64,000 bases of DNA, from assembly GCA_964513845.1 (NCBI GenBank), contig CAZENT010000003.1:70809-134808 (forward strand), written 5' to 3'. This document shows, piece after piece, positions 1 to 64,000 of this stretch (within the stretch, counting starts at the first letter, position 1; the number at the start of each line of letters is the position of its first letter). The position numbers and the translations under genes were made by a program. The notes below the pieces were generated by a model. The model had not been told where the DNA came from. It worked only from the letters and a program-made list of their open reading frames with translations, and did no database searches. The DNA is from an uncultured Pseudomonadales bacterium (GTDB lineage: Bacteria > Patescibacteriota > Microgenomatia > UBA1400 > MFAQ01).

Positions 1-137
1 TTGGCTCGCCTGGGAATGAATTTGGCAGTATTGGGGTAATTTGCAGAAGATTTTGCGGAGATTGGCCTTAATGATGTTTTATGATGTGGTATGTTTCAGT
101 TGCTTTACTAGGGGTAGTGTTACAAGATGATTACCGA

Positions 138-151
138 CACTAAATATTGTG
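138..151. promoter_or_regulatory. candidate NrdR-box-like palindrome (cactaaatattgtg) just upstream of the nrdR start
   Basis: Near-palindromic 14-nt motif with an AT core, resembling the NrdR operator consensus. It sits immediately 5' of nrdR-nrdJ. Confidence 0.3.
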
Positions 152-158
152 TTTGTTT

Positions 159-623
159 ATGAATTGTCCATATTGCAACAACGAAGACACATCAGTGCTT
201 GAAAGCCGAGGGCTACCGAGTGAAACCGGTATTCGACGCAGACGAGAGTGTAAAAAATGTGGCAAAAGATTTACCACGCATGAACGAGTGGTTAATATTG
301 ATTTGAAAGTGATTAAGAAGAGCGGTCGGGTGGAGCAGTATGATAGAGAAAAATTATTAAAAGGAATAAAAAAAGCTTGTTATAAAAGGAAGGTCGAAGA
401 AGAAGATATGGAAAATCTGGTTGATGAGATCGAGACGAAGCTTTTGAATAGAAAAACGGTAGAAATAAAGTCCAGCGACATCGGAAAGATGGTGTTGTCG
501 CGTCTTCTGAAACTTGACGACTTGGCGTATATGAGATTTGCGAGCGTTTATATGGATTTTGTAGATGCCAAAGAGTTTCAAGAGTTCGTGGCAGGGTCAA
601 AAAGATTAGCAATTAGTAATTAA
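159..623 (+). CDS. nrdR: transcriptional repressor NrdR (zinc ribbon + ATP-cone)
   Basis: N-terminal MNCPYCNN...CKKCGKRF zinc ribbon followed by an ATP-cone-like region, and it lies directly upstream of a ribonucleotide reductase gene. Start moved to the internal ATG giving MNCPYC. Confidence 0.85.
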   Translation: MNCPYCNNEDTSVLESRGLPSETGIRRRRECKKCGKRFTTHERVVNIDLKVIKKSGRVEQYDREKLLKGIKKACYKRKVEEEDMENLVDEIETKLLNRKTVEIKSSDIGKMVLSRLLKLDDLAYMRFASVYMDFVDAKEFQEFVAGSKRLAISN

Positions 624-628
624 ATATT

Positions 629-3058
629 ATGTCCGTATCATCAACAATCTATCAAAACATGAACAAAAAAAACGAAAAAGTTATTTCCGAGACTTATGAA
701 GAGGTGATGGCTGAAGTAAATAAAAAGGTAGGCGAGAGACCTGAGAAGCCAGCCGATCTGGCTCCTGGTGAATGGTCTGAGCAAGCAATTAAGGTGTTGA
801 AGGAGCGATATTTAGATAAAAATTCAGAGGGTGAGACGATAGAAACCCCAGATGAGTTGATTTGGAGAGTGGCCTTTACCATTGCCAGCGCCGAGTCTCG
901 ATTTGACGCTTCAATAAAAGAAATTATCGAAACGGCAAAAAGCTTTTATAAATTGATGGGAAGTCGGAAGTTCTTACCAAACTCGCCAACATTAATGAAT
1001 GCCGGCAAAAATAATGGTTTGCAGTATTCCGGCTGTTTTGTTTTGCCAGTCCCGGATTCTTTAGAGGGAATTTTTGACGCAATTAAGTTTCAAGCAATAA
1101 TTCATCAATCTGGAGGCGGTACAGGCTTTTCTTTTAGCCGACTTCGTCAGAAAGGCGCGACGGTAAAAAGAAGCAGAGGAGTAGCGAGCGGACCGATTAG
1201 TTTCATGAAAGTATTTAATGAAGCAACCCAACAGATTAAACAAGGAGGGACGCGAAGGGGGGCGAATATGGGAATTTTACGCGTAGATCACCCGGATGTT
1301 CGTGATTTTATTACCTGCAAACTTGATGGAGGACTAACGAATTTCAATATTTCCATTGCGGCGACTGATAAATTTATGGAAGCTTTAGCTAAGGGGGAGA
1401 AGTACGATATAGTCGAACCACACACGGATAAAGTAATTAGACAAGAGGATGCTCGCGAGATATTTGATTTGATTTGCGATTGTGCTTGGAGATCAGGGGA
1501 TCCGGGAATGATATTTATTGACCGAGTGAATTCCAGCGCAGCAAATCCAGTACCGAGTTTGGGACCGGTGGAAAGCACAAATCCTTGTGGTGAACAGCCA
1601 CTGTATCCTTTTGACGCTTGTAACTTGGGAAGCATTTTTCTTAACTATTTTGTGAAAGAGACTGACGGAAAACAAGAGGTTGATTGGGAGGAGTTGAAGA
1701 AAACGGCCAAAGAGGCTGTGCGATTCCTGGATGATGTGATTGAAATTAATCCATATCCCCTTCAACAGGTATGGGAAACGGTGAGGTCGATCCGAAGAGT
1801 CGGATTGGGAATTGGTGGCTGGGCTGACATGCTTTACCTTTTAGGGGTACCCTACAACTCGGAAGAAGCTTTGAAACTGGCGGAAAAGATTATGAAGACA
1901 ATTAATGATGCAGCTCACGATGAAAGCAGAGAGCTGGCAAAAGTTCGAGGGGCATTTCCTTTGTTCAGTGAAAGTATTTTTAAAGATGGCGAGCCAATAA
2001 GAAATGCGGCCATTACAACGATCGCTCCCACCGGAACAATTGGAATAATTGCCGATACAAGTGGAGGGTGTGAGCCGGTGTTTGCCTTGGCTTACAAACA
2101 CATGGTCAAGGATGAGTCATTAAATAGAGAAATGTTTTTTTCTGATCCAGCTTTTGCTGAGGTAGCCAAGAGAGAGGGTTTTTGGAGTGAAAAATTAATG
2201 GCTAGAGTTGCTGAGACAGGAAGTGTGCATGGAATAGATGAAGTGCCGGAAAAATGGCAGAAAGTATTAGTGACGGCTCACGAAATATCTCCAGAGTGGC
2301 ATGTAAAGATGCAAGCCGCTTGGCAAAAGAATTTGGACAATGCCGTTAGCAAAACAATTAATCTTCCGCACGAAGCTTTGGTTGATGATGTGGCTAAAGC
2401 GTATTTATCTGCTTACGAGCTTGGTTGTATGGGGATTACTATATATAGAGACGGATGTAAAGAGTGGCAAGTGCTGAACGTGGGAACGAAAAAAGAGGAA
2501 ATTAAAGTAGAAGAAAAAGAAGTTATCGAGGCGGCTGATTTGAGAACAAGACCAAGTAAACTTCAGGGTAATACTTATAAAATAAAAACTCCTGTTGGAA
2601 CAGCTTTTGTAGTAATCAATGCTGACGAAATGGGAAATCCGTTTGAGGTGTTTATTAATGTGGGCAAGGCGGGTTCTCATGTTATGGCCGACGCAGAAGC
2701 GATAGGAAGATTGATATCATTATCTCTTCGTGTGCCATCGGAGTATCCCGCTAAGGCGGTGGCAGAAGCTGTGATTGATCAACTGTCTGGAATTGGTGGC
2801 GCGGACAGCGTGGGATTCGGCAATAACAGAATCAGAAGTCTGGCTGACGGTGTGGCAAAGGTAATGAGGGAGTATTTGAGAGCTGATGAAAATAATGCTG
2901 AAAGTGGCGAAGAAATTAAGTTGGATTTTTCGGCGACACAGCAAGAACTACCTCTTCAATTGAAGAAAGGGGACCTCTGTCCTGATTGTGGACAAGCCAG
3001 TTTGGTTTTAGAAGAGGGGTGTCAAAAATGTTATTCTTGCGGTGCCAGCAAATGCTGA
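629..3058 (+). CDS. nrdJ: ribonucleoside-diphosphate/triphosphate reductase, class II, adenosylcobalamin-dependent
   Basis: 809 aa with class II RNR hallmarks (NPCGEQPL active-site Cys loop, GGGTG region) and a C-terminal CxxC...CxxC zinc finger. Confidence 0.85.
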   Translation: MSVSSTIYQNMNKKNEKVISETYEEVMAEVNKKVGERPEKPADLAPGEWSEQAIKVLKERYLDKNSEGETIETPDELIWRVAFTIASAESRFDASIKEIIETAKSFYKLMGSRKFLPNSPTLMNAGKNNGLQYSGCFVLPVPDSLEGIFDAIKFQAIIHQSGGGTGFSFSRLRQKGATVKRSRGVASGPISFMKVFNEATQQIKQGGTRRGANMGILRVDHPDVRDFITCKLDGGLTNFNISIAATDKFMEALAKGEKYDIVEPHTDKVIRQEDAREIFDLICDCAWRSGDPGMIFIDRVNSSAANPVPSLGPVESTNPCGEQPLYPFDACNLGSIFLNYFVKETDGKQEVDWEELKKTAKEAVRFLDDVIEINPYPLQQVWETVRSIRRVGLGIGGWADMLYLLGVPYNSEEALKLAEKIMKTINDAAHDESRELAKVRGAFPLFSESIFKDGEPIRNAAITTIAPTGTIGIIADTSGGCEPVFALAYKHMVKDESLNREMFFSDPAFAEVAKREGFWSEKLMARVAETGSVHGIDEVPEKWQKVLVTAHEISPEWHVKMQAAWQKNLDNAVSKTINLPHEALVDDVAKAYLSAYELGCMGITIYRDGCKEWQVLNVGTKKEEIKVEEKEVIEAADLRTRPSKLQGNTYKIKTPVGTAFVVINADEMGNPFEVFINVGKAGSHVMADAEAIGRLISLSLRVPSEYPAKAVAEAVIDQLSGIGGADSVGFGNNRIRSLADGVAKVMREYLRADENNAESGEEIKLDFSATQQELPLQLKKGDLCPDCGQASLVLEEGCQKCYSCGASKC

Positions 3059-3364
3059 TATGATTAGTGTTGTTGTGATACTGTTTGATTAGTTTGCAAC
3101 GATATTTGACAAGACTGCAAATATAGTATTTAATGATATTAGGTAATTGTGATTACTATCAGTCTTTTGTTGACATTGCTAATACGTTCTTTTGTGGTTA
3201 TTTTCGCTTAGTATCAATCTTTTCTTGTCTATCAGGTGGTCTGTTGTTCGTATCGTTGATGTTTTGAAGGTGGACAGTGCCTTGACAGTATAGTTTTATT
3301 TATATTCCTCACCTTTTTCACAATCCTATCTATATTTTTGACGAAAGAGATATATTAATTATGG

Positions 3365-3913
3365 ATGAAGAAAAAAGATGGAATGATTTACGTATTTGAA
3401 GGTTATGGAAAGGGAAAGACCAGCGCGGCATTGGGAGTAGCTGTTCGGATGTTGTTACTTAAGAAAAATGTAGTATGGATATCTTGGTTTAAAGAGAGAC
3501 GATGGAAAATTACCGAGATGCGTTTGGCAAGGAAATTTAAAGATAATTTAAAAATGCACTGGATGGGAAGAGGTTTTTATGGAGGTCCAGATGATCACGA
3601 CACCCCAGATAGACATATAAATGCAGCTGAGGAAGCACTTTCTTTGGCAAGAGATGTTTTAGCCACAAAAGAAGGAAAGAGGAGCGTGGATTTATTGGTT
3701 TTGGATGAAGTAATTAGAGCAGTTAATGACAGAGTATTAAAGATTGATGATTTGCTGGAAGTTATCAATAACAGGGGTGCGACACATCTAGTACTGACAG
3801 GACATGATTGCCCTGTGAAGTTAAGAGAGGTGGCTGATCTAGTGACAGAAATGAAGAAAATAAAACATCCCTTTGATAAGGATGTTTTGGCAGTTCGAGG
3901 ACTGGATTTTTAA
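3365..3913 (+). CDS. cobA: cob(I)yrinic acid a,c-diamide / cob(I)alamin adenosyltransferase (CobA/CobO/BtuR family)
   Basis: YVFEGYGKGKTSAALG P-loop, LLVLDEV, VLTGHDCP and KHPFDKDVLAVRGLDF match the BtuR/CobO family throughout. It would produce the AdoCbl cofactor for NrdJ. Confidence 0.8.
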   Translation: MKKKDGMIYVFEGYGKGKTSAALGVAVRMLLLKKNVVWISWFKERRWKITEMRLARKFKDNLKMHWMGRGFYGGPDDHDTPDRHINAAEEALSLARDVLATKEGKRSVDLLVLDEVIRAVNDRVLKIDDLLEVINNRGATHLVLTGHDCPVKLREVADLVTEMKKIKHPFDKDVLAVRGLDF

Positions 3914-3927
3914 GGTATAGTTAAAGT

Positions 3928-4290
3928 ATGCCTGCCGTAGGTAAGGAAATAGAACGTCCAGTTATACCCAGCGATACAACTCAACCTGTTGAGCAGGCGA
4001 GTTATGTGGAGAGAGTGGAAAGGCAAGTTGAAACCCAACAACCGGCTAGTATACAAAAGCCACAACCGCAGACCGAGGATAGTAATAAGGGGGATATGGG
4101 AAAGATTGTGTCGGCTCAGTTTGCTGTTCAAACAAAACCAAACATCACCTTGCCAATGGATGAAGAAGAGGTGATTGAGGGATTGCACCACAAGGTTTGG
4201 GAGGGAGTAAGATGGGCTTCAGAATGGTGTGTAATGATGATTAAAAAATATCCAGGAAGAGTATTTTATCTTCCACCTGAAACAAAATGA
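3928..4290 (+). CDS. hypothetical Q/P-rich protein, translationally coupled to the downstream VirD4-like gene (ATGA overlap)
   Basis: ORF of 120 aa. Its stop overlaps the start of the next gene. Confidence 0.35.
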   Translation: MPAVGKEIERPVIPSDTTQPVEQASYVERVERQVETQQPASIQKPQPQTEDSNKGDMGKIVSAQFAVQTKPNITLPMDEEEVIEGLHHKVWEGVRWASEWCVMMIKKYPGRVFYLPPETK

Positions 4291-6617
4291 TAAACAACAA
4301 TAATTACAACTACTGGATTCAGTATGGTGTGGTTGTTTTGTTGGGTATGGTGGTAATTATTGGAGTAATGATAGTCTGCTGGATGTTGTTTGTTGTGTGG
4401 CTAAGGAATAAAAATAGAGAAGAGGTGAGTTTGAAGTTTGTGTTGTTGGAGATTGCCGTACCCAAGGATAATGAGGTAAAAATAGACGCGGTTGAGCAGA
4501 TGTTCTCTTCTCTTTTTTCCATAAAAAGAGGAGGTTTTTGGCAAAAATATAAATCCCAACAACATTTGTCACTAGAAATCGTGGGAAAAAAAGAAGATAT
4601 CCATTTTTATGTATCGTGCCACAAGGACAACATGGAGTTGGTGGAAAAAACGATTGCCGGAACATATTCCGGAGTTCAGGTAAAACAAGTTGATGAATAC
4701 AACATCTTTTATAAAGATGCGGCGGTTGCTTTTACGGAGCTGGCGCTCAAAGGACCAAGTTTTAAACCGATAAAAACATACAAAGATTTACCGGTTGATC
4801 CCCTTGCTGCAATTACAGCTTCGATGGCAAAGTTCGGAGATAATGAGGCCGCAGCCATTCAGATAATTGTGTCTCCGGCTGAGTCAAGCTGGAGTAAATC
4901 CGGTGAGGGATACGTAGCCAAACTAAAAAAGGATGAGGCAAATCCAGAGAAAGCTAAGTTTAAGATGAACCCGCAAGATATGGAAGCAATCACAAGTAAA
5001 TGTAGTAAGGTGGGATTTTTGACGAGTGTGAGAATGATCAGTATAGCCCCAAATGAGGGTATAGCCAAAGCAAATTTGTCAAACTTAAAAAGTACCTTTT
5101 CACAGTTTGCCGGAAGCCAAAATGGATTTTCAGGACGAAATATTCGTTTGAAACAAATGTTTATGACCGATTTTCTTTATCGGTACCAAAATATGTGGGG
5201 TAACAACTCGGTGTTGTCGGCTGATGAGGTAGCCACAATTTGGCATTTACCAAATAAAACAATTGATACACCACACATCTTTTGGTTGACGGCAAAAAGT
5301 GCTCCGGCAACAGGAGGGTTTCCAGACAATGGATTGTGGCTTGGAAGATCAATATACCGTGGACAAGAGAGAAATATCTATATGGGTGAGCGCGACAGAA
5401 TGCGCCATATGTATATCATCGGACGTACCGGTACTGGAAAGACGGAATTGTTAAAATCGATGATTATTCAAGACATGAGAGCCGGTAAGGGACTATGCTT
5501 TTTGGAACCACACGGCGAAGGTATTGAGGAACTGATGGAGTTGGTACCACCAGAGAGAGCAGAAGATGTTATTTTCTTTGATCCGACAGATGATGAGAGA
5601 CCAATAGGCTTTAATTTGTTGGAAGTTAACAATTATGACGAGATGTACCAAGTAGCTTCTTCAATTATCAACCTGATGTACAAACTGTTTGATCCGCATC
5701 GAACTGGTATGGTGGGTGCTAGATTTGAACATGCTGTCCGAAACGCCATGCTCACTGTTGCGATGGTTCCGGGAGCAACCTTTATCGAAGTTAACCGTGC
5801 ATTAACCGATCAAAAATATGTTCAAGAAATTCTTCCATTGGTCAAAGATCCTATTGTAAGACGTTACTGGACTGATCAGATTGCGCAGACTTCTGACTTT
5901 CACAAAAGTGAAACACTTGACTATATCTCTTCCAAGTTTGGCCGCTTTGTGACAAACAAAAGGATTCGCAACATCATTGGTCAATCAAAAAGCACTTTGA
6001 ATTTCCGTGAAGCGATGGATAACAATAAGATTGTTTTCTTGAAACTGGCTAAAGGACTTTTAGGAGAAGAGGATGCAAGTTTCTTGGGGCTTGTTTTGAT
6101 TCCGAAGATTTTGGCTGCAGCATTATCAAGACAAGATATGCCGAAAGAAAAGAGAACGCCGTTTAACCTGTATGTTGATGAGTTCCAAAACTTTGCAACA
6201 CCAGATTTTGCCCAGATGTTATCTGAGGTGCGTAAATACAACATGTCTTTGACTTTGGCAAACCAGTTTGTAAGTCAGCTAGATGAACAAGTAAGAGATG
6301 CAATTTTTGGAAATACGGGCACGCTAATGACGTATCGTGTGGGCATGCAGGATGCTCAGATTCTCTCAAAAGAGTTTGAACCAGTGTTTAACGAAACAGA
6401 TTTAACCAATGTGCCTGCAAGAACAATTTACATTAAAACAATTGTTAACGAGTCACCGGTACCGCCATTTTCAATGAATGTAGAACGAGATTTGAAGGCT
6501 GAAAGGGCGCAAGGAAGTCCGGAAATATCCAGAATGATTAAAGAACTGTCTAGATTAAAGTATGGAAGGGATGAAGCTGAGGTGGAGGAGGAAATTCAAA
6601 AGAGAAGTAATCTTTAA
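4287..6617 (+). CDS. VirD4/TraG/TraD-like coupling-protein ATPase (type IV secretion / DNA-transfer type), N-terminal transmembrane
   Basis: N-terminal TM helices, Walker A IIGRTGTGKTE, Walker B LYVDEFQNF and a QFVSQL motif typical of the TraG/VirD4 C-terminal domain. Confidence 0.55.
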   Translation: MINNNNYNYWIQYGVVVLLGMVVIIGVMIVCWMLFVVWLRNKNREEVSLKFVLLEIAVPKDNEVKIDAVEQMFSSLFSIKRGGFWQKYKSQQHLSLEIVGKKEDIHFYVSCHKDNMELVEKTIAGTYSGVQVKQVDEYNIFYKDAAVAFTELALKGPSFKPIKTYKDLPVDPLAAITASMAKFGDNEAAAIQIIVSPAESSWSKSGEGYVAKLKKDEANPEKAKFKMNPQDMEAITSKCSKVGFLTSVRMISIAPNEGIAKANLSNLKSTFSQFAGSQNGFSGRNIRLKQMFMTDFLYRYQNMWGNNSVLSADEVATIWHLPNKTIDTPHIFWLTAKSAPATGGFPDNGLWLGRSIYRGQERNIYMGERDRMRHMYIIGRTGTGKTELLKSMIIQDMRAGKGLCFLEPHGEGIEELMELVPPERAEDVIFFDPTDDERPIGFNLLEVNNYDEMYQVASSIINLMYKLFDPHRTGMVGARFEHAVRNAMLTVAMVPGATFIEVNRALTDQKYVQEILPLVKDPIVRRYWTDQIAQTSDFHKSETLDYISSKFGRFVTNKRIRNIIGQSKSTLNFREAMDNNKIVFLKLAKGLLGEEDASFLGLVLIPKILAAALSRQDMPKEKRTPFNLYVDEFQNFATPDFAQMLSEVRKYNMSLTLANQFVSQLDEQVRDAIFGNTGTLMTYRVGMQDAQILSKEFEPVFNETDLTNVPARTIYIKTIVNESPVPPFSMNVERDLKAERAQGSPEISRMIKELSRLKYGRDEAEVEEEIQKRSNL

Positions 6618-6642
6618 CCTTAGTGGTAAAATATTGCAGATT

Positions 6643-6716
6643 GGGCCGATAGCTCAGCTGGTTAGAGCGTCGAGCTTATACCTCGAATGTCCCAGGTCCG
6701 AATCCTGGTCGGCCCA
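6643..6716 (+). tRNA. tRNA-Ile (anticodon UAU)
   Basis: Cloverleaf folded by hand: acceptor gggccga/tcggccc, D arm gctc-agctggtta-gagc, anticodon stem tcgag/ctcga with loop cttatac (anticodon TAT), T arm ccagg-tccgaat-cctgg. Confidence 0.7.
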
Positions 6717-6719
6717 CAA

Positions 6720-7085
6720 ATGAAAGTAAAATCAAAAAAGATAAAAGTTAAAAACGATAAGATTCTTCGATTGGCACACTCTGACGAAGAGTTGAACGAT
6801 ACTGCTTCGAACCTACCCTGGTCACAAGAAATGGTAATTACCGGCAATATGAATTTGGGGAAGAGTGGAAACCCAGTGACAATATTTGTGGAAGACGAAG
6901 TGACGGGAGAACAGCTTGAAGTTTCTGGTGTGAGAAACGCATTTTTAATTGTTGAGGATACCAGAAAATCTACTTCCGGTTGGTTAGCCTTGGCTGTAGG
7001 ATCAATGGAAAAGATGTCAGAAGTGTTGGGATTTCTTTCTCAGACAACGATGGAAGCATTAAAAAAGCTAGTCAATAAAGACTAG
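6720..7085 (+). CDS. hypothetical protein (start trimmed so it does not overlap the tRNA)
   Basis: ORF lying between the tRNA and a convergent tyrosine recombinase, with no recognisable motifs. Confidence 0.35.
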   Translation: MKVKSKKIKVKNDKILRLAHSDEELNDTASNLPWSQEMVITGNMNLGKSGNPVTIFVEDEVTGEQLEVSGVRNAFLIVEDTRKSTSGWLALAVGSMEKMSEVLGFLSQTTMEALKKLVNKD

Positions 7086-7111
7086 CTTCTTTAATTAACT
7101 AAAGAGACTTT

Positions 7112-7987
7112 TTAAAGGTCTATTAGTTTTGGTTTATCCTTAGCAGGCTTTTCGGAAATAAATTCAAGATACTTTTCGGTGGTGGACAATCTTTTGTGTC
7201 CAACTAATTTACTAATGTAGACCAAAGGACTACCTGAGGTAAGTTGCTGAGCGATAAAAGTATGTCTTAAGTCGTTGACTTTGGCGTTTTCAATTCCAGC
7301 AATGTGAAAGTAACGGTCAAGATTGGAGCGAATGTTTCTGATTAAGAAAGCGTTTCCAGTCTTGGTGATGAAAACGTAGGTGTTGCCACTTTTTGGGCGA
7401 GTTTCCATGTAACGAGCGAGAGACTCTTTAACTGGTTGGTTTAAAGGAATCACACGTTCTGGGTGAGATTCGTAAGCACGAATGGTAATTTGGTTACTGG
7501 CTAAGTCGATGTCGGCGATTTTGAGGTTGGCCAACTCAGAAATACGCATACCTGTTTGAAGTAAAAGCTCAACAATAGCCGCCATTCTTAAATCTTCACG
7601 GCAAGCGTCACGAAGAGCACGATACTCAATCTTGTTTAAGATACGAGGTGGTTTGATGTCATATTTAGGGTGAGTGACGTTGGTGGCTGGATTTTCGGAG
7701 ATAGCACCGTTGGCAATCACGTAGGTGAAAAATGACTTAATGGAGTTGATCTTGCGAGAGATGGATTTGGTGGTGTAGTTTTGTTCGGAAAGACTCTCTT
7801 TGAAAGCATCAATATCTTCCTTGGTAACTTCTGAAAGATTACTCTTGTTTGATTTGGCCACAAAATTAGCCAACTGCTCAATGTCCTTAGAGTAGGCTAA
7901 AATAGTAGCAGAAGCTCTGCCTTGAGAGGCCAAGTGGCTCTTGAAAGCAGTAACTGCTTGTTTGATGTTTTGATCAATTTGTTCCAT
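7112..7987 (-). CDS. tyrosine recombinase / integrase, XerC/XerD family
   Basis: N-terminal SAM-like core-binding region, and C-terminal LRHTFIAQ (HxxR) and GHKRLSTTEKYLEF (catalytic Tyr) motifs. It lies about 400 bp from a tRNA gene. Confidence 0.7.
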   Translation of the reverse strand: MEQIDQNIKQAVTAFKSHLASQGRASATILAYSKDIEQLANFVAKSNKSNLSEVTKEDIDAFKESLSEQNYTTKSISRKINSIKSFFTYVIANGAISENPATNVTHPKYDIKPPRILNKIEYRALRDACREDLRMAAIVELLLQTGMRISELANLKIADIDLASNQITIRAYESHPERVIPLNQPVKESLARYMETRPKSGNTYVFITKTGNAFLIRNIRSNLDRYFHIAGIENAKVNDLRHTFIAQQLTSGSPLVYISKLVGHKRLSTTEKYLEFISEKPAKDKPKLIDL

Positions 7988-8039
7988 ATTTGTTACAAAA
8001 TTATTTATGGCACTTATTATAACACTCTAGGTTCTTAAA

Positions 8040-8417
8040 ATGCAAGCTCAAAATAGAGGCAACGCCAATAACGATAAAAAGGGTTGGATCAAGGGGATAA
8101 TTTTAATTATCGCCTGGGTGCTCATTTTTTCTCTGGCAAAAGATCTTTGGCAGCTGAAAAAGGGATATGTTCGAATCGACGAAGTAAAGAAACGGTTGGT
8201 GGAAGAGGAGAATATAAATAAAATGCTAAAGGATAAGCTTGAAATGGTGATGACTGACGAGTACAAAGAGAGGATAATTCGTGAACAGCTGAATATGCAG
8301 AAAGTGGGGGAGGTGGTGGCTGTGTTACCAAAAGACAGCTCGCTAAAAAATGAAATTACCCATGATGAAGAAAGCACCATGGAGAACTGGGAAAAATGGT
8401 GGATACTACTCAAATAG
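8040..8417 (+). CDS. septum formation initiator family protein (FtsB/DivIC-like)
   Basis: Single N-terminal TM helix followed by a coiled-coil-like K/E-rich region, with size and layout typical of FtsB/DivIC. Confidence 0.45.
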   Translation: MQAQNRGNANNDKKGWIKGIILIIAWVLIFSLAKDLWQLKKGYVRIDEVKKRLVEEENINKMLKDKLEMVMTDEYKERIIREQLNMQKVGEVVAVLPKDSSLKNEITHDEESTMENWEKWWILLK

Positions 8418-8579
8418 CCTCAATGGACCATATGGTTGCGGGTCTAGGGTTCCGCCCCCTAGTTAAGCAGGATTATGAGCCCTGCAAGATACTTACCTTC
8501 CACCCGCAAATTAACGAACAAGGGTATTCTAGCACGAACGAGCCTGGAGAGCAACTTTTACGGTATAATAACGGTGTTT

Positions 8580-8655
8580 GGCGGGGTAGCTCAGCTGGTT
8601 AGAGCGCCGGATTCATAAACCGGAGGTTTCGCGGGTTCGACTCCCGCCCCCGCTA
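8580..8655 (+). tRNA. tRNA with CAU anticodon (elongator Met or lysidine-modified Ile2; not initiator-like)
   Basis: Hand-folded cloverleaf with a G1-U72 acceptor stem, D arm gctc/gagc, anticodon loop ttCATaa and T arm gcggg-ttcgact-cccgc. It lacks the three G-C pairs of initiator tRNA. A TATAAT-like box lies about 10 nt upstream. Confidence 0.65.
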
Positions 8656-8678
8656 CTTTAGAAGTAAGAAGTTTAAAA

Positions 8679-9677
8679 ATGAAAAAAAGAATACTGACAG
8701 GGGATAGACCAAGCGGGAGATTACACCTAGGGCATTTTGTGGGTTCGTTGGCTAACAGGGTTAAGCTTCAGGATGAGTATGATCAGTATGTCTTAATTGC
8801 CGATGTTCAGGCATTAACCGATAACTTTGCCAATCCTCAGCTGGTGGCTGATTCCGTTAAAGAGCTGGTTTTGGATTATGTGGCAGCCGGAATAGATCCG
8901 AGTAAAAGTACAATCGTGGTTCAGTCGAAAATTCCGGCAATTGCAGAGTTGACCATTTTTTATATGAATTTGGTGAGTTTGAATCGTGTGCTTAGAAATC
9001 CTACAGTAAAAACCGAGATTGAACAAAAGGGATTTGGAGAGTCTGTTCCTGCCGGATTTGCGATGTATCCAGTATCCCAAGCCGCCGATATTACAGCATT
9101 TAACGCTGATTTGGTGCCCGTAGGAGAAGACCAGCTGCCAATGATCGAACAAACCAGAGAAATTGTCAGAAAGTTTAATTCTTTGTATGGTGAGATCTTG
9201 AAAGAACCAGAAGCTTTACTGGGTGATTTTCCTCGTTTGATAGGCTTGGATGGAAAATCAAAGATGAGTAAAAGTACCGGCAACTGTATTTTCTTAGCCG
9301 ATTCAGCTGAGGAAGTGCAGAAAAAGGTGATGAGTATGTATACCGATCCGACCAGGTTGAAACCAACCGACCCCGGAACTGTCGAAGGAAATCCCGTTTT
9401 TACGTATCACGAAGCATTTAATCCCAACAAAGAAGAGGTTGAAGATTTGAAAGCTCGATATCGTGCCGGAACTGTAGGAGATGTAGAAGTAAAACAAAAA
9501 CTTATCGTGGCGATAAATAATTTATTAGAGCCGATGAGAGTCAGAAGAGCCGAGCTTGAGAGTAATCCAGAAAAATTAGAGGCTATTTTGAGAGAAGGGG
9601 TGGAAAAAGGAAGAGTGATCACCGAAGAGGTTCTGAAGAAAGTAAAAGAAGCTATGAAAATTAATTATAATTTTTAA
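8679..9677 (+). CDS. trpS: tryptophanyl-tRNA synthetase
   Basis: Class I HIGH-type motif (GRLHLGHF) and KMSKS, at 332 aa. Confidence 0.9.
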
Positions 9678-9678
9678 G

Positions 9679-10014
9679 ATGAAAGACTTAATTAATTACA
9701 CTGATTTTGAAAAATTAGACATAAGAGCAGGAAAGATCGTGGCGGCTTCAGCACCAGAGTGGAGTGAAAAACTAATCAGATACGAGATAGATTTTGGTGA
9801 AGAGATTGGCAAAAAAGTGCTTTTTAGTGGAATCAGAAAATGGTACACACCAGAGGAGTTGGTGGGAAAAACAATTCCAGTAATCGTCAATATGGAACCA
9901 AAAAAAATGGGAGAAGAGGAAAGTCAGGGAATGGTGATAATGGCAGACGGAGAAGAAGGGGCAAAATTATTATTTTTAGATGAGAGTATTGTTCCTGGCA
10001 CGGTGATAAGATAG
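9679..10014 (+). CDS. tRNA-binding protein (EMAP/Myf-like OB-fold domain, CsaA/Trbp111 family)
   Basis: FEKLDIRAGKIV motif and size are typical of the standalone tRNA-binding domain related to the MetRS C terminus. Confidence 0.7.
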   Translation: MKDLINYTDFEKLDIRAGKIVAASAPEWSEKLIRYEIDFGEEIGKKVLFSGIRKWYTPEELVGKTIPVIVNMEPKKMGEEESQGMVIMADGEEGAKLLFLDESIVPGTVIR

Positions 10015-10027
10015 GAAGACAAAAAAT

Positions 10028-11893
10028 ATGGAAACAAAAAAAGTAGAGTTCAAACTAAATTTAAATTTGCGAAGAATGCTGATCTGGTTTTTGATATTGT
10101 TTTTGTTTGTTCCATACATAGTTAATTTTCTTTTAGGTCAAAGCGGAGCCATGGTCGAGATGCCTTTGTCTTCGGCAATTTCTGATGTTAAAGCGGGAAA
10201 GGTGGAGTCTGTAGAGATTAAAGGAGAAGAATTAATCCTAATTTTTCCAAAAGATGCAGCCGGGAAACAAGTAATTGGTGTTTCTCGAAAAGAAGAGGGA
10301 TCCAGCTTTATGGATCAGTTGCAGAAAGCCGGAATTGACGAAAGCAAAATTAAAGTGACTGTTTCATCCCAAGATTTTAGTAAAGCTTTTTGGAGTATTG
10401 TTTCACTTGTTATTCCAATACTGGGTTTTGGAGTGCTGATGTTTTTCTTGATGCGAAGGCAGGGTGGGGGTGGAGATATGTTTGGAATTGGTAAAAGCAA
10501 AGCGAAACTATTCTCAAAAGGAAAACAAAATGTGAAGTTTAAAGACGTGGCCGGTGTTGACGAGGCAAAAAAAGAGCTGGAAGAAGTGGTCGATTTCTTG
10601 AAAAATCCAAAAAAATATCGAGATTTGGGTGCAAGAACACCCAAGGGTGTGCTTTTGACAGGACCATCCGGTGTAGGTAAAACATTAATGGCCAGAGCGG
10701 TTGCGGGTGAGGCTGGAGTGTCTTTCTTTTCGATGGCAGGATCCGAGTTTATGGAGATGTTGGTGGGTGTGGGTGCAAGCAGAGTGCGAGATTTGTTTGA
10801 TACAGCTAAAAAAGCGGCTCCAGCCATCATATTTATCGATGAAATTGACGCTATTGGTAGAACTCGTGGCGTGGGTGGCGGTATGGGAGGACATGATGAA
10901 CGTGAACAAACACTTAACCAAATATTGGTGGAGATGGATGGTTTTACTCAAACAGATAATGTAATTGTGATTGCAGCAACGAATAGACCTGACGTTTTGG
11001 ATCCGGCTCTAGTTCGCCCGGGAAGATTTGACAGAAGAGTAAATTTGGATTTGCCTGATATTGCTGGTAGAAAATCGATTGTTGAAATTCATCGAAAAGG
11101 AAAACCTTTTGCAAAAAAACTTAACTGGGATAAGGTAGCTGAGAGAACGGTAGGATTTTCCGGAGCTGATCTGGAAAATATGCTTAACGAAGCCGCAATT
11201 TTGGCAGCAAGAGACAATAGAAAAGAAATTTGGATGGTAGATATTGAAGAGGCGGCCATGAAAGTGAAGATGGGACCTGAGCGAAAAAGACTGCAGTCTG
11301 AGCTGGAACGAAAAATGACGGCATATCACGAAGCAGGCCATGCTTTGGTGGGTCATCTCCTTCCCGGAACTGACCCAATTCATCGTTTGAGTATCGTTTC
11401 TCGAGGAATGGCTCTTGGATTTACCATGAGTAGACCTAAAACCGACAAGTATCAGCAAACAAGAACTGAGCTTATGGACGAGATTGCCATGTCTTTGGGT
11501 GGAAGAGCGGCCGAACAGCTAATCTTTAATGAACTAACTGCCGGAGCAGCATCGGATATCGAGAGAGCAACAATGCTGGCTCGACGCATGGTGGTTGATT
11601 TTGGTATGAGTGATCTGGGTCCTGTCGCGATGGGCCAGATGACCGAAATGAATAACTGGGGATATTCATATGGTGAAACAGTAAGACTATCTGAAGCCAC
11701 ACAAGCAAAGGTGGATAATGAGATCAAGAAGCTTGTCGATGATGGTCTGAAGACCGCAGAAAGGGTCTTAATGGGCAACAAGAAGGTTTTAGATAAAATA
11801 GTGACCAGACTTATGAAAGTGGAGACTTTGGAGCAAGAAGAATTTGAAAAAATCGTTGGCAAACCAAAAGCGGTGTTTGTGATTAAAAAATGA
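10028..11893 (+). CDS. ftsH: ATP-dependent zinc metalloprotease FtsH
   Basis: N-terminal TM segments, AAA+ Walker A GPSGVGKT, second region of homology and HEAGHAL zinc motif. Confidence 0.9.
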
Positions 11894-12810
11894 GGAAACT
11901 GATACTAATTGATGGCAACTCGCTTCTACATCGGGCGTATCACGCCTTTCCTCCAACACTGACAACAGCTAAAGGAGAATTGATAAACGCTGTTTACGGA
12001 TTTTCATCGATGCTTTTGACTATTCTTGAAAAGTTAGGTCCAACTCATGTGGCGGTTGCCTGGGATGTAAAAGGTCCGACTTTTAGAAAGCTGGAGTATG
12101 TAGAGTACAAAGCCCAGCGAGGACCAATGGATGAAGATTTGGCCTCTCAAATTGAGAGAACGAAAGAAGTTGTTTCTGTTTTGAATATTCCACAGTTTGG
12201 AATCGAAGGATATGAAGGAGATGATGTTATTGGAACACTGGCAAGACAAGCCACTGATGAGATATCGGAAAAAGATACTCAAGTGGTAATTGTGACAGCC
12301 GATAGAGATGCGCTTCAATTAATTAAAGAGAAGCAAATTGTGGTTTATTTACCCTTACAAAACAAAGCTTCTCAAGCCGTAGTTTTTGATGAAGACAAGG
12401 TGAAGGAAACTTATGGTTTTGAACCAAAACGAATCGTAGATCTAAAAAGTTTGATGGGTGATTCGTCAGATAATATTCCGGGAGTTAAAGGGGTTGGAAA
12501 GGTTACTGCAACAAAACTAATTTTGGATTTTGGTAGTTTGGATGGTGTATATCAAAATATTGATAGCGACAAAATAACTAAAAGAGTCAGAGAGATGTTG
12601 ATAGCCGAAAAGCAAATGGCTTACCAAAGTTTTAAACTAGCAGAAATTAACAAGGAGGCACCGCTAAATATTAATTGGGAAGATTGTCTCTTGTCGAATT
12701 ATGATAAAAGTAAAGCAGTGGAGTTATTTAAGGAATTAAATTTCAATAGCATTATCGCTCGTTTACCTAAAGATTCTTGGGAGAAAGAAACGGAGGAAAT
12801 ATTTTTATGA
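11890..12810 (+). CDS. 5'-3' exonuclease (standalone DNA polymerase I N-terminal / FEN-like domain)
   Basis: [19 protein letters not shown] start and acidic metal-binding residues. At 306 aa there is no polymerase domain. Confidence 0.8.
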   Translation: MRKLILIDGNSLLHRAYHAFPPTLTTAKGELINAVYGFSSMLLTILEKLGPTHVAVAWDVKGPTFRKLEYVEYKAQRGPMDEDLASQIERTKEVVSVLNIPQFGIEGYEGDDVIGTLARQATDEISEKDTQVVIVTADRDALQLIKEKQIVVYLPLQNKASQAVVFDEDKVKETYGFEPKRIVDLKSLMGDSSDNIPGVKGVGKVTATKLILDFGSLDGVYQNIDSDKITKRVREMLIAEKQMAYQSFKLAEINKEAPLNINWEDCLLSNYDKSKAVELFKELNFNSIIARLPKDSWEKETEEIFL

Positions 12811-13916
12811 AAATTGCTTTAGTTCATGATTTTATAAAAGAGTTTGGCGGAGCAGAGAGAGTGCTTCGGGTTTTGGCTGATATGTATCCTAACGCTCCGA
12901 TTTATACCGCTTTTAGAGTAAACGGATCAAGTTGTGACAGAAAATTTGCTGATAGAAAAATCATCGAAAGTAAATTTGGGTGGCTGATTAAACATGGAAA
13001 TCTTTATAGCCCGTTGCGGTTTTTAGTGCCTTGGATCTGGAAGTCGATTGATCTTTCCGATTATGATTTGGTGATTACTTCTTGTTCATCATATTTTGCT
13101 CGTGGATTTAAAGTAAGTTCAAAAACAAAAGTCATTGCTTATTGTCATACGCCTCCAAGATTTTTGTATGGATATGAAATGAGTATCAATTTGATGAAGT
13201 ACTGGATTGTGCGTGTGTACGCTACGATTGTAAATCACTATTTGCGAATCTTTGATTTGTGGTCTTCGGAGCGAGTAAACAAATGGTTGGTAAATTCTAA
13301 AAACGTACAACAAAGAGTGTGGAAATATTATCGTAAAGAAGCAACTGTGATTTATCCTCCCGTAGAAGTGGAAAAGATGATTGAAGCCAGTAAAAATATT
13401 AAAAAACAGAATTACTTTTTTATTGTGTCGAGACTCGTGGGCGCAAAGGGTTTGGTTGAGGCGGCACAGGCGGCAAACCATTTGGGCTTTCCTTTGAAAA
13501 TAGCAGGCGAGTCCGTGGGCTTTTCGCAAGTAGAAAATCAGCTAAAAGAAATTGAAGGTGTTGAGTTGCTTGGTTCGGTTGATGACAAAACATTGTGGAA
13601 ACTATATGCCGGAGCGAAGGGGTTTTTTGCCCTTGCTAAAGAAGAAGATTTTGGAATGACACCAGTTGAGTCAATGGCAGCAGGAACGCCAGTAATTGCT
13701 TTTTATGGGGGAGGTTTTAAGGAAACGGTGATTGAAGGAGAGACCGGTGTGTTTGTAAAAGGAACAGACGTAAACTCTTTGGAGGAGGCTATGGAGCGCT
13801 TTAATAAAGTAAAGTGGAGCAGAGAAAAACTTATTGACAGAGCAAGGCAGTTCTCAAAAGAAAAATTTATCAGAAATATCAAAAACGAAGTGGAGAAAAT
13901 ATATGAAAGTAAATAA
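12807..13916 (+). CDS. glycosyltransferase family 4 (GT-B fold)
   Basis: C-terminal EDFGMTPVESMAAGTPVIA motif typical of GT1/GT4 enzymes. Start moved to MKIALVHD. Confidence 0.7.
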   Translation: MKIALVHDFIKEFGGAERVLRVLADMYPNAPIYTAFRVNGSSCDRKFADRKIIESKFGWLIKHGNLYSPLRFLVPWIWKSIDLSDYDLVITSCSSYFARGFKVSSKTKVIAYCHTPPRFLYGYEMSINLMKYWIVRVYATIVNHYLRIFDLWSSERVNKWLVNSKNVQQRVWKYYRKEATVIYPPVEVEKMIEASKNIKKQNYFFIVSRLVGAKGLVEAAQAANHLGFPLKIAGESVGFSQVENQLKEIEGVELLGSVDDKTLWKLYAGAKGFFALAKEEDFGMTPVESMAAGTPVIAFYGGGFKETVIEGETGVFVKGTDVNSLEEAMERFNKVKWSREKLIDRARQFSKEKFIRNIKNEVEKIYESK

Positions 13917-14460
13917 TTCTTTAAAGGTTTTGTTTTCGATTAATTCGATATTTGTTTTTGCTAGTCAGCTTTTGGGACCGCTTTTTGCGGTATATGTAAT
14001 GAAAATAGATGGCGGAGTGATGTTAATTAGTTTGGCAACTTCAACCCAACTATTATCATCAACTTTGTTTTTGACTCTTGTGTCGAAATGGGGAATAAAT
14101 GTAAAAGAGAGAGAATATTTGTTGGCGGGAGGATATCTATTAAGAGCCTTTGGTTGGCTAGGGTATATTTTTATTACAACGCCTGTGGGTTTGGTTTTGT
14201 TACAACTAGTTTTTGGACTGGGAGAGGCACTAGGAACACCCTCGTTTAACGCTATCTTTGCTGAACATGTTAGTAAAGAAAACGATGTTTCGATGTATGC
14301 TGATTGGTCGGTGATTTCAAACTTAATTATGGCACTCGGAACGATTCTAGGTGGATTGCTGGTAACTGTGTGGGGGTTTGAAGTGTTGTTTGGAATTATG
14401 TCTGCGATGGCGCTAATATCTTTTGCCGCAGTGCTGACTTTACCAAGAAAAATTTTATAA
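13903..14460 (+). CDS. small multi-pass membrane protein (MFS-like half transporter?)
   Basis: Six predicted hydrophobic helices and no catalytic motifs. Confidence 0.35.
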   Translation: MKVNNSLKVLFSINSIFVFASQLLGPLFAVYVMKIDGGVMLISLATSTQLLSSTLFLTLVSKWGINVKEREYLLAGGYLLRAFGWLGYIFITTPVGLVLLQLVFGLGEALGTPSFNAIFAEHVSKENDVSMYADWSVISNLIMALGTILGGLLVTVWGFEVLFGIMSAMALISFAAVLTLPRKIL

Positions 14461-15308
14461 TGCCTGAATTACCGGAAGTAGAAACGATTCGAAGACAATT
14501 GGAGGAAGTGTTGGTTGGTAAAAAAATTGAAAGAGTTGAAGTGCTAAGACAAAAAAGTTTTGGAGGAGATGAAAATATGCTCATTGGCTGGGAAATTGAA
14601 AGGGTGGATAGAAAATCTAAAATAATTGAGATCTATTTCAAGAATCAAGTTGAGCTATTGATAGTTCATCTTAAAATGACAGGACAGCTGGTGTTTGTGG
14701 GTGATAAAAAGCGCATTGTGGGTGGACATCCAACTGCAGACTGGGTAAACAATCTTCCAAGTAAACATACAAGAGTGAAAGTAAGTTACAGTGATGGTTC
14801 AAAATTGTTTTTCAATGACATGAGAGTGTTTGGCTGGATGAGATTAGTGAAAAAACAAGAATATGAAAACGGAACAAGGAAGACTTCTCCAGATGTTACA
14901 GAAAAAGAGTTTTCATTGGAGTATTTGTCTGATGTTTTGAAGAAATCCGGTAGAGCTATAAAACTGGTATTGATGGATCAAGATAAAATTGGAGGAATAG
15001 GTAATATTTACGCGAACGATGCTCTTTACTTGGCTAAAGTGATGCCTAATAGAAAAGCTAACAGTTTGAACAGTAAGGAAGTAGAAAATTTGCTGGCTGC
15101 AACAAGAGAAGTAATAAATAAAGGAATTAAATATGGAGGTGCAAGTGCGGCAAACTATGTGGATACGAGAGGTTTGGGGGGAACATATCAAGATCACTTT
15201 TTGGTTTATAAAAAAGATGGACAAGTTTGTAATAAATGTAAGGGGAAAATATTGAAAATGAAGATTGGGGGCAGGGGGACTTTTTATTGCCCGAAATGCC
15301 AGAAGTAA
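14460..15308 (+). CDS. mutM: formamidopyrimidine-DNA glycosylase (Fpg/MutM family)
   Basis: MPELPEVE N terminus, H2TH region and a C-terminal CxxC...CxxC zinc finger. Confidence 0.85.
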   Translation: MPELPEVETIRRQLEEVLVGKKIERVEVLRQKSFGGDENMLIGWEIERVDRKSKIIEIYFKNQVELLIVHLKMTGQLVFVGDKKRIVGGHPTADWVNNLPSKHTRVKVSYSDGSKLFFNDMRVFGWMRLVKKQEYENGTRKTSPDVTEKEFSLEYLSDVLKKSGRAIKLVLMDQDKIGGIGNIYANDALYLAKVMPNRKANSLNSKEVENLLAATREVINKGIKYGGASAANYVDTRGLGGTYQDHFLVYKKDGQVCNKCKGKILKMKIGGRGTFYCPKCQK

Positions 15309-15332
15309 ACGGAGGTACGGTACAATAAGTGC

Positions 15333-16385
15333 GTGGCCTTGAGAAATATTACTTTATCCGATTTTCGAAACTATGAGAATAAAACGTTCGAGTTTTCTGA
15401 TGGAGTGACGGTAATCGCTGGAGAAAACGCGAAGGGGAAAACGAATATTTTAGAAGCGATTTATTTGTTGGGAGTTGGTGAGAGTTTTCGAGCAAAAAGA
15501 ACTGAAGAGATGGTTCGATTTGAACAAGAAATAGGCAGAGTATCAGGAGAGGTGCCTTTGTCAAAGAAGGATAGTATTACTTTGGAAGTGGTGGTGAATA
15601 GTGGGGTGGTGATGGGAAAAGTGGTGAATAAAAGAAAGTATTTGGTCGATGGGGTGGTCAGAAGAAGAAAAGATATTTTAGGATATTTACCCCTGGTGTT
15701 GTTTCGACCGGAAGATGTGGAATTGATTAGTGGATCACCTGATGTGCGACGGAAATTTTTGGATAGATTGATGATTCAAGTCGACAAAGAGTATGAACAT
15801 AGCTTGAGTACTTACGAACAAGCTCTCAGAAGAAGAAATAGAGTTCTCGACGCAGTGAGAGATGGAACCGCAAGTAGATATTCTTTGACATTTTGGGACG
15901 GATTACTGATTAAACATGGACAGGTGATACAGGAAAAGCGACGAGAACTAATAGACTATATAAATAATTTATTTGAAAAGAGCGAGTTGTTCAATAAACT
16001 GAAAATAGTTTATGACATAAGTGTGATTAGCGAGTCCAGACTGGCGCAGTATGCAGGGGCAGAGGTGTCTGTGGGCTACACTTTGGTAGGGCCACATAAA
16101 GATGATTTGATAATCAAAGAAGAAACTCGAGATTTGCTAACCTATGGCTCAAGGGGAGAGCAAAGAATGGCGGTTTTGGCTTTGAAAATGGGAGAGATAT
16201 ATTATCTTGAAGAAAAGGGAAAGAAAAAGGCGACACTGCTATTAGATGATATTTTTTCTGAACTGGATGACACTCACAAGCAAGAGGTATTGAGGGTAAT
16301 GTCCGGAAGACAAGTAATTGTGACGACGGCCGATGAAGAAGATCTGGAGATGTTTAAGAAGGCAGAGATAATTAAGCTTAGTTAG
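15333..16385 (+). CDS. recF: DNA replication and repair protein RecF
   Basis: GTG start, Walker A GENAKGKTNILEAI and an SMC-like signature and Walker B near the C terminus (LLLDDIFSELD). Confidence 0.85.
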   Translation: MALRNITLSDFRNYENKTFEFSDGVTVIAGENAKGKTNILEAIYLLGVGESFRAKRTEEMVRFEQEIGRVSGEVPLSKKDSITLEVVVNSGVVMGKVVNKRKYLVDGVVRRRKDILGYLPLVLFRPEDVELISGSPDVRRKFLDRLMIQVDKEYEHSLSTYEQALRRRNRVLDAVRDGTASRYSLTFWDGLLIKHGQVIQEKRRELIDYINNLFEKSELFNKLKIVYDISVISESRLAQYAGAEVSVGYTLVGPHKDDLIIKEETRDLLTYGSRGEQRMAVLALKMGEIYYLEEKGKKKATLLLDDIFSELDDTHKQEVLRVMSGRQVIVTTADEEDLEMFKKAEIIKLS

Positions 16386-16395
16386 AACCAAAATA

Positions 16396-17289
16396 TTGTC
16401 TGTCGCTTGTATACTGATAGTCATGGATGTGAAGAAGTTTGATCAACATAGTTTTGCCGAGTGTAAGACATTCAAAAGTATTGGTGATAAGTATTCTGCC
16501 GGACAAATTACAATAATTGGTGGGAGCAAGTTGTTTCACGGAGCTCCAATTTTGGCTCTGAAAGCGGCCTCGAGAATGGTGAGTATGACTTATTTTTCCA
16601 GCCCGATGGAGGACAAGTATGTGGTGGAAAGAATCAAGTCGTCTTTGTCTAGTTTTGTGTGGGTAGATAGAGAAGATGTTGGAGTGTATGTAGCCAAGTC
16701 GGATGCTGTATTAATTGGCCCCGGCTTGATGAGAAGTCATGTAAAAAACATGGAGTTTGCATGTGATTCCGAAGGAGATGAAACGAGAAAAATGAGTATA
16801 GAGTTATTTAAAAAATATCCCGAAAAAAAATGGGTGATTGACGGAGGAACTTTGCAGGTTGTAAAGATTGAGGATATTCCCAAAGGAGCAGTAGTAACAC
16901 CAAATAGAAAAGAGTTTGAAATGATGTTTGGTGAAAAACTGAAAGACAATTTTTTGGATCGGTGTCAGCAAGTTATGGATTTGGCAAAGAAGCATGAGAT
17001 TGTTTTGTTGACGAAAGATGATGTTTCGATTGCCAGTGATGGAATGGAGGTTTGGGCGATAGAGGGTGGAAATAAAGGGTTGGTTAAGGGTGGGGTTGGA
17101 GATGTAATTGCCGGGCTTACGGTGGGATTGATGGCTAAAAATTCGCCTTTGTTTTCGGTGTGCGCCGCTTCATATTTGTCAAAAAAGGCGGCAGAGAAAC
17201 TGACTGAAAAACGAGGCTTTATGTTTAATTCCGATGATCTGGTGGAAATGGTGCCAAAAATCTTTGGTGATATGACTGGTGGGTTGTGA
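16396..17289 (+). CDS. nnrD: ADP-dependent NAD(P)H-hydrate dehydratase (YjeF C-terminal / carbohydrate-kinase-like)
   Basis: IIGGSKLFHGAPILA, LTKDDVSIASDG and GGVGDVIAGLTVGLMAK motifs characteristic of the YjeF_C family. The true start may be the internal MDVKK. Confidence 0.6.
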   Translation: MSVACILIVMDVKKFDQHSFAECKTFKSIGDKYSAGQITIIGGSKLFHGAPILALKAASRMVSMTYFSSPMEDKYVVERIKSSLSSFVWVDREDVGVYVAKSDAVLIGPGLMRSHVKNMEFACDSEGDETRKMSIELFKKYPEKKWVIDGGTLQVVKIEDIPKGAVVTPNRKEFEMMFGEKLKDNFLDRCQQVMDLAKKHEIVLLTKDDVSIASDGMEVWAIEGGNKGLVKGGVGDVIAGLTVGLMAKNSPLFSVCAASYLSKKAAEKLTEKRGFMFNSDDLVEMVPKIFGDMTGGL

Positions 17290-17318
17290 TTTACCGCAAA
17301 TGATGCGAAAATAATGGG

Positions 17319-18419
17319 GTGTTTAGTCCACGTTTTGTAATTACCAACAAGATTCTTAATAATCTAATTGAGCTCGAAAGGGCGATGTTGGTGGTTGATT
17401 TGGCGACATTACAACCAGAGTGGGAGACAAAACTTAAACTTGAGTGTCTAACAAGAAGGGCATACAGCGTATTGCATTTTTTGGGAGCCTCCCTGGACAT
17501 CGACGATGTGGCAAAAATTGTAAAGGATGATCCCGAGAGAGATGTAAAACCTACTCAACTAGCATTAAGAACTGGAGTTGTGGCAAAAGAAAAAGATGTA
17601 CAGAGAGCGATTAACTGGCTAAATGCCAACAAACTGGTCAACCAAACTGCATATTTGTCCAACAAGTTCAAACAAGAAATATTCGGAGAAAAAGATTTAA
17701 TTACTTTGAATTCTCTCATAGGTGAACGAGTGGTAAACACTGCGTCTTTGGGAGGATATCGAGAGACATCAAATCTGGAGTACCCGGAGATAAAGTCGCC
17801 TCCATCTGTGGAGGTTAAATACCAGATGGAAGATTTGTACTCATGGTTTAAGGGTGCTTCAAAGCTAGATATCCACCCAATAATCAAAGCCACAATAATG
17901 ATGGTTGAGATTTTGAGAATTCGGCCATTTGAAGAGAATAATTTATGCACTTCGTTGTCATTTACTAGTCTGGTGCTAACAAGTGAGGGTTATGGTATGA
18001 AAGAGCTGTGCTCGTTTGAAGAGGATTTGCTAAAAAATAGACCAAGAATAATTGAAATTTATGGAATAACTGTGGACAGCGGAGATCTTACCGGATGGTT
18101 GGAGTTTGTGACAAAGATGTTTGCTGATGCGGCAGAAAAAACTAGAGTGAAGATAATGAATTTGGTGGGTGATAGGCCTATCTTTAAATCTGAGGGGGGT
18201 AAGGTAATTTCTCTTTCTGAAAGACAGATAACCATCATGGAAGAGATGACGATTCAAGGCGAAATGACCATAAAGGAAATTAGAGAAATATTACCGATGG
18301 TTTCGGATGATACGATTTTGAGGGATTTGAAGGATTTGATTTTGAAGAAACTTTTGAGAAAGAAGGGTAAGACAAAAGGGGCGGTGTATGTATTGGGGAA
18401 GGTGAAGGGGTTTAAGTAA
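17319..18419 (+). CDS. Fic/DOC-like protein with degenerate active-site motif and C-terminal winged helix
   Basis: IRPFEENNLCTS lines up with the Fic HPFx(D/E)GNGR motif but has lost the His and Gly residues. The C-terminal ~60 aa look like a winged HTH. Confidence 0.3.
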   Translation: MFSPRFVITNKILNNLIELERAMLVVDLATLQPEWETKLKLECLTRRAYSVLHFLGASLDIDDVAKIVKDDPERDVKPTQLALRTGVVAKEKDVQRAINWLNANKLVNQTAYLSNKFKQEIFGEKDLITLNSLIGERVVNTASLGGYRETSNLEYPEIKSPPSVEVKYQMEDLYSWFKGASKLDIHPIIKATIMMVEILRIRPFEENNLCTSLSFTSLVLTSEGYGMKELCSFEEDLLKNRPRIIEIYGITVDSGDLTGWLEFVTKMFADAAEKTRVKIMNLVGDRPIFKSEGGKVISLSERQITIMEEMTIQGEMTIKEIREILPMVSDDTILRDLKDLILKKLLRKKGKTKGAVYVLGKVKGFK

Positions 18420-18430
18420 AAAGAAAAATA

Positions 18431-18613
18431 TTTCTCCTTTTCCTCTTTTGTCACTTAGTATTTTATGACGTCGCCAGTAGCGACCGTCGGTTCCTATTTT
18501 CTTGATTCTCGTCCGCTCATCGCGTAGACTCGCAGACAGTAGTCTGACATCAAGAAAATTACGGACGTGCGACTCATTGTCATAAAAACTAATTGCCAAA
18601 CGGAAAGAGAAAT
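18431..18613 (+). repeat. intergenic palindromic repeat, family A copy 1 (MITE/REP-like, nested inverted repeats)
   Basis: About 90% identical to the copies at 21047-21229 and 35215-35394. Terminal inverted repeats (ttgtcacttagtattttatgac / gtcataaaaactaa) enclose nested hairpins gtcgc-N4-5-gcgac, ttttcttgat/atcaagaaaa and cagac-agta-gtctg. Confidence 0.8.
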
Positions 18614-18677
18614 GTGAAACTTATTACGGTCTGTTAAACAGCACTCCGAATGAGTGTGTGTGAGTTACAATTGACTC

Positions 18678-20387
18678 ATGCTATTTAAGGAATTTTCTCA
18701 GTATTTGGAAAAGTTGGAAAAGATTTCGTCGAGGCTTTTGATTACTGATGTTTTGGCTGAGTTGATCGAAAAAATGGAGGTTAAGGAAACTAGCAAGGGA
18801 ATATATTTGGTTTTGGGACAGCTGGGTCCTGACTTTGCCAATCAAGAGTTTGGAATGGCTGTAAAAATGGTGATCAGAGCCATTGCTATAGCCACAGAAA
18901 GACCAATTGAAGAAATTACAAAAGCGTACAAGCAAAAAGGTGATTTGGGCCTTCTTTTGGAAGATTTACCTTTTGAAAATGAAAAAAGTGTAAGCCATAG
19001 TTTGAGTGAAATATACGAATATTTATTAGCCCTTGCTCAAGATGGAGGTGCCGGAAGTCAGGATAGAAAGGTAAATAAACTGGCCGAGATGTTTTTGGAA
19101 GTGAGCGCAACAGAGCGAAAATATATTTCGAGAATGGTGGTGGGGAGGTTAAGACTTGGTTTTTCGGCCAAAACGATATTCGACGCTTTATCTCAAATGG
19201 AAAGTGGAAATAAAACCTTGCGTAAAGAACTCGATTCGGTGTTCCAAATTTATCCCGATCCGGGACACATTACAACAGTGGTAAAGGAAAAAGGAATGGC
19301 AGGGCTTGCTGATATTAAGGTTGAGGTGGGAGTGCCTGTGGTACCCGCTCTGTGCCAAAGACTCAACGAGTATGATGAAATCGTAAAGAAGATGAGAGAT
19401 CTTGCGGTTGAGAGAAAATTCGATGGAACTCGTCTGCAAATTCACTTTAATAGACTAAAGAACGAGGTAAAGACATTTACTAGAAACTTGGAAGAAAACA
19501 GCTGGATGTTTCCTGAGCTTTTGGAGATGGGAAAGTGGACAAAAGCAGATAAGTTAATTATGGATTGTGAAGCGGTTGGTTATGATAAGGCAACGCAGAA
19601 AGTGGTTCCCTTTCAACTAACCATGACGCGAAAGCGAAAACATAATATTGGAAATGCGGCGGAGGCGGTGCCGATTAGATTTTTTACCTTTGATATTTTA
19701 AGTTTGGATGGAGAGAGTTTGATCGATAAACCATATTTTGAAAGAAGAGAACTGCTGACTAAAGCAATACTGCCAAATGATGTGATTGTAGTTGATGAGT
19801 ACGTTCGTGTGGATGAGCCAAGTGAAGTAATGAAGTTTCACAGACAGTACTTGGCTGAGGGTTATGAGGGAGCCGTGATGAAAGTGTGGAATGGCAAGTA
19901 TTTGCCTGGTAGACAAGGTTGGAACTGGGTAAAAATAAAAGAGGTTGAGGGTACTTCAGGAAAACTTTCTGACACTTTGGACCTTGTTGTTTTGGGATAT
20001 TACTATGGACGAGGAAAAAGAGCCGGGTTTGGAATTGGAGCATTTTTGGTCGGACTTAAAAAAGGTGAGTCTTGGGTATCGATTGCGAAAATTGGAACGG
20101 GCTTAACAGATGATGAGTTTAGAAGTTTAAAGAAGAACCTCGAGGAGCTGGAGCTTAAAGGAAAACCAGAAAATTACATGGTGGAGGGGACTTTGTTGGC
20201 TGATGTCTGGGTATCTCCCAAAATTGTAGTTGAGGTGGCCGCGGATGAGGTTACCGTAAGTAGTGTTCATGCCGGAGGAATCGCCCTTCGTTTCCCTCGC
20301 CTTGTGAGATTCCGAGAAGACAAAGGTGCAGATCAATCGACAACCTGGAAAGAAGTAGAAGAGATAGCGAAAATCTCTAAAGTATAA
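18678..20387 (+). CDS. ATP-dependent DNA ligase (archaeal/eukaryotic Lig-type)
   Basis: KFDGTRLQIH adenylation motif I (KxDG), later nucleotidyltransferase motifs and an OB-fold tail, at 569 aa. Confidence 0.85.
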   Translation: MLFKEFSQYLEKLEKISSRLLITDVLAELIEKMEVKETSKGIYLVLGQLGPDFANQEFGMAVKMVIRAIAIATERPIEEITKAYKQKGDLGLLLEDLPFENEKSVSHSLSEIYEYLLALAQDGGAGSQDRKVNKLAEMFLEVSATERKYISRMVVGRLRLGFSAKTIFDALSQMESGNKTLRKELDSVFQIYPDPGHITTVVKEKGMAGLADIKVEVGVPVVPALCQRLNEYDEIVKKMRDLAVERKFDGTRLQIHFNRLKNEVKTFTRNLEENSWMFPELLEMGKWTKADKLIMDCEAVGYDKATQKVVPFQLTMTRKRKHNIGNAAEAVPIRFFTFDILSLDGESLIDKPYFERRELLTKAILPNDVIVVDEYVRVDEPSEVMKFHRQYLAEGYEGAVMKVWNGKYLPGRQGWNWVKIKEVEGTSGKLSDTLDLVVLGYYYGRGKRAGFGIGAFLVGLKKGESWVSIAKIGTGLTDDEFRSLKKNLEELELKGKPENYMVEGTLLADVWVSPKIVVEVAADEVTVSSVHAGGIALRFPRLVRFREDKGADQSTTWKEVEEIAKISKV

Positions 20388-20398
20388 GGTATGATTTA

Positions 20399-21040
20399 TT
20401 GATGGAAATAATTAAATACATTATCGATTTCTTTTTGCACATCGACAAAAATTTGGCGATTGTGATTGCACAGTACGGAACTTTGACCTATGTAATTTTA
20501 TTTGGAATAATTTTTATGGAAACGGGATTGGTGGTAACGCCTTTTCTTCCCGGAGACTCACTGCTTTTTGCAGCAGGAGCTTTGGCGGCGATGGGGTCAT
20601 TGAAAGTTGGATTTCTTTGGGTGCTGATGGTGGTCGCTGCAATACTGGGAGACACAGCAAACTACTGGATTGGACACAAGCTAGGGCGAGATGTTTTTGA
20701 TGGGAGAAGCCGATTTTTTAAAAAAGAATACTTGGATGAGGCTGAAGAGTTTTATGCCAAACATGGAGGGGCGGCAATATTTCTTGGACGCTTTGTGCCG
20801 ATTGTTCGCACCTTTGTACCCTTTGTGGCTGGGGTAAGTGAGATGAGCTATAAACATTTTATTACTTACAATATCATTGGCGGTTTGACTTGGGTTAGTT
20901 TGTTTCTTTTGGGAGGATTCTGGTTTGGAAACATCCCATTTGTTAAAGAAAACTTTCATTATGTCGTTATCATCATCGTTTTGATTTCTGTGGTGCCAAT
21001 TGTTTGGACGGCGATGAAGAGGAAGATGAAGAAGAAATAG
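20399..21040 (+). CDS. DedA/SNARE-associated family membrane protein
   Basis: VTPFLPGDSLLFAAGALAA motif and 4-5 TM helices. Confidence 0.75.
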   Translation: MMEIIKYIIDFFLHIDKNLAIVIAQYGTLTYVILFGIIFMETGLVVTPFLPGDSLLFAAGALAAMGSLKVGFLWVLMVVAAILGDTANYWIGHKLGRDVFDGRSRFFKKEYLDEAEEFYAKHGGAAIFLGRFVPIVRTFVPFVAGVSEMSYKHFITYNIIGGLTWVSLFLLGGFWFGNIPFVKENFHYVVIIIVLISVVPIVWTAMKRKMKKK

Positions 21041-21046
21041 AATATT

Positions 21047-21229
21047 CCTTCTTTTCTATTATTTGTCATTTAGTATTTTGTGACGTCGCCAGGGCGACCG
21101 TCGGTTCCTATTTTCTTGATTCTCGTCCGCTCATCGCGTAGACTCGCAGACAGTAGTCTTGCCATCAAGAAAATTACGGACGTGCGACTTATTGTCAAAA
21201 ATACTAAATTGCCAAACGAAAAGAGAAAT
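21047..21229 (+). repeat. intergenic palindromic repeat, family A copy 2
   Basis: Aligns end to end with copies 1 and 3. The hairpin loop differs (gtcgcc-ag-ggcgac) while the stem is kept. Confidence 0.8.
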
Positions 21230-21304
21230 ATTTAACTCTACTGTGAATTGCGGACTTTTTCTTGAGGAATAACTTATTTTTGTGAGCTGATGCTAGAATG
21301 AATT

Positions 21305-22240
21305 ATGGTTTGGAATATTTTAATGGGATTAGGATTGCTGCTGTTGATCGTTTTATCTTCAGGGGTAGTGGTTGATGTGTTTGAAAGATTTGTGATGAGA
21401 CTTCCAATAAAAAGAAATAGAATAACGATGATTCTCATTGGGTTCTCTTTGGCTTTGCCTGAACTGTTTGTAGGAATAGCGGCCGCACTTGACGGAAAAC
21501 CACAGATGGCTTTGGGAACTGTTGTTGGCGCAAACATGGCAAATCTGAGTTTAATTATCGGAGGTCTGGCTGTAATCGCTGCGGTAATCCCTGTGGTGGG
21601 TGAGTACGTGGAAAAAGACTTGTGGGTGACTGTTGGGCTAGCACTAATGCCATTTTTAATGCTTTTTGACGGAACAATTACAAAACTCGAGGGTGGAGTG
21701 TTGATTGTGCTTTACTTTGTATACGCTCTTTTCCTTTCAAATGAAAAAGTAATCGCAAAACAATCGAAGACTAAAATTACCGGTTTTGAGAAGTGGGGAT
21801 TGCCTGTAGTGCTGATACTAGGTGTTTTGATAATGGCAGTTTGTTCTTGGCAATTGGTCCAAATAGCAGTGAGAATTGCAGCTGTTTGGGGGGTGAGTTG
21901 GTTTTGGATGGGATTGCTTTTAATCGCGTTCGGAACAACCTTGCCGGAGTTGCTTTTAATTTCATTTTCTAGAAAAAAACATAAAGCAAGTTTGGCATTA
22001 CCCGACTTACTTTCGAGCGTAGTGATGAACTCAACCGTAATTTTGGGAATAGTGGCTCTAATTACTCCAATAATAATTAAAGAGTCGGTACAAAGAGGCT
22101 TGTCGGGAATGTTTTTGGTGATTATCCTCGGGTTGTTTTGGTTATTTACCAAGTCGAAAAAGAAACTAGAAAGATGGGAGGGGGTAGTCCTGATCGGAGC
22201 TTACTTGATGTTTATCGGACTACAGTTTATTTTTGCTTAA
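21305..22240 (+). CDS. Ca2+/cation antiporter (CaCA family, YrbG-like sodium/calcium exchanger)
   Basis: Two internal repeats each with the alpha-repeat signature (GANMANLS..., GTTLPELLLIS) and about 10 TM helices. Confidence 0.7.
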   Translation: MVWNILMGLGLLLLIVLSSGVVVDVFERFVMRLPIKRNRITMILIGFSLALPELFVGIAAALDGKPQMALGTVVGANMANLSLIIGGLAVIAAVIPVVGEYVEKDLWVTVGLALMPFLMLFDGTITKLEGGVLIVLYFVYALFLSNEKVIAKQSKTKITGFEKWGLPVVLILGVLIMAVCSWQLVQIAVRIAAVWGVSWFWMGLLLIAFGTTLPELLLISFSRKKHKASLALPDLLSSVVMNSTVILGIVALITPIIIKESVQRGLSGMFLVIILGLFWLFTKSKKKLERWEGVVLIGAYLMFIGLQFIFA

Positions 22241-22243
22241 CAG

Positions 22244-23107
22244 CTAATCGTCACTTTCTTCAAGACTGAGAAGAGCTTTTATTTGGTTCAAAATACTCTT
22301 CCTGGGTTTTCTTTTAATAAAGACTTTTTGGAGATTCTTGAAGAAATCGGAAGTGGGATTGGCTTTTTCTAGATATTCACCACCCATGGGGTATTCTTTT
22401 TTTTGATCAACTTTCTGATTGGTCATAATCTTTAGATTAAGGATGGCATATCTTTGAAGGAGTTTAAGAGTGCCAATTTTGCGAAAGCGTCTTAAGGAAT
22501 AAACATAGCGAGGTTCACGAATAACAGAGAAAGAAAAGCCCTTATTATATCCACGGCGGACAAATTCAGTGTCTTCAGCAAAGCCAACTTCAGGATTAAA
22601 GCCTCCAATTTTGCCAAAGCGTTTTCGGAGACAACCAATCATGGCTCCGAGTGCTCCAGGAGTCCCAACCATTAGACCTGTTTCGGTAAGAAGGTTGAGA
22701 TAAGTGGCAATTGCTTTGTCAGATCTACGTTTAGAGTCCGGTAATATCCAGGTGGTGAACAAATCGCTTTGTTTGACTCCTAGGTGGTATTTGACGCCTT
22801 CAAGAAAGTGTTTTGGAAGACGATTGTCGGCATCGTTGAACATTAGATACTTTCCAACTCCGGCTTCACCACCCATATTTCTTTGAACTGAGACATTCCT
22901 GATTTTTGAATTTAGAATAGTGAGAGAAGGAAGGGTGTCTTTATAGTTTTTAGCGTATTCAACAGTTTTATCTTTGGAGTGGCCATCAACGACAATGACT
23001 TCAAAATCTTGAAGTGTTTGTGCCGCTAAATCTTTGAGAAGAAGGGGTAGAGATTTTTCTTCGTTTAGGCAGGGTATTACAATGGAAAAAAATGGTTCTT
23101 TATTCAT
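22244..23107 (-). CDS. glycosyltransferase family 2
   Basis: FSIVIPCLNEE...VIVVDGHSKDKT N-terminal GT-A motif and a DxD-like region. Confidence 0.75.
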   Translation of the reverse strand: MNKEPFFSIVIPCLNEEKSLPLLLKDLAAQTLQDFEVIVVDGHSKDKTVEYAKNYKDTLPSLTILNSKIRNVSVQRNMGGEAGVGKYLMFNDADNRLPKHFLEGVKYHLGVKQSDLFTTWILPDSKRRSDKAIATYLNLLTETGLMVGTPGALGAMIGCLRKRFGKIGGFNPEVGFAEDTEFVRRGYNKGFSFSVIREPRYVYSLRRFRKIGTLKLLQRYAILNLKIMTNQKVDQKKEYPMGGEYLEKANPTSDFFKNLQKVFIKRKPRKSILNQIKALLSLEESDD

Positions 23108-23126
23108 AGACTGATAGAATTATAGT

Positions 23127-23657
23127 ATGTATTTAATTGTTGGACTAGGTAACCCAGGTGAAGATTACGAAAAGACGCGACACAACGCAGGATTTTTGTT
23201 TGTAAATAAATTAGCCGGAAAAGAGAATTTTTCTGTTGACCAAAAAAAGGAAGCAGAGATGTTGAAGAAGGGTGAAATGATTTTGGCCAAGCCATTTACC
23301 TTTATGAATGACTCGGGAAGATCAGTGCGTAAGATTGTGGATTTTTATAAATTGCCAGTTGAAAAAGTAGTGATAGTTCACGATGATTTGGACATTGCCT
23401 TTGGTGAGTATAAGATTCAAAAAGAAGTGGGACCAAAAGTACACAATGGTGTGAAGTCAGTCGAACAGTATTTGGGAAGAAAAGACTTTTTGCGAGTGAG
23501 AATTGGAATTGATAATCGTCAACCTGACGTGAGCTATGGAACAGGCGCAGATTATGTTTTGTCTAAAATGAGCAAGGATGAGTTAAAGGAGATTGATGAA
23601 ACGATTGAAGAGATAGTAAAAGATTTAGCGGAAACTCTCGGCTTGAATATCAAATAA
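23127..23657 (+). CDS. pth: peptidyl-tRNA hydrolase
   Basis: MYLIVGLGNPGEDYEKTRHNAGF N terminus, at 176 aa. Confidence 0.9.
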   Translation: MYLIVGLGNPGEDYEKTRHNAGFLFVNKLAGKENFSVDQKKEAEMLKKGEMILAKPFTFMNDSGRSVRKIVDFYKLPVEKVVIVHDDLDIAFGEYKIQKEVGPKVHNGVKSVEQYLGRKDFLRVRIGIDNRQPDVSYGTGADYVLSKMSKDELKEIDETIEEIVKDLAETLGLNIK

Positions 23658-25430
23658 CTCTTTGTAGCGCCCCTTTTTGGCCATGAGATTCTCGTGGGTA
23701 CCGTACTCGACAACAGAGCCTTCTTCAAGAACCAAGATTTTGTCTGCTTTTCTGACAGTACTAAATCGATGAGAAACTAAAAAGATAATTTTTTCTTTGG
23801 CCACCTTTAGAACTTGAGTAAATATTTCTTCTTCCGATTGTGGGTCAACATTTGAAGTCGGTTCGTCGAGAATAAGAACTTCAGAAGGGCGATAAAGAAT
23901 GCGAGCAAGAGCGACTCTTTGCCAGAGCCCTTTGGATGGCTCAACACCATTTTTGAACTCCTTATCAAGTGGATTTTTGAAGCCTAATGGCAGTGACTCG
24001 ACAAAGTCAGTAATGCCGGTGAGCTTGGCGGCATGCTTAATTTTGCGCAAACTCTTCTTCTGAGAGATGTCTCCAAAACGAATATTGTCTTCAACAGAGA
24101 AAGGATATTGGGCAAAGTCTTGAAAAAGAGCCGAAAACTTAAAGCGATACTCTTTGATGTTGTAATCAGCGATGTTTTTACCATTGATAAGGATAATTCC
24201 TTTTTGGGGTTCGTAAAAACGACAAATGAGTTTGATTAGAGTAGTTTTGCCCGCTCCGTTTTGACCAACGATGGCAATGTTGTCGGTAGGATCAATTTTG
24301 AAGGAAACATCTTTGAGAATCCAGTTTTTTGACTGAGGGTACTTGAAATATACATGTTGGAACTCGATACCCTGATCTAGCTTTTCCGGAAAATGAATTC
24401 CTGTGTTTTGGTTTTCTTCAGGCAGAGCCATAAAAGTTTCGTAGTCAATAATGAATAGATAGTTTTGAAAGATGTCATTGGCCTGTCTGATTAAACGACT
24501 AACACTACTAATGAAACGATTAATGGCTTGGCTGGTAATTTGAGCTGTACCGAGAGTAATGACCTGAATAATGGCAAGATAGTAGAGATAAAGCCTTGTA
24601 CTTGTTTCAAACACAGAAAGAGGAAGGGAGGCAAGCTGGCGTTTTTTGGCGAAGTTGGCACTAAGACTTTGACGTCTGCCAAAAATTTCCTTGGCCATTT
24701 TGAAACGCCTTGTAAGTAGGATTTCTACATGACCGAGAATTTTATTTTCATAGAGATAGCGACCCTTGATGGCAAAGTCTTCGAGAGCGCTCCAAACTCG
24801 CCATTTTGGTGAAAATTCAGTGGAAAGAGCGTGCTGCGCCTTGGAAAAACCAACACCAATGATAATGTTGGGGACAGCCAGAATAATACAAGGAATGATA
24901 ATAAGAGGTTCAAAGGTGAGAATTGGAATGGCAGTAGAAATGATAGTAAGTAATAGTTCGGGGAAGGTGGAAATAGGAATGATAAGAGACCAGGCTGAAC
25001 GACCAGCGTTGTCGATAACTTTTTGAAGGATATTTCTGGTTTCGGGGTCTTCGGCGGTGGAAACTGGAAGAAGATTGATTTTTCTGGAGATAGAGATTTG
25101 AATTTTTTCGGAAAGAAGGTTTGAAAGCTGACCACTATAAACATTGTCTACCTCTTCGAGAATTTGTTGAACTCGATCAATAACAAGAGCAATTGCGGCT
25201 GAAATAATCATGCCTCTAATACCCGCACTGATGTCGTGAGTGGTAATAGCACTCATAACGGAGTCAATGAGAAGCTTACCAACCAACAAACTGGGATAGA
25301 CGAGAGCACCATTAAGAGCGTTGGCGAGAGTAACTTTGAGAAAGACTGATTTATCGGTGGCCCAGGCAATTTTTACGGTAGAAGAATAGGTCTTGATAAA
25401 CTCTTTGGCGTTTTGTAGAAGTTTGGGCAT
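23625..25430 (-). CDS. ABC transporter, fused permease/ATP-binding (exporter type)
   Basis: N-terminal 6-TM domain, then Walker A GQNGAGKTTL, a degenerate signature LSKGLWQRVALAR and Walker B ILDEPTSNVD. Confidence 0.8.
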   Translation of the reverse strand: MPKLLQNAKEFIKTYSSTVKIAWATDKSVFLKVTLANALNGALVYPSLLVGKLLIDSVMSAITTHDISAGIRGMIISAAIALVIDRVQQILEEVDNVYSGQLSNLLSEKIQISISRKINLLPVSTAEDPETRNILQKVIDNAGRSAWSLIIPISTFPELLLTIISTAIPILTFEPLIIIPCIILAVPNIIIGVGFSKAQHALSTEFSPKWRVWSALEDFAIKGRYLYENKILGHVEILLTRRFKMAKEIFGRRQSLSANFAKKRQLASLPLSVFETSTRLYLYYLAIIQVITLGTAQITSQAINRFISSVSRLIRQANDIFQNYLFIIDYETFMALPEENQNTGIHFPEKLDQGIEFQHVYFKYPQSKNWILKDVSFKIDPTDNIAIVGQNGAGKTTLIKLICRFYEPQKGIILINGKNIADYNIKEYRFKFSALFQDFAQYPFSVEDNIRFGDISQKKSLRKIKHAAKLTGITDFVESLPLGFKNPLDKEFKNGVEPSKGLWQRVALARILYRPSEVLILDEPTSNVDPQSEEEIFTQVLKVAKEKIIFLVSHRFSTVRKADKILVLEEGSVVEYGTHENLMAKKGRYKELFDIQAESFR

Positions 25431-25451
25431 GTAGTTTTATTTTACGTTAAA

Positions 25452-25757
25452 ATGCACGTAATGGATAAAGCTGGTTTCAAACCAATGATAAATATTTTGG
25501 ATAAGTATGATCTGGAAGAAACAAAACAGAGAAGAATTAGTCGCGAGTTTCAAGATTATGCTTATCGACTGGCGGTAGAGCTAGACGACACCGCTCACAC
25601 GGCTATCTATATGCGACTAGCAAAAAATACGCCAAGACCCGTAATTGAACAAGCTAGATTGTTTGTGTTGGGAGCAAACCATCCGACCAGTAAGGGAAAA
25701 CTATTTATGTGGAAACTGAAGCAAATTAAAGACGAGAATAAGGCTAAGGAGAAATAA
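25452..25757 (+). CDS. hypothetical protein
   Basis: ORF of 101 aa with no recognisable motif. Confidence 0.3.
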   Translation: MHVMDKAGFKPMINILDKYDLEETKQRRISREFQDYAYRLAVELDDTAHTAIYMRLAKNTPRPVIEQARLFVLGANHPTSKGKLFMWKLKQIKDENKAKEK

Positions 25758-25781
25758 CACTTTTGATAAGATGAATGGCAG

Positions 25782-27035
25782 ATGATAAAGAAATATGGTT
25801 TTGGTATATCTCGTGACTCGATGTGGGGGAAGGTTCTGACAATATCAGCAATTCTGTTTTTTGTGTACTTAGGAGATGCAATTTTGAGTGATTGGGTCCC
25901 TTCTTATATGCAAATTGCTTTGGGTAGCTCTTTGTTGATGGGTTTGGTCTTTTCGTTTTCTTCTGTCATTGGATTCATAAGTGATTTGATTTTTCCTCAG
26001 TTATTGCGGAAATTTAAGGCAAGGAAATTGATTCTATTAGCTATGGGGGCAAGTTTGATTTTTTCCGGAGTACTAATGTGGACAACAACTTGGTCGTGGT
26101 TGATACTGCTTCTGTTGGCTATGGCTGTGTGGGGAGTTTATTACGAACTGCTTTGGTTTGGATCGGCTCAGTTTGTATCCGACAACGTACCTGCCCAGTC
26201 ACGTTCTGGAGTGTGGGGAGTTTTGGGTGTGTTCAAAAGCTTGGCATATTTTTTAGGCCCGATATTTGGTAGTTGGCTGACCATTAGTCGAGGAGACTTG
26301 GCTGTGATTATCACTGCTGCAGCGGTGGTTTGCGTTGGATACATAATTTGGGTGCTAACCAAAAGGAAAGAAAAAAATTGTGAACAAGAGAGTGAGCCGA
26401 TGGAAAAATTTAATATTTGGGAAGAGTTTGGGTATTGGAAAGTATTATCTGTTCATGTGTGGCCTGTACTCTTGATTAGTTTGATGATGGGTTTGATTGA
26501 TGCAACTTACTGGACAACCGGAGCGGTATTGTCCGACAATTTAGCTAGAAGTGGTTTTTGGGGAGGTCTATTTTTGCCAGCATATATGTTGGCGCCAATA
26601 TTTATGGGGGTAGTCTTGGCAAAATGGGGAGTCTATAAGGGAAAGAAAAAAATTGCCGAGCTTTTTCTACTTTTTGCCGGAATATTTCTAGCTTGTTTGG
26701 GGTTGAAAGAAAGTGTGTGGGTGATGCTGTTGCTATCTTTGTTAATTGGAGTTTCTTTGTCAATTGCTTGGCCAATGGTGGATGCGGTATATTCAGATAT
26801 TTTGGCTAGAATGGGAAAGGAGCGAAAGCACTTGGTTGGTCTGTCTAGTTCAACGGTGAGCGTGGCGTATATTATCGGGCCGATAACGGCGGGATTTATT
26901 TCCAGCCAAGTGGGTGAAAGAGTGACCTTCGCAATTGTTGGAGTAATGGCAATATTGGTGGCTGTAATACTCTTAATTGTCACACCAAAAAAACTGAAAC
27001 TGCCTCAAGCGAAGATAGCCGAATGGAAGGGTTAG
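25782..27035 (+). CDS. MFS transporter
   Basis: About 12 predicted TM helices in two halves with MFS-like loop motifs. Confidence 0.65.
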   Translation: MIKKYGFGISRDSMWGKVLTISAILFFVYLGDAILSDWVPSYMQIALGSSLLMGLVFSFSSVIGFISDLIFPQLLRKFKARKLILLAMGASLIFSGVLMWTTTWSWLILLLLAMAVWGVYYELLWFGSAQFVSDNVPAQSRSGVWGVLGVFKSLAYFLGPIFGSWLTISRGDLAVIITAAAVVCVGYIIWVLTKRKEKNCEQESEPMEKFNIWEEFGYWKVLSVHVWPVLLISLMMGLIDATYWTTGAVLSDNLARSGFWGGLFLPAYMLAPIFMGVVLAKWGVYKGKKKIAELFLLFAGIFLACLGLKESVWVMLLLSLLIGVSLSIAWPMVDAVYSDILARMGKERKHLVGLSSSTVSVAYIIGPITAGFISSQVGERVTFAIVGVMAILVAVILLIVTPKKLKLPQAKIAEWKG

Positions 27036-27061
27036 TGCGGATTGTGTATGATTAAAGAAGA

Positions 27062-27616
27062 ATGTTTAAAGGAAAGTTGTGGCTTCATCAATTGGTTTTG
27101 TTTGGATTTTTGGCAATTTTGATTTTGTGGAGTGTAATCAACAAAACATTTTTATTCGATTTAAATTTTTTGTGGTGGCTTTTGGGTGCGATGATTGGAT
27201 TTTTGTTTGTGTTTCTAGATAGGTTTGTTTACAGTGTGATATCCAGACCAAATGAAACCTTAAGCTTGCGTATTCGAGAACTGTTTGGACAAAACAATAT
27301 TGCGGAAGGAGTAAGACTGTTGTTGGCTGAGAGATACGAACAAAAAGAACTGGTAATGAGAAGTGCGATGTTTTTGGTGGTTTGGATTGTGTTGGCATTT
27401 TTTACCATGACGAGTGTGTTGAGTTTTTTTGCTAGAGGCTTTGTACTGGGAATTGGGATTCATCTGATGTTTGATCTGATTTATGATTTCAGAAACGATA
27501 AAGAAAGACTGGATCTTTGGTTTTGGCAAATAAAGCGAACTCTTGAGCCAGAAGAAAAGTTTGGCTTTGTAGTGATTACCGGGATTGCCTTTCTCCTAAT
27601 CGCTTTTAATCTATAA
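27062..27616 (+). CDS. hypothetical membrane protein
   Basis: Four to five hydrophobic helices and no motifs. Confidence 0.35.
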   Translation: MFKGKLWLHQLVLFGFLAILILWSVINKTFLFDLNFLWWLLGAMIGFLFVFLDRFVYSVISRPNETLSLRIRELFGQNNIAEGVRLLLAERYEQKELVMRSAMFLVVWIVLAFFTMTSVLSFFARGFVLGIGIHLMFDLIYDFRNDKERLDLWFWQIKRTLEPEEKFGFVVITGIAFLLIAFNL

Positions 27617-27661
27617 GATCTATTTGACTTGTGAGGTTTTTTGATATACCATGGGGGGTAT

Positions 27662-27889
27662 ATGTCAATAGAAGAAAAAAAGAAATTGCAGGTAATGCTA
27701 AAAAGAATTCAGGGGCAGGTAGGGGGAATTGAGCGAATGGTGGGAGATGATAAAAATTGTGAAGCAGTGGTGACCCAGGTGGTGGCCTCAATGAGTTCAC
27801 TTAAGAGCGTAGCAAAGACTTTATTGGCCGACGCGGTTGGTAGTTGTTCAAAAGAAGAATATACTAAATTGTTGAAGAGATTTCTTTAA
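27662..27889 (+). CDS. metal-sensing transcriptional repressor, CsoR/RcnR/FrmR (DUF156) family
   Basis: Four-helix-bundle-sized protein with conserved Cys/His positions (DKNCEAV...GSC) as in CsoR-family sensors. Start moved to MSIEEKKK. Confidence 0.5.
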   Translation: MSIEEKKKLQVMLKRIQGQVGGIERMVGDDKNCEAVVTQVVASMSSLKSVAKTLLADAVGSCSKEEYTKLLKRFL

Positions 27890-27918
27890 AAATTATTAAT
27901 AAATATAAACAAAAAAAT

Positions 27919-28242
27919 ATGGAATTAGTTCACTTTACAGATGCAAATTTTGACGAAATGGTTTTGAAAGCAGAAAAACCTGTCCTGGTTGATTTTTTTG
28001 CCGATTGGTGTGGACCATGTAGAATGGTCGCCCCGGTGATTGAAGAGATTGCAAAAAATTATGGTGAGAAAATGATTGTGGGCAAGGTTGATGTGGATGC
28101 CAATTCCGGTGTGGCCGGAAAGTACGGAGTTATGAGTATTCCAACAGTCGTTTTATTTGTAGGAGGAAAAGAAGTGTCTCGACAGGTCGGTTTCGGTGGA
28201 AAAGAAGTTTATGAAGAAATGGTTAAAAAAACCGTTAAATAA
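27919..28242 (+). CDS. trxA: thioredoxin
   Basis: WCGPC active site, at 107 aa. Confidence 0.85.
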   Translation: MELVHFTDANFDEMVLKAEKPVLVDFFADWCGPCRMVAPVIEEIAKNYGEKMIVGKVDVDANSGVAGKYGVMSIPTVVLFVGGKEVSRQVGFGGKEVYEEMVKKTVK

Positions 28243-28246
28243 ATAG

Positions 28247-29227
28247 ATGAAGAAATACGACGTAATTGTAGTTGGAGGAGGTCCAAGTGGCTATACCAGT
28301 GCAATTTATTTAGGCAGAGATACCTTGTCGGTATTGGTTTTGGCTGGGGCACAACCAGGAGGTCAACTAATCTTCACAACCGAAGTAGAGAACTTTCCTG
28401 GATTTTCTAAGGGGATAATGGGACCAGACTTGATGATGGAAATGGAAGCTCAGGCAAAAAGATTCGGAGCGGAAGTGCTGTATTCTGAAGTGACCAAAGT
28501 TGATCTTGCTGGAAAAGTTAAAAAAGTATGGGTTGGAGAAACTGAGTATGAAGCCAAAGCGGTAGTCATTTCAACCGGAGCGTCATCAAAAATGATCGGT
28601 GTCGGAGAAGAAGCGTATGTTGGTCGTGGAGTAAGCACGTGTGCTGTTTGCGATGCAGCTTTCTATAAAGGTAAAAAAACTTTTGTTGTGGGTGGCGGGG
28701 ATGCGGCAATGGAAGACGCAATGGCCCTCACAAAATTTGCTGATGAGGTAACGATTGTCCATCGCAGAGATGAGTTTAGGGCCAGTAAAATTATGCAAGA
28801 ACGCGTACTTTCTAACCCTAAAGTAAAGGTGATGTGGAATAGTGAGGTTGTTGGAATTGCAGGAGAACCAAAACTTTCATCAATTAAAGTGAAGAATGTG
28901 AAGACAAATATCGTTACTGAGCATCAGTTGGATGGATTGTTTGTCGCTATTGGTCATGTGCCAACGACAAAACTATTTGAAGGAAAACTAGAATTAAACG
29001 AAAAAGGATATTTAACAACGACAATGACAGCTTTGATGTCCGACATTAAATGGAGAGTATCGGAAAAAGACATGTATCTGGATGGCTATCCTACAATGAC
29101 TTCCATGGAAGGAGTTTTTGGTTGCGGGGATGTGGTGGATTATCGATATCGACAAGCAATCACAGCAGCTGGAATGGGATGCCAGGCAGCGTTGGACGTA
29201 GAAAAATGGTTAGCAGATCAAAAATAA
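28247..29227 (+). CDS. trxB: thioredoxin-disulfide reductase
   Basis: FAD motif VIVVGGGPSG, redox-active CAVCDA and an NADPH motif. Confidence 0.9.
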   Translation: MKKYDVIVVGGGPSGYTSAIYLGRDTLSVLVLAGAQPGGQLIFTTEVENFPGFSKGIMGPDLMMEMEAQAKRFGAEVLYSEVTKVDLAGKVKKVWVGETEYEAKAVVISTGASSKMIGVGEEAYVGRGVSTCAVCDAAFYKGKKTFVVGGGDAAMEDAMALTKFADEVTIVHRRDEFRASKIMQERVLSNPKVKVMWNSEVVGIAGEPKLSSIKVKNVKTNIVTEHQLDGLFVAIGHVPTTKLFEGKLELNEKGYLTTTMTALMSDIKWRVSEKDMYLDGYPTMTSMEGVFGCGDVVDYRYRQAITAAGMGCQAALDVEKWLADQK

Positions 29228-29237
29228 AATTCCTAAC

Positions 29238-30983
29238 TTGACCGAGAACGATATTACTATGAGCATTAAACAAACATTAAGAGAGGCGATTGTAGAATTA
29301 GCTTTGGGCAAAGAATTTACGGTGGAACATCCAGCAGATGAAAAGATGGGTGACTATTCTACAAATATTGCCATGGTTTTGGCAAAAGAGCTTCAGAGAA
29401 ACCCGAGAGAGTTGGCGGTGGATTTGGTGGGAAAGTTGGAAAAAAATGTAAATTTGGAAACCATTGTAGAAAAAATGGAAGTGGCTGGACCAGGATTTAT
29501 AAACTTTTATCTAAGAAATGATTTTCTTTTGAATGAGATGAAAGAAGTACTTCTAGAAAAAGAAAACTATGGTCGAAATGAAGCACTGTTGCAAAAAAAA
29601 GTGATAGTGGAGTATACAGATCCGAATCCGTTTAAACAGTTCCACATTGGCCATTTGATGAGTAATGCTATAGGAGAGTCTTTGTCTCGCTTGTTGGAGT
29701 TTCAAGGAGCTGTTTTGAAACGGGCAAACTACCAAGGAGATGTTGGGCTTCATGTGGCGAAGTGTATTTATGGACTGAGAGAGTTGTTTTCTGAGAAAAG
29801 TATCGATGTTGATGATTTGGCTAAATTGAGTTTGGATAATCGAGTGAAGTTTATGGGGGATGCTTATGTACGTGGAGCAAAAGAGTATGAAGAAATGGAA
29901 AAAGTGAAGACGGATATTGATGAGCTTAATAGAGTTATTTATAATAGAGAAGATGAAAAAGTAAACATCGTTTATGACTTGGGAAGAAAATGGAGCTTGG
30001 AGTATTTTGAAGTGGTATATAAAAAATTAGGAACGAAGTTCGACGAATATTTTTTTGAGAGTGAGATGAGTGAGGTGAGTCTTGGGCTGGTGGTCGAGTA
30101 TCTGATAAAAGGAGTGTTTGAGGAAAGTCAGGGGGCGGTAATTTTTGATGGGGAAAAATACGGATTACACACTAGAGTTTTTAAAAACAAGATGGGCTTG
30201 CCCACTTATGAGGCAAAAGAATTAGCACTGATTCGCGCTAAATTTGAGAGATTTAATTATGACAAATCAGTGATTGTGACGGCAAATGAAATCAATGAGT
30301 ATTTTAAGGTTTTGTTGAAAGCGGCCAGCTTTATCTATCCTGATTTGGCAGAAAGAACAGTTCATATTGGCCATGGCATGCTAAGGTTAAAAAACGGCAA
30401 AATGTCTTCCAGAACAGGACAGGTAGTGACAGGTGAAAGTTTGATGGCTGAAGTGAGTGACGAAATTTTGAAAAAAATGGAAGAATCGGGCAGAGGAAAA
30501 GAAATAAAAGATCTTGAAAGTGTGATTATGAAAGTGGCTATCGGGGCGATAAAGTACTCAATGCTCAAACAAAGTCCAGGGAAAGATATCTCTTTTGATT
30601 TTGAAACGTCGTTGTCTTTTGAGGGAGATAGCGGCCCATATCTACAGTACGCTTATGCAAGATCGATGAGTGTATTGGAAAAGGCAGGGAATAAAGAAAT
30701 TGAGTTGAAAAATATCACAACATTAACGAGTGAAGAGAAGAATTTACTGAGATGGATTTATCGATTCCCAGAGATGGTAGAAGTGGCGGGGAATAATTTA
30801 TCACCTAACTTGATTTGTTCTTACCTAATTGAACTATCGTCGAGATTTAATCTCTTTTACGCCAATTGTAAAATAGTAGGAACTGACTCGGAAATGTTTA
30901 GATTATCTTTGACAAAAGCGATGGCTCAAGTACTTTCAAATGGATTGTGGCTTTTGGGAATTGAGACAGTGGAGAAGATGTAA
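29238..30983 (+). CDS. argS: arginyl-tRNA synthetase
   Basis: TDPNPFKQFHIGH (HIGH), ArgRS-type catalytic core and a C-terminal DALR anticodon-binding region, at 581 aa. Confidence 0.85.
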   Translation: MTENDITMSIKQTLREAIVELALGKEFTVEHPADEKMGDYSTNIAMVLAKELQRNPRELAVDLVGKLEKNVNLETIVEKMEVAGPGFINFYLRNDFLLNEMKEVLLEKENYGRNEALLQKKVIVEYTDPNPFKQFHIGHLMSNAIGESLSRLLEFQGAVLKRANYQGDVGLHVAKCIYGLRELFSEKSIDVDDLAKLSLDNRVKFMGDAYVRGAKEYEEMEKVKTDIDELNRVIYNREDEKVNIVYDLGRKWSLEYFEVVYKKLGTKFDEYFFESEMSEVSLGLVVEYLIKGVFEESQGAVIFDGEKYGLHTRVFKNKMGLPTYEAKELALIRAKFERFNYDKSVIVTANEINEYFKVLLKAASFIYPDLAERTVHIGHGMLRLKNGKMSSRTGQVVTGESLMAEVSDEILKKMEESGRGKEIKDLESVIMKVAIGAIKYSMLKQSPGKDISFDFETSLSFEGDSGPYLQYAYARSMSVLEKAGNKEIELKNITTLTSEEKNLLRWIYRFPEMVEVAGNNLSPNLICSYLIELSSRFNLFYANCKIVGTDSEMFRLSLTKAMAQVLSNGLWLLGIETVEKM

Positions 30984-31000
30984 ACTGGTAAAATAAACGC

Positions 31001-32476
31001 ATGGCAAGCAGACTTGAAGAAATACTTAAAGAACGAGAAAAGAAGATAGAAACCCTGAAAAAAATGGGGATTGATTTGTATCCGGCACGCTCTATAAAAG
31101 AAGCTGCCAATAGAGAAGTAGTGGAAAACTTTGAAAAATATGAAGGAAAAACGCTTACTTTAGCCGGAAGAATCATGGCTTGGAGAGAGCACGGTAAACT
31201 AATTTTTGGACAAATTCAAGATCAATCAGGGAAGATTCAGCTTTTTATTCGCGACGATATGATGGCAAAAGCAGACAAAGCTAAACAGACTTTGGGCTTT
31301 GAAGAACTGGACCTTTTGGATATTGGTGACATTATTCAAACCACCGGAGAAGTGGTGAAAACCAGAACAGGTGAAGTATCGATTCAGGTAAAAGAAATAA
31401 AAATATTGACTAAGTCTCGATTACCTCTGCCCGAAAAATGGACCGGCATTGTGGATCCTGATGAGGCTTTTAGAAAAAGATATTTAGATTTGTTGATGAA
31501 TCCAGAAAAAATTGCCAGATTTGAACGAAAGGCAAAGTTTTGGGCTGAGTGCAGATCATTTATGGCCTCCAAAGGATTTATCGAAGTGGAAATGCCAGTA
31601 CTGGAAGCTGTAACAGGAGGAGCAGATGCCAAGCCGTTTGTAACTCACATGAATGCCATCGATCAGGATTTTTACATGAGAATTTCGACAGAACTGTATC
31701 AAAAAAGATTGATTGGAGCCGGATTTGAAAAAATCTACACCTTGGCACCAAATTTCCGCAATGAAGGTATGGATGATGAACATCTGCCTGAGTATTACTC
31801 CTTGGAGTGGTACTGGGCCTATGCTGACTATCGAGACAATATGCAGTTAACTCGTGAACTTTACCGACATGTGGCAAAAGCGGTGTATGGAAAGACAAAA
31901 TTTGTAAGTCGTGGCATGGAGTATGACTTGGCTGATGATTGGAAGGAACTCGATTATCTAAAAGTGATTAAAGAAACAATTGGAATTGATATTGTGAACT
32001 CGACGGATGCTGAGATGATTGAAGCCATCAAAAAGGCCGGAGTGAAATTGACGGGAGAGATTAACAGAGCACGCCTGATAGATAACTGTTGGAAAATAGT
32101 TCGCAAAACGATTGCCGGACCAGCGTTCCTTCTCAATGAGCCCAAATTTATGTCCCCTCTGGCCAAGAGTAAAGCAGAAGATCCGACAATTACCGAGAGA
32201 TTCCACATTATTTTGGCCGGATCTGAACTTGGTAATGGCTATTCAGAACTCAATGATCCTGTGGACCAGAAAGAGAGATTTGAAGAGCAAGAAAAGGCCA
32301 GAGAAAAAGGTGATGAAGAGTCCCAGATGATGGATACTGATTTTTTGGAGATGCTTTCTTACGGAATGCCACCAACGTCAGGATTTGGAATGTCGGAGCG
32401 ACTATTTTGGTTTATGGAAGATGTTTCCGCTCGTGAGGGAACGTTATTTCCACCGCTTCGAACAAAGAAAGATTAA
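31001..32476 (+). CDS. lysS: lysyl-tRNA synthetase, class II
   Basis: N-terminal OB anticodon-binding domain, class II motifs including FRNEG, at 491 aa. Confidence 0.9.
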   Translation: MASRLEEILKEREKKIETLKKMGIDLYPARSIKEAANREVVENFEKYEGKTLTLAGRIMAWREHGKLIFGQIQDQSGKIQLFIRDDMMAKADKAKQTLGFEELDLLDIGDIIQTTGEVVKTRTGEVSIQVKEIKILTKSRLPLPEKWTGIVDPDEAFRKRYLDLLMNPEKIARFERKAKFWAECRSFMASKGFIEVEMPVLEAVTGGADAKPFVTHMNAIDQDFYMRISTELYQKRLIGAGFEKIYTLAPNFRNEGMDDEHLPEYYSLEWYWAYADYRDNMQLTRELYRHVAKAVYGKTKFVSRGMEYDLADDWKELDYLKVIKETIGIDIVNSTDAEMIEAIKKAGVKLTGEINRARLIDNCWKIVRKTIAGPAFLLNEPKFMSPLAKSKAEDPTITERFHIILAGSELGNGYSELNDPVDQKERFEEQEKAREKGDEESQMMDTDFLEMLSYGMPPTSGFGMSERLFWFMEDVSAREGTLFPPLRTKKD

Positions 32477-32492
32477 AGGTGTTGGATGATTG

Positions 32493-32531
32493 TTGTCAAA
32501 GCTTGACAAAGATTGTCAATTGAAGTATAGT
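32493..32531 (+). promoter_or_regulatory. sigma70-like promoter (TTGACA-17-TATAGT) overlapped by the palindrome TTGTCAAagcTTGACAA, a likely antitoxin operator
   Basis: Consensus -35 and -10 hexamers with a 17-nt spacer lie directly upstream of the RHH gene. A perfect 7-nt inverted repeat overlaps the -35. Confidence 0.5.
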
Positions 32532-32537
32532 ATCAAC

Positions 32538-32828
32538 ATGGCAATGATGAATGTTTCGCTACCAGAAAAACAAATTCAAGACGTCGACCTGATGGTGGAA
32601 AAATATGGTTATGCAAATAGAAGTGAGTTTGTAAGATCTGCCTTAAGGTTTGTGTTAAAAAATAAAGTTGTTTCTGATGAAATGACTAGTTTCCCTTTCT
32701 TGGTGGCTAACCCTCTTGATAAACCAGAAGACGTTGTTAAGGATTTTCGAGATACTGGAAAATATAACGAAGAATTTCTTAAAGATTTGGAAGTTGGTTT
32801 AAAGAAAAGTGAGACGCTAAAAAGATAA
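32538..32828 (+). CDS. ribbon-helix-helix (CopG/ParD-like) antitoxin, paralog of 61234-61521
   Basis: N-terminal RHH segment (MNVSLPEKQIQDVD...NRSEFVRSALRF) and strong similarity to the second copy in this window. Confidence 0.6.
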   Translation: MAMMNVSLPEKQIQDVDLMVEKYGYANRSEFVRSALRFVLKNKVVSDEMTSFPFLVANPLDKPEDVVKDFRDTGKYNEEFLKDLEVGLKKSETLKR

Positions 32829-33085
32829 ATGTTTGAAGTTTTACCACTAAGGAAAGATCTGGTGATGGTGCTGAAAAAAAATATGGATTGGAACGTAAGT
32901 TTGAGAAACAAATGACCTATCTTCGTGAAAATCCTAAACATCCAAGCTTAAATCTTGAATTGATGGAGCCAAAGAGCAGAAGACTTTATAGCATCAGAAT
33001 TGATCGACAGTATCGTGCCTTGCTTAAGTTTTTGCCTGATAAAGAAAGTATTGAAATTATATTGATAACAAACCACTATCATTAA
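32829..33085 (+). pseudogene. RelE/ParE-superfamily toxin, frameshifted in a poly-A run (paralog of 61522-61773)
   Basis: Frame A (MFEVLPLRKDLVMVLKKN...) stops after 28 codons. Frame B continues KKYGLERKFEKQMTYLRENPKHPSLNLELMEPKSRRLYSIRIDRQYRALLKF, matching the intact paralog. The shift maps to an A8 tract at about 32873-32880. Confidence 0.45.
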
Positions 33086-33087
33086 GG

Positions 33088-33096
33088 TTGTATAAT
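33088..33096 (+). promoter_or_regulatory. extended -10-like promoter element TTGTATAAT
   Basis: Near-consensus -10 hexamer with TG upstream, about 10 nt before the start of a terminated structured segment. Confidence 0.35.
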
Positions 33097-33102
33097 AAAA
33101 TA

Positions 33103-33240
33103 ATAAGTGAATTGCTTTGGTGATCCGACTACCAATCGGGGAAAAGCAGGGGGTGAGCACCAACGCTCTGTATTAAGAGGCTACCTAGCAAGCAAGATGG
33201 AACCGTCCGAAAGGACTCTTGCAAGAAGGGTAGTTTTTTT
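33103..33240 (+). ncRNA. candidate small structured RNA or 5' leader ending in an intrinsic terminator (ggctacc...gggtag + T7)
   Basis: Promoter-like box followed by about 138 nt containing a GNRA hairpin (gtcc-gaaa-ggac) inside a long stem closed by ctacc/ggtag and TTTTTTT. It lies upstream of the B1 repeat and thrS. Confidence 0.25.
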
Positions 33241-33288
33241 GTTATTAACAAATTATTGATACAAGAACTTCGTTGTATCTATTTGAAA

Positions 33289-33390
33289 AACCGAACGCTA
33301 TTTGGCCTGCGCCAAATTCGTTCTTGTTTGCAGTCAAAAACTTTTTGAATACAAAAAGACCGGGCTTTTTGACTTGCGCAATATTTTTCA
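33289..33390 (+). repeat. structured repeat family B, copy 1 (upstream of thrS)
   Basis: Hairpin 1 is atttggc-ctgc-gccaaat. Hairpin 2 has outer stem gtcaaaaa/tttttgac and inner stem ctttttg-aata-caaaaag, with a bulge accgggc and a tail ttgcgcaatattttt. Stems covary with the other copies. Confidence 0.8.
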
Positions 33391-33430
33391 AATCAGATAA
33401 CAACTGCAGTTCTTTAATTATTTAAACAAA

Positions 33431-35197
33431 ATGGAAGAGCAAAAACTAAATGCACTTAGACATAGTGCCGAACATATATTAACTCAGGCGATGGAGAAGC
33501 TTTGGCCTGGCATAATACTTAAAGCCATGGGGCCTTCAATTGAGACCGGGTTTTATTTTGACTTTGATACCACAAATGGCTTCAAAGTAACTGAAGCAGA
33601 TTTTCCCAAGATTGAAAAAGAGATGAAAAAGATAGTGCAACTCAATTTGCCTTTTGAAAAATTCATAGTAACAGCGGAAGAGGCCAGAAAGATGTTCGCT
33701 GATAATCCATATAAACAAGAGTGGATTGAAAAAGCGGAAAAAGAGGGAGAAGAAATTTCGGTTTACTGGACTGGTGACCCTGGAAAGGGTGGCTCGTTTG
33801 TAGATGTTTGTGCCGGACCTCATGTGGCCAGAACAATTGAAGTTAAAGTCTTTAAACTCTTGTCGATTGCGGGAGCTTACTGGCACGGTGATGAAAAAAA
33901 CAAGATGCTTACCAGAATCTATGGGACGGCTTTTGAAACACAGGAAGAGCTGGATAAATATGTGTCACTTTTGGAAGAAGCCAGGAAACGCGATCATAGA
34001 AAACTAGGAAAAGAGATGGATTTGTTTTCTTTTTCGGACTTGATTGGCAGCGGATTACCTCTTTATTCTCCCAAAGGTGCTTTCATAAGACGAACGCTAA
34101 ATAATTTTGTAGAAGAGATGCAGATTGCTGAAGGATATACCCAGGTCTGGACACCTCAAATTGCAAAAGCAGATCTGTTTAAAACTTCAGGTCACTATGA
34201 CAAATACAAGGACTCGATGTTCCGAGTAGTTTCCAATTACTCCGACGAAGAGATGTTTCTTAAGCCGATGAACTGTCCACAACATACACAAATTTTTGCG
34301 GCACAGAGTCGAAGCTATCGAGATTTACCTTTGCGCCTGACTGACTTTGCAATGCTTTATCGTGATGAAAAACCGGGTGAGCTATCTGGCCTTGCTCGAG
34401 CAAGAGCTTTCTCACAAGATGATTGTCATATTTTTTGCCGTGAAGATCAGGTGGATGCAGAAATTGATATGGCTTTGCAGATGACGAAGAAAATTATGAG
34501 CACTTTTGGATTTAAGTATAAATACAGACTTTCAACTCGTGACCTTCAACATCCGGAAAAATATTTGGGGGATCCTAAGATTTGGGATAAAGTAGAAAAA
34601 TGGGCGGAAGTAATCATGGAAAGAAACGGTATTGAGTACTTCCAAGGACCCGGAGAAGCGGCTTTTTATGCTCCTAAAATGGATTTGATTGCAACCGATG
34701 CCTTGGGAAGAGAGTGGCAGCTATCAACAGTACAAATTGACTTTGTGATGCCTGAGCGATTTGGATTGGTATATACCGATCAAGATGGAACCCAGAAACA
34801 TCCAGTAATGCTTCATCGAGCTATTATCGGTTCGGCTGAACGCATGATGATGATTCTCATCGAACATTTTGGTGGGGCTTTTCCAACATGGCTATCACCA
34901 ACTCAAGTAACAATCTTGCCTATTTCTGAGAAGACTATGGAGTATTCCGAAGGTGTTAATAAAAAACTGCTGGAAAAAGGGATTCGAGTTGAGCTAAATC
35001 GTGATGCTGATTCTCTGGGAAAGAAAATCCGCAATGCAGAAGCTTCGAAAGTGCCTTACATGTTAATCATTGGTGAAAAAGAAGCGGAGGCAAAAGAAGT
35101 GTCTGTGCGTCAACGTGGTCAGAAAGATTTGGGGTCAATGACTGTGGCTGATTTTGCTGAGAAGATAGCTAAAGAGATTGAGGAGAAAAGTTTATAG
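33431..35197 (+). CDS. thrS: threonyl-tRNA synthetase (no N-terminal TGS domain)
   Basis: Begins at the editing / second additional domain (HSAEHIL), then class II catalytic motifs and a C-terminal anticodon-binding domain, at 588 aa. Confidence 0.9.
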   Translation: MEEQKLNALRHSAEHILTQAMEKLWPGIILKAMGPSIETGFYFDFDTTNGFKVTEADFPKIEKEMKKIVQLNLPFEKFIVTAEEARKMFADNPYKQEWIEKAEKEGEEISVYWTGDPGKGGSFVDVCAGPHVARTIEVKVFKLLSIAGAYWHGDEKNKMLTRIYGTAFETQEELDKYVSLLEEARKRDHRKLGKEMDLFSFSDLIGSGLPLYSPKGAFIRRTLNNFVEEMQIAEGYTQVWTPQIAKADLFKTSGHYDKYKDSMFRVVSNYSDEEMFLKPMNCPQHTQIFAAQSRSYRDLPLRLTDFAMLYRDEKPGELSGLARARAFSQDDCHIFCREDQVDAEIDMALQMTKKIMSTFGFKYKYRLSTRDLQHPEKYLGDPKIWDKVEKWAEVIMERNGIEYFQGPGEAAFYAPKMDLIATDALGREWQLSTVQIDFVMPERFGLVYTDQDGTQKHPVMLHRAIIGSAERMMMILIEHFGGAFPTWLSPTQVTILPISEKTMEYSEGVNKKLLEKGIRVELNRDADSLGKKIRNAEASKVPYMLIIGEKEAEAKEVSVRQRGQKDLGSMTVADFAEKIAKEIEEKSL

Positions 35198-35214
35198 AGG
35201 CCTGACAAAATATC

Positions 35215-35394
35215 TCTCCTTTTCCTCTTTTGTCATTTAGTATTTTATGACGTCGCAAAAGCGACCGTCGGTTCCTATTTTCTTGATTCTCGCCCGCTCA
35301 TCGCGTAGGCTCGCAGACAGTAGTCTGAAAATCAAGAAAATTACGGACGTGCGACTCATTGTCAAAAATACTAAATGCCAAACGGAAAGAGAAA
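35215..35394 (+). repeat. intergenic palindromic repeat, family A copy 3
   Basis: About 90% identical to copies 1 and 2, with a hairpin variant gtcgc-aaaa-gcgac. It lies between thrS and tyrS. Confidence 0.8.
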
Positions 35395-35457
35395 TTTTTT
35401 TCTATTGGACTAGTACATAGAAACGAACAATATCGATATAGATGAACCACGCCTAGA

Positions 35458-36681
35458 ATGAGTTACAATAGCTATATGGAAGAAGCTGAGAAAAAAGCCA
35501 AAATTGAGAGTTTTCTGACTCGAGGAGTGGAAAACATTGTGCCGAATAGACAAGAGATTGAAAAGCTTTTGTATTCGGGGAAAGTTTTGAATGTTTATAT
35601 GGGCATAGATCCAACCGCAACCAGAATACATTTGGGACACGCCTTTCCTTTGCGTAAACTGCAGTTATTATCTGAGTTGGGACATCACGTGACTTTTCTG
35701 ATTGGTGATTTTACAGCGACAGTTGGAGATACTTCGGATAAGGAAGCAGAGAGGCCGATGTTAACCCATGAACAGATTGAAGAAAATTTTCAGACTTACA
35801 AAAGACAAGCGAAAAAAATAATTGATCTTTCCAAAATCGAGACGCATTTTAATAGCGAGTGGCTCAGCAAACTCGACTTTGCCGCTGTTTTGAAATTAAC
35901 CAGACATTTTTCACTTAATGACTTTATTGGTCGAGAACTAATCAAAAAAAGACTACAAGAAGGGAAAAGTATTAGTTTGCCCGAAGTGCTTTATCCAATC
36001 ATGCAAGGTTATGACAGTATGGTTTTGGATACCGATATTCAGATTGGTGGTACAGATCAGATTTTCAATATGCAAGCGGGGAGAACCTTAATTAAGGATT
36101 TAAAAGAGAAAGATTCCTTTATTGTGGCGAATGGCTTTTTACCTGGTACTGATGGCCGTAAAATGAGTAAAACCTGGGGGAATGCTATTTGGCTTGAGGA
36201 CTCACCTGAAGAAGTCTTTGGAAAAGTAATGTCAGTATCCGACGATATGATCATCACTTACTACACCATGGGAACTAATGCTCCTCAAAGCGAAATTGAT
36301 GAAGCAAAAAAACGCTTGGAAAGTGGTGAAAATCCAATGAATATCAAGCGAGAACTGGGAAGGGTAATTGTTCGCGAGCTTTGCGGAAAAGATGAGGTAG
36401 AGGCAGCTGAAGAGTTTTTTCAAAAAACCGTGGTGGAAAAGAAAGTTGATGAAAACGCTCCAGAAGTGAGATGGGATAAAGAAACAATTACTGTTGAAGA
36501 CATAATTAGAATGATGGTAGAGCTGTCAATGTCATCGAGTAACGGAGAAGCAAAAAGACTAATTGAACAAGGAGGAGTTTACTTAAATGAAGTGAGAGTG
36601 GAGAAAAAATCGGTGGATCTGCCTGTAGGTAAGGGGATTGTCAGGGTAGGAAAGAGAAAATATATAAAAATTAGTAGATAA
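35458..36681 (+). CDS. tyrS: tyrosyl-tRNA synthetase
   Basis: HLGH and KMSKT motifs and a C-terminal S4-like domain, at 407 aa. Confidence 0.9.
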   Translation: MSYNSYMEEAEKKAKIESFLTRGVENIVPNRQEIEKLLYSGKVLNVYMGIDPTATRIHLGHAFPLRKLQLLSELGHHVTFLIGDFTATVGDTSDKEAERPMLTHEQIEENFQTYKRQAKKIIDLSKIETHFNSEWLSKLDFAAVLKLTRHFSLNDFIGRELIKKRLQEGKSISLPEVLYPIMQGYDSMVLDTDIQIGGTDQIFNMQAGRTLIKDLKEKDSFIVANGFLPGTDGRKMSKTWGNAIWLEDSPEEVFGKVMSVSDDMIITYYTMGTNAPQSEIDEAKKRLESGENPMNIKRELGRVIVRELCGKDEVEAAEEFFQKTVVEKKVDENAPEVRWDKETITVEDIIRMMVELSMSSSNGEAKRLIEQGGVYLNEVRVEKKSVDLPVGKGIVRVGKRKYIKISR

Positions 36682-36692
36682 TCTGATATCAA

Positions 36693-38006
36693 ATGACAAA
36701 AGTAACACCAAGAATTCAAGCAGGTTTTATGGAGCTGCTTCCGGCAGAACAAATTCTGTTTAATAAAATGATGAGGACGATATCGGAAACTTTTGAAGAG
36801 TTTGGATATGCACCCTTGGATACGCCTTTGGTGGAAAACGCCGAAGTACTTTTTGCTCAGATAGGTGAAGATACCCAAAAGGAAGTTTATCGTTTTTCCA
36901 AAGGAGATGACGAGCTGGGACTGCGCTTTGACCTGACGGTACCATTTGCTAGATATGTGGCGATGAGAAGCAATAATCTGACATTTCCCTTCCGTAGATA
37001 TCAAATAGGTAAGGCATATCGAGGAGAGCGACCTCAAAAGGGACGTTTCCGCGAGTTTTATCAAGCAGACATCGACATCATTGGAAATGGTTCTTTGGCT
37101 GTGGTGAACGATGCAGAGATGCCGGCAGTAATTAATCGAGTTTTTGAAAAATTACAGTTGGGAGAGTTTTTAATTCGGATAAGTAATCGAAGAATTTTAA
37201 GCGGATTGTTGGAAAATTGGAATATTAGTGAAAAACGAGATGATGCTCTGAGAATTATTGACAAACTTGAAAAAATTGGAGCTGATTCCGTTAAACAAAT
37301 GCTGGTAGATTTGGGAATTAACATGTCGGACGTGATTAAGATAATGGATTTTGTTTGTTTGGCTGGAAACAACCAACAGATGTTGGAAAGTTTGCGAAAA
37401 ATGGAAGTGGAAAATGAGTTGTTTAAAACCGGGGTAGAAGAACTAGCGGAAGTAGTTAAAAAATCTTTGGAGTTTGGAGTCCCAGAAAAGAATATTAAAA
37501 TTGATTTATCGGTAGTTCGCGGTTTGTCGTATTACACTGGAACTGTTTACGAAACAAAACTTTTAGATGATAGAGTAATGGGAAGTGTTTGTGGTGGTGG
37601 AAGATATGACAACTTGGCAGAAAGCTATACTGATCAAAAATTTCCTGGAGTAGGAGTGTCGATTGGATTAACTAGATTATTTTCTCAATTATTAAGCTCT
37701 GGAATGATTAAAGCGGGTGCGGCAACCCCGGCAAAATTATTAGTTGTGCCTATGGAAGCAGATATGCCTTTTGCTATGGAGGTGGCGGCTAATTTGAGGA
37801 AACTGGGAGTGCCAACAGAGTTGTACACCGAAGATGATAAATTCAAGAAAAAATTGATGTATGCCAATAGAATTGGTGTGCCGTATGTAGCGATTATTGG
37901 AGAAGATGAAGTGGCCAAAAAGAAAATTGCTCTGAAAAACATGACGACAGGAGAACAGGAAATGATGGATGTGAAGTCTGCGGCAATGAAGATTTTAAGT
38001 TTATAG
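36693..38006 (+). CDS. hisS: histidyl-tRNA synthetase
   Basis: Class IIa motifs (RRYQIGKAYRGERPQKGRFREFYQADIDIIG motif 2) and a C-terminal anticodon-binding domain, at 437 aa. Confidence 0.85.
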   Translation: MTKVTPRIQAGFMELLPAEQILFNKMMRTISETFEEFGYAPLDTPLVENAEVLFAQIGEDTQKEVYRFSKGDDELGLRFDLTVPFARYVAMRSNNLTFPFRRYQIGKAYRGERPQKGRFREFYQADIDIIGNGSLAVVNDAEMPAVINRVFEKLQLGEFLIRISNRRILSGLLENWNISEKRDDALRIIDKLEKIGADSVKQMLVDLGINMSDVIKIMDFVCLAGNNQQMLESLRKMEVENELFKTGVEELAEVVKKSLEFGVPEKNIKIDLSVVRGLSYYTGTVYETKLLDDRVMGSVCGGGRYDNLAESYTDQKFPGVGVSIGLTRLFSQLLSSGMIKAGAATPAKLLVVPMEADMPFAMEVAANLRKLGVPTELYTEDDKFKKKLMYANRIGVPYVAIIGEDEVAKKKIALKNMTTGEQEMMDVKSAAMKILSL

Positions 38007-38043
38007 ACTGGTCTTGGTGACAAATAAACTATAATAAAATTGA

Positions 38044-38673
38044 ATGAGGGTAAATTTAATAAACAAGAGTTTTACTTTGTTGGAAGTTTTGATTGCGATG
38101 GCTATATTGTCAATTTTGACGATGATATCGATGATTGTGATTCCTACTCAGCTAGCGAAAGCGTATGACTCTCGTCGAAAAGCAGATCTTCATGAAATAA
38201 AAATAAATCTGGAAGAGTATTACGATATGGCTGGACAGTATCCCGAAGAACTTCCTGAGTGTGGAAAAGCGTTTGTGTTTGGAACTCGGGAAATAATGAA
38301 CTCAATACCGTGCGATCCAACTTCGAAAGAATCTTATTTTTATCAAATAAGAAGAGGAGATCTGCAATCGTTTCGAATTTATACAAATTTGGCAAGAGAT
38401 AATGATATTTCAATAGCCGATGTAGGTTGTGGTGGTGGTTGTGGACCAGATTGTTTTTATAACTATGGAGTGTCGAGCTCTAATATTGGCTTAGTTAAGT
38501 GTTCATATGTTTGCGCTCCAGGAGGGGGTCGATTAGGGTCGTGTGAGCTGTATCAGGATACTGAGATAAGTCTATGTCCTCTGTTATTTTATGACGACTC
38601 GACCTGTAAAAATAAATGTGACGATCCTAAAAATAGGTGTGAGAATGCAAGTGGAAAACAAAAACCGTATTAA
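38044..38673 (+). CDS. type IV pilin / pseudopilin (prepilin-type N-terminal cleavage-methylation signal), Cys-rich C-terminal domain
   Basis: KSFTLLEVLIAMAILSIL class III signal (expected processing before F, leaving FTLLE). The globular domain carries many Cys pairs. Confidence 0.65.
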   Translation: MRVNLINKSFTLLEVLIAMAILSILTMISMIVIPTQLAKAYDSRRKADLHEIKINLEEYYDMAGQYPEELPECGKAFVFGTREIMNSIPCDPTSKESYFYQIRRGDLQSFRIYTNLARDNDISIADVGCGGGCGPDCFYNYGVSSSNIGLVKCSYVCAPGGGRLGSCELYQDTEISLCPLLFYDDSTCKNKCDDPKNRCENASGKQKPY

Positions 38674-38749
38674 TTTTCTTCGGAGGTGATAAAATCATCA
38701 GGCGAGGAGACGAATTAGACATTAAACTATACCTTCAAGCAAAAATATT

Positions 38750-38950
38750 ATGACAGGAACGGTTAAAACAAAAACAGATAAAGGGTTCGGATTTATCTCC
38801 CGCGAAGGAGAAACAAAAGACCTCTTTTTTCATTCCAACGATTTAGTTGGTATTTCATTTGATCAACTTCAAACAGGAGCAGTCGTCTCTTTTGATATTG
38901 AACAAGGACCAAAAGGACCAGCTGCAAAGAACGTAAAAATTGCTGAGTAA
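38750..38950 (+). CDS. cold-shock protein (CspA family)
   Basis: GTVKTKTDKGFGFISREGE... RNP1/RNP2-like motifs, at 66 aa. Confidence 0.85.
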   Translation: MTGTVKTKTDKGFGFISREGETKDLFFHSNDLVGISFDQLQTGAVVSFDIEQGPKGPAAKNVKIAE

Positions 38951-38971
38951 TTTTTGATTTAGAAAAACAAA

Positions 38972-39000
38972 TTAGGCTTCGCTTCGGCGGGGCCTTTTTT
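38972..39000. terminator. bidirectional intrinsic terminator between csp (+) and glyQS (-)
   Basis: Hairpin ggcttcgc-ttcg-gcggggcc flanked by A- and T-tracts. Confidence 0.5.
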
Positions 39001-39005
39001 GTGAC

Positions 39006-40379
39006 TTAAATAAGAGCTGAGAGAAGATCGGCTATCTTAACTCGCTTCTGTTCGGCTGAGTCGCGTTCTCTGACAGTCACGGTGTTGTCTTCAAGGGTGG
39101 TGTAATCGACTGTAATGCAGTAAGGAGTACCGATTTCATCTTGGGTGAAGTAACGTTTGCCAATATTGCCTCTTTCATCTAGTACTACGCGCATGCTTTT
39201 CTTTAAATCATTGAAGATCTCCTTGGCTTTGGTACTGAGCTCTTCTTTGTTGCCAACTAAGGGGAAGACGGCAACTTTGTATGGAGCTAGGACGGCCGGT
39301 AGCTTCATAATTACTCTTTGTTTTTCGGTGTCTTCGTAATAAGCGTTCATCAAAATAATGGTAAGAAGACGAGAAAGGCCAAAGGTGGGTTCAATAACAT
39401 GAGGAAGATATTTTTCCTGAGTAAATGGATCTGTGTATCGAAGATCGACACCGGATTTCTCCATGTGATTTTTGAGATCAAAGTCAGTGCGATATGCCAA
39501 ACCCCACATCTCCTTGAAACCCCAGGGGAACTCGTATTCAAGATCCTCAGTGCGTTTACTGTAATGAGCCAGCTCTTCTTTGGTATGGGCTCTCCAGCGA
39601 AGTTTTTCGGCAGGTAGTCCAAGTGAAACAGCGAAATCAAACATTTCCTTTTTCCAGTACTCGAAATGTTTTTCCCATTCATCTGGCTTAACAAAATACT
39701 CAAACTCGGCGAGGTCGAACTCAAGAGTACGGAAAGTAAACTTGCCCATGGTAATCTCGTTGCGGAAAACCTTGCCTGATTGAGCAAGTCCAAATGGTAG
39801 CTTGGGATGAATGGAGTCGATAACTTGTTTGAAGTCGACAAACATGCCTTGAGCAAGCTCACCTCTGAGATATGCCGTAGATTTTCCTTCGGTAATAATA
39901 CCGATCTGAGTTTCAAAAAGTTGATTGAAATTTCTGACCTTGGTCCAGGTTTTGTTGCCACACTTGGGGCATTTGATACCTTTTTCTTGAATAATAGTAT
40001 CAAGCTCTTCAAGTGGTTTACCTTCAACATTTTCAATATCCTTAACAGCATCTTCGATCAAATGGTCTGCGCGGGTGCGGAAATGGCAAGTAAGACAGTC
40101 AATTAAGACATTGGTGAAGTTGGCGGTATGTCCGGATGCATCCCAAACCTTGGGGCTCATTAGAACAGAAGTGTCCAAGCCAAACATGTCTGTACGGTTG
40201 GTGACAAAAGTGGTCCACCAAAGGTTGATGAGATTTCTTTTTAGCTCAGTTCCTAGAGGACCAAAGTCGTAGGTGTTGGCCAAACCGCCATAAATTTCAG
40301 AACCGGGAAATATAAAACCACGACGTTTGGAAAGAGAGATGATCTTTTCGAGAGTGTTATCCTTGGTGGGTTTTTCCAT
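39006..40379 (-). CDS. glyQS: glycyl-tRNA synthetase, alpha2 (eukaryotic/archaeal-like) type
   Basis: FIFPGSEIYGGLANTYDFGPLG N terminus, insertion with a CPKCG zinc knuckle and a C-terminal anticodon-binding domain, at 457 aa. Confidence 0.9.
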   Translation of the reverse strand: MEKPTKDNTLEKIISLSKRRGFIFPGSEIYGGLANTYDFGPLGTELKRNLINLWWTTFVTNRTDMFGLDTSVLMSPKVWDASGHTANFTNVLIDCLTCHFRTRADHLIEDAVKDIENVEGKPLEELDTIIQEKGIKCPKCGNKTWTKVRNFNQLFETQIGIITEGKSTAYLRGELAQGMFVDFKQVIDSIHPKLPFGLAQSGKVFRNEITMGKFTFRTLEFDLAEFEYFVKPDEWEKHFEYWKKEMFDFAVSLGLPAEKLRWRAHTKEELAHYSKRTEDLEYEFPWGFKEMWGLAYRTDFDLKNHMEKSGVDLRYTDPFTQEKYLPHVIEPTFGLSRLLTIILMNAYYEDTEKQRVIMKLPAVLAPYKVAVFPLVGNKEELSTKAKEIFNDLKKSMRVVLDERGNIGKRYFTQDEIGTPYCITVDYTTLEDNTVTVRERDSAEQKRVKIADLLSALI

Positions 40380-40380
40380 A

Positions 40381-41694
40381 TTAAGGAGTTAATCTTTTAA
40401 TTCCGCGATAGATATAGGTGACTTCTCGAACATTGTTTAGACCAAGAATCTTCATTAGTAGTCTGGATGGGCCTGGAGCAAAACCGCCGTGTGGAGGACA
40501 ACCGTACTTAAAAAAGTTTAGATAACTTTCGAAAGGTTCAAGTTTGAAACCTTTTTCGGCAATTTGATTTTTGAGAACCTCGTAACGATGTTCACGTTGG
40601 GCACCGCTAGTGATTTCAAGTCCACAATAGAGCAAGTCAAAACTTTTTGTGATTGTGGGGTCTTTTTCGTCGCGCATACTATAAAAAGCTCTGGAAGCAG
40701 TAGGAAACTCGTGAACGAAAACAAAATCATTATCTTCTTTGTTTTTGAAATATTCACAGATAGCTCTTTCTTCTTCTGGACTTAGGTCATCTTTCTTTTC
40801 GTTGGGAACTCCTTGTTTGGCAAGAATTTCTTTGACCTCCCTAAAGGTTACTCTTGGGAATGGTTGAGAAGGAACCTTGATATCTTGTTTGTAAGTTTCT
40901 TTGATTTCTTTGCCGTATTTTTCCTTGATGGCCGTAAGAATAGCTACCATTATTTTTTCTTCTTCGTCCATAAGGTCATGGTGAGAAGAAATAAATGACT
41001 TTTCAATATCGTACATTGTGAATTCAGTGTCGTGACGAGAAGTGGATGAGGGGTTGGCTCTGAAAACTGGTCCAACTTCAAAAACTTTTTCAAAACCCGC
41101 AGACATGGCCATTTGTTTGTAGAACTGAGGAGACTGGGCGAGATAGGCCTTTTGACCAAAATAATCAATTTGGAAAAGCTCTGATCCTGATTCTGTAGAA
41201 GTAACAACGGTTTTCGGTGAATGGATTTCGATATAATCGTTCGTAATACAGTAATTTCTAAATGCTTGTTCTAGAGTGGTCCAAACTTTAAAAATTAAGG
41301 CACTTTTTTCTTTGCGAAGATCAAGATAGCGCCAGTCTAGGCGAGTATCAAGATTTGTTTCGGATTCTCCCTTTTCGTCTACAGGAATTGGAAGTTCTGG
41401 TTCTGCTTGGGACAATATTTCCACTGAATTGATAAAAACCTCAATTCCTGAAGGAGCTTGAGTGTTTTCTTTGGCCTCACCAGTGATAGTTAATACTGAT
41501 TCAGTTGATAGTTCTTGAAGAGTAGTAAATGCAGAAGTATTTGATTTGATTACTACTGTTTGGACAGTACCAGAAATATCTCGAAGAATGAGAAAAATAA
41601 TTCCTCCTTGTTTTCTAATGGTTTGGGCAAATCCAAATAGAGTAATTTGTTCTCCAAGATGGTTTTTAACGTCTTTGATATATGTTCTTTCCAT
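40381..41694 (-). CDS. aspS: class IIb aminoacyl-tRNA synthetase, most likely archaeal-type aspartyl-tRNA synthetase
   Basis: N-terminal OB domain, QSPQFYKQ (the AspRS flipping-loop motif) and motif 3 HGGFAPGPSRLL, at 437 aa. Confidence 0.65.
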   Translation of the reverse strand: MERTYIKDVKNHLGEQITLFGFAQTIRKQGGIIFLILRDISGTVQTVVIKSNTSAFTTLQELSTESVLTITGEAKENTQAPSGIEVFINSVEILSQAEPELPIPVDEKGESETNLDTRLDWRYLDLRKEKSALIFKVWTTLEQAFRNYCITNDYIEIHSPKTVVTSTESGSELFQIDYFGQKAYLAQSPQFYKQMAMSAGFEKVFEVGPVFRANPSSTSRHDTEFTMYDIEKSFISSHHDLMDEEEKIMVAILTAIKEKYGKEIKETYKQDIKVPSQPFPRVTFREVKEILAKQGVPNEKKDDLSPEEERAICEYFKNKEDNDFVFVHEFPTASRAFYSMRDEKDPTITKSFDLLYCGLEITSGAQREHRYEVLKNQIAEKGFKLEPFESYLNFFKYGCPPHGGFAPGPSRLLMKILGLNNVREVTYIYRGIKRLTP

Positions 41695-41788
41695 TTGAAC
41701 TTATTATACAGCTCATAAGGCTAGTAAAAAAGAAAAAGCCAGTCATATAGACTGGCTTTATTTGCGATTACAGAGAGCAGGAAAAGAT

Positions 41789-43108
41789 TTAAGGAAAGAT
41801 TCTTCTACCGAAGGATCTTGGAAATGGGATACAATCTCTAACGTTGGGAATTCCAAGAACCCAACGAAGGTATCTTTCAACACCCATTCCGAAGCCAAAA
41901 TGAGGAGCGGCGCCAAACCGACGAAGATCTCGAAGCCACTCATATCGTGGGTCCGTTAATCTGTTTTTTTCTTCCATTCGTTCATCCAGCATTATTGGAT
42001 CAGATATCTTTTCGGCAACACCCAAAAGTTCTCCGTAACCATTATTAGCGATTAAATCAGCCGTTAGGGTTACTTCGTGATCATCGGGATTAATGACATA
42101 AGGAAATGGTTCTATTGAGCGTGGAATACCGGCGATCCAAAACGGAGTCAAGAAATTTTTGGATAAAAATTTTTCCTCCTCTGAACCAAGGCTTTTACCG
42201 AAAGGATGATCAAAACCACCCCTTTCGAGCTCTTTGATGGCTTCACGATATGTAATTCTGGGAAAAGGCGTATTCATACCATCAAGACAAAGTTTGGAGT
42301 TAAGTACATTGGCGATTTGAGAACAATTTTCTCGAATATAAATTGCGTTATCGTGTAATAGAGATTCGACAAGTAAAATAACATCTTCAAAATTTCCCCA
42401 GGCGAATTCTGCTTTGATGTGCCAATATTCGATAAGATGTCGTTTGCTTCGGCTTTCTTCGCGCCTAAAACTTGGCCCAATATTGTAAATTCTTTCTAGA
42501 CCCATGACACTGCTTTCCAAATAAAATCCTACACATTGAGTAAGGAAAAGATTCTCATTGTGCAGTTCGAAGTTGACTGCAGATTTATCGTCATAAAGTG
42601 GAAGATTGGTGATGATTGGAGCGGTGAGTTCAGTAAAATTATTATTGTCAAACCAAAGACGAATCGAGTTCATGATTTGACTTCGAAACTTAAGAATCTC
42701 CATTATTTTAGGATTTCGGATATATATGTAGCGATTGGTCAGAAGATGGTTGGCAAGAGCTTCGTCGAAAATGTCAATGTTGTCACTGCGTACTGAGGGA
42801 GTAAGAATTTTGGTGGCGAGATTAACAAGTCTAAATTTTGTGGCTTGAATTTCGAAATGATCTTGGTTCAGAGTGATTATTCCAAAAATTTCAATAGCAG
42901 ATTCTTCGGTGAGTATTTCAAGTGTATTAAGGGTTTCAGTGGTGTGTATTGATTTGTCAAAAACAACTTGAATAAAACCACTTGAGTCGGACAAATCAAC
43001 AAAAACTGTTTTTTTGTGACGCCTAACTGACTTAACCCATCCTGGAATTGAGACTTCTTTGCCAATATAACTTGAATTTTGGACATCAGAAACAAAGACT
43101 GTTTTCAT
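41789..43108 (-). CDS. asnS: class IIb aminoacyl-tRNA synthetase, most likely asparaginyl-tRNA synthetase
   Basis: N-terminal OB domain, FLTQC... motif and motif 3 GFGMGVERYL. Start set at the internal ATG, which follows a strong AGGAGG SD. The longer ORF-track start adds a hydrophobic extension. Confidence 0.6.
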   Translation of the reverse strand: MKTVFVSDVQNSSYIGKEVSIPGWVKSVRRHKKTVFVDLSDSSGFIQVVFDKSIHTTETLNTLEILTEESAIEIFGIITLNQDHFEIQATKFRLVNLATKILTPSVRSDNIDIFDEALANHLLTNRYIYIRNPKIMEILKFRSQIMNSIRLWFDNNNFTELTAPIITNLPLYDDKSAVNFELHNENLFLTQCVGFYLESSVMGLERIYNIGPSFRREESRSKRHLIEYWHIKAEFAWGNFEDVILLVESLLHDNAIYIRENCSQIANVLNSKLCLDGMNTPFPRITYREAIKELERGGFDHPFGKSLGSEEEKFLSKNFLTPFWIAGIPRSIEPFPYVINPDDHEVTLTADLIANNGYGELLGVAEKISDPIMLDERMEEKNRLTDPRYEWLRDLRRFGAAPHFGFGMGVERYLRWVLGIPNVRDCIPFPRSFGRRIFP

Positions 43109-43182
43109 GGTTCCTCCTGTTAATGTTCTGAAAAGGATGTTCGATCTCGCGGTTATTATAGCGATAGGCAGCGAAAAAGCAA

Positions 43183-43211
43183 TAAAAAACGCAGACAATT
43201 GTCTGCGTTTG
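43183..43211. terminator. bidirectional intrinsic terminator (acgcagaca-at-tgtctgcgt)
   Basis: Perfect 9-bp stem flanked by an A6 and a T-rich run. It lies at the 3' end of the minus-strand gene 43218-43778. Confidence 0.55.
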
Positions 43212-43217
43212 TGTATA

Positions 43218-43778
43218 CTAAGCTGTTGAAATTTTTGAAAGTGTGAAATTTAATTCATCAACAAGCGAATTGAAAGTGGAATCTTTGATGAATTTTGGTT
43301 TCAATCCTGTTCCTGATACAAAGAAACCGTTTGCGTTGATTGTAAGAATTAACCCTTCGTTGTTAACCGCAAAAGAGTATGGCCCGTCCCAGGCAAAAGG
43401 AATTATTTCTTGTGTCGTTTTGGTTACAATTCCGAAACAAATTTGTTTGAGAAAACGATGTTTGTTGTTATTGATAAGTGAGGAAAGATTTAAAAGAGTG
43501 TCAGGATAAAGATTTTTCCTCAACTTTTCAAGAGCTAGACCAGTGAGAAAGTTGTTGTGAATATTTTCATCATCGACAACTTCAGAAAATATGAAAGCTG
43601 CTTGGCTAATTCTTGCTTGAGGATACAGTGGATTATTAAGCAGGTTTTGGTTATAGAAAATCTCCAATATTTCTCTGATATTGGTATTTTCTAGACAGGA
43701 AAGTATTTTTTTGTGGTGATATATGGCAGTTTCAATTGAACCAAAGTTTCCAGACTGAGGAATAGATACTTGTAACAT
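43218..43778 (-). CDS. hypothetical protein
   Basis: ORF of 186 aa with no recognisable motif. Confidence 0.3.
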   Translation of the reverse strand: MLQVSIPQSGNFGSIETAIYHHKKILSCLENTNIREILEIFYNQNLLNNPLYPQARISQAAFIFSEVVDDENIHNNFLTGLALEKLRKNLYPDTLLNLSSLINNNKHRFLKQICFGIVTKTTQEIIPFAWDGPYSFAVNNEGLILTINANGFFVSGTGLKPKFIKDSTFNSLVDELNFTLSKISTA

Positions 43779-43926
43779 GTGACCTCCTGATTATTAGTGT
43801 GCTTGTTTTTGATATTGTACACCCTAACATTGAAAAAGAACCCTGAAGACAATATATTTTCTGTTTCAAGATAATGTGAAATATGTTCTGAAATTATTAA
43901 GTGGAAATATAGTATATTAATAGTGT

Positions 43927-44970
43927 TTGAGTAATATAGAAAGCCTAACTAAATGTTTGGAGCCGGAGAGGGTAAAAAAGAATGAACCTTTGGCTAAGCA
44001 CACCACACTTAATATTGGTGGGGAGGCGGATTTGTTTTATCTAACAGAGTCTTCAGGAGATTTGGTAAAAGCTGTGCGTTTGGCACGGTCTTTTAAAGTG
44101 CCGGTGACCATAATTGGGGGAGGTAGCAATATTCTGGTTAGTGATGATGGTGTGCGAGGGTTGGTGATTAAGAACAGAAGCAAAAAAATTACAGTTCACA
44201 AGGAGGGTAAATTTCACGCAATCTTGAGAGGAGTGATAAATGCTCGATGGATAGCTTCCGATAAGGGTACAAAGAAATATGATTTTGCCGATTTGGATTA
44301 TGAGGAAAATGATAAGCCCGATGTGGAAGTAGTTTTGGATAGCGGAGTGAATTTGCAGGTGGCGATGGCACAACTGTTTGATCAGGGAGTCACGGGATTA
44401 CAATGGTATAGCCGTATTCCAGGAACGATTGGGGGAGCGGTTTTTAATAATATTCATGGAGGATCACATACCTTTGCCGAGATAGTGAAAAAAGTGGTGG
44501 TGCTGGATGAACATGGCGGAGTGAAAACAATTTCCGGAAAAAATTTGAAGTCTGACTATGATAAATCTCGATTTCATGATTCGGGGGAGATAATTTTGGA
44601 AGTAACTTTGATGTTGAAACTGGGAGATGTGGAGCGAGCCAGAAAAGTAGCTGATGAGTGGAAAAAACGGAAAATGGTACAACCCATGAACTCAAATGGA
44701 TGTGTTTTTAAAAATATTAGTGAAGAGGATAGGGAAACTTTGGGTTATCCAACAACCTCAGTCGGGTATATTGTGGAACATATTTTAAATATGACTGGGT
44801 ACAAAGTAGGCGGAGCAGCGATTGCTGATCATCATAATTTCATCATCAATACAGGGAAGGCGACAGCAAAAGATTATTTAGCGGTTCGAGATGAAATTGT
44901 GAGGCGAGCTAGGGAAAGTGTGGGAATTGAGCTGGAAGATGAGATAATTCGAATAGGTGAGTTTGATTAA
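43927..44970 (+). CDS. murB: UDP-N-acetylenolpyruvoylglucosamine reductase
   Basis: LAKHTTLNIGGEADLF...VTIIGGGSNILVSDDGVRGLVIKN FAD-binding N terminus is typical of MurB. The C-terminal domain is present. Confidence 0.8.
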   Translation: MSNIESLTKCLEPERVKKNEPLAKHTTLNIGGEADLFYLTESSGDLVKAVRLARSFKVPVTIIGGGSNILVSDDGVRGLVIKNRSKKITVHKEGKFHAILRGVINARWIASDKGTKKYDFADLDYEENDKPDVEVVLDSGVNLQVAMAQLFDQGVTGLQWYSRIPGTIGGAVFNNIHGGSHTFAEIVKKVVVLDEHGGVKTISGKNLKSDYDKSRFHDSGEIILEVTLMLKLGDVERARKVADEWKKRKMVQPMNSNGCVFKNISEEDRETLGYPTTSVGYIVEHILNMTGYKVGGAAIADHHNFIINTGKATAKDYLAVRDEIVRRARESVGIELEDEIIRIGEFD

Positions 44971-44986
44971 TAATTAATCACTGACT

Positions 44987-46303
44987 ATGAATGGAGTTTT
45001 AAAAATTACCGGAGGTCGAAAACTTGAAGGGGTGGTGACACCCATTCCTAATAAAAACAGTATTCTTGCAGTTTTGCCGGCAGCAATTTTGACTAACGAA
45101 ACAATGGTGTACAAAAATGTGCCCAATACGAGCGATGTGGGAAAAATTGTACAGATTTTGAAACTTTTGGGAGCTGAAGTGGATCAGAGTGTGGAAGGTG
45201 AAATAAAAATTAATTGTTCGGGAGTTAAGTCTTATCAAGTGGACGCGGCTTTGGGTGGGCAGTTTAGAGCATCTTTGATGTTTGCAGGTCCTTTGTTGGC
45301 GCGATTTGGGGTGGCAGAGATTCCTTTGCCTGGTGGTTGTGTTTTGGGAATGAGATCGATTGCAGCCCATTTGGATGTGTTTAAAAAAGCCGGAGTAGCT
45401 TATGAATATATTGATGGTTTTGTGAGATTTAAAAAAACCAAAAAACAGGAGAAAAAATATGATATTTGGCAGATTGAGGCGAGTGTGACTGGAACAGAAA
45501 ACCTGGTGATGCTGGCTGCTGGTTCTGAAGCAACATATATATTAACCGATGCAGCTTGTGAACCTCACGTGAGTGATTTGTTGGAGTTGTTGGTAAAAAT
45601 GGGAGCGAAAATCGAAGGGGTTGGTTCGAATAAACTGACAATTTCTGGAAACAAAAAATTGGGTGGAACGGAGTATGTTCCAGGTCCTGACTTTATTGAT
45701 ATTGCCGGATTAATCGTGGCGGCGGCTGTGACGGATGGAAATATTCGTATTAAAGGAGCTAATATTCCCGAGGTGGTAAATGGAATGATTAATTGGTTTG
45801 AAATTTTTAATATCAAAATTGAGCGAGATGGAAAGGACTTGTTGGTTAGCCGAAATGGAGAGCTAAAAATTGATGTAGAAAACTCCGGAGTACCTGTGGC
45901 CGCACCTGGATTGCCTAAACTTTACCCTCGTCCTTGGCCTGGTTTCCCGGTGGACGCAATTCCGGTGATGGCTGTTCTCGCCAGCAAAACCAAGGGGCGT
46001 TTGCTCTTGAAAAACTGGATGTATGAGTCGGGTTTTGATTTTGTGAGAGAACTAAACGCGATGGGGGCAGATATCTTTGTTTCAGATCCTGAACGAATTA
46101 TCATCAATGGACCAGTGAGTTTCAAGGGAGGTGTGGTAGTGTCTCCCTCGGTAATTCAGGCGTGTAAAGCCATTTTTATCTCGGCTTTGTGTGACCCGGT
46201 GACAACTGAAATTCATGGAGTCGATATTCTGCGCAGAAGATATCCAAATGTTTTTGAAACGTATACGAGTTTGGGAGCGTTGATTGAGAGGGTGGATGAC
46301 TAG
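44987..46303 (+). CDS. murA: UDP-N-acetylglucosamine 1-carboxyvinyltransferase
   Basis: EPSP-synthase fold with MurA N-terminal motifs (KITGGRKLEGVV...PNKNSILAVLPAAIL), at 438 aa. Confidence 0.9.
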   Translation: MNGVLKITGGRKLEGVVTPIPNKNSILAVLPAAILTNETMVYKNVPNTSDVGKIVQILKLLGAEVDQSVEGEIKINCSGVKSYQVDAALGGQFRASLMFAGPLLARFGVAEIPLPGGCVLGMRSIAAHLDVFKKAGVAYEYIDGFVRFKKTKKQEKKYDIWQIEASVTGTENLVMLAAGSEATYILTDAACEPHVSDLLELLVKMGAKIEGVGSNKLTISGNKKLGGTEYVPGPDFIDIAGLIVAAAVTDGNIRIKGANIPEVVNGMINWFEIFNIKIERDGKDLLVSRNGELKIDVENSGVPVAAPGLPKLYPRPWPGFPVDAIPVMAVLASKTKGRLLLKNWMYESGFDFVRELNAMGADIFVSDPERIIINGPVSFKGGVVVSPSVIQACKAIFISALCDPVTTEIHGVDILRRRYPNVFETYTSLGALIERVDD

Positions 46304-46325
46304 AATGGTTGTTTGAAATATATTT

Positions 46326-46512
46326 CGTTTCCCTTAACCGGACCTGTCGCCTTATACCTTTTCAAAAACCGGATGCTCTTTCGCCCTGCGCGAAAGCCAT
46401 CCATTACTTGCAGCCGAAAATTCTTAAGACTACTTAAGAAACCAGGCTTTTCGGCTTTGCGCAATATTTTTGAAAAAGTAGTAAGGCTTCGGTCTATATT
46501 GTTTCGGGAAAC
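46326..46512 (+). repeat. structured repeat family B, copy 2 (long form; upstream of leuS)
   Basis: Hairpin 1 is ctttcgc-cctgc-gcgaaag. Hairpin 2 has outer stem gccgaaaa/ttttcggc and inner stem ttcttaag-acta-cttaagaa, with accaggc and ttgcgcaatattttt. It shares 5' and 3' extensions with copy 4. Confidence 0.8.
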
Positions 46513-46540
46513 AAAATATTTTCAAACTAATTATTCGGTG

Positions 46541-46663
46541 ATGTAAGAGCTTGCTCGTTCTCCTTTCCATAATATTATTAAGGAAATGTCGGCCTGCGCT
46601 TCCTCTTATATCATGCGCCCATAATCGCTATCGCTTATTATCGGCTTGATATAAAATAGTGCC
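46541..46663 (+). promoter_or_regulatory. conserved promoter/operator block, family C copy 1 (imperfect palindrome ttccataata..attaaggaa plus TATAAA box), immediately 5' of leuS
   Basis: About 85% identical over about 115 nt to 54449-54566, which precedes the 7TM/ATP-grasp operon. Confidence 0.6.
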
Positions 46664-49003
46664 ATGGCTTATGACTTTAAAGAGGTAGAAAAAAAGTGGG
46701 TGGAGAAGTATGACGGTTTTGATGGTTACAAAGCAAAGGATTTTGAAAGCAAACCTAAAAAATATGTACTACAAGAGTTTCCTTATCCATCCGGAAGCGG
46801 GCTTCATGTAGGACACGCTTTTTCGATGACCGGGGCAGATGTTTATGCGCGATTTATGCGCATGAACGGATTTAATGTGATGTTTCCCATGGGCTGGGAT
46901 GCTTTTGGGCTACCAACGGAAAATTACGCCATCAAAATGGGAGTGAAGCCTCAGGTAATTACAAAAGAAAATACGGCGAAGTACAAAGCTCAAATGCGAA
47001 GGCTGGGATTTTCCTTTGACTGGAGCCGAGAAGTGGACACGACTGACGCTGATTACTATAAATGGACACAATGGATTTTTACGAAACTATTTGAAAAGGG
47101 TTTGGCCCACAAAGAAGAAATGGCGATTAACTGGTGCCCTAAAGATAAAATTGGCTTGGCCAATGAAGAAGTGGTCGATGGGAAATGCGAGCGATGCGGA
47201 ACGGAAACTGAGAGAAGAACAATATCCCAATGGGTGGTGAAGATAACAGCTTATGCCGATAAGCTTTTGGAAGGACTTAAAAATACAAATTTTATCGATA
47301 AAGTTAAAGCGGCACAGACGAATTGGATAGATAAACGTATTGGTGCAAAGATTAAATTTCGATTGGCGGAGATTGCCACGTCGAGTACTCCTCGCAATGA
47401 CGATTATATTGAAGTGTTTACCACAAGACCAGACACTCTTGAGGGCGTGACATTTATGGTGATTGCACCGGAGCATAAATTGGTGAGCGGTTTGATGGAA
47501 AATGAAGAAGTCAGAAAATACGTGAGTGAAACGAAAAAAAAGAGTGAGATGGAAAGAACCGAGTTGTCTAAAGAAAAAACAGGTGTATTTTCTGGGCTGA
47601 TGGCGATTAATCCCGTAACTGGTCAAGAAATTCCGGTATGGATTGCCGATTATGTTTTGATTTCATATGGGACAGGAGCGATTATGGCTGTTCCAAGCCA
47701 CGATGAGCGAGATGAAGCTTTTGCTAATAAATATTCTTTGCCTATAAATAGAGAGTATGTGCCTGATATGAAGATGGTTGACGTGATTGTGGAAAAAGGA
47801 GTTGGAGAAAAAGCGGAGAACTATCATCTGCGTGACTGGATATTTAGCCGTCAACATTACTGGGGTGAACCGATCCCAATGGTAAACTGCCCTGTATGTG
47901 GTTGGGTAGCCGTTCCTGAAGAACAACTGCCGATACGCTTGCCTGAAGTAGAGAAGTACCTACCGACCGATACGGGAGAGTCACCTTTGGCGGCAATGAC
48001 CGATTGGGTAAACACAACATGCCCCAAATGCGGTGGAGAGGCTAAGCGAGAAACCGATACCATGCCAAACTGGGCAGGAAGTGACTGGTATTTTCTTCGA
48101 TACTGTGACCCAAAAAATGACAAGGCTTTGGCGGATATGGAAAAGATGAAGTACTGGATGCCGGTAGATGTATATATGGGTGGGGATGAGCACAACACAC
48201 TTCATCTGCTTTACTCAAGATTTATTTATCAGTTCCTTTGGGATCTGGGAGTTGTGCCAAAAGAAATTCCCGAGCCGTATATAAAAAGAATGTCGCATGG
48301 GGTAATTCTTGGCCCTGATGGAAACCGAATGAGTAAAAGTCACGGAAATGTAATTGTTCCGGATGCGGTGGCTGATATATATGGCACGGATGTACTGCGC
48401 GCTTACATGATGTTTATGGGGCCTTTTGACTCGACCATGGCGTGGAACGAGAGATCTTTGGTGGGAGTGAGGCGTTTTATGGAAAGACTATATTCACTGG
48501 TTGTAGAAAGTGCCGGTAAATATTCGGCCACAAACATCGAGGCTTTGAGAACTATTCATCGTTTGGTAAGGGGAGTGGGTGAGGATATTACAGAGTTTAA
48601 GTACAACACAGCCATTGCCAAAATGATGGAGGCAGTGAATGATTTGACGAAAAATAATACAGAGATTGCGAACACGGAACTATCCATTTTGGTTCGAGTA
48701 TTGGCTCCCTTTGCACCTTTTGTAGCTGAAGAAATGTGGAGCATCCTTGGGGGAGAGTTTAGTGTGCACACTAACGAGTGGCCAAAGTTTGACGAAAAGT
48801 ATCTGGTGAGTGAAACAATTATTTTGTCGGTACAGATTAATGGCAAACTAAGAGGAACTGTGGAGGTGTCTCCTGAGGCTGAAGAAGCAGAAGTGAAGAC
48901 GATAGCGGAGGCTCGGGAAAAAGTACAGAAATACTTATCTCAAGGCAAGGTAGTTAAAGTAATTTATATAAAAGGAAAAACGATTAATTATGTGGTTGTT
49001 TGA
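46664..49003 (+). CDS. leuS: leucyl-tRNA synthetase
   Basis: HVGHAF (HIGH), CP1 editing domain, KMSKS and zinc-binding Cys clusters, at 779 aa. Confidence 0.9.
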   Translation: MAYDFKEVEKKWVEKYDGFDGYKAKDFESKPKKYVLQEFPYPSGSGLHVGHAFSMTGADVYARFMRMNGFNVMFPMGWDAFGLPTENYAIKMGVKPQVITKENTAKYKAQMRRLGFSFDWSREVDTTDADYYKWTQWIFTKLFEKGLAHKEEMAINWCPKDKIGLANEEVVDGKCERCGTETERRTISQWVVKITAYADKLLEGLKNTNFIDKVKAAQTNWIDKRIGAKIKFRLAEIATSSTPRNDDYIEVFTTRPDTLEGVTFMVIAPEHKLVSGLMENEEVRKYVSETKKKSEMERTELSKEKTGVFSGLMAINPVTGQEIPVWIADYVLISYGTGAIMAVPSHDERDEAFANKYSLPINREYVPDMKMVDVIVEKGVGEKAENYHLRDWIFSRQHYWGEPIPMVNCPVCGWVAVPEEQLPIRLPEVEKYLPTDTGESPLAAMTDWVNTTCPKCGGEAKRETDTMPNWAGSDWYFLRYCDPKNDKALADMEKMKYWMPVDVYMGGDEHNTLHLLYSRFIYQFLWDLGVVPKEIPEPYIKRMSHGVILGPDGNRMSKSHGNVIVPDAVADIYGTDVLRAYMMFMGPFDSTMAWNERSLVGVRRFMERLYSLVVESAGKYSATNIEALRTIHRLVRGVGEDITEFKYNTAIAKMMEAVNDLTKNNTEIANTELSILVRVLAPFAPFVAEEMWSILGGEFSVHTNEWPKFDEKYLVSETIILSVQINGKLRGTVEVSPEAEEAEVKTIAEAREKVQKYLSQGKVVKVIYIKGKTINYVVV

Positions 49004-49010
49004 GATTGAT

Positions 49011-49033
49011 TGCCTGCGAGGAGACTCCTCGCA
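49011..49033. repeat. perfect 10-bp-stem palindrome cctgcgagga-gac-tcctcgcagg
   Basis: Seen directly in the sequence. A second copy, with a compensated G>A / C>T change in the stem, lies 57 nt downstream. Confidence 0.7.
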
Positions 49034-49090
49034 GGACTGGTGAGGCTAGAATTTGATTTATTAGAGGGGAATTTGTCTGTTTGTGCCTAC

Positions 49091-49113
49091 CTGCAAGGAG
49101 ACTCCTTGCAGGT
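49091..49113. repeat. perfect 10-bp-stem palindrome cctgcaagga-gac-tccttgcagg (second copy)
   Basis: Seen directly in the sequence. The palindrome is maintained by a paired substitution relative to copy 1. Confidence 0.7.
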
Positions 49114-49158
49114 GGAATACTTGAAATGAAGGGAGTGTGGGGTGTGATAATATAGTTT

Positions 49159-49899
49159 ATGTTTAAAAATAAAAATTCTCTTTACGCACCGCTTTTGGTG
49201 GTGCTTTTGGTGGTGGCCTCGTTCTTCGTGGGCCGATTATCAGCCCAGGTTTCTGCTCTTAAAGGTGGAACTCCGACCGGAACAAATGCAAAAGCTGAGG
49301 TAACTCCAGCGGCCGCAACCGGTTCCAAAATCGCTGTAGCTGAATTGAAAAAAATGGCTAAGGATTTGGGAGTTGATGCAAAATCTTTTGACAAGTGTTT
49401 GGATGATGGCACAATGGCCAGTAAGGTGAGTGCTGAGGCTTCAGAAGGAAAAGGTTTTGGAATTTCCGGAACACCTTCATTCCTAATCAATGGAATATTA
49501 GTAGTTGGTTCTTTGCCACAAGCTGATTTCGAAAAAGTGATCGATGCTGAGCTGAAAAATGGCACGGGAGACAAGGTGGTACTTTCTTCGGGTGGAGAAG
49601 CTTTGAAGCGAGTAGCTAAAATCCCTTATGGTGTTGGATATATCAAAGGAAGTAAAGATGCCAAAATCAAAATCATGGAGTACACCGATTTTGAGTGTCC
49701 ATATTGTAACCGAGCTTTCCCCACAATCGAAGCTCTCTTGACTAAGTATGGCAATCAGATTAGTTTGGAGTATCGCAGTTTCCCTTTAGGTTTCCATGCT
49801 GACGCACAGAAAGCCGCAGAAGCTGCGCTTTGTGCAGGTGAGCAAGGAAAGTTCTGGGAGTTACACGACAAGATGTTTACCGTGATGGCTCAGAAATAA
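49159..49899 (+). CDS. DsbA-like thiol:disulfide oxidoreductase (membrane-anchored)
   Basis: N-terminal TM anchor and a thioredoxin fold with a CPYC active site. Confidence 0.65.
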   Translation: MFKNKNSLYAPLLVVLLVVASFFVGRLSAQVSALKGGTPTGTNAKAEVTPAAATGSKIAVAELKKMAKDLGVDAKSFDKCLDDGTMASKVSAEASEGKGFGISGTPSFLINGILVVGSLPQADFEKVIDAELKNGTGDKVVLSSGGEALKRVAKIPYGVGYIKGSKDAKIKIMEYTDFECPYCNRAFPTIEALLTKYGNQISLEYRSFPLGFHADAQKAAEAALCAGEQGKFWELHDKMFTVMAQK

Positions 49900-49921
49900 G
49901 AAAGTAGATATTAGATGAATG

Positions 49922-49948
49922 AAAAAGAGGGGGAGACCCCTCTTTTTG
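49922..49948. terminator. bidirectional intrinsic terminator (aaagagggg-gaga-cccctcttt)
   Basis: Perfect 9-bp GC-rich stem flanked by A5 and T5. It lies between convergent genes. Confidence 0.6.
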
Positions 49949-50034
49949 GTGGTTTGGAGAAATAAACTTGGGAAAACGATAGAGAGTATCTGTCATAGAT
50001 TGTTGAAAAAGAAAAGTTAAAACCGAAACGATAT

Positions 50035-50721
50035 TTATTGAAGTTTGAAAGTTTCGACTATTTGATCGAACAAATCTGTTTTGAGCGGATTCTTATCTCT
50101 TATTATAATAGCGAGCGTGCCCTTTCCATCATTTATTCTGGTGACGTAAGCTTTTGAGCGGAAGACGCCTGAATCGGTGGAGATGCCTGTGATTAGTGTG
50201 TAGTTTGTACCATTGAGATTTGTTTCGGTAATTGTTTTTTCTTCTAAACTCCAAGATTTAAAATTATTAAGGACTTTTTTCCAAACATCATCTGGGCTAA
50301 TATTCTCGTCAAGAGATAATACATCAATAAAACCCTCGATGGTTATTTTCATTAAGAAATCTTTTTCTATGCCTCCTGGGTAAATGTCGATTAAATTTGA
50401 TTGATCGGTTGCTTTGTTATTTTTAGAATCAAAACTTTCTTCAGAAATATTCCAATTCGAAGGATAACGAATTTCGTACCCTAAAAGATTGTTTTGATAT
50501 GTGGTCCATGATTTAGTGTCATCATGTCTTTTGTAGTTGTCTTCTTGGAATTTTTGTTCTCCAGTATATGGTTGGCCAAAAGATATGTTTTGTAGTTTGC
50601 TGTTTATCTGTTCAAAATTTAATGAATAGACTGCTAAAGAAACCACTAACCCAAAAAACAAAATGCATGATACGGGTGAGTGTTTTTTAATTTTCGTTTT
50701 CATTGATTGTGTAGGTTGCAT
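50035..50721 (-). CDS. hypothetical secreted/membrane-anchored protein
   Basis: N-terminal signal anchor. It is the last gene of a 5-gene minus-strand operon. Confidence 0.4.
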   Translation of the reverse strand: MQPTQSMKTKIKKHSPVSCILFFGLVVSLAVYSLNFEQINSKLQNISFGQPYTGEQKFQEDNYKRHDDTKSWTTYQNNLLGYEIRYPSNWNISEESFDSKNNKATDQSNLIDIYPGGIEKDFLMKITIEGFIDVLSLDENISPDDVWKKVLNNFKSWSLEEKTITETNLNGTNYTLITGISTDSGVFRSKAYVTRINDGKGTLAIIIRDKNPLKTDLFDQIVETFKLQ

Positions 50722-51268
50722 CGTTTGTAGCAGTGTTTAAAACTGTAATGATGGATGCGTTGAGAGGGCTGCCATCATATTTGCGGATATCTTCTACTGT
50801 GGTAATGACAACATTATTTTTAATTTTTAGATCGCTGGGGGAAAGTTTTTTAAAAATTCCTGTTTCCGTCTTTCCAGAAAAAACTGGACTTGATGGGGGA
50901 ACATGAGTAATTGTAGTATCTTCGTTTATGATTAAGGTTATCTTGGTGGTTCCAATTGAAGAGGGGACTTCAATAACAAGTTGTTTTTTTTCGATTTCTG
51001 AAATGACACCTGTAAGTGAGTAAACAGGGTTTGATATTTCTAGATATTTACTGTTGTTAGCTTCAGATAGATTCTCTGTGTTCGAATGTATGCGAGTGGT
51101 GAGAGTCAGATTGTTTCGATACTTGAGGAATAATAGAACAACTGTAATTACTAAAATAATGATTAAAGGAATGGATATTTTTATGATGAGGTCAAAAATA
51201 TCATTTTCCTTGTTTGAGGTTACTGGCTCGTGGGTGGATGGCTGTTGAATTAAGTAATTTTGGTCCAT
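50687..51268 (-). CDS. hypothetical membrane-anchored protein
   Basis: Single TM helix near the N terminus. It overlaps the downstream gene. Confidence 0.4.
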   Translation of the reverse strand: MDQNYLIQQPSTHEPVTSNKENDIFDLIIKISIPLIIILVITVVLLFLKYRNNLTLTTRIHSNTENLSEANNSKYLEISNPVYSLTGVISEIEKKQLVIEVPSSIGTTKITLIINEDTTITHVPPSSPVFSGKTETGIFKKLSPSDLKIKNNVVITTVEDIRKYDGSPLNASIITVLNTATNDATYTINENEN

Positions 51269-51292
51269 TTTTATGTTCTTCTTAATTCAGAT

Positions 51293-51976
51293 TTAATTAC
51301 AGTTGCCAACGATAAGATCTCCCCCTGTAGTGTAATAAACAGCTGTTCCTGTAACCGAAAGAGTACTATAGCGAGCAGCACCAACTGACTTGCCGTAGGT
51401 TCCAGAAGAGATGTTGTGAGCTCCGTAACATTTGTACATGACTACACCTCCACAAGATCTTCCATTGGAGTTTACGTAAGTGTCGGTTTGTATGGTACTA
51501 TCAGACCAGTGAACGGGGTGCCCAGAAAGAGGAACGTCGCAGAAAAGGTTAGTTGTATAACTAAAATAACCAGAGTAATGCCAAACGAGGTCATCTTGTC
51601 CTGCATGTGTGGTCCATGTAGGCCAACGAGGGCTACATGTACCTACTGGATTAACACCGGCAATTCCAACTCTTTTACTACTGACTGTAGATGGAAGATT
51701 GGCGTTGCCATAATCTGAACTGCAGGCACCTCCTGATGTAAAAGTGGTGCAATCTAAGAAGCTTCCCGTGCAAGTTGAGCTATTTGAACAAGTTTCCGGA
51801 CAATCTGAACCACACATATAACAACTGCCACATTGAACATAATTTGATCCACAACAACAAACAATGTCTTGACCACAACCTCCACAAGCTCCTCCGCAAA
51901 TTTCGGCACTTATTGAGGTCGTATTGCTAAGAAATGCTCCTACTGTGATGATGATTGCTAGTATGCGAATCGTCAT
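51293..51976 (-). CDS. secreted cysteine-rich protein (about 20 Cys in the first 60 mature residues)
   Basis: Signal peptide followed by CGGACGGCGQDIVCCCGSNYVQCGSCYMCGSDCPETC..., then a Cys-containing domain of about 120 aa. Confidence 0.45.
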   Translation of the reverse strand: MTIRILAIIITVGAFLSNTTSISAEICGGACGGCGQDIVCCCGSNYVQCGSCYMCGSDCPETCSNSSTCTGSFLDCTTFTSGGACSSDYGNANLPSTVSSKRVGIAGVNPVGTCSPRWPTWTTHAGQDDLVWHYSGYFSYTTNLFCDVPLSGHPVHWSDSTIQTDTYVNSNGRSCGGVVMYKCYGAHNISSGTYGKSVGAARYSTLSVTGTAVYYTTGGDLIVGNCN

Positions 51977-53836
51977 TTAATTAGTTGAATTCTCTAATTC
52001 TTGAAGTCGAAGTTCGAGGTTGTTGAGTCTGTTTTTTAGTTGTTGGTTTTCAATTTTTAGTGAGTCGATTTCTTTCTTGTGATTTTTCATCTCAGCTAGA
52101 AGCAAGACTCCAAGTTTTTCGTAATCGACATTGGCAACATTTCTAGTGCCATCGCTCAGTGTTAGTTCTGGATACACCTTGAACACTTCTTCTGCAATGA
52201 GTCCGAACTGGCGTCCACCGGAAAGAGATTTTCCTAGCTGTTTGTATTTTTCTTTGTAGTCATATGTTTTGGGTTCAAGTTCATAAATTCTACTTGAATC
52301 TAAAACCATTGGAACAATGTTTTCTTTGTAATATTTGGATGATCCTCCTGCATACAAACTGCCGACCACATGAATTTTGTAAGTCGGAGCTGTTGTACCA
52401 ATGCCGACGTTGCCGGTACCGTTTGGCATTATGGCAAAGTGCTGGTTTGTGCCAGTAATGATATCTGAAGAAATTCCTGAAAAAACTACTGATCCAGTTG
52501 TAAATGTGGGTCCGTTGTTGGTAACGATGACTCCAGTTCCTGTTTCATCGCTGATGGAATAGCGCACGTTGGCTGAAGTAATAGTAGTGGTTAATTTGCC
52601 TCCTGTGGTAGTACTAACGAGTCTGTTTGCAGTTATTCCAGAGAAGGTTATAGTTCCTGATGATGTTAAGCCTGTTAAGCCTGTGGCAGCCCCTGCGGAT
52701 GATACATCCCAGTTTGATGAGTTTACCGCGACAGTGTTTGACCCCCCGCCAATACTAATCGCTCCGGTTGAAGTACCAGTGTTGATATTGGTTGCGTAAA
52801 TTGATGAAGAATTTAAATTTATATTTCCATACGAAGCATTAAATGAGCCGACAACGTCTAGTATTGCTTCTGGAGATGCGGTACCAATGCCGACATTGCC
52901 ATTAGCAGTTATTCGTAAGCGTTCGTTACCGCCGGTAGCAAACCACATAGGTGTATTTTCTGTGTTCCAAAATTCAGCGCCTCCCGAATAGTGATAATCA
53001 ATCCACAAGCCATCACTTCCTGTCGATCCAGAGTCACCATTTATGAGTTGAATGGCTGATGAATTAGCACTGGGTGCAAAAATAGTAAGTGGAGTGTTTG
53101 GGCTGGTTGTACCAATGCCGATTTTTCCACCTGTGTAAAGGTTGCCTGTTGCGGGAGAGAGACCTGCTAAACCGTTTTCTGGACAAATGGCACCAGCACA
53201 AATCAGTAGATTCCTGTTTACTGTTTGAATATCTCCAGCGGCGGCAAGAGTATCTGTGACGCCAGAAATGGCGAATCCCATTCGAAGAAGTTCGCGATCA
53301 GAGGTGGCATAAGTTCCAGTTGGGGTATTTACATCGGCATCGGCTATCGTCATGTCACTAATGTTTTCGCGATATGTCCATGTTGCGTCTGGGCAAAGAT
53401 TGGTGGTTTGATCTGCCAAAACCATTTGAATCTGGGTGATTGGAGAATCGAGTTTGAGAGTATTTCCATAGGGGTCTGTGGTGATATTTATTGGGTCGGG
53501 AACTCCGTCTAGGTCAGCATCCTTGACGCATAGTTTGCCTTGAGCTATTTTTCCGCTTGTGTTGATATAGATTATGCCTCGCTCAGTTTCAGTATCCTGA
53601 ATTACTATCTTGTATGGAGAGGGTGGAAAAACAAGAGTTTTGTGTAGAGTGATAGCGGTGCCAGGTGTAATAATCAAATCTCCATCAGCTACTCCGTTAA
53701 CATCTTCATAAACTACACAACTATTGTTAAAAGTAATATTTCCTCCTGAAGTAAAATTACAGTAGTCGTAGGCAGAAATGTGTTTGGGGAAAATGAAAAT
53801 TAGGGAAAGGGAAAGAAAAAAGAATATTTTTTTCAT
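51977..53836 (-). CDS. secreted tail-fibre-like protein with C-terminal intramolecular-chaperone (peptidase S74-like) domain
   Basis: Signal peptide, a long Gly/Thr/Ser/Asn-rich beta-repeat region, then a C terminus ...KENIVPM...YDYK...GLIAEEV...VDYEKLGVLLLAEMKNHKKEIDSLK plus a coiled coil. This is the pattern of phage tail-spike autochaperone domains. Confidence 0.55.
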   Translation of the reverse strand: MKKIFFFLSLSLIFIFPKHISAYDYCNFTSGGNITFNNSCVVYEDVNGVADGDLIITPGTAITLHKTLVFPPSPYKIVIQDTETERGIIYINTSGKIAQGKLCVKDADLDGVPDPINITTDPYGNTLKLDSPITQIQMVLADQTTNLCPDATWTYRENISDMTIADADVNTPTGTYATSDRELLRMGFAISGVTDTLAAAGDIQTVNRNLLICAGAICPENGLAGLSPATGNLYTGGKIGIGTTSPNTPLTIFAPSANSSAIQLINGDSGSTGSDGLWIDYHYSGGAEFWNTENTPMWFATGGNERLRITANGNVGIGTASPEAILDVVGSFNASYGNINLNSSSIYATNINTGTSTGAISIGGGSNTVAVNSSNWDVSSAGAATGLTGLTSSGTITFSGITANRLVSTTTGGKLTTTITSANVRYSISDETGTGVIVTNNGPTFTTGSVVFSGISSDIITGTNQHFAIMPNGTGNVGIGTTAPTYKIHVVGSLYAGGSSKYYKENIVPMVLDSSRIYELEPKTYDYKEKYKQLGKSLSGGRQFGLIAEEVFKVYPELTLSDGTRNVANVDYEKLGVLLLAEMKNHKKEIDSLKIENQQLKNRLNNLELRLQELENSTN

Positions 53837-53838
53837 AG

Positions 53839-54369
53839 TTATTTGATTAACATAGGCTGGGAGGTTTTGTTGCCCAACTCGGTAGTAATTTCAAAAGAGA
53901 CATTGTATATTTTTTCGTAGGTGTCCGAGAATTGATATGTGGTGGACCATATACCATTGGTGGTGGAACCTGAGATTAGCTTCATGGGGTGAGAGGTGGT
54001 TTGGGCATCAGTGTTGAGAGTGAGGCTGACAGTGTTGATAGGCTCTTTGCTTTGAATGGTAGCGGAAACGGTTTGTTTGGTGTCTTTGGCTGGATCAAGA
54101 GGGTCATAGGTGATGGAAGTGACGGTCGAATCTCCCCAAGATCCTTGAACATTGTAAGTTTGTTTGCCGTGAGGAAGGATAAGGTAGGGAGTGGGAGCGG
54201 CGACAGTGCCAGGGGGTAGCTTTTTATTTGTAATTGGAGTGGTTTTTGTAAGAGTCGGGGTGGGTAATTTCCAACCAAAAGGATTGGCAAGAAGAAGGAA
54301 AAAACCTAAAAGACCAAAAGAGACTCCTAAAATTACGTAGAGAACGGGAGATATTTTTCCTGAGTTCAT
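53839..54369 (-). CDS. hypothetical secreted protein (first gene of the operon)
   Basis: N-terminal TM/signal segment, then a T/S/P-rich region. Confidence 0.4.
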   Translation of the reverse strand: MNSGKISPVLYVILGVSFGLLGFFLLLANPFGWKLPTPTLTKTTPITNKKLPPGTVAAPTPYLILPHGKQTYNVQGSWGDSTVTSITYDPLDPAKDTKQTVSATIQSKEPINTVSLTLNTDAQTTSHPMKLISGSTTNGIWSTTYQFSDTYEKIYNVSFEITTELGNKTSQPMLIK

Positions 54370-54448
54370 AGCCTAGTATCAATATAGAGAAAATTGTGAT
54401 AATAGTCAATTATTTTGGGGGAGAGAAATGCTTTGCTCGATACCTAGT

Positions 54449-54566
54449 ATAAGAGCTTGCTCGTCTTCTTTTCCATAATAATTATTATGGAAATATCATC
54501 CTGTGCTTCCTCTTATATCTGCTCCTATAATTGCTTTACCATTATAGGATTGATATAATACAGGCT
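54449..54566 (+). promoter_or_regulatory. conserved promoter/operator block, family C copy 2 (perfect 23-nt palindrome ttccataataa-t-ttattatggaa plus TATAAT box) in a divergent promoter region
   Basis: About 85% identical to 46541-46663. It sits between the minus-strand secreted-protein operon and the plus-strand 7TM/ATP-grasp operon. Confidence 0.6.
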
Positions 54567-55451
54567 ATGAAAAAAGCATTGATGGGACTTATTTTTTTGA
54601 TGGTTGTCGGGGCATTTTTTGGGACACCAAAATCATGGGCTATTTCTGAAACTGCTTTACCTAAAATAGTACCTACTGAAACAGCAACAGTGTCGGCAGA
54701 GACAGCTCCTGTAAAGGAAATTGACTTAACTGTGCCTAAACAAGAGGGTGATCGTTTGACTAAACTGATGAATGGACAAAAATTATCAGGATGGTGGGGC
54801 AAGGATGTTTTGAAACTGGCTATGCGTAAAGCTGTGTCTGAAGGAGTGTCTCCCAATACCCTGGTACTGCTTTTCTTATTTCCTCTAGTGGCAGCTTTGG
54901 TGGCTTTTTCTCGCCAAGTGGTCGGTGTGTCTGGATTTGGCATGATTACACCTGCCTTACTTTCGGTGGCCTTTTTGTCTACCGGAGGCTTGGTGGGCTT
55001 AGTGCTTCTGTTCTTTATTCTTGGCGTGGCAACATTGGGAAGATTGTTAATCAAGAAAGTCAAAGTGCCATATTTTCCAAAACTAGCTATTCTGATCTGG
55101 GTGGTTTCAATGGCTGTTTTGGTTTTGCTTTTGATGTCGCCGATGATTGGCCTTGAAAGACTAATGAGCGTGGGAATTTTTCCCATTATGCTGTTTGTGC
55201 TTTTGGCTGAAACTTTTATCGAAGCTCAGATTACCAGAAGTTTGGCCACTTCAATGTGGATGACAATCGAAACAGTGATTTTGGCTTTGATTGCTTATAA
55301 ATTGATGAGCGCTCCTTGGATTCAGTCTCAGGTATTGCTTCATCCGGAAATTACCGTAGTCGGAATTTTGGGTCTGGACTATTTGATCGGTACTTATAAG
55401 GGATTGAGATTAATGGAGATTTGGAGATTTCGTAAATTATTGAGAAAATAA
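54567..55451 (+). CDS. polytopic (about 7 TM) membrane protein with N-terminal signal peptide, associated with an ATP-grasp operon (7TM-transglutaminase-like partner?)
   Basis: MKKALMGLIFLMVVGAFFGTPKSWA signal, an extracytoplasmic region of about 90 aa, then seven hydrophobic helices. Genomic context matches the 7TM component of RimK-like amidoligase systems. Confidence 0.45.
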   Translation: MKKALMGLIFLMVVGAFFGTPKSWAISETALPKIVPTETATVSAETAPVKEIDLTVPKQEGDRLTKLMNGQKLSGWWGKDVLKLAMRKAVSEGVSPNTLVLLFLFPLVAALVAFSRQVVGVSGFGMITPALLSVAFLSTGGLVGLVLLFFILGVATLGRLLIKKVKVPYFPKLAILIWVVSMAVLVLLLMSPMIGLERLMSVGIFPIMLFVLLAETFIEAQITRSLATSMWMTIETVILALIAYKLMSAPWIQSQVLLHPEITVVGILGLDYLIGTYKGLRLMEIWRFRKLLRK

Positions 55452-55464
55452 TATTGAGATTTTT

Positions 55465-56775
55465 ATGATTAGACTGAACGACATACTAGGGCTTAATGCT
55501 CGATCGGCTGACTATTTGCTTTTAAACAAAAAGTCCGCCCGAAAAAGAGCAGACGACAAACTCTTGACAAAGAGAATGCTGAAACGCGCCCATGTAGCTC
55601 ACCCTAGGCTGTTGGGGGTGCTGAAAGATGCTCATGAAGTGAGAGATTTTGACTGGAGCAAACTAACCGGAGGATTTGCCGTAAAACCAGTTCAGGGTTT
55701 TGGCGGACAGGGAATAGTGCTCGTGAAGCGCCAGGCTAAAGAAGAGGGAAAATTTTGGACTGTAGACGGAAAGAAAATAAGTATAGAAGATCTCGTGCTG
55801 CACACTGTAGATATTGTCGAGGGGAAATATTCACACAATAATTTACCTGACAAAGCGATGATCGAAGAGAGAATTACCATTCATCCTAAGTTTAAAAAAT
55901 TAGCTGTAGGTGGCGCTCCTGATGTGAGAGTAATTGTTTTTAACAATATTCCTGTGATGGCGATGTTACGCTTACCAACTGAAGAAAGTGCCGGAAAGGC
56001 CAATCTTCATCAGGGTGCTATTGGCCTGGGAATTGATATGGCAACAGGGATTACAACCTATGGAGTATATAAAAATGGCCAGATAAAGTATTTTCCGGAT
56101 ACAAATAAAAAGGTAAACGGGATTGCTATTCCTTACTGGAACAAAATTCTTCTGATGGCAGTAAAAACACAAAAAGTGTCGCACTTGCCATATTTGTCGG
56201 TGGACATGCTTATAGATGAGAAAAAAGGACCTGTGGTTTTGGAGTTAAACGATCAACCAGGACTTTCTATCCAGCTTGCGAATATGGCCGGACTCCGCAG
56301 AAGACTTCAAAGAGTTGAAGGGTTGGAAGTTGACAATGTGGAAAAGGGGGTAAAGATTGGAAAAGCATTGTTTGCCAGTAAATTTGCCAATAGGGTACAG
56401 TTTTTGGGAGAAGACAAACCAGTATTGGGAATATTTGAAACAGCTCAGATTAAGACGGGAAAAAAGAAGTGGACTGAGGTGCGATGCAAGATCGATACCG
56501 GTGCTAGAAGCACTTCAATTGATCAAAGTTTGGCTTTGGAATTGGGCTTGCTCCGCCCCGAAAATGTGCTTTGGACAAAGAAAGTTAAAAATTCTCTGGG
56601 TTTTGAGGAGAGAACAATCATCGGGATTACGATGAAAATAAAGGGAAAGACGATAAGGACACGAGCTAGCCTTACCAATAGGGCAGAGCTAAGACGCCAG
56701 TTTTTGATTGGTAGACGAGATTTGAAAGATTTTGTGGTTAATCCGGGGTTGATTAGAATTAGAAAGAAAAAATGA
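55465..56775 (+). CDS. ATP-grasp (alpha-L-glutamate ligase-related, RimK-like) fused to a C-terminal retropepsin-like aspartyl peptidase domain
   Basis: The N-terminal ~300 aa have the RimK-related ATP-grasp layout (MIRLNDILGLNARSADYLLLN...ADDKLLTK...). The C-terminal ~130 aa carry KIDTGARSTSID (D-T-G-A catalytic motif) as in RimB/PF05618-type peptidases. Confidence 0.5.
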   Translation: MIRLNDILGLNARSADYLLLNKKSARKRADDKLLTKRMLKRAHVAHPRLLGVLKDAHEVRDFDWSKLTGGFAVKPVQGFGGQGIVLVKRQAKEEGKFWTVDGKKISIEDLVLHTVDIVEGKYSHNNLPDKAMIEERITIHPKFKKLAVGGAPDVRVIVFNNIPVMAMLRLPTEESAGKANLHQGAIGLGIDMATGITTYGVYKNGQIKYFPDTNKKVNGIAIPYWNKILLMAVKTQKVSHLPYLSVDMLIDEKKGPVVLELNDQPGLSIQLANMAGLRRRLQRVEGLEVDNVEKGVKIGKALFASKFANRVQFLGEDKPVLGIFETAQIKTGKKKWTEVRCKIDTGARSTSIDQSLALELGLLRPENVLWTKKVKNSLGFEERTIIGITMKIKGKTIRTRASLTNRAELRRQFLIGRRDLKDFVVNPGLIRIRKKK

Positions 56776-56823
56776 TAGGAAAAAATATTTTTGGATATTT
56801 CTTAAATTTTCTTCCATACAAAA

Positions 56824-56910
56824 AACCGGACGCTATTTTGCCTGCGCAAAATCCGTCCTTACTATCAGCGAAATTTTCTTTGAATACAAAGAAACCGGGC
56901 AATTTCGCTT
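56824..56910 (+). repeat. structured repeat family B, copy 3 (inside the ATP-grasp operon)
   Basis: Hairpin 1 is attttgc-ctgc-gcaaaat. Hairpin 2 has outer stem agcgaaatt/aatttcgct and inner stem ttctttg-aata-caaagaa, with accgggc and ttgcgcgatatttttt. Confidence 0.8.
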
Positions 56911-57036
56911 TGCGCGATATTTTTTGTATCGGACGAAAATTACGAAATGTAAAATATTTTCTTAATTGGGAGTGCACTTCAAAACATAATATATTATTGA
57001 ATAATTTATCAAGCAGATTAGTGTTAAATTAAGTAT

Positions 57037-57951
57037 ATGAAAATAGCATACCTGCACAGAATTACTTTCGACGAGAGTGAACAGAGATTTTTGGAAGAAG
57101 CCAAAAATCTAGGGATTGAGCTGGTGTTGATCAAATACAGACAGCTAAGAATGGTTGATGGAAAAATTCTTTTTGAAGACACTGATATGAAAGACTTCGA
57201 TGGCTGGTTTTTCCGCTCTGTGGGGTCTGAACTGGAGTGGAGTAAGCTCTTACAGCTTTATGCCAAGAAACACAATATTCCTGTCGTTGACGAGTATTTG
57301 AAAACCGAAGGACCTTTGCGCCGTTTTAAAAGCGTGATGACTTGGCAACTGGTTGAGGCAGGAGTGAAGTATCCAAAATCTCAGTATATCGAGACTTGGA
57401 ATGACTTAGAGAAGTTTTTGAGAGAGGCAAGTTTTCCTTTGATTGTGAAACTTTCTCAGGGTGGAAGACATGGAATGGGAACTTTTTGGATTAGAGAGTT
57501 TGAAGATTTGAACAAACTAAAAGTAATTTTGGAAGAGAGAAAAGAAAAAGCCAAAAAGAAGGGTGAAAAAGTGCCGATGATTAGGGGATTTTTGGTTCAA
57601 GAATATATTGAGAATGATGGAGATTTCCGAGTGGTGACGGTTGGATATAAATGTATTGGAGGATTTAAAAGACAGGTAAAAGAGGAAAAATTGATTTTGA
57701 ACAAGAGTCAGGGCAATTCAATTGGATTAAAAGAAGTGCCTGAAGCTGTGGTGAGAACCGCAGAGGCTGCGGCAAGGGCATTGGAAGTGGAAGTGGCCGG
57801 GACGGATTTGGTTATCAGTAAGAAAACCGGAGAAGTTTACATAATTGAAGTGAACGAAGCACCGCAGTTTAAGGTGTTTGAAAAGAGAACTAAGATTAAT
57901 GCGCCAAGAAAAATCTTGGAGTACTGTATAGAAAAATTTCGAAAATTATGA
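57037..57951 (+). CDS. RimK-family ATP-grasp ligase (alpha-L-glutamate ligase-like), paralog 1
   Basis: MKIAYL start, ATP-grasp B/C domain motifs (IVKLSQGGRHGMGTF, VQEYIE, AGTDLV...EVNEAPQF), at 304 aa. Confidence 0.75.
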   Translation: MKIAYLHRITFDESEQRFLEEAKNLGIELVLIKYRQLRMVDGKILFEDTDMKDFDGWFFRSVGSELEWSKLLQLYAKKHNIPVVDEYLKTEGPLRRFKSVMTWQLVEAGVKYPKSQYIETWNDLEKFLREASFPLIVKLSQGGRHGMGTFWIREFEDLNKLKVILEERKEKAKKKGEKVPMIRGFLVQEYIENDGDFRVVTVGYKCIGGFKRQVKEEKLILNKSQGNSIGLKEVPEAVVRTAEAAARALEVEVAGTDLVISKKTGEVYIIEVNEAPQFKVFEKRTKINAPRKILEYCIEKFRKL

Positions 57952-57999
57952 AAATGAATATTTCCGTATTCCTGCCGCACTCACTAACAGGGCTTATCA

Positions 58000-58126
58000 C
58001 CCTAGTTCTTTGTTGGCCACCGATAATTTGTCGCTTCCTGCGAGCGACAATCATCTCGATTCTCGACTTGAATTTCCACTTCGTGGAACCAAGCAATTCA
58101 AGTCTGCGAAGCGTGGCACAAAGAAC
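58000..58126 (+). repeat. 127-nt palindromic element, family D copy 1 (intergenic, between the two RimK genes)
   Basis: Identical at 126 of 127 nt to 60696-60822. Contains hairpins gtcgc-ttcctgcga-gcgac and ttccac-ttc-gtggaa. Confidence 0.85.
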
Positions 58127-58191
58127 AATGGTTCACGTCCTTTATGATATTCGTGCGTATGAAATAGTTGGAAAATATTCATAATTAATAT

Positions 58192-59106
58192 ATGAAAAAA
58201 GTATTAATACTGACCAGATTTAGAGGGGAGTATGAACCAAGGCGATTGGCTGAGGAAGCTGCTGCTTTTGGATATGAAGTGGATAGAGTGAATTATGAAC
58301 ATGTACGATTGGGAGTAAGCCCTTTGGGTAAACCGGTAATTGATCTAATGACCGGGAAGAAGCTGGAAGAGTACGACTTGGTAATTCCTAGGGCAGCAAC
58401 AAAACGAGGCGGTGAATCGATGTTGGGAGTGAAATCGGTAATTTTGGAGTATATCGAAAAACTGGTAGATAACAAGCCAACAGTAATCAATGGTGAAAGT
58501 TTTCGATTTTATCCTTTGATGGGAAAACTGGAACAGGGAATTCTTTTGGCTCAGGAGGGATTGTCGGTGATTCCTTTTGCTTCATTTAATGGTCATCGGG
58601 GATGGAAAAGATATCTGGAAATTCTGGCAAAAAGAAAAAATGCCTTTGTTCCAGTGATGGTAAAGGCTCGTTTTGGCAGTCATGGAAAGAACGTAAAACT
58701 GGCCGAAAACATTGAAAGATTGATAAAACTATCGCAAAGATATAGTGAGGGAGATGTATTGATTCAACCCGTGATTGTGGTTCGCAGATGGTATCGAGTT
58801 CTGGTACTTAATGGAGAGGTTTTGGGAATGATGAAACATAGACAGAAAAATAAGTTTCAGACTGAGGCAATTCAGACAGAAACAGCTTTACTGAAACCAA
58901 AATTTACCAAAGAACAAATGGAGGAGTTGAAAATTTTGGCCATTAGAGCGGCGAAAGTGCTTAAGGCTGATTTTGCCGGACTAGACATCGCATGGGATGA
59001 AAACTCAAAAGGGTGGAGAATTTTCGAAGTAAACAGAACAGCTCAGTTCCGATGGTTTGAGAAAGCTTATCCGGAAATAAACGTGGCACAGGCGATGGTT
59101 TTGTAA
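58192..59106 (+). CDS. RimK-family ATP-grasp ligase, paralog 2
   Basis: ATP-grasp motifs (VMVKARFGSHGKNV, IQPVI, AGLDIAWDE...FEVNRTAQF), at 304 aa. Confidence 0.75.
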   Translation: MKKVLILTRFRGEYEPRRLAEEAAAFGYEVDRVNYEHVRLGVSPLGKPVIDLMTGKKLEEYDLVIPRAATKRGGESMLGVKSVILEYIEKLVDNKPTVINGESFRFYPLMGKLEQGILLAQEGLSVIPFASFNGHRGWKRYLEILAKRKNAFVPVMVKARFGSHGKNVKLAENIERLIKLSQRYSEGDVLIQPVIVVRRWYRVLVLNGEVLGMMKHRQKNKFQTEAIQTETALLKPKFTKEQMEELKILAIRAAKVLKADFAGLDIAWDENSKGWRIFEVNRTAQFRWFEKAYPEINVAQAMVL

Positions 59107-59125
59107 AATATGATACGATTTCTTT

Positions 59126-59293
59126 ATGAGACAGAAATCGACTGATATTGTTGAGGGTCAAGATTACCATCAGCAGTATGCTCAATCTTCCGATGAAATA
59201 AAAATGAGTAAATGGGAAAAAGCGGAGAAAGCAAAAAGGGGTGAGAGGCAGGGGTTGAGTAAGTTTCGGGTGGGTAAAATTGTAAAAAAATAA
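59126..59293 (+). CDS. possible small ORF (55 aa), rich in D/E/K/S/T, downstream of the ATP-grasp genes
   Basis: ATG...TAA frame MRQKSTDIVEGQDYHQQYAQSSDEIKMSKWEKAEKAKRGERQGLSKFRVGKIVKK. There is no clear SD and it is below the ORF-track size cutoff. Confidence 0.2.
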   Translation: MRQKSTDIVEGQDYHQQYAQSSDEIKMSKWEKAEKAKRGERQGLSKFRVGKIVKK

Positions 59294-59295
59294 TT

Positions 59296-59335
59296 TTCTA
59301 TTTCTTTCTTTCCTCTTTTGTCACTTAGTTTAGTC
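59296..59335 (+). repeat. partial family A 5' end (tttctttcctcttttgtcacttagt...)
   Basis: Matches the first ~35 nt of family A, then diverges into family B copy 4. Confidence 0.5.
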
Positions 59336-59373
59336 CATTTCACAGCCAAACCTTAATATTTCCCTCATTACTT

Positions 59374-59547
59374 GACCTGTCGCCTTATACCTTTTCAAAA
59401 ACCGGATGCTCTTTCGCCCTGCGCGAAAGCCATCCATTACTTGCAGCCAAAAATTCTTGAGACTACTCAAGAAACCAGGCTTTTTGGCTTTGCGCAATAT
59501 TTTTGAAAAAGTATTAAGGCTCCGGTCTAGATTGTTTTCGGGAAACG
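59374..59547 (+). repeat. structured repeat family B, copy 4 (long form)
   Basis: Near-identical to copy 2, with compensatory changes in both stems of hairpin 2 (outer gccaaaaa/tttttggc, inner ttcttgag-acta-ctcaagaa). Confidence 0.8.
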
Positions 59548-59635
59548 ATATAACTTCCTCATAAGAATAAAGTACTGCGGAATTTATCAATATTTTTTTA
59601 TACAGATTTTACGAGTATGGCTATACAATTGAGGG

Positions 59636-61201
59636 ATGAAAGGATGGGTGATTTTTTTTGTTGCTTTGGCGATTTATGGAGTGAGTGTTTTTGGAGAGTT
59701 TGTGCAGGACGATTTTGTCGTGATTAAAACTGCTCCAGATATGGGAAGTGTGAGTGCTTTGGGTGCAGTATTTACACGACCATATTATTTTATGAATGAG
59801 GGTGGGGGATCTGGAGCGTATCGACCGATAACGAGCCTTAGTTTTTACTTGAATACTTTGTTGACCGGCAAAGAACCTTGGGGATTTAGACTGGTAAATA
59901 TATTGCTTTATGCTGGAGTGTGTGTTTTGGTGTTTGAGCTGTTGAAAAAATACACCACAACAAAGATGGCTTTTTGGGGAACAATCGTATTTACAGTATT
60001 GCCAATACATACAGAAGCGGTAAATAATATTGTGGGGAGGGCGGAAATACTATCACTGGGATTGTTTTTGTTGGCTGTTTTGGCACAGATGAGAAGCAGG
60101 TGGGAGCTGTCGGCTATACTATTTTTGTTGGCGTTACTGACAAAAGAAATCGCAATTGTGGGCTTGCCGATTTTAATTTGTATTTTGATTTGGGGAAGGG
60201 AAAATAAAGATACAAAAAGGGGAGTTGTTTTCTTTTATATTTTGGTCACAGGATGTTATCTGATTTTACGAACGATGGTGTTGGGCAATGAATCAATGGG
60301 GAATGAAGCAACGATAGTGGAAAACCCATTAAAGTTTTTACCAACAAACCAGCGAGTAATGAATGCCTTTTCGCTGGTTCCGTTTGGAGTTGGGAAAATG
60401 ATATTTCCATGGCATCTTAGTTACGATTATTCCTTTAGTCAAATAAAGTTGGCGACCAGCTGGTTTGATATTCGAGTATTGTTGGGGATTTCTATGTCAC
60501 TTTTGTCTATTGGAAGTTTGTTGACAAAACTGAGAAAAAATAAGCTGTGGATCATGGGGCAAGCATTGTTTTGGGGGTCGCTGATGGTAACGGGAAATTT
60601 TTTGTTTGCTGTGGGGACTATTTTTGGGGAAAGGCTTTGGTTTTGGACGAGTTTAGGAATGGTTTTGATGATTACCTCACTGTTTCCCTTTCGTTCTAAT
60701 TCTTTGTTGGCCACCGATAATTTGTCGCTTCCTGCGAGCGACAATCATCTCGATTCTCGACTTGAATTTCCACTTCGTGGAACCAAGCAATTCAAGTCTG
60801 CGAAGCGTGGCACAAAGAACAAGAACTTCAAGGAACAATTCTTGGTAATCATTATCATGATGCTGGCTGGGAGAAGCTTTGTGCGGAATTTGGATTGGTT
60901 GTCGCAGGAAAGATTGTTTATTCATGATGCAAATTATGTAACGGGAAGTGTGATGGCGCAGACAAATAAAGCAGCGATGCTACTGATTAATAATGATTTT
61001 GAAGGAGGGAATCTGGCACTTGAGAAAGCAGAAAAGATCTATCCGAATTATCCGATGCTGATAAATAATCGAGGAGCGTATTACTTACATTTAGAGGAAT
61101 ACGACAAGGCTAGAGAAAAATTTGAAGAGTGTTTGAGGGTAAACCCAAGATTTTCTTTCTGTGAAAGTAATCTTATGTTGGTGAAGATTAACAAAGATTG
61201 A
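59636..61201 (+). CDS. TMTC/PMT-like polytopic membrane glycosyltransferase-like protein with C-terminal TPR repeats, carrying an in-frame family D insertion
   Basis: N-terminal FVQDDFVVI and YRPITSLSFYLN motifs (the DUF1736 / TMTC-PMT-like signature), about 9 TM helices and a C-terminal TPR (YPNYPMLINNRGAYYLHLEEYDKAREKFEECLRVNP). Residues LLATDNLSLPASDNHLDSRLEFPLRGTKQFKSAKRGTKN are encoded by the 127-nt repeat. Confidence 0.5.
   Translation: MKGWVIFFVALAIYGVSVFGEFVQDDFVVIKTAPDMGSVSALGAVFTRPYYFMNEGGGSGAYRPITSLSFYLNTLLTGKEPWGFRLVNILLYAGVCVLVFELLKKYTTTKMAFWGTIVFTVLPIHTEAVNNIVGRAEILSLGLFLLAVLAQMRSRWELSAILFLLALLTKEIAIVGLPILICILIWGRENKDTKRGVVFFYILVTGCYLILRTMVLGNESMGNEATIVENPLKFLPTNQRVMNAFSLVPFGVGKMIFPWHLSYDYSFSQIKLATSWFDIRVLLGISMSLLSIGSLLTKLRKNKLWIMGQALFWGSLMVTGNFLFAVGTIFGERLWFWTSLGMVLMITSLFPFRSNSLLATDNLSLPASDNHLDSRLEFPLRGTKQFKSAKRGTKNKNFKEQFLVIIIMMLAGRSFVRNLDWLSQERLFIHDANYVTGSVMAQTNKAAMLLINNDFEGGNLALEKAEKIYPNYPMLINNRGAYYLHLEEYDKAREKFEECLRVNPRFSFCESNLMLVKINKD
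60696..60822 (+). mobile_element. family D palindromic element copy 2, inserted in frame within the coding region 59636-61201
   Basis: A 127-nt stretch matching 58000-58126 at 126 positions. The host ORF reads through it without a stop, between the TM domain and the TPR domain. Confidence 0.8.
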
Positions 61202-61229
61202 CAAAGTTTATTAATGTGTGTTATGATTT
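61200..61229 (+). promoter_or_regulatory. sigma70-like promoter (TTGACA-17-TATGAT) with direct repeats acaaag...acaaag, upstream of the antitoxin copy 2
   Basis: Same promoter architecture as upstream of the first toxin-antitoxin copy. Confidence 0.45.
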
Positions 61230-61233
61230 TCGT

Positions 61234-61521
61234 ATGAGTACAGTGAGTTTGTCTTTAACCGACCATCAGGTATCCGAAATTGATAGATTATCTGGTGTTT
61301 TTGGCTTTGAAAACAGAAGCGAGTTTGTGCGGGCCTTGTTAAGAGCGACTTTGACTGATGAGGCATTAATTAGAAAAAGTGTGGCGTTCCCCTTTGAAAT
61401 CCCTTCTGAGAAATCTGCAAAAAAGATTGTAAGTGCATTTAAAAAGACTGATAAATATTCTCCAGAATTTTTGGCCGATCTTAAAGAGGGACTGGAGAAC
61501 AGTGAGTATTTTTCAAAGTAG
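61234..61521 (+). CDS. ribbon-helix-helix antitoxin, paralog of 32538-32828
   Basis: MSTVSLSLTDHQVSEIDRL...NRSEFVRALLRA RHH and a conserved C terminus (DKYSPEFLADLKEGLENSE versus GKYNEEFLKDLEVGLKKSE). Confidence 0.6.
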   Translation: MSTVSLSLTDHQVSEIDRLSGVFGFENRSEFVRALLRATLTDEALIRKSVAFPFEIPSEKSAKKIVSAFKKTDKYSPEFLADLKEGLENSEYFSK

Positions 61522-61773
61522 GTGGTGGTTTTTCCACCAAACGAAGCTGTTTTAAAAAAGTTAAAAAAATATGGTTTGGTTGGAAAATATATCAAACAGG
61601 TGAGGTTGTTGGAAGGTAATGTTTATCATCCCAGTTTGAATGTTGAGCTTTTGGAACCAAAGAAAATGGGTATTTATAGCTTCAGAATTGATAGAAAATA
61701 TAGAGCAATATTTATTTTTCGTGAGAAAAATGAAGTAATTGAGGTGATAAATGTGACTGTTCATTATAACTAA
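61522..61773 (+). CDS. RelE/ParE-superfamily toxin (intact copy)
   Basis: At 83 aa, HPSLNVELLEPKKMGIYSFRIDRKYRAIF matches the RelE/ParE fold pattern. GTG start directly after the antitoxin stop. Confidence 0.55.
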   Translation: MVVFPPNEAVLKKLKKYGLVGKYIKQVRLLEGNVYHPSLNVELLEPKKMGIYSFRIDRKYRAIFIFREKNEVIEVINVTVHYN

Positions 61774-61782
61774 GGTAAAATA

Positions 61783-63063
61783 ATGCTCGTGAATCGCAAA
61801 AAAGTAGCTGTGGGAATATCAGGTGGGGTGGATTCCGCCGTTGCGGCATTGCTCTTGAAAGAACAGGGTTATGATGTGACAGCGGTTCACTTGTATTGCT
61901 GGCCACCAAAAAGTGAGATAGAAAAAGATGGAATTTCTCGTGAGGAGTGGATAAAAAAGAACGGCTGTCGAGCTGATGAGGATAGGACTTATGCTCTGAA
62001 AACAGCCCTGGAGCTAGGAATACCCTTTAAGGTTTTGGATTTTTCGGAGGAGTATAACCAAAAAGTAATTAAGTATTTTTATGACGAGTATGAGGCTGGA
62101 CGAACGCCGAACCCTGATGTGATATGTAACTCGGAAATAAAATTTGGGATGTTTTTGGATTGGGCTTTGGAAAATGGATTTGACTATATTGCGACGGGGC
62201 ATTATGCACGACTAATCTGTGATAATTCAAGTCTGTCGACCACATCTCTTTTAGAAAACGGCAACGTCGTTTTGCCAGCGCAAAACGCGACCTGTTGCGC
62301 GTCAAAAAATCCTGTGAATACACAGGAACCAAGCTTTTTTGCCTTGCGCAATCTTTCTAAAACAGAAGATGGTCTCCGACCTTCTTATCACTTGATTATT
62401 CCTGCGGACAAGCATAAGGACCAGACGTATTTTTTATGGAAATTGACGCAGAAGGAGTTGGAACACACACTTTTCCCTTTGGGTGAGTTGGTTAAAAATG
62501 AAGTGAGAGAAAAAGCTGAAAAAGCTAATCTTTCGGTGGCTAAGCGTAAGGATTCGCAGGGAATTTGTTTTGTGGGAAATGTGGAGGCGAGAGAGTTTCT
62601 GGCCAGAAGACTTAAGGAAAATCCAGGTAAAGTTCTCGATATTCATGGGAAGGAAATTGGAAAACACGATGGGGTTTGGTTTTATACCATAGGACAACGC
62701 GGAGGCTGGGAAATAACGCCTGATGCGCAGAGAAAATTTGCCGGAAACGGTGTAACACCGGTGTTTTATGTGGTGTCTAAGGATGCGAAGATAAATATTT
62801 TGACCGTGGCTGAAGAAAATGAAGCTGGAGGAGATCAATTTGAAGTAGGCGAGATAAACAAAATATCAAAAACAAAATGGAAATTGGACCATCTGATTGT
62901 GCGTATTAGGCACGGGGGAGAGCTGATTGGAGCTAGGGGTATGGCAACTAAAGAAGGAATGCTGGTAATACTGGATAAAGAAATGAGAGGCATTGCGAGT
63001 GGGCAGAGTGCGGTGTTTTACGGTGAGGATGGAGAGTGTTTGGGTGGAGGAGTGATTGCGTAG
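61783..63063 (+). CDS. mnmA: tRNA-specific 2-thiouridylase MnmA, with a roughly 50-aa insertion encoded by a family B-like element
   Basis: VAVGISGGVDSAV PP-loop, ATGHYAR, DQTYFLW and C-terminal SAVFYGEDGECLGGGVI. The GHY...SYFLY spacing is about 50 aa longer than canonical MnmA. Confidence 0.8.
   Translation: MLVNRKKVAVGISGGVDSAVAALLLKEQGYDVTAVHLYCWPPKSEIEKDGISREEWIKKNGCRADEDRTYALKTALELGIPFKVLDFSEEYNQKVIKYFYDEYEAGRTPNPDVICNSEIKFGMFLDWALENGFDYIATGHYARLICDNSSLSTTSLLENGNVVLPAQNATCCASKNPVNTQEPSFFALRNLSKTEDGLRPSYHLIIPADKHKDQTYFLWKLTQKELEHTLFPLGELVKNEVREKAEKANLSVAKRKDSQGICFVGNVEAREFLARRLKENPGKVLDIHGKEIGKHDGVWFYTIGQRGGWEITPDAQRKFAGNGVTPVFYVVSKDAKINILTVAEENEAGGDQFEVGEINKISKTKWKLDHLIVRIRHGGELIGARGMATKEGMLVILDKEMRGIASGQSAVFYGEDGECLGGGVIA
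62255..62360 (+). mobile_element. family B-like palindromic element embedded in frame inside mnmA
   Basis: gtcaaaaa-atcctgtg-aata-cacagga-accaagc-ttttttgcc-ttgcgcaatctttct copies the family B hairpin 2 architecture and tail. The inner stem has fully compensated substitutions. It is translated as ...VLPAQNATCCASKNPVNTQEPSFFALRNLSKTE... Confidence 0.7.
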
Positions 63064-63201
63064 TTGAAAAAATGCTATGGGTTGTGTATAATAGGCGGGT
63101 AATTTAAAAACATCAATTTTTCTTTTTTCTTTCTTCAAAAAAATGAGGTGCTAAATGACTTGAGTTAGTATCCTTTAGTCATGTAGTCATGGAGGCACAA
63201 A

Positions 63202-63408
63202 ATGGAAGATTTCTACAAGCTCTGGGCGACAGAGCAGTTCGTCCGCGGTGGCGGAACTCGCCGCCAGGATCATGGTGAGTGGGCGAATACTCGTCATGGT
63301 AAACAGCGCTGGCACGACGAAAGTCGTTTCTACAATAGCCATGGTGACATTGAAGGGTTCGCTAACCGCAAGGTTTTTCGCCGCGGTGGCGTGCTCGAAA
63401 TCGATTAA
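63202..63408 (+). CDS. small basic W/H-rich protein, tandem paralog 1, locally GC-rich (by eye)
   Basis: GGAGG 8 nt upstream of the ATG. MEDFYKLWATEQFVRGG... is paralogous to the next ORF. The terminator lies downstream. Confidence 0.35.
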   Translation: MEDFYKLWATEQFVRGGGTRRQDHGEWANTRHGKQRWHDESRFYNSHGDIEGFANRKVFRRGGVLEID

Positions 63409-63428
63409 ATTTTTGAAAGGAATTAAAA

Positions 63429-63623
63429 GTGGACGAAGGTGATAAGTATAAAGAGTGGGCGGCTGAACAGTATGCTCGCGGTAACCATAAGGGTCGTCGT
63501 TCTCACGGCCATAAGGGTAATTGTTCTTGTCGTCGTCCCAACTGCCATCTTTGTCGCCGCTCGGATAGCGAGCAAGATAAGGTGGCAGAGCGACAGGCAG
63601 CTCGTCAAGATGCTGTCGTTTAA
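63429..63623 (+). CDS. small basic Cys/His-rich protein, tandem paralog 2
   Basis: GTG start after AAAGGA. ...DKYKEWAAEQYARGNHKG...CSCRRPNCHLCRR, followed directly by a perfect intrinsic terminator. Confidence 0.35.
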   Translation: MDEGDKYKEWAAEQYARGNHKGRRSHGHKGNCSCRRPNCHLCRRSDSEQDKVAERQAARQDAVV

Positions 63624-63629
63624 TAAATT

Positions 63630-63658
63630 GGCTCCGGGAAACCGGAGCCTTTTTCATG
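63630..63658 (+). terminator. intrinsic terminator ggctccgg-gaaa-ccggagcc + TTTTT
   Basis: Perfect 8-bp GC stem, GNRA loop and T5, seen directly in the sequence. Confidence 0.75.
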
Positions 63659-63699
63659 GAATGAGGAGTATTGATAGCTAATGTTTGCTATATTGAGAT

Positions 63700-64000
63700 G
63701 TGAAAGATAAACAGTTTAAATATTTAATTGTGGGTGCAGGACCGGCGGGAATGTTTGCCTGTTTTGAGCTTTTGAGAAAAAAAGTAGATGGGTCGAAAAT
63801 TGCCCTATTTGATATGGGATCTAGGTTGGAAGACCGGAAGAAAAGTGAAGTGATGACTGGGTTTGGTGGAGCGGGAACGTATTCAGATGGAAAACTACAT
63901 TACACACCGAAATTATCACACGAAAGAACGTTTCATTTGATTGATCCTGATGACTATCAAAAAATTCTTGATCAGGTGGAAAAGATTTTTAAAGACTTTG
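63700..64000 (+). CDS. FAD-dependent oxidoreductase, 5' partial (GTG start; continues past the window end)
   Basis: KYLIVGAGPAGMFACFEL dinucleotide-binding motif and GFGGAGTYSDGKL. Confidence 0.6.
   Translation, partial: MKDKQFKYLIVGAGPAGMFACFELLRKKVDGSKIALFDMGSRLEDRKKSEVMTGFGGAGTYSDGKLHYTPKLSHERTFHLIDPDDYQKILDQVEKIFKDF

Follow-up and report, generated by a model that had tools for sequence, protein, structure and literature searches.

The window, that is, the whole stretch of DNA analyzed (64,000 nucleotides), comes from a CPR bacterium close to Candidatus Collierbacteria. Three of its intergenic spacers, Fic>ligase, DedA>CaCA and thrS>tyrS, each hold one full copy of a palindromic repeat, family A, and a fragment of the same repeat lies further downstream. 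The original prediction had reported these three copies as about 90% identical, together with a truncated fourth; all three are present where it had placed them, with slightly wider boundaries, and the fourth is a genuine left-end match. Likewise, the neighboring genes it described as co-directional are recognized by Pfam as Fic>ligase, VTT/DedA>Na/Ca exchanger and ThrRS>TyrRS, all on the plus strand. A second, more abundant palindromic family that contests these spacers, family B, had been overlooked; it is older than family A. The features are as follows.

18417-18419 and 18678, plus strand: stop codon of the Fic-domain gene and ATG of the ATP-dependent DNA ligase gene, on either side of the c1 spacer
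18427-18613, plus strand: family A copy c1 (blastn; covariance model R1, 211.7 bits)
18435-18469, plus strand: left terminal inverted repeat of c1, pairing with 18579-18610 (consensus helices 1-2) and comprising a CT-rich outer arm (18435-18443) and TGTCACTTAGTATTTTATGAC (18449-18469)
18470-18484, plus strand: c1 hairpin GTCGC-CAGTA-GCGAC, with variable loop
18496-18559, plus strand: long inner arm of c1, ATTTTCTTGAT ... ATCAAGAAAAT (helices 6-8), containing the hairpins GTCCGC-TCATC-GCG..GAC (18511-18529) and CAGAC-AGTA-GTCTG (18533-18546)
18579-18610, plus strand: right terminal inverted repeat of c1 in the consensus structure, comprising GTCATAAAAACTAATTGCCA (18579-18598) and the GA-rich outer arm GGAAAGAGA (18602-18610)
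21038-21040 and 21305, plus strand: stop codon of the VTT/DedA gene and ATG of the Na/Ca-exchanger gene, on either side of the c2 spacer
21042-21229, plus strand: family A copy c2 (blastn; covariance model R1, 200.8 bits)
35195-35197 and 35476, plus strand: stop codon of thrS and probable ATG of tyrS, the latter with a TACAAT box ahead, on either side of the c3 spacer
35209-35395, plus strand: family A copy c3 (blastn; covariance model R1, 221.9 bits)
35396-35434, plus strand: remnant of a family B 3' end (last ~30 nt), directly after c3; ~36/39 positions match ~2028-2066 of the relative L008
59299-59329, plus strand: family A left-end fragment, 31 nt (blastn 90% over 31 nt, E 4e-6)
59374-59531: complete family B copy
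62231-62385: family B copy, in-frame inside mnmA

The family A unit is about 187 nt long (range 185-189 nt). The pairwise identity of c1, c2 and c3 amounts to 89-94% by blastn and 86-93% in a model-based alignment, c2 being the most diverged window copy (86% to both c1 and c3). The fragment at 59299-59329 contains an 18/18 exact core, CCTCTTTTGTCACTTAGT, for which 0.17 matches per window are expected by chance (0.01-0.17 for the family A end motifs in general); a right-end search of the window matched only c1, c2 and c3, and none was found near the fragment. The only open frame spans 51-57 codons in c2 and c3, whereas a 1-nt indel in a loop disrupts it in c1, and no protein like its translation was found among 5.8 billion sequences. 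Family A is non-coding and small, lying below the MITE size limit of about 600 bp.

The inverted repeats described in the original prediction all exist, both the terminal ones (TGTCAYTTAGTATTTTRTGAC / GTCAWAAAWACTAAWTGCCA) and the inner ones (GTCGC-loop-GCGAC, TTTTCTTGAT / ATCAAGAAAA and CAGAC-AGTA-GTCTG), and the GTCGC hairpin indeed varies in its loop (CAGTA, CAGG, AAAA) and keeps its stem. The palindrome is wider than had been seen, extending into a CT-rich / GA-rich outer stem, TTTCTCCTTTTCC / GGAAAGAGAAA. The terminal arms measure about 40 nt, and their inner 21 nt match at 19/21 positions (TGTCATTTAGTATTTTATGAC vs TGGCATTTAGTATTTT-TGAC), so that the overall shape is that of terminal inverted repeats with a Y-shaped nested hairpin core. 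The folding energy of the window copies lies far under that of shuffled controls (0/200 shuffles), with z = -6.4 for c1 (minimum free energy -61.1 kcal/mol), -4.5 for c2 and -8.0 for c3.

Four further copies were found in assemblies of relatives, giving seven in total. Two of these four lie in the Fic>ligase spacer and are positional orthologues of c1 (L012, 9868-10052 in GCA_035477615.1, and L013, 1714-1899 in a Ga0209373 contig); the others occupy the VanW>TsaD spacer of GCA_035477615.1 (L001) and a Sua5>ORF spacer of a Ga0180007 contig (L002). The copies span five non-orthologous gene junctions in at least three genomes, and recur in NCBI, JGI and Logan assemblies of other samples. Assembly duplication, against which the original prediction had cautioned, and chance similarity have a practically negligible probability, being refuted by the 7-14% differences between copies, their unique flanks, their recurrence across independent assemblies and the low chance expectation of the end motifs (0.01-0.17 per window). 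For each of two invariant 20-mers of the family, 185,579 species genomes contained a single match, as did the JGI metagenomes, and about 200 kb of relatives' sequence held no additional copies. Family A is probably specific to a narrow group of Candidatus Collierbacteria (CPR/Patescibacteria). A full-text literature search found no description of such elements in CPR/Patescibacteria, and family A is real and apparently undescribed so far.

Identity among all family A copies is 78-96%. Between the window and the genome bearing L001 and L012, the fourfold-degenerate sites of thrS are 39% identical, that is, saturated, and the spacer flanks beside the copies neither align nor share homology; the copies are far more alike than neutral DNA between the same genomes. 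Across the seven copies, nine base pairs display compensatory changes, a number reached by 0/500 shuffles and compared with 0-1 in slid controls, which upholds the conserved structure that had been predicted. These changes fall in four inner helices. Five pairs belong to the long inner arm region (71/136, 76/131, 81/126, 87/103, 111/118), and the GTCGC hairpin stem changes compensatorily to GTCAC/GTGAC in relatives, pair 48/56 passing from G-C to A-U in L001, L002 and L012. Unpaired positions have an excess of variable columns (20/58 vs 20/132, p = 0.004). Many unpaired positions are invariant, as in the motifs CCGCTNATCGCGTAG and TGCGACTCATTGTCA, which counts against family A being a mobile repeat. 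Wobble pairs are rare (~1.5% of cells) and strand-symmetric (7 G.T vs 9 A.C in family A; 4 vs 6 in family B), which fits the upkeep of a DNA palindrome. Together with the missing Rfam match, the pairing statistics give no positive sign of RNA over DNA as the constrained molecule. The Fic>ligase copy forms an island of 81-84% identity, shared by three lineages, in an otherwise unalignable spacer. Its retention despite saturated synonymous sites, with structure-preserving changes, looks like selection at a fixed locus and counts against the decay of an old insertion.

All seven copies are co-oriented with both neighboring genes, beginning 3-60 nt past the stop codon and ending 32-80 nt ahead of the next start codon. 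The downstream genes carry a TGnnTAnAAT box 5-6 nt ahead of the ATG, which indicates that each has its own promoter right behind the element; these promoters are probably leaderless. No TGnnTAnAAT promoter was found before or within family A. A scan for intrinsic terminators (G+C-rich stem-loop plus U-tract) found no terminator-like site at any copy; such sites occur in the region at chance level, and the outer stem of family A is A+T-rich. A T-run follows only c3 and belongs to the family B remnant. In an Rfam 15 scan of the window two tRNAs alone pass; family A has no match, and the c1 region yields only noise matches at E<10 (14-16 bits).

Inspection of the same junctions in relatives reveals full, empty, truncated and swapped states. 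Site 1 (Fic>ligase) contains no element in L010 and L014, where the spacer measures 9 and 31 nt, respectively; in L009, the closest relative, whose ligase is 98% identical, only the right ~40-60 nt of family A are left, the retained right end at 4138-4175 being 95% identical. Site 2 (DedA>CaCA) is empty in L014 (20 nt) and holds family B in L011 and L009. Site 3 (thrS>tyrS) holds family B in L008 (ThrRS 97% identical) and in L003, L004 and L005, and the window displays here a clean A-for-B replacement with the last ~30 nt of B retained; the matching segment of L008 is the 3' end of its family B copy at 1905-2059. A reciprocal case is seen at 59.3 kb, with a left-end fragment of A, 44 nt, and then the intact young B copy at 59374-59531. 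In the empty junctions of L010 and L014 the promoter box directly follows the stop codon, and their emptiness implies that family A is dispensable there. Family B is demonstrably insertional, and its copy in mnmA adds 52 residues to the protein in comparison with four solved MnmA structures. In-frame copies within coding genes were found for family B and not for family A, whose copies are intergenic in 7/7 cases. As separate observations, a relative's ligase is annotated 38 codons too long because of a family A element, and contigs break at these repeats.

With regard to the hallmarks of mobility, 5/7 copies have a TA before the TTTCTC end and 3/7 have one after the GAGAAA end, within A+T-rich flanks; this is suggestive only, since the TA may equally belong to the palindrome. 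The target-site duplications suggested as a check did not emerge clearly around the seven copies, and the relatives' junctions compared included no filled/empty pair with exact boundaries. The search for an autonomous partner with the same ends, proposed as well, was negative for the window, for some 200 kb of relatives' sequence and for viral contigs, and the end motifs were absent outside family A copies in the window, the fetched loci and IMG/VR. Among the window ORFs scanned with Pfam there is no transposase, RAYT or Y1_Tnp domain; the sole tyrosine recombinase is Xer-like (Xer/phage-type, 7112-7987) and lies 10 kb off. No associated protein gene stands beside any family A copy.

Taken together, these findings lead us to regard family A, with moderate confidence, as a palindromic DNA repeat of about 187 bp that is non-autonomous and MITE/RPE/ERIC-like. 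Among the readings offered originally, the MITE-like one is the best supported, by five non-orthologous spacers, filled and empty versions, end fragments and the A/B replacement. New copies would arise by DNA-level copy-and-insert or recombination, catalyzed in trans by an enzyme encoded outside family A, and the recognized substrate may be the folded palindrome with its invariant unpaired motifs. The element would land, or survive only, between a stop codon and the next promoter, and could overwrite a resident family B. Since it always points with transcription, it presumably forms a long hairpin at the 3' end of the mRNA of the upstream gene, which might be tolerated or mildly useful (RNA 3'-end protection) rather than required. 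The orientation in 7/7 copies counts against a purely DNA-level element, which need not be so biased, and the mobile-repeat reading rests on a sample of only seven copies. It is rather unlikely that family A instead serves the host as a structured RNA module at the 3' ends of genes (a stabilizer, processing site or hairpin terminator/insulator), under RNA-level selection with duplication secondary, shielding the next, probably leaderless, promoter. Such a module would agree with the placement of 7/7 copies along transcription between stop and next start codon, the compensatory changes in inner helices and the excess of variable columns at unpaired positions, the conservation of the Fic>ligase copy in three lineages amid unalignable flanks, and the downstream promoter boxes just past the element. 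However, L010 and L014 lack the element at the same junctions, a G+C-rich stem plus U-tract is lacking, wobble (~1.5% of cells) shows no transcribed-strand excess, Rfam gives no match even at E<10, and the interchangeable family B also inserts within coding sequence. The structured-RNA reading of the original prediction keeps its conserved structure and lacks an RNA-specific sign or Rfam match, whereas the required terminator/insulator is disfavored, because the same junctions in relatives work with 9-31-nt spacers and no hairpin, and because there is no U-tract.

Two bolder versions share a small probability. A and B might be interchangeable cassettes of a dedicated site-specific system that writes hairpins into the gap between stop codon and promoter, and occasionally in-frame into genes; a recombinase recognizing folded DNA would swap cores at a fixed junction, A replacing B at thrS>tyrS up to B's GCGCRATA|TTTTT point. 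Alternatively, A might function as an RNA that has been conserved in cis at the promoter of the ligase gene beyond the synonymous-site record, extra copies being by-products. It is improbable that A and B are alternative spacer alleles, A itself being immobile, which strains of Collierbacteria exchange through uptake of DNA followed by homologous recombination or gene conversion; palindrome-driven deletion would then account for the empty sites. The divergence between the window and the SRR29243430 strain is indeed mosaic (fourfold-site identity 89% in ligase, 74% in thrS), site 3 shows replacement of the entire spacer instead of a simple insertion, and conflicting characters among the copies suggest that gene conversion occurs within a genome; yet homologous exchange cannot put one 187-nt unit between five unrelated gene pairs, and the copies' flanks share no homology. 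Very doubtful is a multi-copy small RNA gene, whose product might, for instance, act as a guide or 'bridge'-type RNA with a recombinase or nuclease encoded elsewhere, or regulate in trans. The size of ~150-190 nt, the multi-branch fold with loop and junction sequences invariant in 7/7 copies and the constant orientation would suit it, but the host-type TGnnTAnAAT promoter is found neither ahead of nor within the element, no associated protein gene or Rfam match accompanies the copies, and it is DNA elements that more typically have terminal inverted repeats and leave end fragments.

CPR/Patescibacteria have densely packed genomes of less than 1 Mb, in which repeats and mobile DNA are generally considered scarce. 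Here, two long palindromic families compete for the same gene-end gaps, and one B copy lies inside an essential tRNA-modification gene. Occupancy by A or B differs between strains 97-98% identical in protein sequence. The elements provide strain-level markers and a handle on the rearrangement of such compact genomes; annotators should be aware that the repeats can mislead gene calls and break contigs. Few regulatory features are known in these uncultured bacteria, and the hairpins would count among them should they also shape the 3' ends of mRNAs.

Among known systems, Rickettsia palindromic elements (RPEs) are ~100-150 nt repeats with long hairpins in a small reduced genome, with no known transposase, and their hallmark is in-frame insertion in housekeeping protein genes. 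Family A resembles them as a structured scattered repeat, and family B in mnmA exhibits the hallmark itself, but no family A copy lies in coding sequence, the sequences are unrelated and its host belongs to the CPR rather than to the alphaproteobacteria. Correia elements (CREE/NEMIS, Neisseria) and ERIC/IRU (enterobacteria) are imperfect palindromes between genes, 100-160 nt long and bounded by terminal inverted repeats, co-transcribed with their neighbors as RNA hairpins and polymorphic for presence or absence between strains; they occur in both orientations, and Correia elements have a clear TA target duplication, hundreds of copies, and promoter and IHF/RNase III sites. Family A shares the intergenic palindrome, the terminal inverted repeats and the presence/absence among relatives; in contrast, it numbers 3 per 64 kb (1-2 seen in relatives), its TA flanks are only suggestive of a duplication, no promoter was found in it and its orientation is single (7/7). 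Like a classical MITE, a deletion derivative of an IS, it is small and non-coding, with terminal inverted repeats at unrelated sites in filled and empty states, but the search turned up no IS that shares its ends and could be its parent, and its interior is a conserved compensatory structure rather than an IS leftover. REP units (20-40 nt) and REPINs (about 100 nt) reach hundreds of copies alongside a RAYT (Y1 HUH) gene flanked by REPs; REP/BIME are extragenic palindromes at gene ends, often co-oriented with transcription, into which other elements insert. Gene-end location, co-orientation and hairpin-preserving evolution are common to both, whereas family A is ~187 nt long, with 3 copies per 64 kb and no RAYT in the window. 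Integron attC sites are imperfect palindromes at gene 3' ends, in gene orientation as in family A, and are recognized as folded single strands. Unlike attC, family A has as neighbors syntenic housekeeping genes that carry promoters of their own and are not cassettes, and it has neither the RYYYAAC/GTTRRRY core pair nor an adjacent integron integrase; attC sites keep structure more than sequence, while family A copies are highly alike in sequence. Overall, family A behaves like the known miniature palindromic repeats of Rickettsia, Neisseria and enterobacteria, and not like a new kind of system.

The palindromic intergenic repeat of about 187 nt, family A, was recovered at all four places named in the original prediction by direct reading, repeat search and blastn:

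18427-18613, + strand: full copy c1 of family A
21042-21229, + strand: full copy c2 of family A
35209-35395, + strand: full copy c3 of family A
59299-59329: left-end fragment of family A, 31 nt (blastn E 4e-6)

The full copies are 89-94% identical to each other by blastn (86-93% in a model-based alignment), and the fragment contains the exact 18-mer CCTCTTTTGTCACTTAGT, for which 0.17 matches are expected by chance. According to Pfam, the copies lie between Fic and ATP-dependent DNA ligase (site 1), VTT/DedA and a Na/Ca exchanger (site 2), and ThrRS and TyrRS (site 3), all on the + strand and thus co-directional, as predicted. Every inverted repeat quoted in the prediction is present, the terminal ones included, but the palindrome extends further out than had been seen: beside the ends TTTCTCCTTTTCCTCTTTTGTCAYTTAGT and ACTAAATGCCAAACGGAAAGAGAAA, a CT-rich/GA-rich outer stem brings the terminal inverted repeats to about 40 nt. 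Within the window, the right-end motif is confined to the three full copies. The CT-rich left end was rejected as a general motif following stop codons, being found in family A copies only. Differences at 7-14% of positions, and flanks unique to each copy, show that these are not assembly duplications, the artifact against which the prediction had cautioned.

Judged by its ThrRS homologues, the window belongs in the CPR, adjoining Candidatus Collierbacteria. A first invariant 20-mer of family A has one match among 185,579 species-representative genomes (locus L001, GCA_035477615.1), and a second has one match in the JGI metagenomes (locus L002, Ga0180007). Both loci carry complete copies, co-oriented with the genes, at the new junctions VanW>TsaD and Sua5>ORF. 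A covariance model built from five copies was run on the window plus about 200 kb of DNA from relatives; it adds only two more diverged copies and no further family A: L013 1714-1899 (Ga0209373) and L012 9868-10052 (again GCA_035477615.1), both at the junction Fic>ligase, where c1 also lies. Family A thus numbers seven full copies known so far, spread over five junctions and at least three genomes, and is globally rare. GCA_035477615.1 (L001, L006, L012; contigs DATIKJ010000030.1 and DATIKJ010000051.1) is deposited as 'Spirochaetia bacterium', a label that looks wrong because its ThrRS (90% identical), ligase (79%) and gene order match those of the Collierbacteria window.

The predicted fold of each copy is a single long hairpin, imperfectly paired and branched at its core, with energies of -54 to -64 kcal/mol and z-scores of -4.5 to -8.0; no shuffled sequence folds as well, and the reverse strand folds equally well. 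The consensus structure of the seven copies comprises 66 pairs, with standard pairs in 95% of cells. Two-sided changes occur at nine pairs (15 cells), a level reached by 0 of 500 shuffles, and control alignments with the partners slid by 1-3 columns give 0-1 such pairs. Examples are GTCGC/GCGAC changing to GTCAC/GTGAC, TTTTCTTGAT/ATCAAGAAAA to TTTTATTGAC/GTCAATAAAA, and CAGAC/GTCTG to both CAGCC/GGCTG and CGGGC/GCCTG. Unpaired positions are enriched for variable columns (p = 0.004), a result that is partly circular, as these sequences also served to predict the structure. Some unpaired stretches, such as CCGCTNATCGCGTAG and TGCGACTCATTGTCA, are invariant in all seven copies. Family A is not coding, since its only open frame does not survive a 1-nt loop indel; the spurious 50-codon ORF, searched as a peptide against 5.8 billion proteins, gives zero matches. 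An internal promoter was likewise discarded, as the sigma-70-like matches, all on the minus strand, do not rise above chance level.

Between the window and the genome of L001 and L012, ThrRS is 90% identical in protein but the fourfold-degenerate sites of thrS are saturated (39% identity); the family A copies are nevertheless 78-91% identical, and the DNA directly flanking these copies aligns no better than shuffled sequence. Such identity could reflect strong selection on the element or its recent movement between and within these lineages, and it seems that both are at work. The window, L013 (ligase 88% identical) and the outgroup L012 (79%) all carry the Fic>ligase copy, with pairwise identities of 81-85%, which fit long retention at one locus. 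In their derived core states, c2, c3, L001 and L002 agree with c1 and differ from L012 and L013; a hairpin variant and a right-end base are common to L001, L002 and L012, of which L001 and L012 come from the same genome. These conflicting characters would require transfer plus gene conversion. The divergence from the closest relatives is also a mosaic, with fourfold-site identities of 89% in the ligase gene (18678-20387 vs L009) and 74% in thrS (33431-35197 vs L008), both relatives being from Logan sample SRR29243430; this hints at recombination between strains.

The second family, B, is likewise a nested palindrome, of about 155 nt, in which 22 of 40 pairs vary compensatorily and the unpaired CCTGCGC loop, ACCNGGC bulge and TTGCGCAATA are conserved. 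Its covariance model detects seven copies in the window, and further copies occur in L003/L004/L005, L008 (two), L009 and L011, so that family B is more abundant than family A:

33262-33415, + strand: family B
46341-46498, + strand: family B
56797-56951, + strand: family B
59374-59531, + strand: family B
62231-62385, + strand: family B
57991-58143, + strand: diverged subfamily of B
60685-60837, + strand: diverged subfamily of B, 99% identical to the preceding copy

The copy at 62231-62385 lies in-frame within mnmA (tRNA 2-thiouridylase, ORF 61783-63063), and four solved MnmA structures align on either side of a 52-residue insertion (residues 149-200) located exactly at this copy. The copy at 60685-60837 is apparently inside a TMTC/PMT-type glycosyltransferase-TPR ORF (59636-61201), between its DUF1736 and TPR regions. 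The in-frame copy in mnmA shows that family B inserts as DNA and is not a dedicated 3'-UTR device. The two families share niche, orientation, wobble-poor pairing and an architecture of closing stem, short hairpin on the 5' side and long arm on the 3' side; because of these common features, the same kind of explanation is the most economical for family A.

Several observations accompany family B. Its copy at 57991-58143 lies between RimK-like ATP-grasp paralogues (57037-57951 and 58192-59106) and is covered by a 78-codon ORF. A 69-nt repeat (46544-46612 and 54450-54519, 87-90% identical) precedes leuS and a 7TM-transglutaminase-like gene; it includes a small hairpin, and the GCCTGCGC motif in the loop of this hairpin recurs in the loop of family B. 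Contigs L009 and L008 break inside or beside family B copies, and the deposited ligase call of L012 (10001-11824) starts within its family A copy, giving 607 residues vs 569 elsewhere, with a conserved ATG at 10109; the repeats therefore disturb both annotation and assembly.

The three junctions occupied by family A in the window have the following states in relatives:

Site 1, Fic>ligase, L010 and L014: spacers of 9 nt and 31 nt, stop codon directly followed by a TGnGTTACAAT box and ATG
Site 1, L011: unrelated 141-nt spacer
Site 1, L009 (ligase 98% identical): family A reduced to its right 40-60 nt
Site 2, DedA>CaCA, L014: 20-nt spacer
Site 2, L011: family B copy
Site 2, L009: contig breaks within a family B copy
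Site 3, thrS>tyrS, L008 (ThrRS 97%) and L003/L004/L005 (92%): family B where the window has family A

At site 3, the 3'-terminal ~30 nt of this B copy persist in the window right after c3 (35396-35434; about 36 of 39 positions match L008). The reverse case occurs at 59.3 kb, where an intact B copy, sharing 94% identity with another one, comes after the family A left-end fragment. The family B model applied to the DNA right of c1 and c2 gave no significant remnant (E 0.5-2, z about 1); a fixed A/B junction was consequently dropped as a rule for all three sites and kept for site 3. This competition for one site between near-identical strains, together with the in-frame copy in mnmA, is the most interesting outcome of the analysis, and both points go beyond the original observation.

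TGnnTAnAAT boxes, resembling an extended -10 element, lie 5-6 nt before gene ATGs:

Window: 18661-18680, 21291-21307 and 35461-35478
L010: 5426-5444
L014: 9999-10020 and 12374-12392

Their position suggests leaderless transcripts whose promoter comes straight behind the stop codon of the gene before. In tyrS, the first in-frame ATG (35458) falls inside a box, and 35476 is the likely start.

Family A is thus observed as a discrete unit bounded by inverted repeats, with copies at unrelated junctions, with the same spacer variously filled, empty, truncated or replaced, with hairpin-preserving evolution and with constant orientation. The probable mechanism is propagation at the DNA level by a trans-acting enzyme working on the folded palindrome. 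Insertion, or survival, would be possible only in the gap from stop codon to next promoter, and the element would be passively co-transcribed on the upstream mRNA. Neither of two features proposed originally as checks was found: a target-site duplication, for which the TA flanks are only suggestive, and a partner element, the end motifs occurring in family A copies only. The window ORFs that were scanned encode no transposase or RAYT domain, and viral contigs scanned with a core 20-mer and the left end gave no match. The sole recombinase in the window is an Xer/phage-type tyrosine recombinase (7112-7987, -). It adjoins a tRNA-Ile with anticodon TAT (6643-6717), UAU being unusual for bacteria, beside which lies a TraG/VirD4-like coupling protein (4287-6617); this group is flanked by a second tRNA, tRNA-Met (8580-8656), with a similar 57-nt upstream region. 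The arrangement may be an integrated element.

The main rival to DNA-level propagation is that family A serves the host as an RNA 3'-end module, which we consider unlikely. It draws real support from the identical orientation of all seven copies, from the invariance of unpaired motifs and from a copy long retained at the ligase junction. The structured-RNA reading of the original prediction holds as regards conserved structure with compensatory pairs, but not as regards wobble pairs: G.T is tolerated only if the + strand folds and A.C only on the other strand, and the 459 cells of the seven copies contain 7 and 9 of these, respectively, counts that give no indication of RNA. Furthermore, some relatives' junctions function without any hairpin, which argues against a required terminator or insulator, and in no family A copy does a U-tract follow a G+C-rich stem; the suggested terminator/insulator role is disfavored as a requirement. 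Self-cleaving ribozymes, retrons, attC sites, IS605/IS110 guide-RNA remnants and T-boxes, the last prompted by several tRNA synthetase neighbors, were considered as identities and set aside, as neither Rfam nor an adjacent gene nor the defining motifs support any of them.

Full-text literature searches yielded no description of such repeats in the CPR, and Rfam gives no match for either family at the gathering threshold or at E<10. Family A is neither a REP/REPIN nor an intrinsic terminator, an attC site or a member of any Rfam family. It resembles MITEs in size, inverted repeats, occurrence at multiple sites and polymorphism, and to this extent the MITE-like reading stands; it differs in that a partner IS is absent from the available data. 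Family B resembles Rickettsia palindromic elements, of which in-frame palindromic insertion into housekeeping genes is a hallmark, here in the mnmA gene of a CPR bacterium. Overall, family A works like the class of RPE, Correia, ERIC and MITE elements.

Follow-up and report, generated by a model that had tools for sequence, protein, structure and literature searches.

The described systems closest to the locus reported here are the mosaic adhesive trimeric (MAT) fibres of Bdellovibrio bacteriovorus, in particular the S74 subgroup that includes Bd3182; as described by Caulton et al. 2024 (PMC10769870), their S74 domains cleave themselves, the N-terminal domain behind the signal peptide is invariant, and the tips have been swapped. 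S74 domains are also found in phage fibres and spikes with a C-terminal chaperone, such as K1F endosialidase (3gw6), GA-1 (3gud), and T5 pb1, and in the eukaryotic MyRF ICA (7dc3). In long tail fibres of the S16/T2 type (tip, PDB 6f45), the fibre gene is followed immediately by that of a small Gly-rich protein, and the receptor specificity of the S16-type fibre resides in gp38, which sits on the trimer as a monomeric cap (PMC6851490). GBS_Bsp-like repeats (Pfam PF08481) occur in streptococcal and clostridial wall hydrolases; in S. mutans AtlA they bind the wall polysaccharide via its polyrhamnose backbone (bioRxiv 10.1101/2020.06.26.173716). The analysis below suggests, with rather better than even confidence, that a chromosomal operon of a Microgenomates bacterium builds an exported surface fibre resembling phage tail fibres and forming a MAT-like adhesive system.

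In the 64,000-nt stretch of DNA analysed (the window), five minus-strand orfs with abutting or overlapping adjacent ends span nt 50035-54369, encoding, in order of transcription, proteins of 176, 619, 227, 193, and 228 aa with spacings of 2, 0, 24, and -35 nt. All five products carry an export signal. Sec-type signal peptides, with cleavage sites called by eye, were seen in the 619-aa (PKHISA before YDY) and 227-aa (TSISA before EICGG) proteins, and hydropathy revealed a single N-terminal hydrophobic anchor in each of the remaining three. The five-gene operon of exported proteins proposed in a preliminary description was thus borne out in coordinates, spacing, and export signals and, judged by the spacing, the fibre gene (619 aa) is co-transcribed with those for the three membrane-anchored products and the secreted Cys-rich one. 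The dN/dS values were 0.08 for the Cys-rich gene, 0.26 for the 193-aa gene, 0.14 for the 228-aa gene, and 0.11 for the 176-aa gene, showing purifying selection on all accessory genes tested. Because intact orthologues are present in related contigs and dN/dS is low, the operon orfs are real genes and not low-complexity artefacts; the same doubt about the Cys-rich orf, together with that of poor conservation, is removed by its own dN/dS and by a family of eight members. Upstream of the first gene by 12 nt is a promoter-like site, TTGACT-17-TATATT (nt 54381-54409, minus strand; 10 of 12 consensus matches), but such sites were not in excess over shuffled sequence in the consensus scan, so it counts as weak evidence. 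This site lies within a 161-nt divergent intergenic region common to the operon and an Rlo-like cluster. At the other end, a hairpin resembling a bidirectional intrinsic terminator, AAAAA-GAGGGG-GAGA-CCCCTC-TTTTT (nt 49922-49947; read directly from the sequence, the scan giving the plus-strand version), separates the 3′-end of the operon from a convergent DsbA gene.

The fibre gene (nt 51977-53836, minus strand) encodes three regions. Its 5′ part (nt 53192-53836), delimited by AF2 and cross-strain identity, encodes the signal peptide (aa 1-22) followed by an N-terminal domain rich in beta-structure (aa 23 to about 215), which is conserved across strains, has six Cys residues and a C-V-K-D-A-D-L-D-G-V-P-D motif, and was modelled by AF2 with pLDDT of about 85-92 over aa 30-170; Foldseek returned no convincing PDB match for it. 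The Gly/Thr/Ser-rich shaft (aa 216-498; nt 52343-53191), defined by motifs, PHROG, and PDB sequence matches, has the capping-loop motif G-x-[VI]-G-I-G-T-x-x-P three times, at aa 237, 313, and 475. It matches PHROG tail-fibre families (E = 3e-9 and 1.5e-8) and, in the PDB sequence search, the beta-helix regions of Bdellovibrio Bd2133 and Bd1334 align to it on the capping-loop motif. The shaft is the most divergent part of the fibre, sharing only 24-34% identity with any relative.

The C-terminal region (aa 499-619; nt 51980-52342) is a bona fide Peptidase_S74 intramolecular chaperone and auto-processing domain, as the preliminary description had proposed, since an above-threshold Pfam match (PF13884, 34.6 bits versus a cut-off of 22, aa 499-559), the Ser-Lys dyad, and the predicted fold agree. 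The predicted catalytic dyad Ser499/Lys504 is intact in the motif S-S-K-Y-Y-K-E-N-I, an S-S-x-x-x-K variant in which the residue after the catalytic Ser is Ser instead of the usual Asp; among 54 homologues with a recognisable S74 motif, 16 had the S-S and 32 the S-D variant. AF2 gave pLDDT of 84-98 across aa 500-619, including a 47-residue helix (aa 572-618) C-terminal of the Pfam match. In Foldseek the model matched the MyRF ICA 7dc3 (E = 2.5e-4, TM 0.58-0.61) and, more weakly, the phage chaperones 3gud and 3gw6 (E about 0.35-1.2); 176 matches were obtained in BFVD, mainly S74/ICA phage proteins. By HMM, dyad spacing, and predicted fold, the domain is the same as that of the phage fibres and MyRF, but the window protein differs from phage fibres in having a Sec signal peptide and no virion context.

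Comparison with the MATs revealed a common architecture in two cellular, not viral, proteins: a signal peptide, a conserved beta-rich N-terminal domain (alike at the level of architecture), a long repeat shaft, and a C-terminal S74 chaperone/protease. The MAT capping motif, G-N-[VL]-G-[IL]-G-T-x-x-P, matches that of the window shaft, and in both systems the distal parts have been swapped in evolution with the N-terminus kept. Direct sequence or fold matches were to Bd2133, Bd1334, Bd3182, and Bd2439, those to Bd3182 chains falling on its C-terminal beta-helix domain and not on an S74 domain. The differences are that the window fibre is shorter (619 versus about 1,000 aa), has S-S-x-x-x-K in place of S-D-x-x-x-K, occupies one fixed exchangeable slot instead of 21 dispersed paralogues, and shares an operon with three anchored proteins and one secreted Cys-rich protein, no such partners being mentioned in the text sections of PMC10769870 that were consulted. 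The producer also differs, being a CPR bacterium, presumably with a single membrane, and not a diderm predator. The fibre system is most likely of the MAT-like adhesive kind.

As regards the anchored partners, the 176-aa protein (nt 53839-54369, minus strand), defined by hydropathy and orthologues, has an anchor (aa about 5-32) joined by a Pro/Thr linker to a beta-rich C-terminal domain, with no relative in Pfam, NCBIfam, or PDB. It is the sole constant partner, its gene directly preceding that of the large surface protein in all related loci, with identities of 89% (L033), 66% (L035), 58% (L001), 52% (L034), and 33% (L038), and is a candidate for the cell-proximal base of the fibre. In L036, a 400-aa protein fuses a 176-like domain, a domain like the fibre N-terminus, and a Cys-rich tail; in L038, the 176-like protein precedes a non-homologous Gly_rich_2 giant protein, and therefore is not specific to the N-terminal domain of this fibre. 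The 193-aa protein (nt 50687-51268, minus strand) has, by hydropathy and its homologues, a short cytoplasmic N-terminus, an anchor (aa about 25-48), and a beta-rich ectodomain, the module of which is present in one to three copies in relatives. Its homologues are in L001 (344 aa, 48%), L034 (349 aa, 37%), and L004 (60%, tblastn), similarly built proteins come after the fibre gene in L005, L007, L033, L035, and L036, and a faint match to DUF5666 was seen (E = 0.05). The 228-aa protein (nt 50035-50721, minus strand; orf, hydropathy, and homologues) has an anchor (aa about 17-35) and a globular ectodomain. Its gene probably starts at Met7 (nt 50703), the start of the L001 homologue, which would reduce the overlap with the 193-aa gene from 35 to 17 nt. 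It was observed in the closest loci only (the window, L004 with 72% and L001 with 64% identity); its protein scored 14 bits against PsbP_2 (below the cut-off of 27) and had no relative in the PDB search.

The 227-aa gene (nt 51293-51976, minus strand) starts with an ATG directly after the fibre stop codon. Behind the signal peptide (aa 1-24) lies a Cys/Gly/Ser-rich module (aa 25-86; nt 51719-51904) with 14 Cys, all within aa 27-86, out of 19 in the complete protein (8.4%). The gene is real and Cys-rich as first described, although the figure of about 20 Cys in 60 residues was overstated. Eight family members were identified, including the window protein: four others by an exhaustive profile search of 1.84 billion proteins, P0002 and L034_237 by word-index search and locus inspection, and one further contig, L001, in JGI metagenomes. 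The part best conserved is not the Cys module but a core (aa 114-172; nt 51461-51637) delimited by profile comparison. This core shares with GBS_Bsp-like repeats the motif W-P-T-W-x5-G-Q-D-D-L-V-W-H … P-L-S-G-H … Y-V-N and matched them in hhalign (96.9%, E = 1.9e-10), and the family profile pulls out hundreds of Bsp-repeat proteins; the likeness is remote, being below the Pfam threshold and covering 55 of about 92 columns. The core is a remote homologue of this wall-polysaccharide-binding repeat, so that a protein which could not formerly be assigned to a family now is in part. It differs from GBS_Bsp proteins in having a single copy instead of 2-11 tandem repeats, no attached hydrolase domain, a CPR instead of a Firmicute source, and flanks consisting of the Cys-rich module and a family-specific C-terminal extension, which ends with a conserved penultimate Cys (…VGNCN). 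AF2 gave no fold for the 227-aa protein (pLDDT 29.6), and searches of phage proteins and the PDB were without match.

Housekeeping genes surround the operon, the neighbours being MurA, MurB, LeuRS, other aminoacyl-tRNA synthetases, MnmA, DsbA, PMT/TPR, and the Rlo-like ATP-grasp cluster; the slot itself lies between DsbA and this cluster. The same chromosomal position is filled in about ten related Microgenomates contigs, the LeuRS of which are 71-84% identical, and synteny was observed in L001-L003, L004, L033, L034, L035, the P0127 contig, and L038-L045. The window LeuRS shares 82% identity with a Microgenomates sequence and 68-69% with Collierbacteria. By sequence affiliation the DNA comes from a CPR bacterium with a small genome that belongs to the Microgenomates group, in line with the small genome supposed earlier. 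In blastn against the sister strain L033, the flanks were 88-93% identical and the 176-aa gene with the fibre N-terminus 76%, but nothing matched between them: the segment at nt 49964-53197 (minus strand), comprising the fibre from about aa 213 on and the Cys-rich, 193-aa, and 228-aa genes, is replaced in L033 by a different distal fibre part, the S74 domain of which has S-D-K-R-L-K, and by a single anchored protein of 146 aa. Identity of the fibre N-terminal domain (65% in L033; 49, 45, and 44% in more distant relatives) is in step with that of the 176-aa partner (89, 66, 58, and 52%), whereas the C-terminal module is discordant, with only a local match of 27% coverage in L033 versus 61-77% elsewhere. 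Such comparisons indicate that the locus is a fixed slot whose content is exchanged between related genomes.

This turnover bears on a rival reading which we consider rather unlikely, namely that the cell uses the fibre and its partners on itself, as part of its surface layer or for self-aggregation, with the Bsp-like protein binding the producer's own wall glycan and no host recognition. In Firmicutes, Bsp repeats tether hydrolases to the wall polysaccharide of the producing cell itself, three of the five operon proteins are anchored in the producer's membrane, the fusion of the Cys-rich tail to a membrane-anchored 176-like protein in L036 suggests a cell-proximal location, and the Rlo-like cluster alongside relates to envelope and osmotic tolerance (PMC12239564). 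Against it, strains whose flanks are 88-93% identical differ in the distal fibre and accessory genes, a pattern typical of receptor-binding or antigenic proteins and less so of structural envelope parts, and the closest characterised relatives, MAT and phage fibres, bind foreign cells. The surface- or host-interaction module suggested at the outset remains the best-fitting reading, the closest solved relatives being the Bdellovibrio MAT adhesive fibres.

Less probable still, the Cys-rich protein may be an independent passenger, such as a secreted bacteriocin or toxin rich in disulfides, or a metal-binding protein, that shares the operon and has no physical link with the fibre. Its CxxC and CCC patterns do recall metal-binding or knotted peptides, the Cys module matched no family in Pfam, PDB, or the other family searches, and L033 and L038 manage without the gene; however, of the 14 N-terminal Cys positions just 3 are unchanged throughout the family, which speaks against a fixed scaffold of the knottin or bacteriocin type, and the conservation peak in the Bsp-like core counts against the passenger reading as a whole. 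Furthermore, of the eight loci with the gene, seven have it overlapping the fibre stop codon or starting 0-6 nt past it (in the P0127 contig it is one gene further away), and it tracks the fibre C-terminal module: the S-S type was present in all eight Cys-rich-gene loci with the fibre C-terminus available, and the gene is absent from L033, the one S-D-type locus, and from the Gly-rich locus L038. In L037, a fibre of the S-S type stands in a different context with no Cys-rich gene beside it, and the co-variation could be plain physical linkage, since with recombination breakpoints in the shaft all that lies downstream would move as a single block. The gene order recalls gp37/gp38, and residues 134-198 of gp37 in 6f45 (C-terminal, phage S16) align with fibre aa 541-603 (E = 1e-3), but the Cys-rich protein lacks sequence similarity to gp38 and has cysteines in place of polyglycine motifs, so the parallel is an analogy only. 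The DsbA gene noted earlier as fitting disulfide-rich cargo is present at nt 49159-49899 (Thioredoxin_4, E = 1e-23; circularly permuted), but its adjacency is not specific to such cargo, because the same DsbA adjoins the slot in L033 and L038.

Derivation from a tail-fibre module left behind by a decayed prophage, raised earlier, is very improbable: the S74 domain and shaft repeats are typical of phage tail fibres, and distant S74 matches do occur in Streptomyces, cyanobacterial, and Pelagibacter phages, but the GenBank phage matches are only 30-35% identical and confined to the S74 part (aa about 426-594), IMG/VR contained no close relative, no phage genes were found within at least 10 kb on each side, the slot is syntenic among housekeeping genes, and virion proteins need no export signals such as those of the fibre and all its partners. 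An ancient phage origin of the S74 domain, as distinct from a remnant, is likely.

In the MAT-like adhesive reading, the fibre would be exported by Sec, the S74 domain would drive trimerisation of the shaft and then be released by self-cleavage before Ser499, so that aa 23-498 would make up the mature fibre, and the N-terminal domain would hold this fibre at the cell surface, probably via the anchored 176-aa protein encoded next to it in every case. Which foreign surface is bound would be set by the variable distal part together with the accessory proteins, the Bsp-like lectin candidate among them; if the producer is an episymbiont, this would be the host envelope. The operon, most of which is swapped between related strains, is thus a plausible candidate determinant of what the cell sticks to.

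The operon comprised five head-to-tail genes on the minus strand, encoding an anchored 176-aa protein (nt 53839-54369), the 619-aa fibre (51977-53836), the 227-aa Cys-rich protein (51293-51976), and two further anchored proteins of 193 aa (50687-51268) and 228 aa (50035-50721). These coordinates are exactly those of the preliminary description, which was also accurate in calling the genes abutting or overlapping, the intergenic distances being 2, 0, 24, and -35 nt, and in assigning export signals to all five products: Sec-type signal peptides were present in the 619- and 227-aa proteins, and the 176-, 193-, and 228-aa proteins possessed one N-terminal hydrophobic anchor each. A promoter-like sequence (TTGACT-17-TATATT, a consensus match only) was located 12 nt upstream of the 176-aa gene, and a symmetric hairpin with A5/T5 flanks lay at nt 49922-49947, between the 228-aa gene and the convergent DsbA gene. 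No second fibre-like or comparably Cys-rich gene was found elsewhere in the window. Profile searches against Pfam, PHROGs, NCBIfam, and PDB gave nothing significant for the three anchored proteins; among them, a PsbP_2 match scored 14 bits, below the cut-off of 27, and a DUF5666 hint had E = 0.05.

The fibre possessed a Peptidase_S74 domain (PF13884) at aa 499-559, scoring 34.6 bits versus a Pfam cut-off of 22 and covering profile positions 1-57 of 58. The domain started with S499-S-K-Y-Y-K504-E-N-I, in which the spacing of the Ser-x4-Lys dyad was intact and Ser replaced the Asp at position 2 of the consensus S-D-x-x-x-K. Of the 54 homologues in which the motif could be recognised, 32 were of the S-D type and 16 of the S-S type, and the latter is thus a recurrent S74 subtype, not a decayed copy. 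In an AF2 model of the monomer, built from an alignment of 82 homologues, pLDDT was ~85-92 over aa 30-170 and 84-98 over aa 500-619, with the shaft modelled poorly, as expected for a trimeric fibre treated as a monomer. The best Foldseek match in PDB was the eukaryotic chaperone domain MyRF ICA (7dc3; E = 2.5e-4, prob 1.00, TM 0.58-0.61), followed by the Bdellovibrio fibres Bd1334, Bd3182, Bd2133, and Bd2439, the phage chaperones 3gud and 3gw6 being weaker matches; in BFVD, 176 matches were obtained at E <= 1e-3, mostly annotated as S74/ICA. The C-terminus therefore models as an S74 domain, contrary to the outcome by which the preliminary description would have been refuted, and the profile score, the Ser-Lys dyad, and the predicted chaperone fold all agree with the chaperone that had been proposed there.

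The shaft of the fibre resembled the mosaic adhesive trimeric (MAT) fibres of Bdellovibrio. It carried three G-x-[VI]-G-I-G-T-x-x-P motifs, which match PHROG tail-fibre families, and phmmer against PDB retrieved 8ond (Bd2133, E = 6.6e-5) and 8oml (Bd1334, E = 5e-4), with the beta-helix regions aligned on ...R-I-T-x-x-G-N-V-G-I-G-T-x-x-P...; this capping-loop motif is common to the solved MAT structures and the window fibre. At the N-terminus, the signal peptide was followed by a beta-rich domain (aa 23 to ~175), confidently predicted by AF2 and conserved among relatives, which is a putative counterpart of the MAT N-terminal domain. From the matches to Bdellovibrio fibres, the surface interaction suggested in the preliminary description was probably right, as a computationally predicted function.

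The same description had kept open a phage-derived remnant, wrongly in view of the chromosomal context. The genes flanking the slot encoded MurB, MurA, LeuRS, three more aminoacyl-tRNA synthetases, and DsbA, as well as an Rlo-like set, a PMT/TPR glycosyltransferase, and MnmA; no phage structural, integration, or lysis gene flanked the operon, which had housekeeping genes on either side in a chromosomal synteny kept in relatives. S74 segments of GenBank phages were only 30-35% identical to the fibre, the Cys-rich protein had no match in these phages, and scans of IMG/VR revealed no close relative of the fibre or of the Cys-rich family. The window LeuRS shared 82% identity with a protein of a 'Microgenomates group bacterium' and 68-69% with those of Collierbacteria, which, together with related contigs of up to 0.7-0.9 Mb, indicates a small-genome CPR bacterium.

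The Cys-rich protein contained 14 Cys in aa 27-86 and 19 in its whole length of 227 aa, fewer than the earlier estimate of about 20 in 60. Three relatives were found by a word-index search of 5.8 billion proteins, two more full-length members by searching 1.84 billion representatives exhaustively with a profile, and L034_237 and the partial relative L035_180 by inspection of the loci; a family-specific DNA pattern searched in JGI metagenomes yielded no new contig, retrieving only the related contig L001. The L004 protein, from another related contig, was 75% identical and had the same N-terminal Cys at 14 of 14 positions, with a dN/dS of 0.08 between the two genes; the gene is under strong constraint by purifying selection, and poor conservation of this ORF, which would have counted against the preliminary interpretation, was not seen. 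Across the family alignment, three N-terminal Cys columns were invariant, together with C114, C175, C183, and the penultimate C226. Since only three N-terminal columns are fixed, the pattern speaks against a knottin-like scaffold and favours a disulfide-rich (or metal-binding), linker-like N-terminal module. An AF2 model of the protein (pLDDT 29.6 from a four-sequence alignment) was set aside.

Affiliation of the core of this protein came from profile comparisons. The family profile retrieved 339 proteins, nearly all large multi-repeat proteins of Firmicutes with the GBS_Bsp-like repeat (PF08481), which matched repeatedly at positions ~100-180 and in which GH25, CHAP, or NlpC/P60 hydrolase domains were often attached to the repeats; when genome contigs were searched with the alignment, the matches listed were Firmicutes Bsp-repeat loci only. 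In hhalign, the six-member family aligned with ten Bsp repeats (96.9%, E = 1.9e-10, 55 columns) over aa 114-172, a segment that includes W-P-T-W…G-Q-D-D-L-V-W-H. Pfam gave no PF08481 match for the window protein at E <= 0.1, and family members scored 11-16 bits versus a cut-off of 31.6. By these alignments, the core is a remote homologue of the Bsp repeat and not a member of the curated family. The preliminary description had given no family assignment; a partial one is possible through the core. The protein had a single copy of the repeat and no catalytic domain, neither tandem Bsp repeats nor a wall-hydrolase domain being found. In AtlA of Streptococcus mutans, the Bsp repeats bind the wall polysaccharide through its polyrhamnose backbone (bioRxiv 10.1101/2020.06.26.173716), from which a putative glycan-binding role of the Cys-rich protein can reasonably be inferred.

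Between DsbA and the Rlo-like cluster, every related contig had an anchored protein of 164-199 aa followed by a large exported protein, and beyond these two the content of the slot differed from locus to locus. In the window, the 176-aa anchor and the 619-aa fibre (S-S type S74) were followed by the 227-aa Cys-rich, 193-aa, and 228-aa proteins. Comparable sets were observed in L004 (anchor off the contig; S-S fibre of at least 365 aa; 229-aa Cys-rich, 193-like, and 228-like proteins), L001 (199-aa anchor; 773-aa S-S fibre; 243-aa Cys-rich, 344-aa, and 222-aa proteins), L034 (176; 873, S-S; 237 Cys-rich and 349), the P0127 contig (164; 789, S74; 331 and 260 Cys-rich), and L035 (179; 565, S-S; 180 Cys-rich of another type and 133). 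The sister strain L033 had a 176-aa anchor and a 795-aa S-D type S74 fibre, with a 146-aa protein alone downstream, and L038-L042 had a 183-aa anchor and a protein of 1473-1489 aa (Gly_rich_2, without S74), with nothing downstream. The latter arrangement was noted at nt 13249-17670 of L038 and also seen in L039, L041, and L042; the giant protein of L038 matched Pfam Gly_rich_2, had 26 Cys and no S74 domain, and shared no similarity with the window fibre, and the LeuRS of this relative was 76% identical to that of the window.

Mosaic variation was most evident between the window and L033. DNA identity was 88-93% in the flanks and 76% over the 176-aa gene and the fibre N-terminus, and no DNA similarity was detected from fibre residue ~213 to the operon end (nt 53197-49964). 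At the protein level, the fibre N-terminal domains of L033, L035, L001, and L034 shared 65, 49, 45, and 44% identity with that of the window, and the 176-aa partners 89, 66, 58, and 52%, respectively. The shaft shared 24-34% identity in all four. The C-terminal 150 residues were 61-77% identical in L035, L001, and L034, and L033 gave only a short local match in this module (49% over 27% of it). A search in and near the fibre gene for a diversity-generating retroelement found neither template/variable repeat pairs nor tandem arrays, and the slot variation therefore looks like cassette exchange, as judged from these alignments.

Several features link the Cys-rich protein to the fibre. In seven of the eight loci having one, the Cys-rich gene started 0-6 nt from the fibre stop codon or overlapped it; all Cys-rich loci for which the fibre C-terminus was available had an S-S type S74 module, and a Cys-rich gene was absent from both L033 (S-D type) and L038 (Gly-rich). 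Because the loci are related, this co-occurrence is partly inheritance, and recombination with a breakpoint in the repetitive shaft would transfer the whole downstream part as one block. Moreover, L037, a contig with other gene surroundings, had an S-S type fibre without a Cys-rich neighbour, and the 176-like protein also stood beside the non-homologous giant protein in L038. L035_180 shared the CCCGS…C..C..C module at the N-terminus and the …TCN ending and differed in the middle part, suggesting a constant module combined with an exchangeable one. In L036 (JGI 3300020153, Ga0197142_1000361), also from other surroundings, a 400-aa protein (nt 8910-10112) adjoined and followed an S-S type S74 fibre that had a membrane anchor in place of the N-terminal domain. 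This protein fused a membrane anchor, a 176-like domain, a segment similar to the fibre N-terminus (C-M-T-D-A-D-A-D-G-Y-P), and a Cys-rich tail with 18 Cys ending in G-C-N. Such a fusion supports a joint function of the 176-like, fibre-N-terminal, and Cys-rich parts.

Two couplings to neighbouring genes were considered and not adopted. The DsbA-like gene (nt 49159-49899, plus strand) had been read as a pointer to disulfide-rich cargo; DsbA adjoined the slot in all loci, including those without a Cys-rich gene (e.g. L033 and L038), and its position is therefore no evidence of a dedicated link, so that DsbA as a dedicated partner of the Cys-rich protein was rejected. Compared with DsbA structures that have been solved, the DsbA-like protein was circularly permuted: residues 61-135 aligned with the C-terminal half of 4pwp (residues 166-241), and residues 150-241, with the CPYC motif, with its N-terminal half (residues 63-152). 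The permuted order and the length were conserved in L001, L033, and L035, and thus do not represent an assembly error. Divergent from the operon, the Rlo-like set (nt 54531-59106, plus strand) encoded a 7TM inactive-transglutaminase protein (RloB-like), an ATPgrasp_ST ligase with a fused retropepsin-like C-terminus (aa ~338-436), and two RimK-type ligases. NCBIfam relates such a 7TM/ATP-grasp/RimK set to the Rlo system, which has been described for osmotic-stress tolerance in Pseudomonas (PMC12239564). The set adjoined the fibre slot in every Microgenomates relative examined, and functional coupling to the operon was not adopted since this synteny extends through the lineage and the cluster corresponds to a separately described system.

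Repeats were also noted in the region. A 171-nt intergenic repeat with 94% identical copies (nt 46341-46511 and 59374-59544) encloses 13 kb, from LeuRS to the second RimK gene and with the fibre operon inside, and may be the end of a mobile element, a regulatory element, or a small RNA. Two intergenic families had three copies each, one of ~190 nt (78-97% identical; nt 18425-18613, 21040-21228, and 35207-35395) and one of 90 nt (61-77% identical; nt 33286-33375, 56821-56910, and 62255-62344), neither matching Rfam at gathering score. A 127-nt repeat (99% identical) occurred between the RimK genes (nt 58002-58128) and within an ORF for a PMT/TPR glycosyltransferase-like protein (nt 60696-60822 in 59636-61201). 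The GC-rich palindrome CCTGCGAGGAGACTCCTCGCAGG was present in two copies 77 nt apart (nt 48996-49035 and 49073-49112) between LeuRS and DsbA, both copies resembling terminators or a recurrent hairpin. In addition, a tRNA-Ile with anticodon TAT was predicted by ARAGORN at nt 6643-6717 (plus strand; Rfam tRNA, 69.8 bits). In most bacteria AUA is decoded by a lysidine-modified CAU tRNA, and the TAT anticodon is thus an uncommon choice.

Taken by its sequence features, the operon is best filed as encoding a putative MAT-like S74 fibre of a CPR bacterium, exchangeable and with anchored partners, and its Cys-rich Bsp-like protein is novel. By analogy with established S74 biology (PMC10769870), the fibre would be exported, its S74 domain would nucleate trimerisation and cut itself off before Ser499, and the conserved N-terminal domain would stay cell-proximal. 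From the genomic context, the 176-aa protein may be the membrane-side partner, and the distal fibre with the accessory proteins may set binding specificity towards another cell. The predicted mature fibre would end right after the shaft repeat (…G-S-L-Y-A-G-G) without a separate tip domain, leaving room for a binding protein from another gene. The closest analogy is the pair of phage S16, in which gp38, a monomeric adhesin with a gene of its own, caps the fibre gp37. The C-terminal part of gp37 (6f45 chain) aligned with the S74 region of the window fibre, whereas the Cys-rich protein had no homology, in phage genomes or PDB, to gp38 with its helical attachment domain and polyglycine sandwich, and resembled gp38 only in gene position and Gly-richness. 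A bolder proposal, which at present seems rather unlikely, is that the operon encodes a three-tier device by which an episymbiotic CPR bacterium would recognise its host, a cellular analogue of the gp37/gp38 arrangement. The anchored 176-aa base would hold the N-terminal domain of the S74-matured trimeric fibre; after release of the chaperone, the Cys-rich protein would cap or decorate the fibre, its conserved Cys-rich module docking on it and its exchangeable Bsp-like lectin domain reading the host wall polysaccharide; and a new host range would be acquired by exchange of the distal fibre and adhesin as one cassette in a fixed slot.

How CPR/Patescibacteria episymbionts choose and attach to hosts is largely unexplained. 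In the host-attachment literature found, type IV pili are the mechanism studied, and a literature search yielded no description of S74 fibres in these bacteria, many such proteins being named 'tail fiber domain-containing' in databases. The operon offers a candidate specificity determinant with testable biochemistry, namely S74 self-cleavage and a lectin-like partner, and the DsbA/Rlo-like slot is a fixed genomic address, readable in strain-resolved metagenomes and open to correlation with hosts. The 176-aa protein is a candidate membrane partner that may anchor the N-terminal domain of MAT-like fibres; the Bdellovibrio work leaves open how the conserved MAT N-terminal domain is anchored (PMC10769870), and the three-tier proposal, if true, names a candidate for the surface element that anchors MAT-type fibres. 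Likewise, a Bsp-like core in a CPR protein would carry a wall-glycan-binding repeat beyond Firmicutes.

Follow-up and report, generated by a model that had tools for sequence, protein, structure and literature searches.

What kind of system is encoded where several ATP-grasp ligases, a retropepsin-like peptidase and a 7TM membrane protein lie together on one strand? We asked this of a locus within a window of 64,000 nucleotides, that is, the whole stretch of DNA analysed. Four plus-strand open reading frames are present where a first-pass annotation had placed them, and we consider it somewhat probable that the locus represents the Rlo/Rim class, which combines a retropepsin with a peptide ligase of the alpha-L-glutamate type, in a variant form belonging to Microgenomates (Collierbacteria-like CPR). 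The variant is conserved and its kind is already known; it is not a novel type of system. The first-pass annotation had rightly linked the genes to RimK/RimB and to a predicted trio of ATP-grasp, PF05618 and 7TM proteins. The trio was indeed predicted as a system, but the description 'uncharacterised' no longer applies: P. aeruginosa carries the trio as the rloABC operon, characterised in 2025 (PMC12239564). The features of the locus are as follows.

54436..54566, plus strand: promoter-like 5' cassette ('family C')
54470-54493: perfect 24-nt palindrome TTTCCATAATAATTATTATGGAAA in the cassette
54526-54531: TATAAT box in the cassette
54551-54559: TGATATAAT in the cassette
54567..55451, plus strand: RloB-like 7TM membrane protein, 294 aa
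55465..56775, plus strand: fusion protein, 436 aa, with an RloC-type ATP-grasp ligase, a conserved helix (residues 292-308) and a retropepsin
55516..56319, plus strand: ATP-grasp ligase domain, residues 18-285
56422..56745, plus strand: retropepsin domain, residues ~320-427
56494-56505, plus strand: codons of the catalytic D344-T-G-A
56808..56935, no strand: palindromic repeat element between the fusion gene and RK1 (repeat family D3)
57037..57951, plus strand: RimK-like ATP-grasp ligase 1 (RK1), 304 aa
58002..58128, no strand: palindromic repeat element between RK1 and RK2
58192..59106, plus strand: RimK-like ATP-grasp ligase 2 (RK2), 304 aa, with a RimK pre-ATP-grasp N-domain
59126..59293, plus strand: conserved small ORF, 55 aa, basic

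Domain architecture of the encoded proteins

The domain assignments proposed from the sequence are upheld by Pfam and NCBIfam profiles, with which the structure and profile matches agree. The N-terminal part of the fusion protein is an ATP-grasp domain related to alpha-L-glutamate ligases: residues 18-285 match PF14397 (ATPgrasp_ST; Pfam, E = 7.9e-67), and the protein matches TIGR02291, 'alpha-L-glutamate ligase-like' (NCBIfam, E = 1.2e-83), although the score for the latter, 280.8 bits, lies below the curated cutoff of 314.2, which counts against our reading. The best Foldseek matches of the domain are ArgX 3vpb (1e-10) and the RimK structures 5zk6/4iwx/7qys, and residues K74, R155, D247, E260 and N262 do not vary among 28 homologues. 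Homology suggests glutamate as the substrate of this RloC-type domain. The two domains anticipated in the first-pass annotation appear as separate folds in an AlphaFold2 model of the fusion (mean pLDDT 77.4), with a low-confidence linker between them.

The D-T-G-A motif noticed at the C-terminus does belong to a retropepsin. PF05618 matches residues 367-436 (Pfam, E = 7.2e-8), and in a profile search the domain matches the RloA-family structures 9g59 (2.4e-7) and 9g58 (4e-6) as well as 2pma, which is Lpg0085. Modelled by itself the domain has a pLDDT of 87, and its best Foldseek matches are again 2pma, 9g58 and 9g59 (~2e-6), with foamy-virus, Ddi1 and HIV proteases next in rank. Invariant among 28 homologues are K342, D344, T345, G346, A347, R383, R406 and G416-R-x-D-L. 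The three basic residues K342, R383 and R406 align with K46, R114 and R137 of RloA (spacing checked on 9g58), which touch octa-glutamate in a published model; R114A and R137A abolish RloA activity and complementation (PMC12239564). The fused retropepsin keeps the three polyglutamate-binding basic residues of Pseudomonas RloA. Its net charge is +18 over 119 aa, that of homologues +6 to +25.

The first gene encodes, as proposed, a signal peptide and about seven helices, followed by a basic C-terminal tail (hydropathy profile). It matches PF14402 (7TM_transglut; Pfam, E = 2.9e-25, 89.7 bits against a cutoff of 25) over residues 111-303 of the ORF 54531/54567-55451. Its start has been corrected: this is most likely the ATG at 54567 rather than the TTG at 54531, because homologues are 280-295 aa long and the block that the upstream region has in common with leuS extends as far as this ATG. 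Of the 508 positions of the NCBIfam RloB profile only 313-507 are matched, with 61 bits where the cutoff is 900, and the protein has no transglutaminase-like domain. The hydropathy profile would place the N-terminus outside and the C-terminus inside. A segment of about 70 aa after the signal peptide, predicted to lie outside, is weakly conserved, and the cytoplasmic tail motif Y-x-G-L-R-x-x-E-x-x-R-F is conserved in 79 homologues. No recognised transporter family or motif was found in the protein, which counts against our reading.

Two RimK-family ligases of 304 aa each had also been claimed, and both match PF08443 and keep their catalytic motifs, yet they are mutually divergent, aligning in BLASTP over short stretches only (at best 15/39 residues identical). 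RK1 matches PF08443 with E = 4.8e-21 (Pfam), and 21 orthologues share its Lys/Gly-rich loop and its D-F-R-V, A-G-x-D and E-V-N motifs; its closest solved relative is ArgX 3vpb (2.6e-10). Under curated NCBIfam cutoffs it scores 96 bits against 143 for the RimK family, 76 against 276 for LysX and 39 against 331 for the E. coli RimK model. RK2 matches PF08443 (E = 4.8e-14) and PF18030 (Rimk_N, E = 5.3e-8) in Pfam, its closest solved relative is E. coli RimK 5zct (6.6e-6), and its catalytic motifs are conserved in 18 orthologues.

Gene linkage, distribution and intergenic sequences

The fused ligase and peptidase had been described as unusual. The fusion is real, but it is the normal state across Microgenomates: it occurs in at least 564 species-level genomes (Collier-, Woese-, Blackburn- and Shapirobacteria) and is common to at least 120 clusters at 60% identity or more. 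The co-occurrence expected of these genes in related genomes was also found. Among 86 sampled loci the 7TM gene lies directly upstream of the fusion gene in all 82 that reach far enough, and 73 of 79 have at least one RimK-like gene within 5 kb downstream (two in 44 loci, three in 6). Six of the 79 have no RimK-like gene nearby and two have these genes inverted (L003, L027), both of which count against our reading, so RK1 and RK2 may form a module that is separable from the rest. Other natural fusions join the same parts. Fourteen representatives, Chloroflexota among them, combine signal peptide, retropepsin and 7TM protein, and their N-terminal hydrophobic segment suggests that the retropepsin is on the outer face. 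In P0386 retropepsin, 7TM and ATPgrasp_ST form one polypeptide, and L084 encodes a double RimK-like protein.

The 55-aa ORF may be a fifth gene of the cluster. Its stop is the last nucleotide (59293) of the interval first described, in which it was not mentioned, and its exact sequence is recorded in NCBI as a called gene product of a 136.8-kb contig. At least 8 related genomes conserve it, and tblastn places it in 9 of the 86 loci, exclusively in the Collierbacteria clade; it lies downstream of RK2 in L019, L012, L016, L009, L005/L006, L024 and L008, with the pattern MR[QH]K[SN]T..Y...H[ND]QF...EG[QL]S.[FY]R....KK; no match was found in Pfam or PADLOC families.

The same interval begins with the promoter/5' region (54449-54566), for which an operator shared with leuS ('family C') had been proposed. 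This is not borne out. The sequence is 84% identical over ~130 nt, including -10-like boxes, to 46530-46663 upstream of leuS, and these are the only two copies in the window. Neither of the two short cassette motifs is found as an exact copy in front of the 7TM gene in any of 86 related loci; two of these loci do have one of the motifs, but before mnmA. A related cassette with co-varying palindrome arms lies upstream of mnmA in L015 and L019. 'Family C' is a dispersed promoter-like cassette and does not count as evidence for co-regulation with leuS. The divergent operon of secreted and surface proteins is present, as described, but this block is restricted to a few lineages (L019, L016, L005/L006), and most relatives have a DsbA-like gene in its place.

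The gaps of 262 nt between the fusion gene and RK1 and of 241 nt between RK1 and RK2 hold palindromic repeat copies. The first belongs to family D3 (33286-33375, 56821-56910, 62255-62344) and folds into a long hairpin (z = -4.3); the second, also a hairpin (z = -6.3), is 99% identical to 60696-60822, inside a PMT/TPR glycosyltransferase ORF. In relatives the cluster genes abut or overlap. The first gap measures from a few bases to ~180 nt in the Collierbacteria clade. The complete Woesebacteria genome CP055307 shows stop-to-start overlaps between the ligase genes and a spacing of 4 nt from the end of the 7TM gene to the fusion gene.

Proposed mechanism and alternatives

We propose that the cytoplasmic RloC-type domain would use ATP to make alpha-linked acidic chains, most likely of glutamate, free or on an acceptor. 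The fused retropepsin domains of two protomers would pair to form a two-aspartate active site, cut long acidic runs and so set chain length, and may also stimulate the ligase domain; these are the two acts of RimB, which both cuts glutamate runs and stimulates RimK. The 7TM protein would be the membrane half of RloB without the outer transglutaminase-like domain, docking the ligase via its conserved cytoplasmic tail and either passing the product across the membrane or coupling synthesis to the state of the envelope. RK1 and RK2 would be conserved paired accessories that prime, extend or diversify the chain.

A Rim-like system that tails proteins, with a merely regulatory 7TM protein and no export, is unlikely. 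In its favour, the protease is cytoplasmic and physically tied to a ligase, like RimB to RimK (PMC11957791), there are retropepsin-RimK fusions that lack a signal peptide (P0356), and RK2 has the RimK N-domain and E. coli RimK as closest solved relative. However, all the ligases score below the RimK equivalog and family cutoffs (NCBIfam), the fused ligase has a membrane protein as its strict partner, and rpsF lies outside the window. Nor is there a nearby ORF of at least 45 aa with an acidic tail, the sole one in the window being far off at 22244-23107.

Rather improbable is a role in modifying polymers of the cell wall or surface, in which the ligases would add amino acids to stem peptides of peptidoglycan, to teichoic-like polymers or to glycans, with the 7TM protein as flippase or scaffold. 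Pfam describes PF14397 as 'sugar-transfer associated', and the cell-shape and ampicillin phenotypes of Pseudomonas rlo mutants (PMC12239564) would fit. Downstream of the cluster lies a PMT/TMTC-like glycosyltransferase, both in this locus and in six relatives (L005, L008, L016, L019, L020, L024), and the neighbours in L003 are Ddl, a Mur ligase and alanine racemase, but none of this neighbourhood is conserved across the 86 loci. Ddl and pseudomurein-ligase matches are marginal (12-22 bits, NCBIfam), and the polyglutamate-binding residues of the retropepsin point to a peptide-chain substrate.

We attach very little weight to a pathway acting on a small molecule, whether of amino-group-carrier (LysX/ArgX) or cofactor-glutamylation (MptN/CofF) type. 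The relationship of RK1 to ArgX 3vpb and its NCBIfam matches to LysX (2e-21), MptN (7e-20) and CofF (3e-13) point this way, but the scores for the last three are far under curated cutoffs. A search of the 64 kb for a LysW-like zinc-ribbon carrier with an acidic C-terminus gave none, no LysZ/Y/J/K-type genes lie beside the cluster in the loci inspected (gene calls or ORFs), and synthesis of F420 or methanopterin is not known from CPR genomes.

Hardly credible is a graspetide-like product, an idea put forward in the first-pass annotation. In such a cluster the ATP-grasp enzymes would cross-link a ribosomal precursor, for instance the product of the 55-aa ORF, whose leader the retropepsin would remove. 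This conserved ORF is rich in Lys, Glu, Ser and Thr, the graspetide ligase PsnB is among the distant Foldseek matches of the ligase domain and graspetide loci are known in CPR, but the score for TIGR04187 is 25.8 bits where the cutoff is 350, the published Phhx(1,2)h leader and TxxxTx(6-10)Dx(1-4)D core signatures were not seen in the ORF by eye, it is confined to a single clade while the ligases occur in most loci, and published CPR loci have other partners, namely TPR proteins, the 'cluster 23' family, SPASM enzymes and zincins (PMC8939145).

Comparison with characterised systems

The nearest known systems to our locus, read as an Rlo/Rim variant, are rloABC of P. aeruginosa and RimK/RimB. 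RimK produces poly-alpha-glutamate, and RimB dimers bind RimK, stimulate it and cleave glutamate runs (PMC11957791). The Rlo retropepsins cut runs of at least eight Glu, and a triple rloA-protease mutant is suppressed by loss of rloB or rloC (PMC12239564). In Pseudomonas the protease is secreted, whereas that of our locus lacks a signal peptide and is attached to a cytoplasmic ligase, which counts against our reading; the site of cleavage would therefore differ from that in Pseudomonas, and export is not implied by the locus. Compared with both known systems, the locus described here has a cytoplasmic protease fused to its ligase, is missing the transglutaminase-like domain and has extra ligases.

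The cluster and its ligase-retropepsin fusion

The locus at 54.4-59.3 kb belongs to the Rlo/Rim class of glutamate-ligase/retropepsin systems, of which it is a conserved CPR variant. The four long plus-strand ORFs that the first-pass annotation placed here were confirmed in our ORF reading, and the end coordinate it gave for them, 59293, is the stop of a fifth ORF. Its observations on the locus hold with small corrections, while its interpretation is supported in part. The genes, in order, are:

54567-55451, + strand: 7TM protein gene
55465-56775, + strand: fusion gene, encoding a 436-aa protein with a ligase and a retropepsin domain
57037-57951, + strand: RK1, a RimK-like ligase of 304 aa
58192-59106, + strand: RK2, a RimK-like ligase of 304 aa
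59126-59293, + strand: small ORF of 55 aa

The 436-aa protein had been read as an ATP-grasp ligase fused to a retropepsin-like domain, and profile searches agree. PF14397 (ATPgrasp_ST) matches its N-terminal part (E = 7.9e-67, 225.8 bits, cutoff 31.4), and PF05618 (32.9 bits, cutoff 27) together with generic retroviral-type aspartyl protease models matches its C-terminal part. The NCBIfam profile for 'alpha-L-glutamate ligase-like protein', TIGR02291, matches as well, its positions 8-297 of 317 covering residues 3-291 (E = 1.2e-83, 280.8 bits, curated cutoff 314.2). An AlphaFold2 model from 28 homologues likewise resolves into two domains of high confidence (pLDDT mostly 80-94); the linker between them, which includes a conserved helix, is of low confidence. 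In Foldseek the N-terminal domain is nearest to ArgX, the top structural match, RimK, LysX and cyanophycin synthetase (E = 1e-10 to 1e-8). Residues K74, R155, D247, E260 and N262, which we take to be those that normally bind ATP and Mg in ATP-grasp enzymes, are invariant in the 28 homologues.

The retropepsin domain occupies residues ~320-427 of a protein whose N-terminus is hydrophilic and bears the ATP-grasp domain, and no signal peptide was recognized by eye. No second retropepsin is encoded within the 64 kb. Modelled alone (pLDDT 87), the domain is nearest in Foldseek to Lpg0085 (2pma), P. fluorescens RloA (9g58) and P. aeruginosa RloA2 (9g59), followed by the foamy-virus, Ddi1, HIV, EIAV and HTLV proteases (E = 3e-5 to 1e-3, TM-scores 0.5-0.77); its sequence profile too puts 9g59 and 9g58 first. 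It has the single-lobe, beta-rich fold and the active-site and C-terminal motifs of retropepsins (peptidase clan AA, family A2-like), namely D344-T-G-A, invariant in the 28 homologues, and a conserved I-G-R-R-D-L. In the published model of RloA, the retropepsin of the rloABC operon, residues K46, R114 and R137 touch octa-glutamate, and the R114A and R137A changes each abolish both activity and complementation (PMC12239564). K342, R383 and R406 of the fusion protein sit at these three positions in a profile alignment and are likewise invariant in the 28 homologues; as a check on the numbering, the D28-R94 and D28-R117 spacings of 9g58 equal those of D48-R114 and D48-R137. Because the active-site and polyglutamate-binding residues are conserved and the domain has a charge of +18 across 119 residues, the protease part is very likely active and specific for polyanions.

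The 7TM protein matches PF14402 (E = 2.9e-25, 89.7 bits, cutoff 25), a module that Pfam describes as 'usually fused to an inactive transglutaminase'. The NCBIfam RloB profile NF052267 scores 61 bits (cutoff 900) and aligns over its C-terminal 195 positions alone, 313-507 of 508. The earlier reading of a signal peptide and about seven helices is borne out by the hydropathy profile, which has a signal peptide, a poorly conserved outside segment of ~70 aa, seven helices and a basic tail, and which fits a topology with the N-terminus outside and the C-terminus inside. The tail sequence Y-x-G-L-R-L-x-E-x-x-R-F ends the protein in 79 homologues in related loci and ends the 7TM module in the four 7TM-containing fusion proteins that we read. 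Translation most likely starts at ATG 54567, giving 294 aa, because the homologues span 280-295 aa and the 5' block in common with leuS can be aligned as far as the ATG of each gene. One complete Woesebacteria genome has a 75-aa MerR/HTH_17 regulator gene directly 5' of the 7TM gene (L062 5837-6064).

RK1 and RK2 match the Pfam RimK ATP-grasp domain (PF08443), as does the fusion protein, and RK2 also matches the RimK N-domain. Scores for RK1, RK2 and the fusion protein are 96.4, 72.7 and 53.4 bits with the RimK family profile TIGR00768 (cutoff 143.4) and 39.2, 31.6 and 20.7 bits with the E. coli RimK equivalog NF007764 (cutoff 331), and both RimK-like proteins fall under every curated NCBIfam cutoff for the RimK family, E. 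coli RimK, LysX, MptN and CofF. By BLASTP the two align to each other over short stretches, the best with 15/39 residues identical, and neither gives a significant alignment with the ligase of the fusion protein. Across 18-21 orthologues both keep a Lys/Gly-rich loop, an Arg, an Asp and an E-x-N motif. They are best seen as system-specific, divergent members of the RimK/LysX superfamily. The small ORF has counterparts in at least eight Collierbacteria-like genomes, where a basic ORF of 53-55 aa lies 3' of the second RimK-like gene with conserved N-terminal (MRQKST.VY..FHNQF) and C-terminal (EGQS.YR....KK) motifs; it has no Pfam match and fits no known family.

Distribution, gene linkage and other fusion orders

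An identical copy of the fusion protein lies on a 136.8-kb NCBI contig, and those of its relatives that have a name, 75-79% identical to it, belong to Candidatus Collierbacteria. In a scan of one genome per species there were at least 600 pattern matches, 564 of which were confirmed as relatives, and the best 80 of these at least 564 relatives are from Collier-, Woese-, Blackburn- and Shapirobacteria and other Microgenomates/Patescibacteria. The first-pass annotation called the joining of ligase and peptidase unusual. The fusion itself is real, but it is no oddity, since at least 564 species-level relatives across the Microgenomates carry it, and in a large CPR clade the fused state is therefore standard for this ligase. 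Several relatives with the title 'uncultured Pseudomonadales' or 'Gammaproteobacteria' share the gene order and probably come from mislabelled bins. The Microgenomates-type locus also occurs once each under the doubtful titles 'Spirochaetia', 'Bathyarchaeia' and 'Woesearchaeota'; the oddly titled loci include L010, L012, L014, L030 and L072, one being an 810-kb record labelled chromosome 1, and these labels look wrong.

The linkage of the genes was compared in 86 related loci. Each of the 82 loci that extend far enough has the 7TM gene directly 5' of the fusion gene, and RimK-like genes follow within 5 kb in 73 of the 79 having at least 2.5 kb of downstream sequence, so that the co-occurrence implied by the original description is upheld. 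Of these 73 loci, 44 have two such genes, 23 have one and 6 have three, as counted by ORF calling and phmmer with added Woesebacteria queries; tblastn alone undercounts them in distant genomes. At one 'single-gene' locus (L084, 8305-10143) the gene encodes a 613-aa protein with two ATP-grasp domains, and L086 has a 612-aa protein in the same position. Because such a natural RK-RK fusion exists, RK1 and RK2 are suggested to act together. Elsewhere RimK is fused to DUF3541 (L079, 8305-10068), and the RimK-like genes are inverted yet adjacent in two loci, both genes in L003 and the single one in L027. In CP055307, a complete Woesebacteria genome, the fusion gene follows the end of the 7TM gene by 4 nt, and stop and start overlap from the fusion gene through both ligase genes; in L005 the cluster genes abut within 1-9 nt. 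The gaps of 262 and 241 nt within the cluster of the window are secondary, since the genes of relatives abut or overlap and one copy of a dispersed palindromic repeat lies in each gap.

Searched with a profile of the retropepsin domain, 1.84 billion representative proteins yielded 1666 hits at E <= 1e-3, 435 of them at E <= 1e-10. Among the best 150 of the 1666 hits, 34 are ATPgrasp_ST-retropepsin fusions or fragments, and another 14 have an N-terminal hydrophobic segment followed by the retropepsin and then the 7TM module, these including proteins of Herpetosiphonaceae (HSH83314.1) and other Chloroflexota. Two further hits extend the ligase-retropepsin fusion by a YdjC-like or MATCAP-like domain, and three arrangements occur once each: two tandem retropepsins ahead of the 7TM module (P0253), a retropepsin-RimK without a signal peptide (P0356), and a retropepsin, 7TM module and ATPgrasp_ST in one 657-aa chain (P0386), in which the conserved 7TM tail runs almost directly into the N-terminus of the ligase. 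These natural fusions favour a model in which ligase, 7TM protein and retropepsin form one physical unit, the ligase lying at the cytoplasmic tail of the 7TM protein. A further suggestion from them is that the side of the membrane on which the retropepsin sits can differ between lineages, an outside position being predicted from N-terminal hydrophobic segments read by eye. We infer that the simplest account of this two-sided pattern is a product that occurs on either side. Proteins with additional domains are P0357 (ATPgrasp_ST, retropepsin and YdjC), P0360 (ATPgrasp_ST, retropepsin and a MATCAP-like peptidase) and P0305, a class I lysyl-tRNA synthetase with a retropepsin domain that may be an assembly or gene-calling artefact.

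The upstream cassette, repeats and flanking genes

The first-pass annotation proposed that an operator, 'family C', is shared by the cluster and leuS, and this does not hold as evidence of co-regulation. The window has two copies, 84% identical over ~130 nt including -10-like boxes. The palindrome occurs as a single copy within 3 mismatches in the window and the flanking motif as two, and exact matches to the flanking motif are found in 0/86 related loci. The other family C motif is matched exactly in L015 and L019 alone among the 86, ahead of mnmA and not of the 7TM gene. With few copies, and neither motif exactly 5' of the 7TM gene in relatives, family C was rejected as evidence of a regulon; it is a mobile or duplicated promoter-like cassette, with these copies:

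54436-54566: ahead of the 7TM gene
46530-46663: ahead of leuS
L015 10270-10420: ahead of mnmA
L019 12674-12830: ahead of mnmA

The cassette has an invariant box, TAAGAGCTTGCTCGT, and a palindrome whose arms co-vary between genomes (CCATAAT/ATTATGG, CGATAAT/ATTATCG, CAATAAC/GTTATTG) and which may be either a hairpin or a site for a dimeric regulator.

Repeats in the window
56821-56910, 33286-33375, 62255-62344: palindromic repeat, long hairpin
58002-58128, 60696-60822: palindromic repeat, long hairpin
46341-46511, 59374-59544: palindromic repeat, long hairpin
18425-18613, 21040-21228, 35207-35395: separate intergenic repeat of ~190 nt, three copies, 78-97% identity (families D2, D4, D6, D7)

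The palindromic repeats (90-170 nt, z = -4.3 to -6.3) lie mostly between genes, and two are in frame within coding genes. Compared with orthologues, one adds ~45 aa to MnmA (aa 146-190, nt 62218-62352) and the other 40 aa to a PMT/TPR glycosyltransferase (aa 351-390, nt 60686-60805), which recalls, by analogy, the palindromic elements of Rickettsia. An Rfam search of the whole window found two tRNAs and nothing else, so that the intergenic repeats belong to no RNA family known there.

The divergently transcribed genes for secreted and surface proteins (50035-54369, - strand) are real, as judged from their N-terminal hydrophobic segments, but their position beside the cluster is not a conserved setting, being found in only four related loci (L019, L016 and L005/L006). 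The block encodes five secreted or membrane-anchored proteins, including one of 619 aa with a C-terminal Peptidase_S74 domain (endosialidase/tail-fibre chaperone) and a Cys-rich one of 227 aa. In loci without the block, a DsbA-like gene precedes the 7TM gene, and such a gene is kept 5' of the 7TM gene in many relatives. In the DsbA-like protein of the window (49159-49899), residues 61-128 match the C-terminal part of PF01323 (122-190) and residues 162-240 the N-terminal part of PF13462 (7-87); because the matches come in swapped order, a circular permutation or a rearranged thioredoxin fold is suggested. GC skew is positive in every 2-kb bin of the window (1-64000; 0.085-0.395), and the long ORFs are mostly on the plus strand. 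One report has strong strand asymmetry on record for a complete Microgenomates genome (PMC7143001).

Predicted function and comparison with known systems

The cluster is predicted, as its most likely function, to make and trim an acidic peptide chain while docked at the membrane. As to a protein target, a tblastn search of the window with an approximate E. coli S6 query found nothing significant for rpsF, and the one ORF with an acidic tail in the window is unrelated and far from the cluster. A graspetide product, which had been offered as a possible role, is not supported: the TIGR04187 score is 25.8 bits (cutoff 350), and by eye the 55-aa ORF has neither of the published precursor signatures, Phhx(1,2)h and TxxxTx(6-10)Dx(1-4)D. 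A carrier pathway of the LysX/ArgX type was rejected as well, TIGR02144 giving 76.4 bits (cutoff 275.6) and the window having no small zinc-ribbon ORF resembling LysW. [quoted passage not shown]

Returning to an acidic chain, we speculate, as an unlikely but specific case, that the Microgenomates module makes a non-ribosomal acidic peptide polymer, possibly a heteropolymer, for the cell envelope, which would be an undescribed envelope or osmoprotective polymer of CPR bacteria. Three ligases and a built-in, length-setting protease would then be docked to a minimal 7TM protein. Read together, the permutations of the fusion (retropepsin joined to the ligase, retropepsin at the predicted outer face of the 7TM protein, and all three parts in one chain) would amount to the working topology of Rlo systems; if true, synthesis occurs inside, the chain passes through the 7TM module, and trimming takes place on either side. 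Apart from this speculation, genomes of ~1 Mb consistently retain three ATP-dependent peptide ligases in one locus, and this suggests that the product matters to Microgenomates cells. The Microgenomates version, without a transglutaminase-like domain and with the protease already on the ligase, is a simpler form to reconstitute, and the main use of the locus is as a simplified, naturally fused model for Rlo chemistry.

The closest known system is rloABC of P. aeruginosa and P. fluorescens, which has an ATPgrasp_ST/TIGR02291 ligase (RloC), a PF14402 7TM protein (RloB) and a PF05618 retropepsin (RloA) in one operon; the window encodes these three families too, its ligase scoring above the cutoff for ATPgrasp_ST and below the curated one for TIGR02291. 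The trio of ATP-grasp, retropepsin and 7TM protein was reportedly first predicted by Iyer et al. in 2009. Here too the components are encoded together, the 7TM gene adjoining the fusion gene, and double and triple natural fusions of them exist; the retropepsin shares with RloA the catalytic D-T-G-A and the polyglutamate-binding Lys and two Arg. In rloABC, however, the retropepsin is secreted with a signal peptide, whereas in the window it has none and is fused to the C-terminus of a cytoplasmic ligase. RloB has an outer inactive transglutaminase domain that the 294-aa homologue lacks (the RloB profile has 508 positions), the window adds two RimK-like ligases and a small ORF, and the hosts are gammaproteobacterial for rloABC and CPR for the window. 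RloA cleaves stretches of 8 or more Glu (Lormand et al., mBio 2025; PMC12239564). Mutants without any of the three RloA paralogues are sensitive to low-osmolarity stress, a defect that deletion of rloB or rloC suppresses, and the Pseudomonas system affects low-osmolarity stress tolerance, biofilm formation, cell shape and antibiotic sensitivity (PMC12239564). In that description 96% of RloB hits were from Proteobacteria (PMC12239564); the Rlo-type system extends well past them, into CPR bacteria and Chloroflexota. The retropepsin-7TM(-ATP-grasp) fusions of Chloroflexota and uncultured lineages share the retropepsin clade, 7TM module, tail and ligase family of the window, but their retropepsin should be outside, where Pseudomonas RloB has its transglutaminase-like domain, rather than on the cytoplasmic ligase.

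In the RimK-RimB(-RimA) module a cytoplasmic retropepsin is also physically coupled to an ATP-grasp alpha-L-glutamate ligase (PMC11957791, PMC7343187). RimK glutamylates S6 and makes free poly-alpha-glutamate, and RimB, a dimeric retropepsin specific for glutamate runs, binds RimK, stimulates it and cuts such runs (PMC11957791). RK2 shares the N-domain and ATP-grasp architecture of RimK, and the retropepsin of the window belongs to the Pfam family of RimB, PF05618, likewise without a signal peptide. In contrast to RimK, the protease-coupled ligase of the window appears to be of the RloC branch, RimK/RimB equivalog scores being 13-39 bits against cutoffs of 200-331 (13.2 against 200 for the RimB equivalog NF052261 with the retropepsin domain), and the cluster has an obligatory 7TM partner and no RimA.

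The LysX/ArgX-LysW ligases share the ATP-grasp subfamily, and ArgX is the best solved relative of RK1 by sequence, but they work with a LysW carrier and downstream lysine/arginine pathway genes, neither of which was found for the cluster in the window. PgsBCA/CapBCA, a membrane-associated amide ligase complex, uses ATP to make a polyanionic glutamate polymer, which it exports, and has a dedicated depolymerase; its catalytic fold is unrelated (Mur-ligase-like PgsB) and its linkage is gamma. Its likeness to the cluster in the window is presumably functional only, with 0 homologous components.
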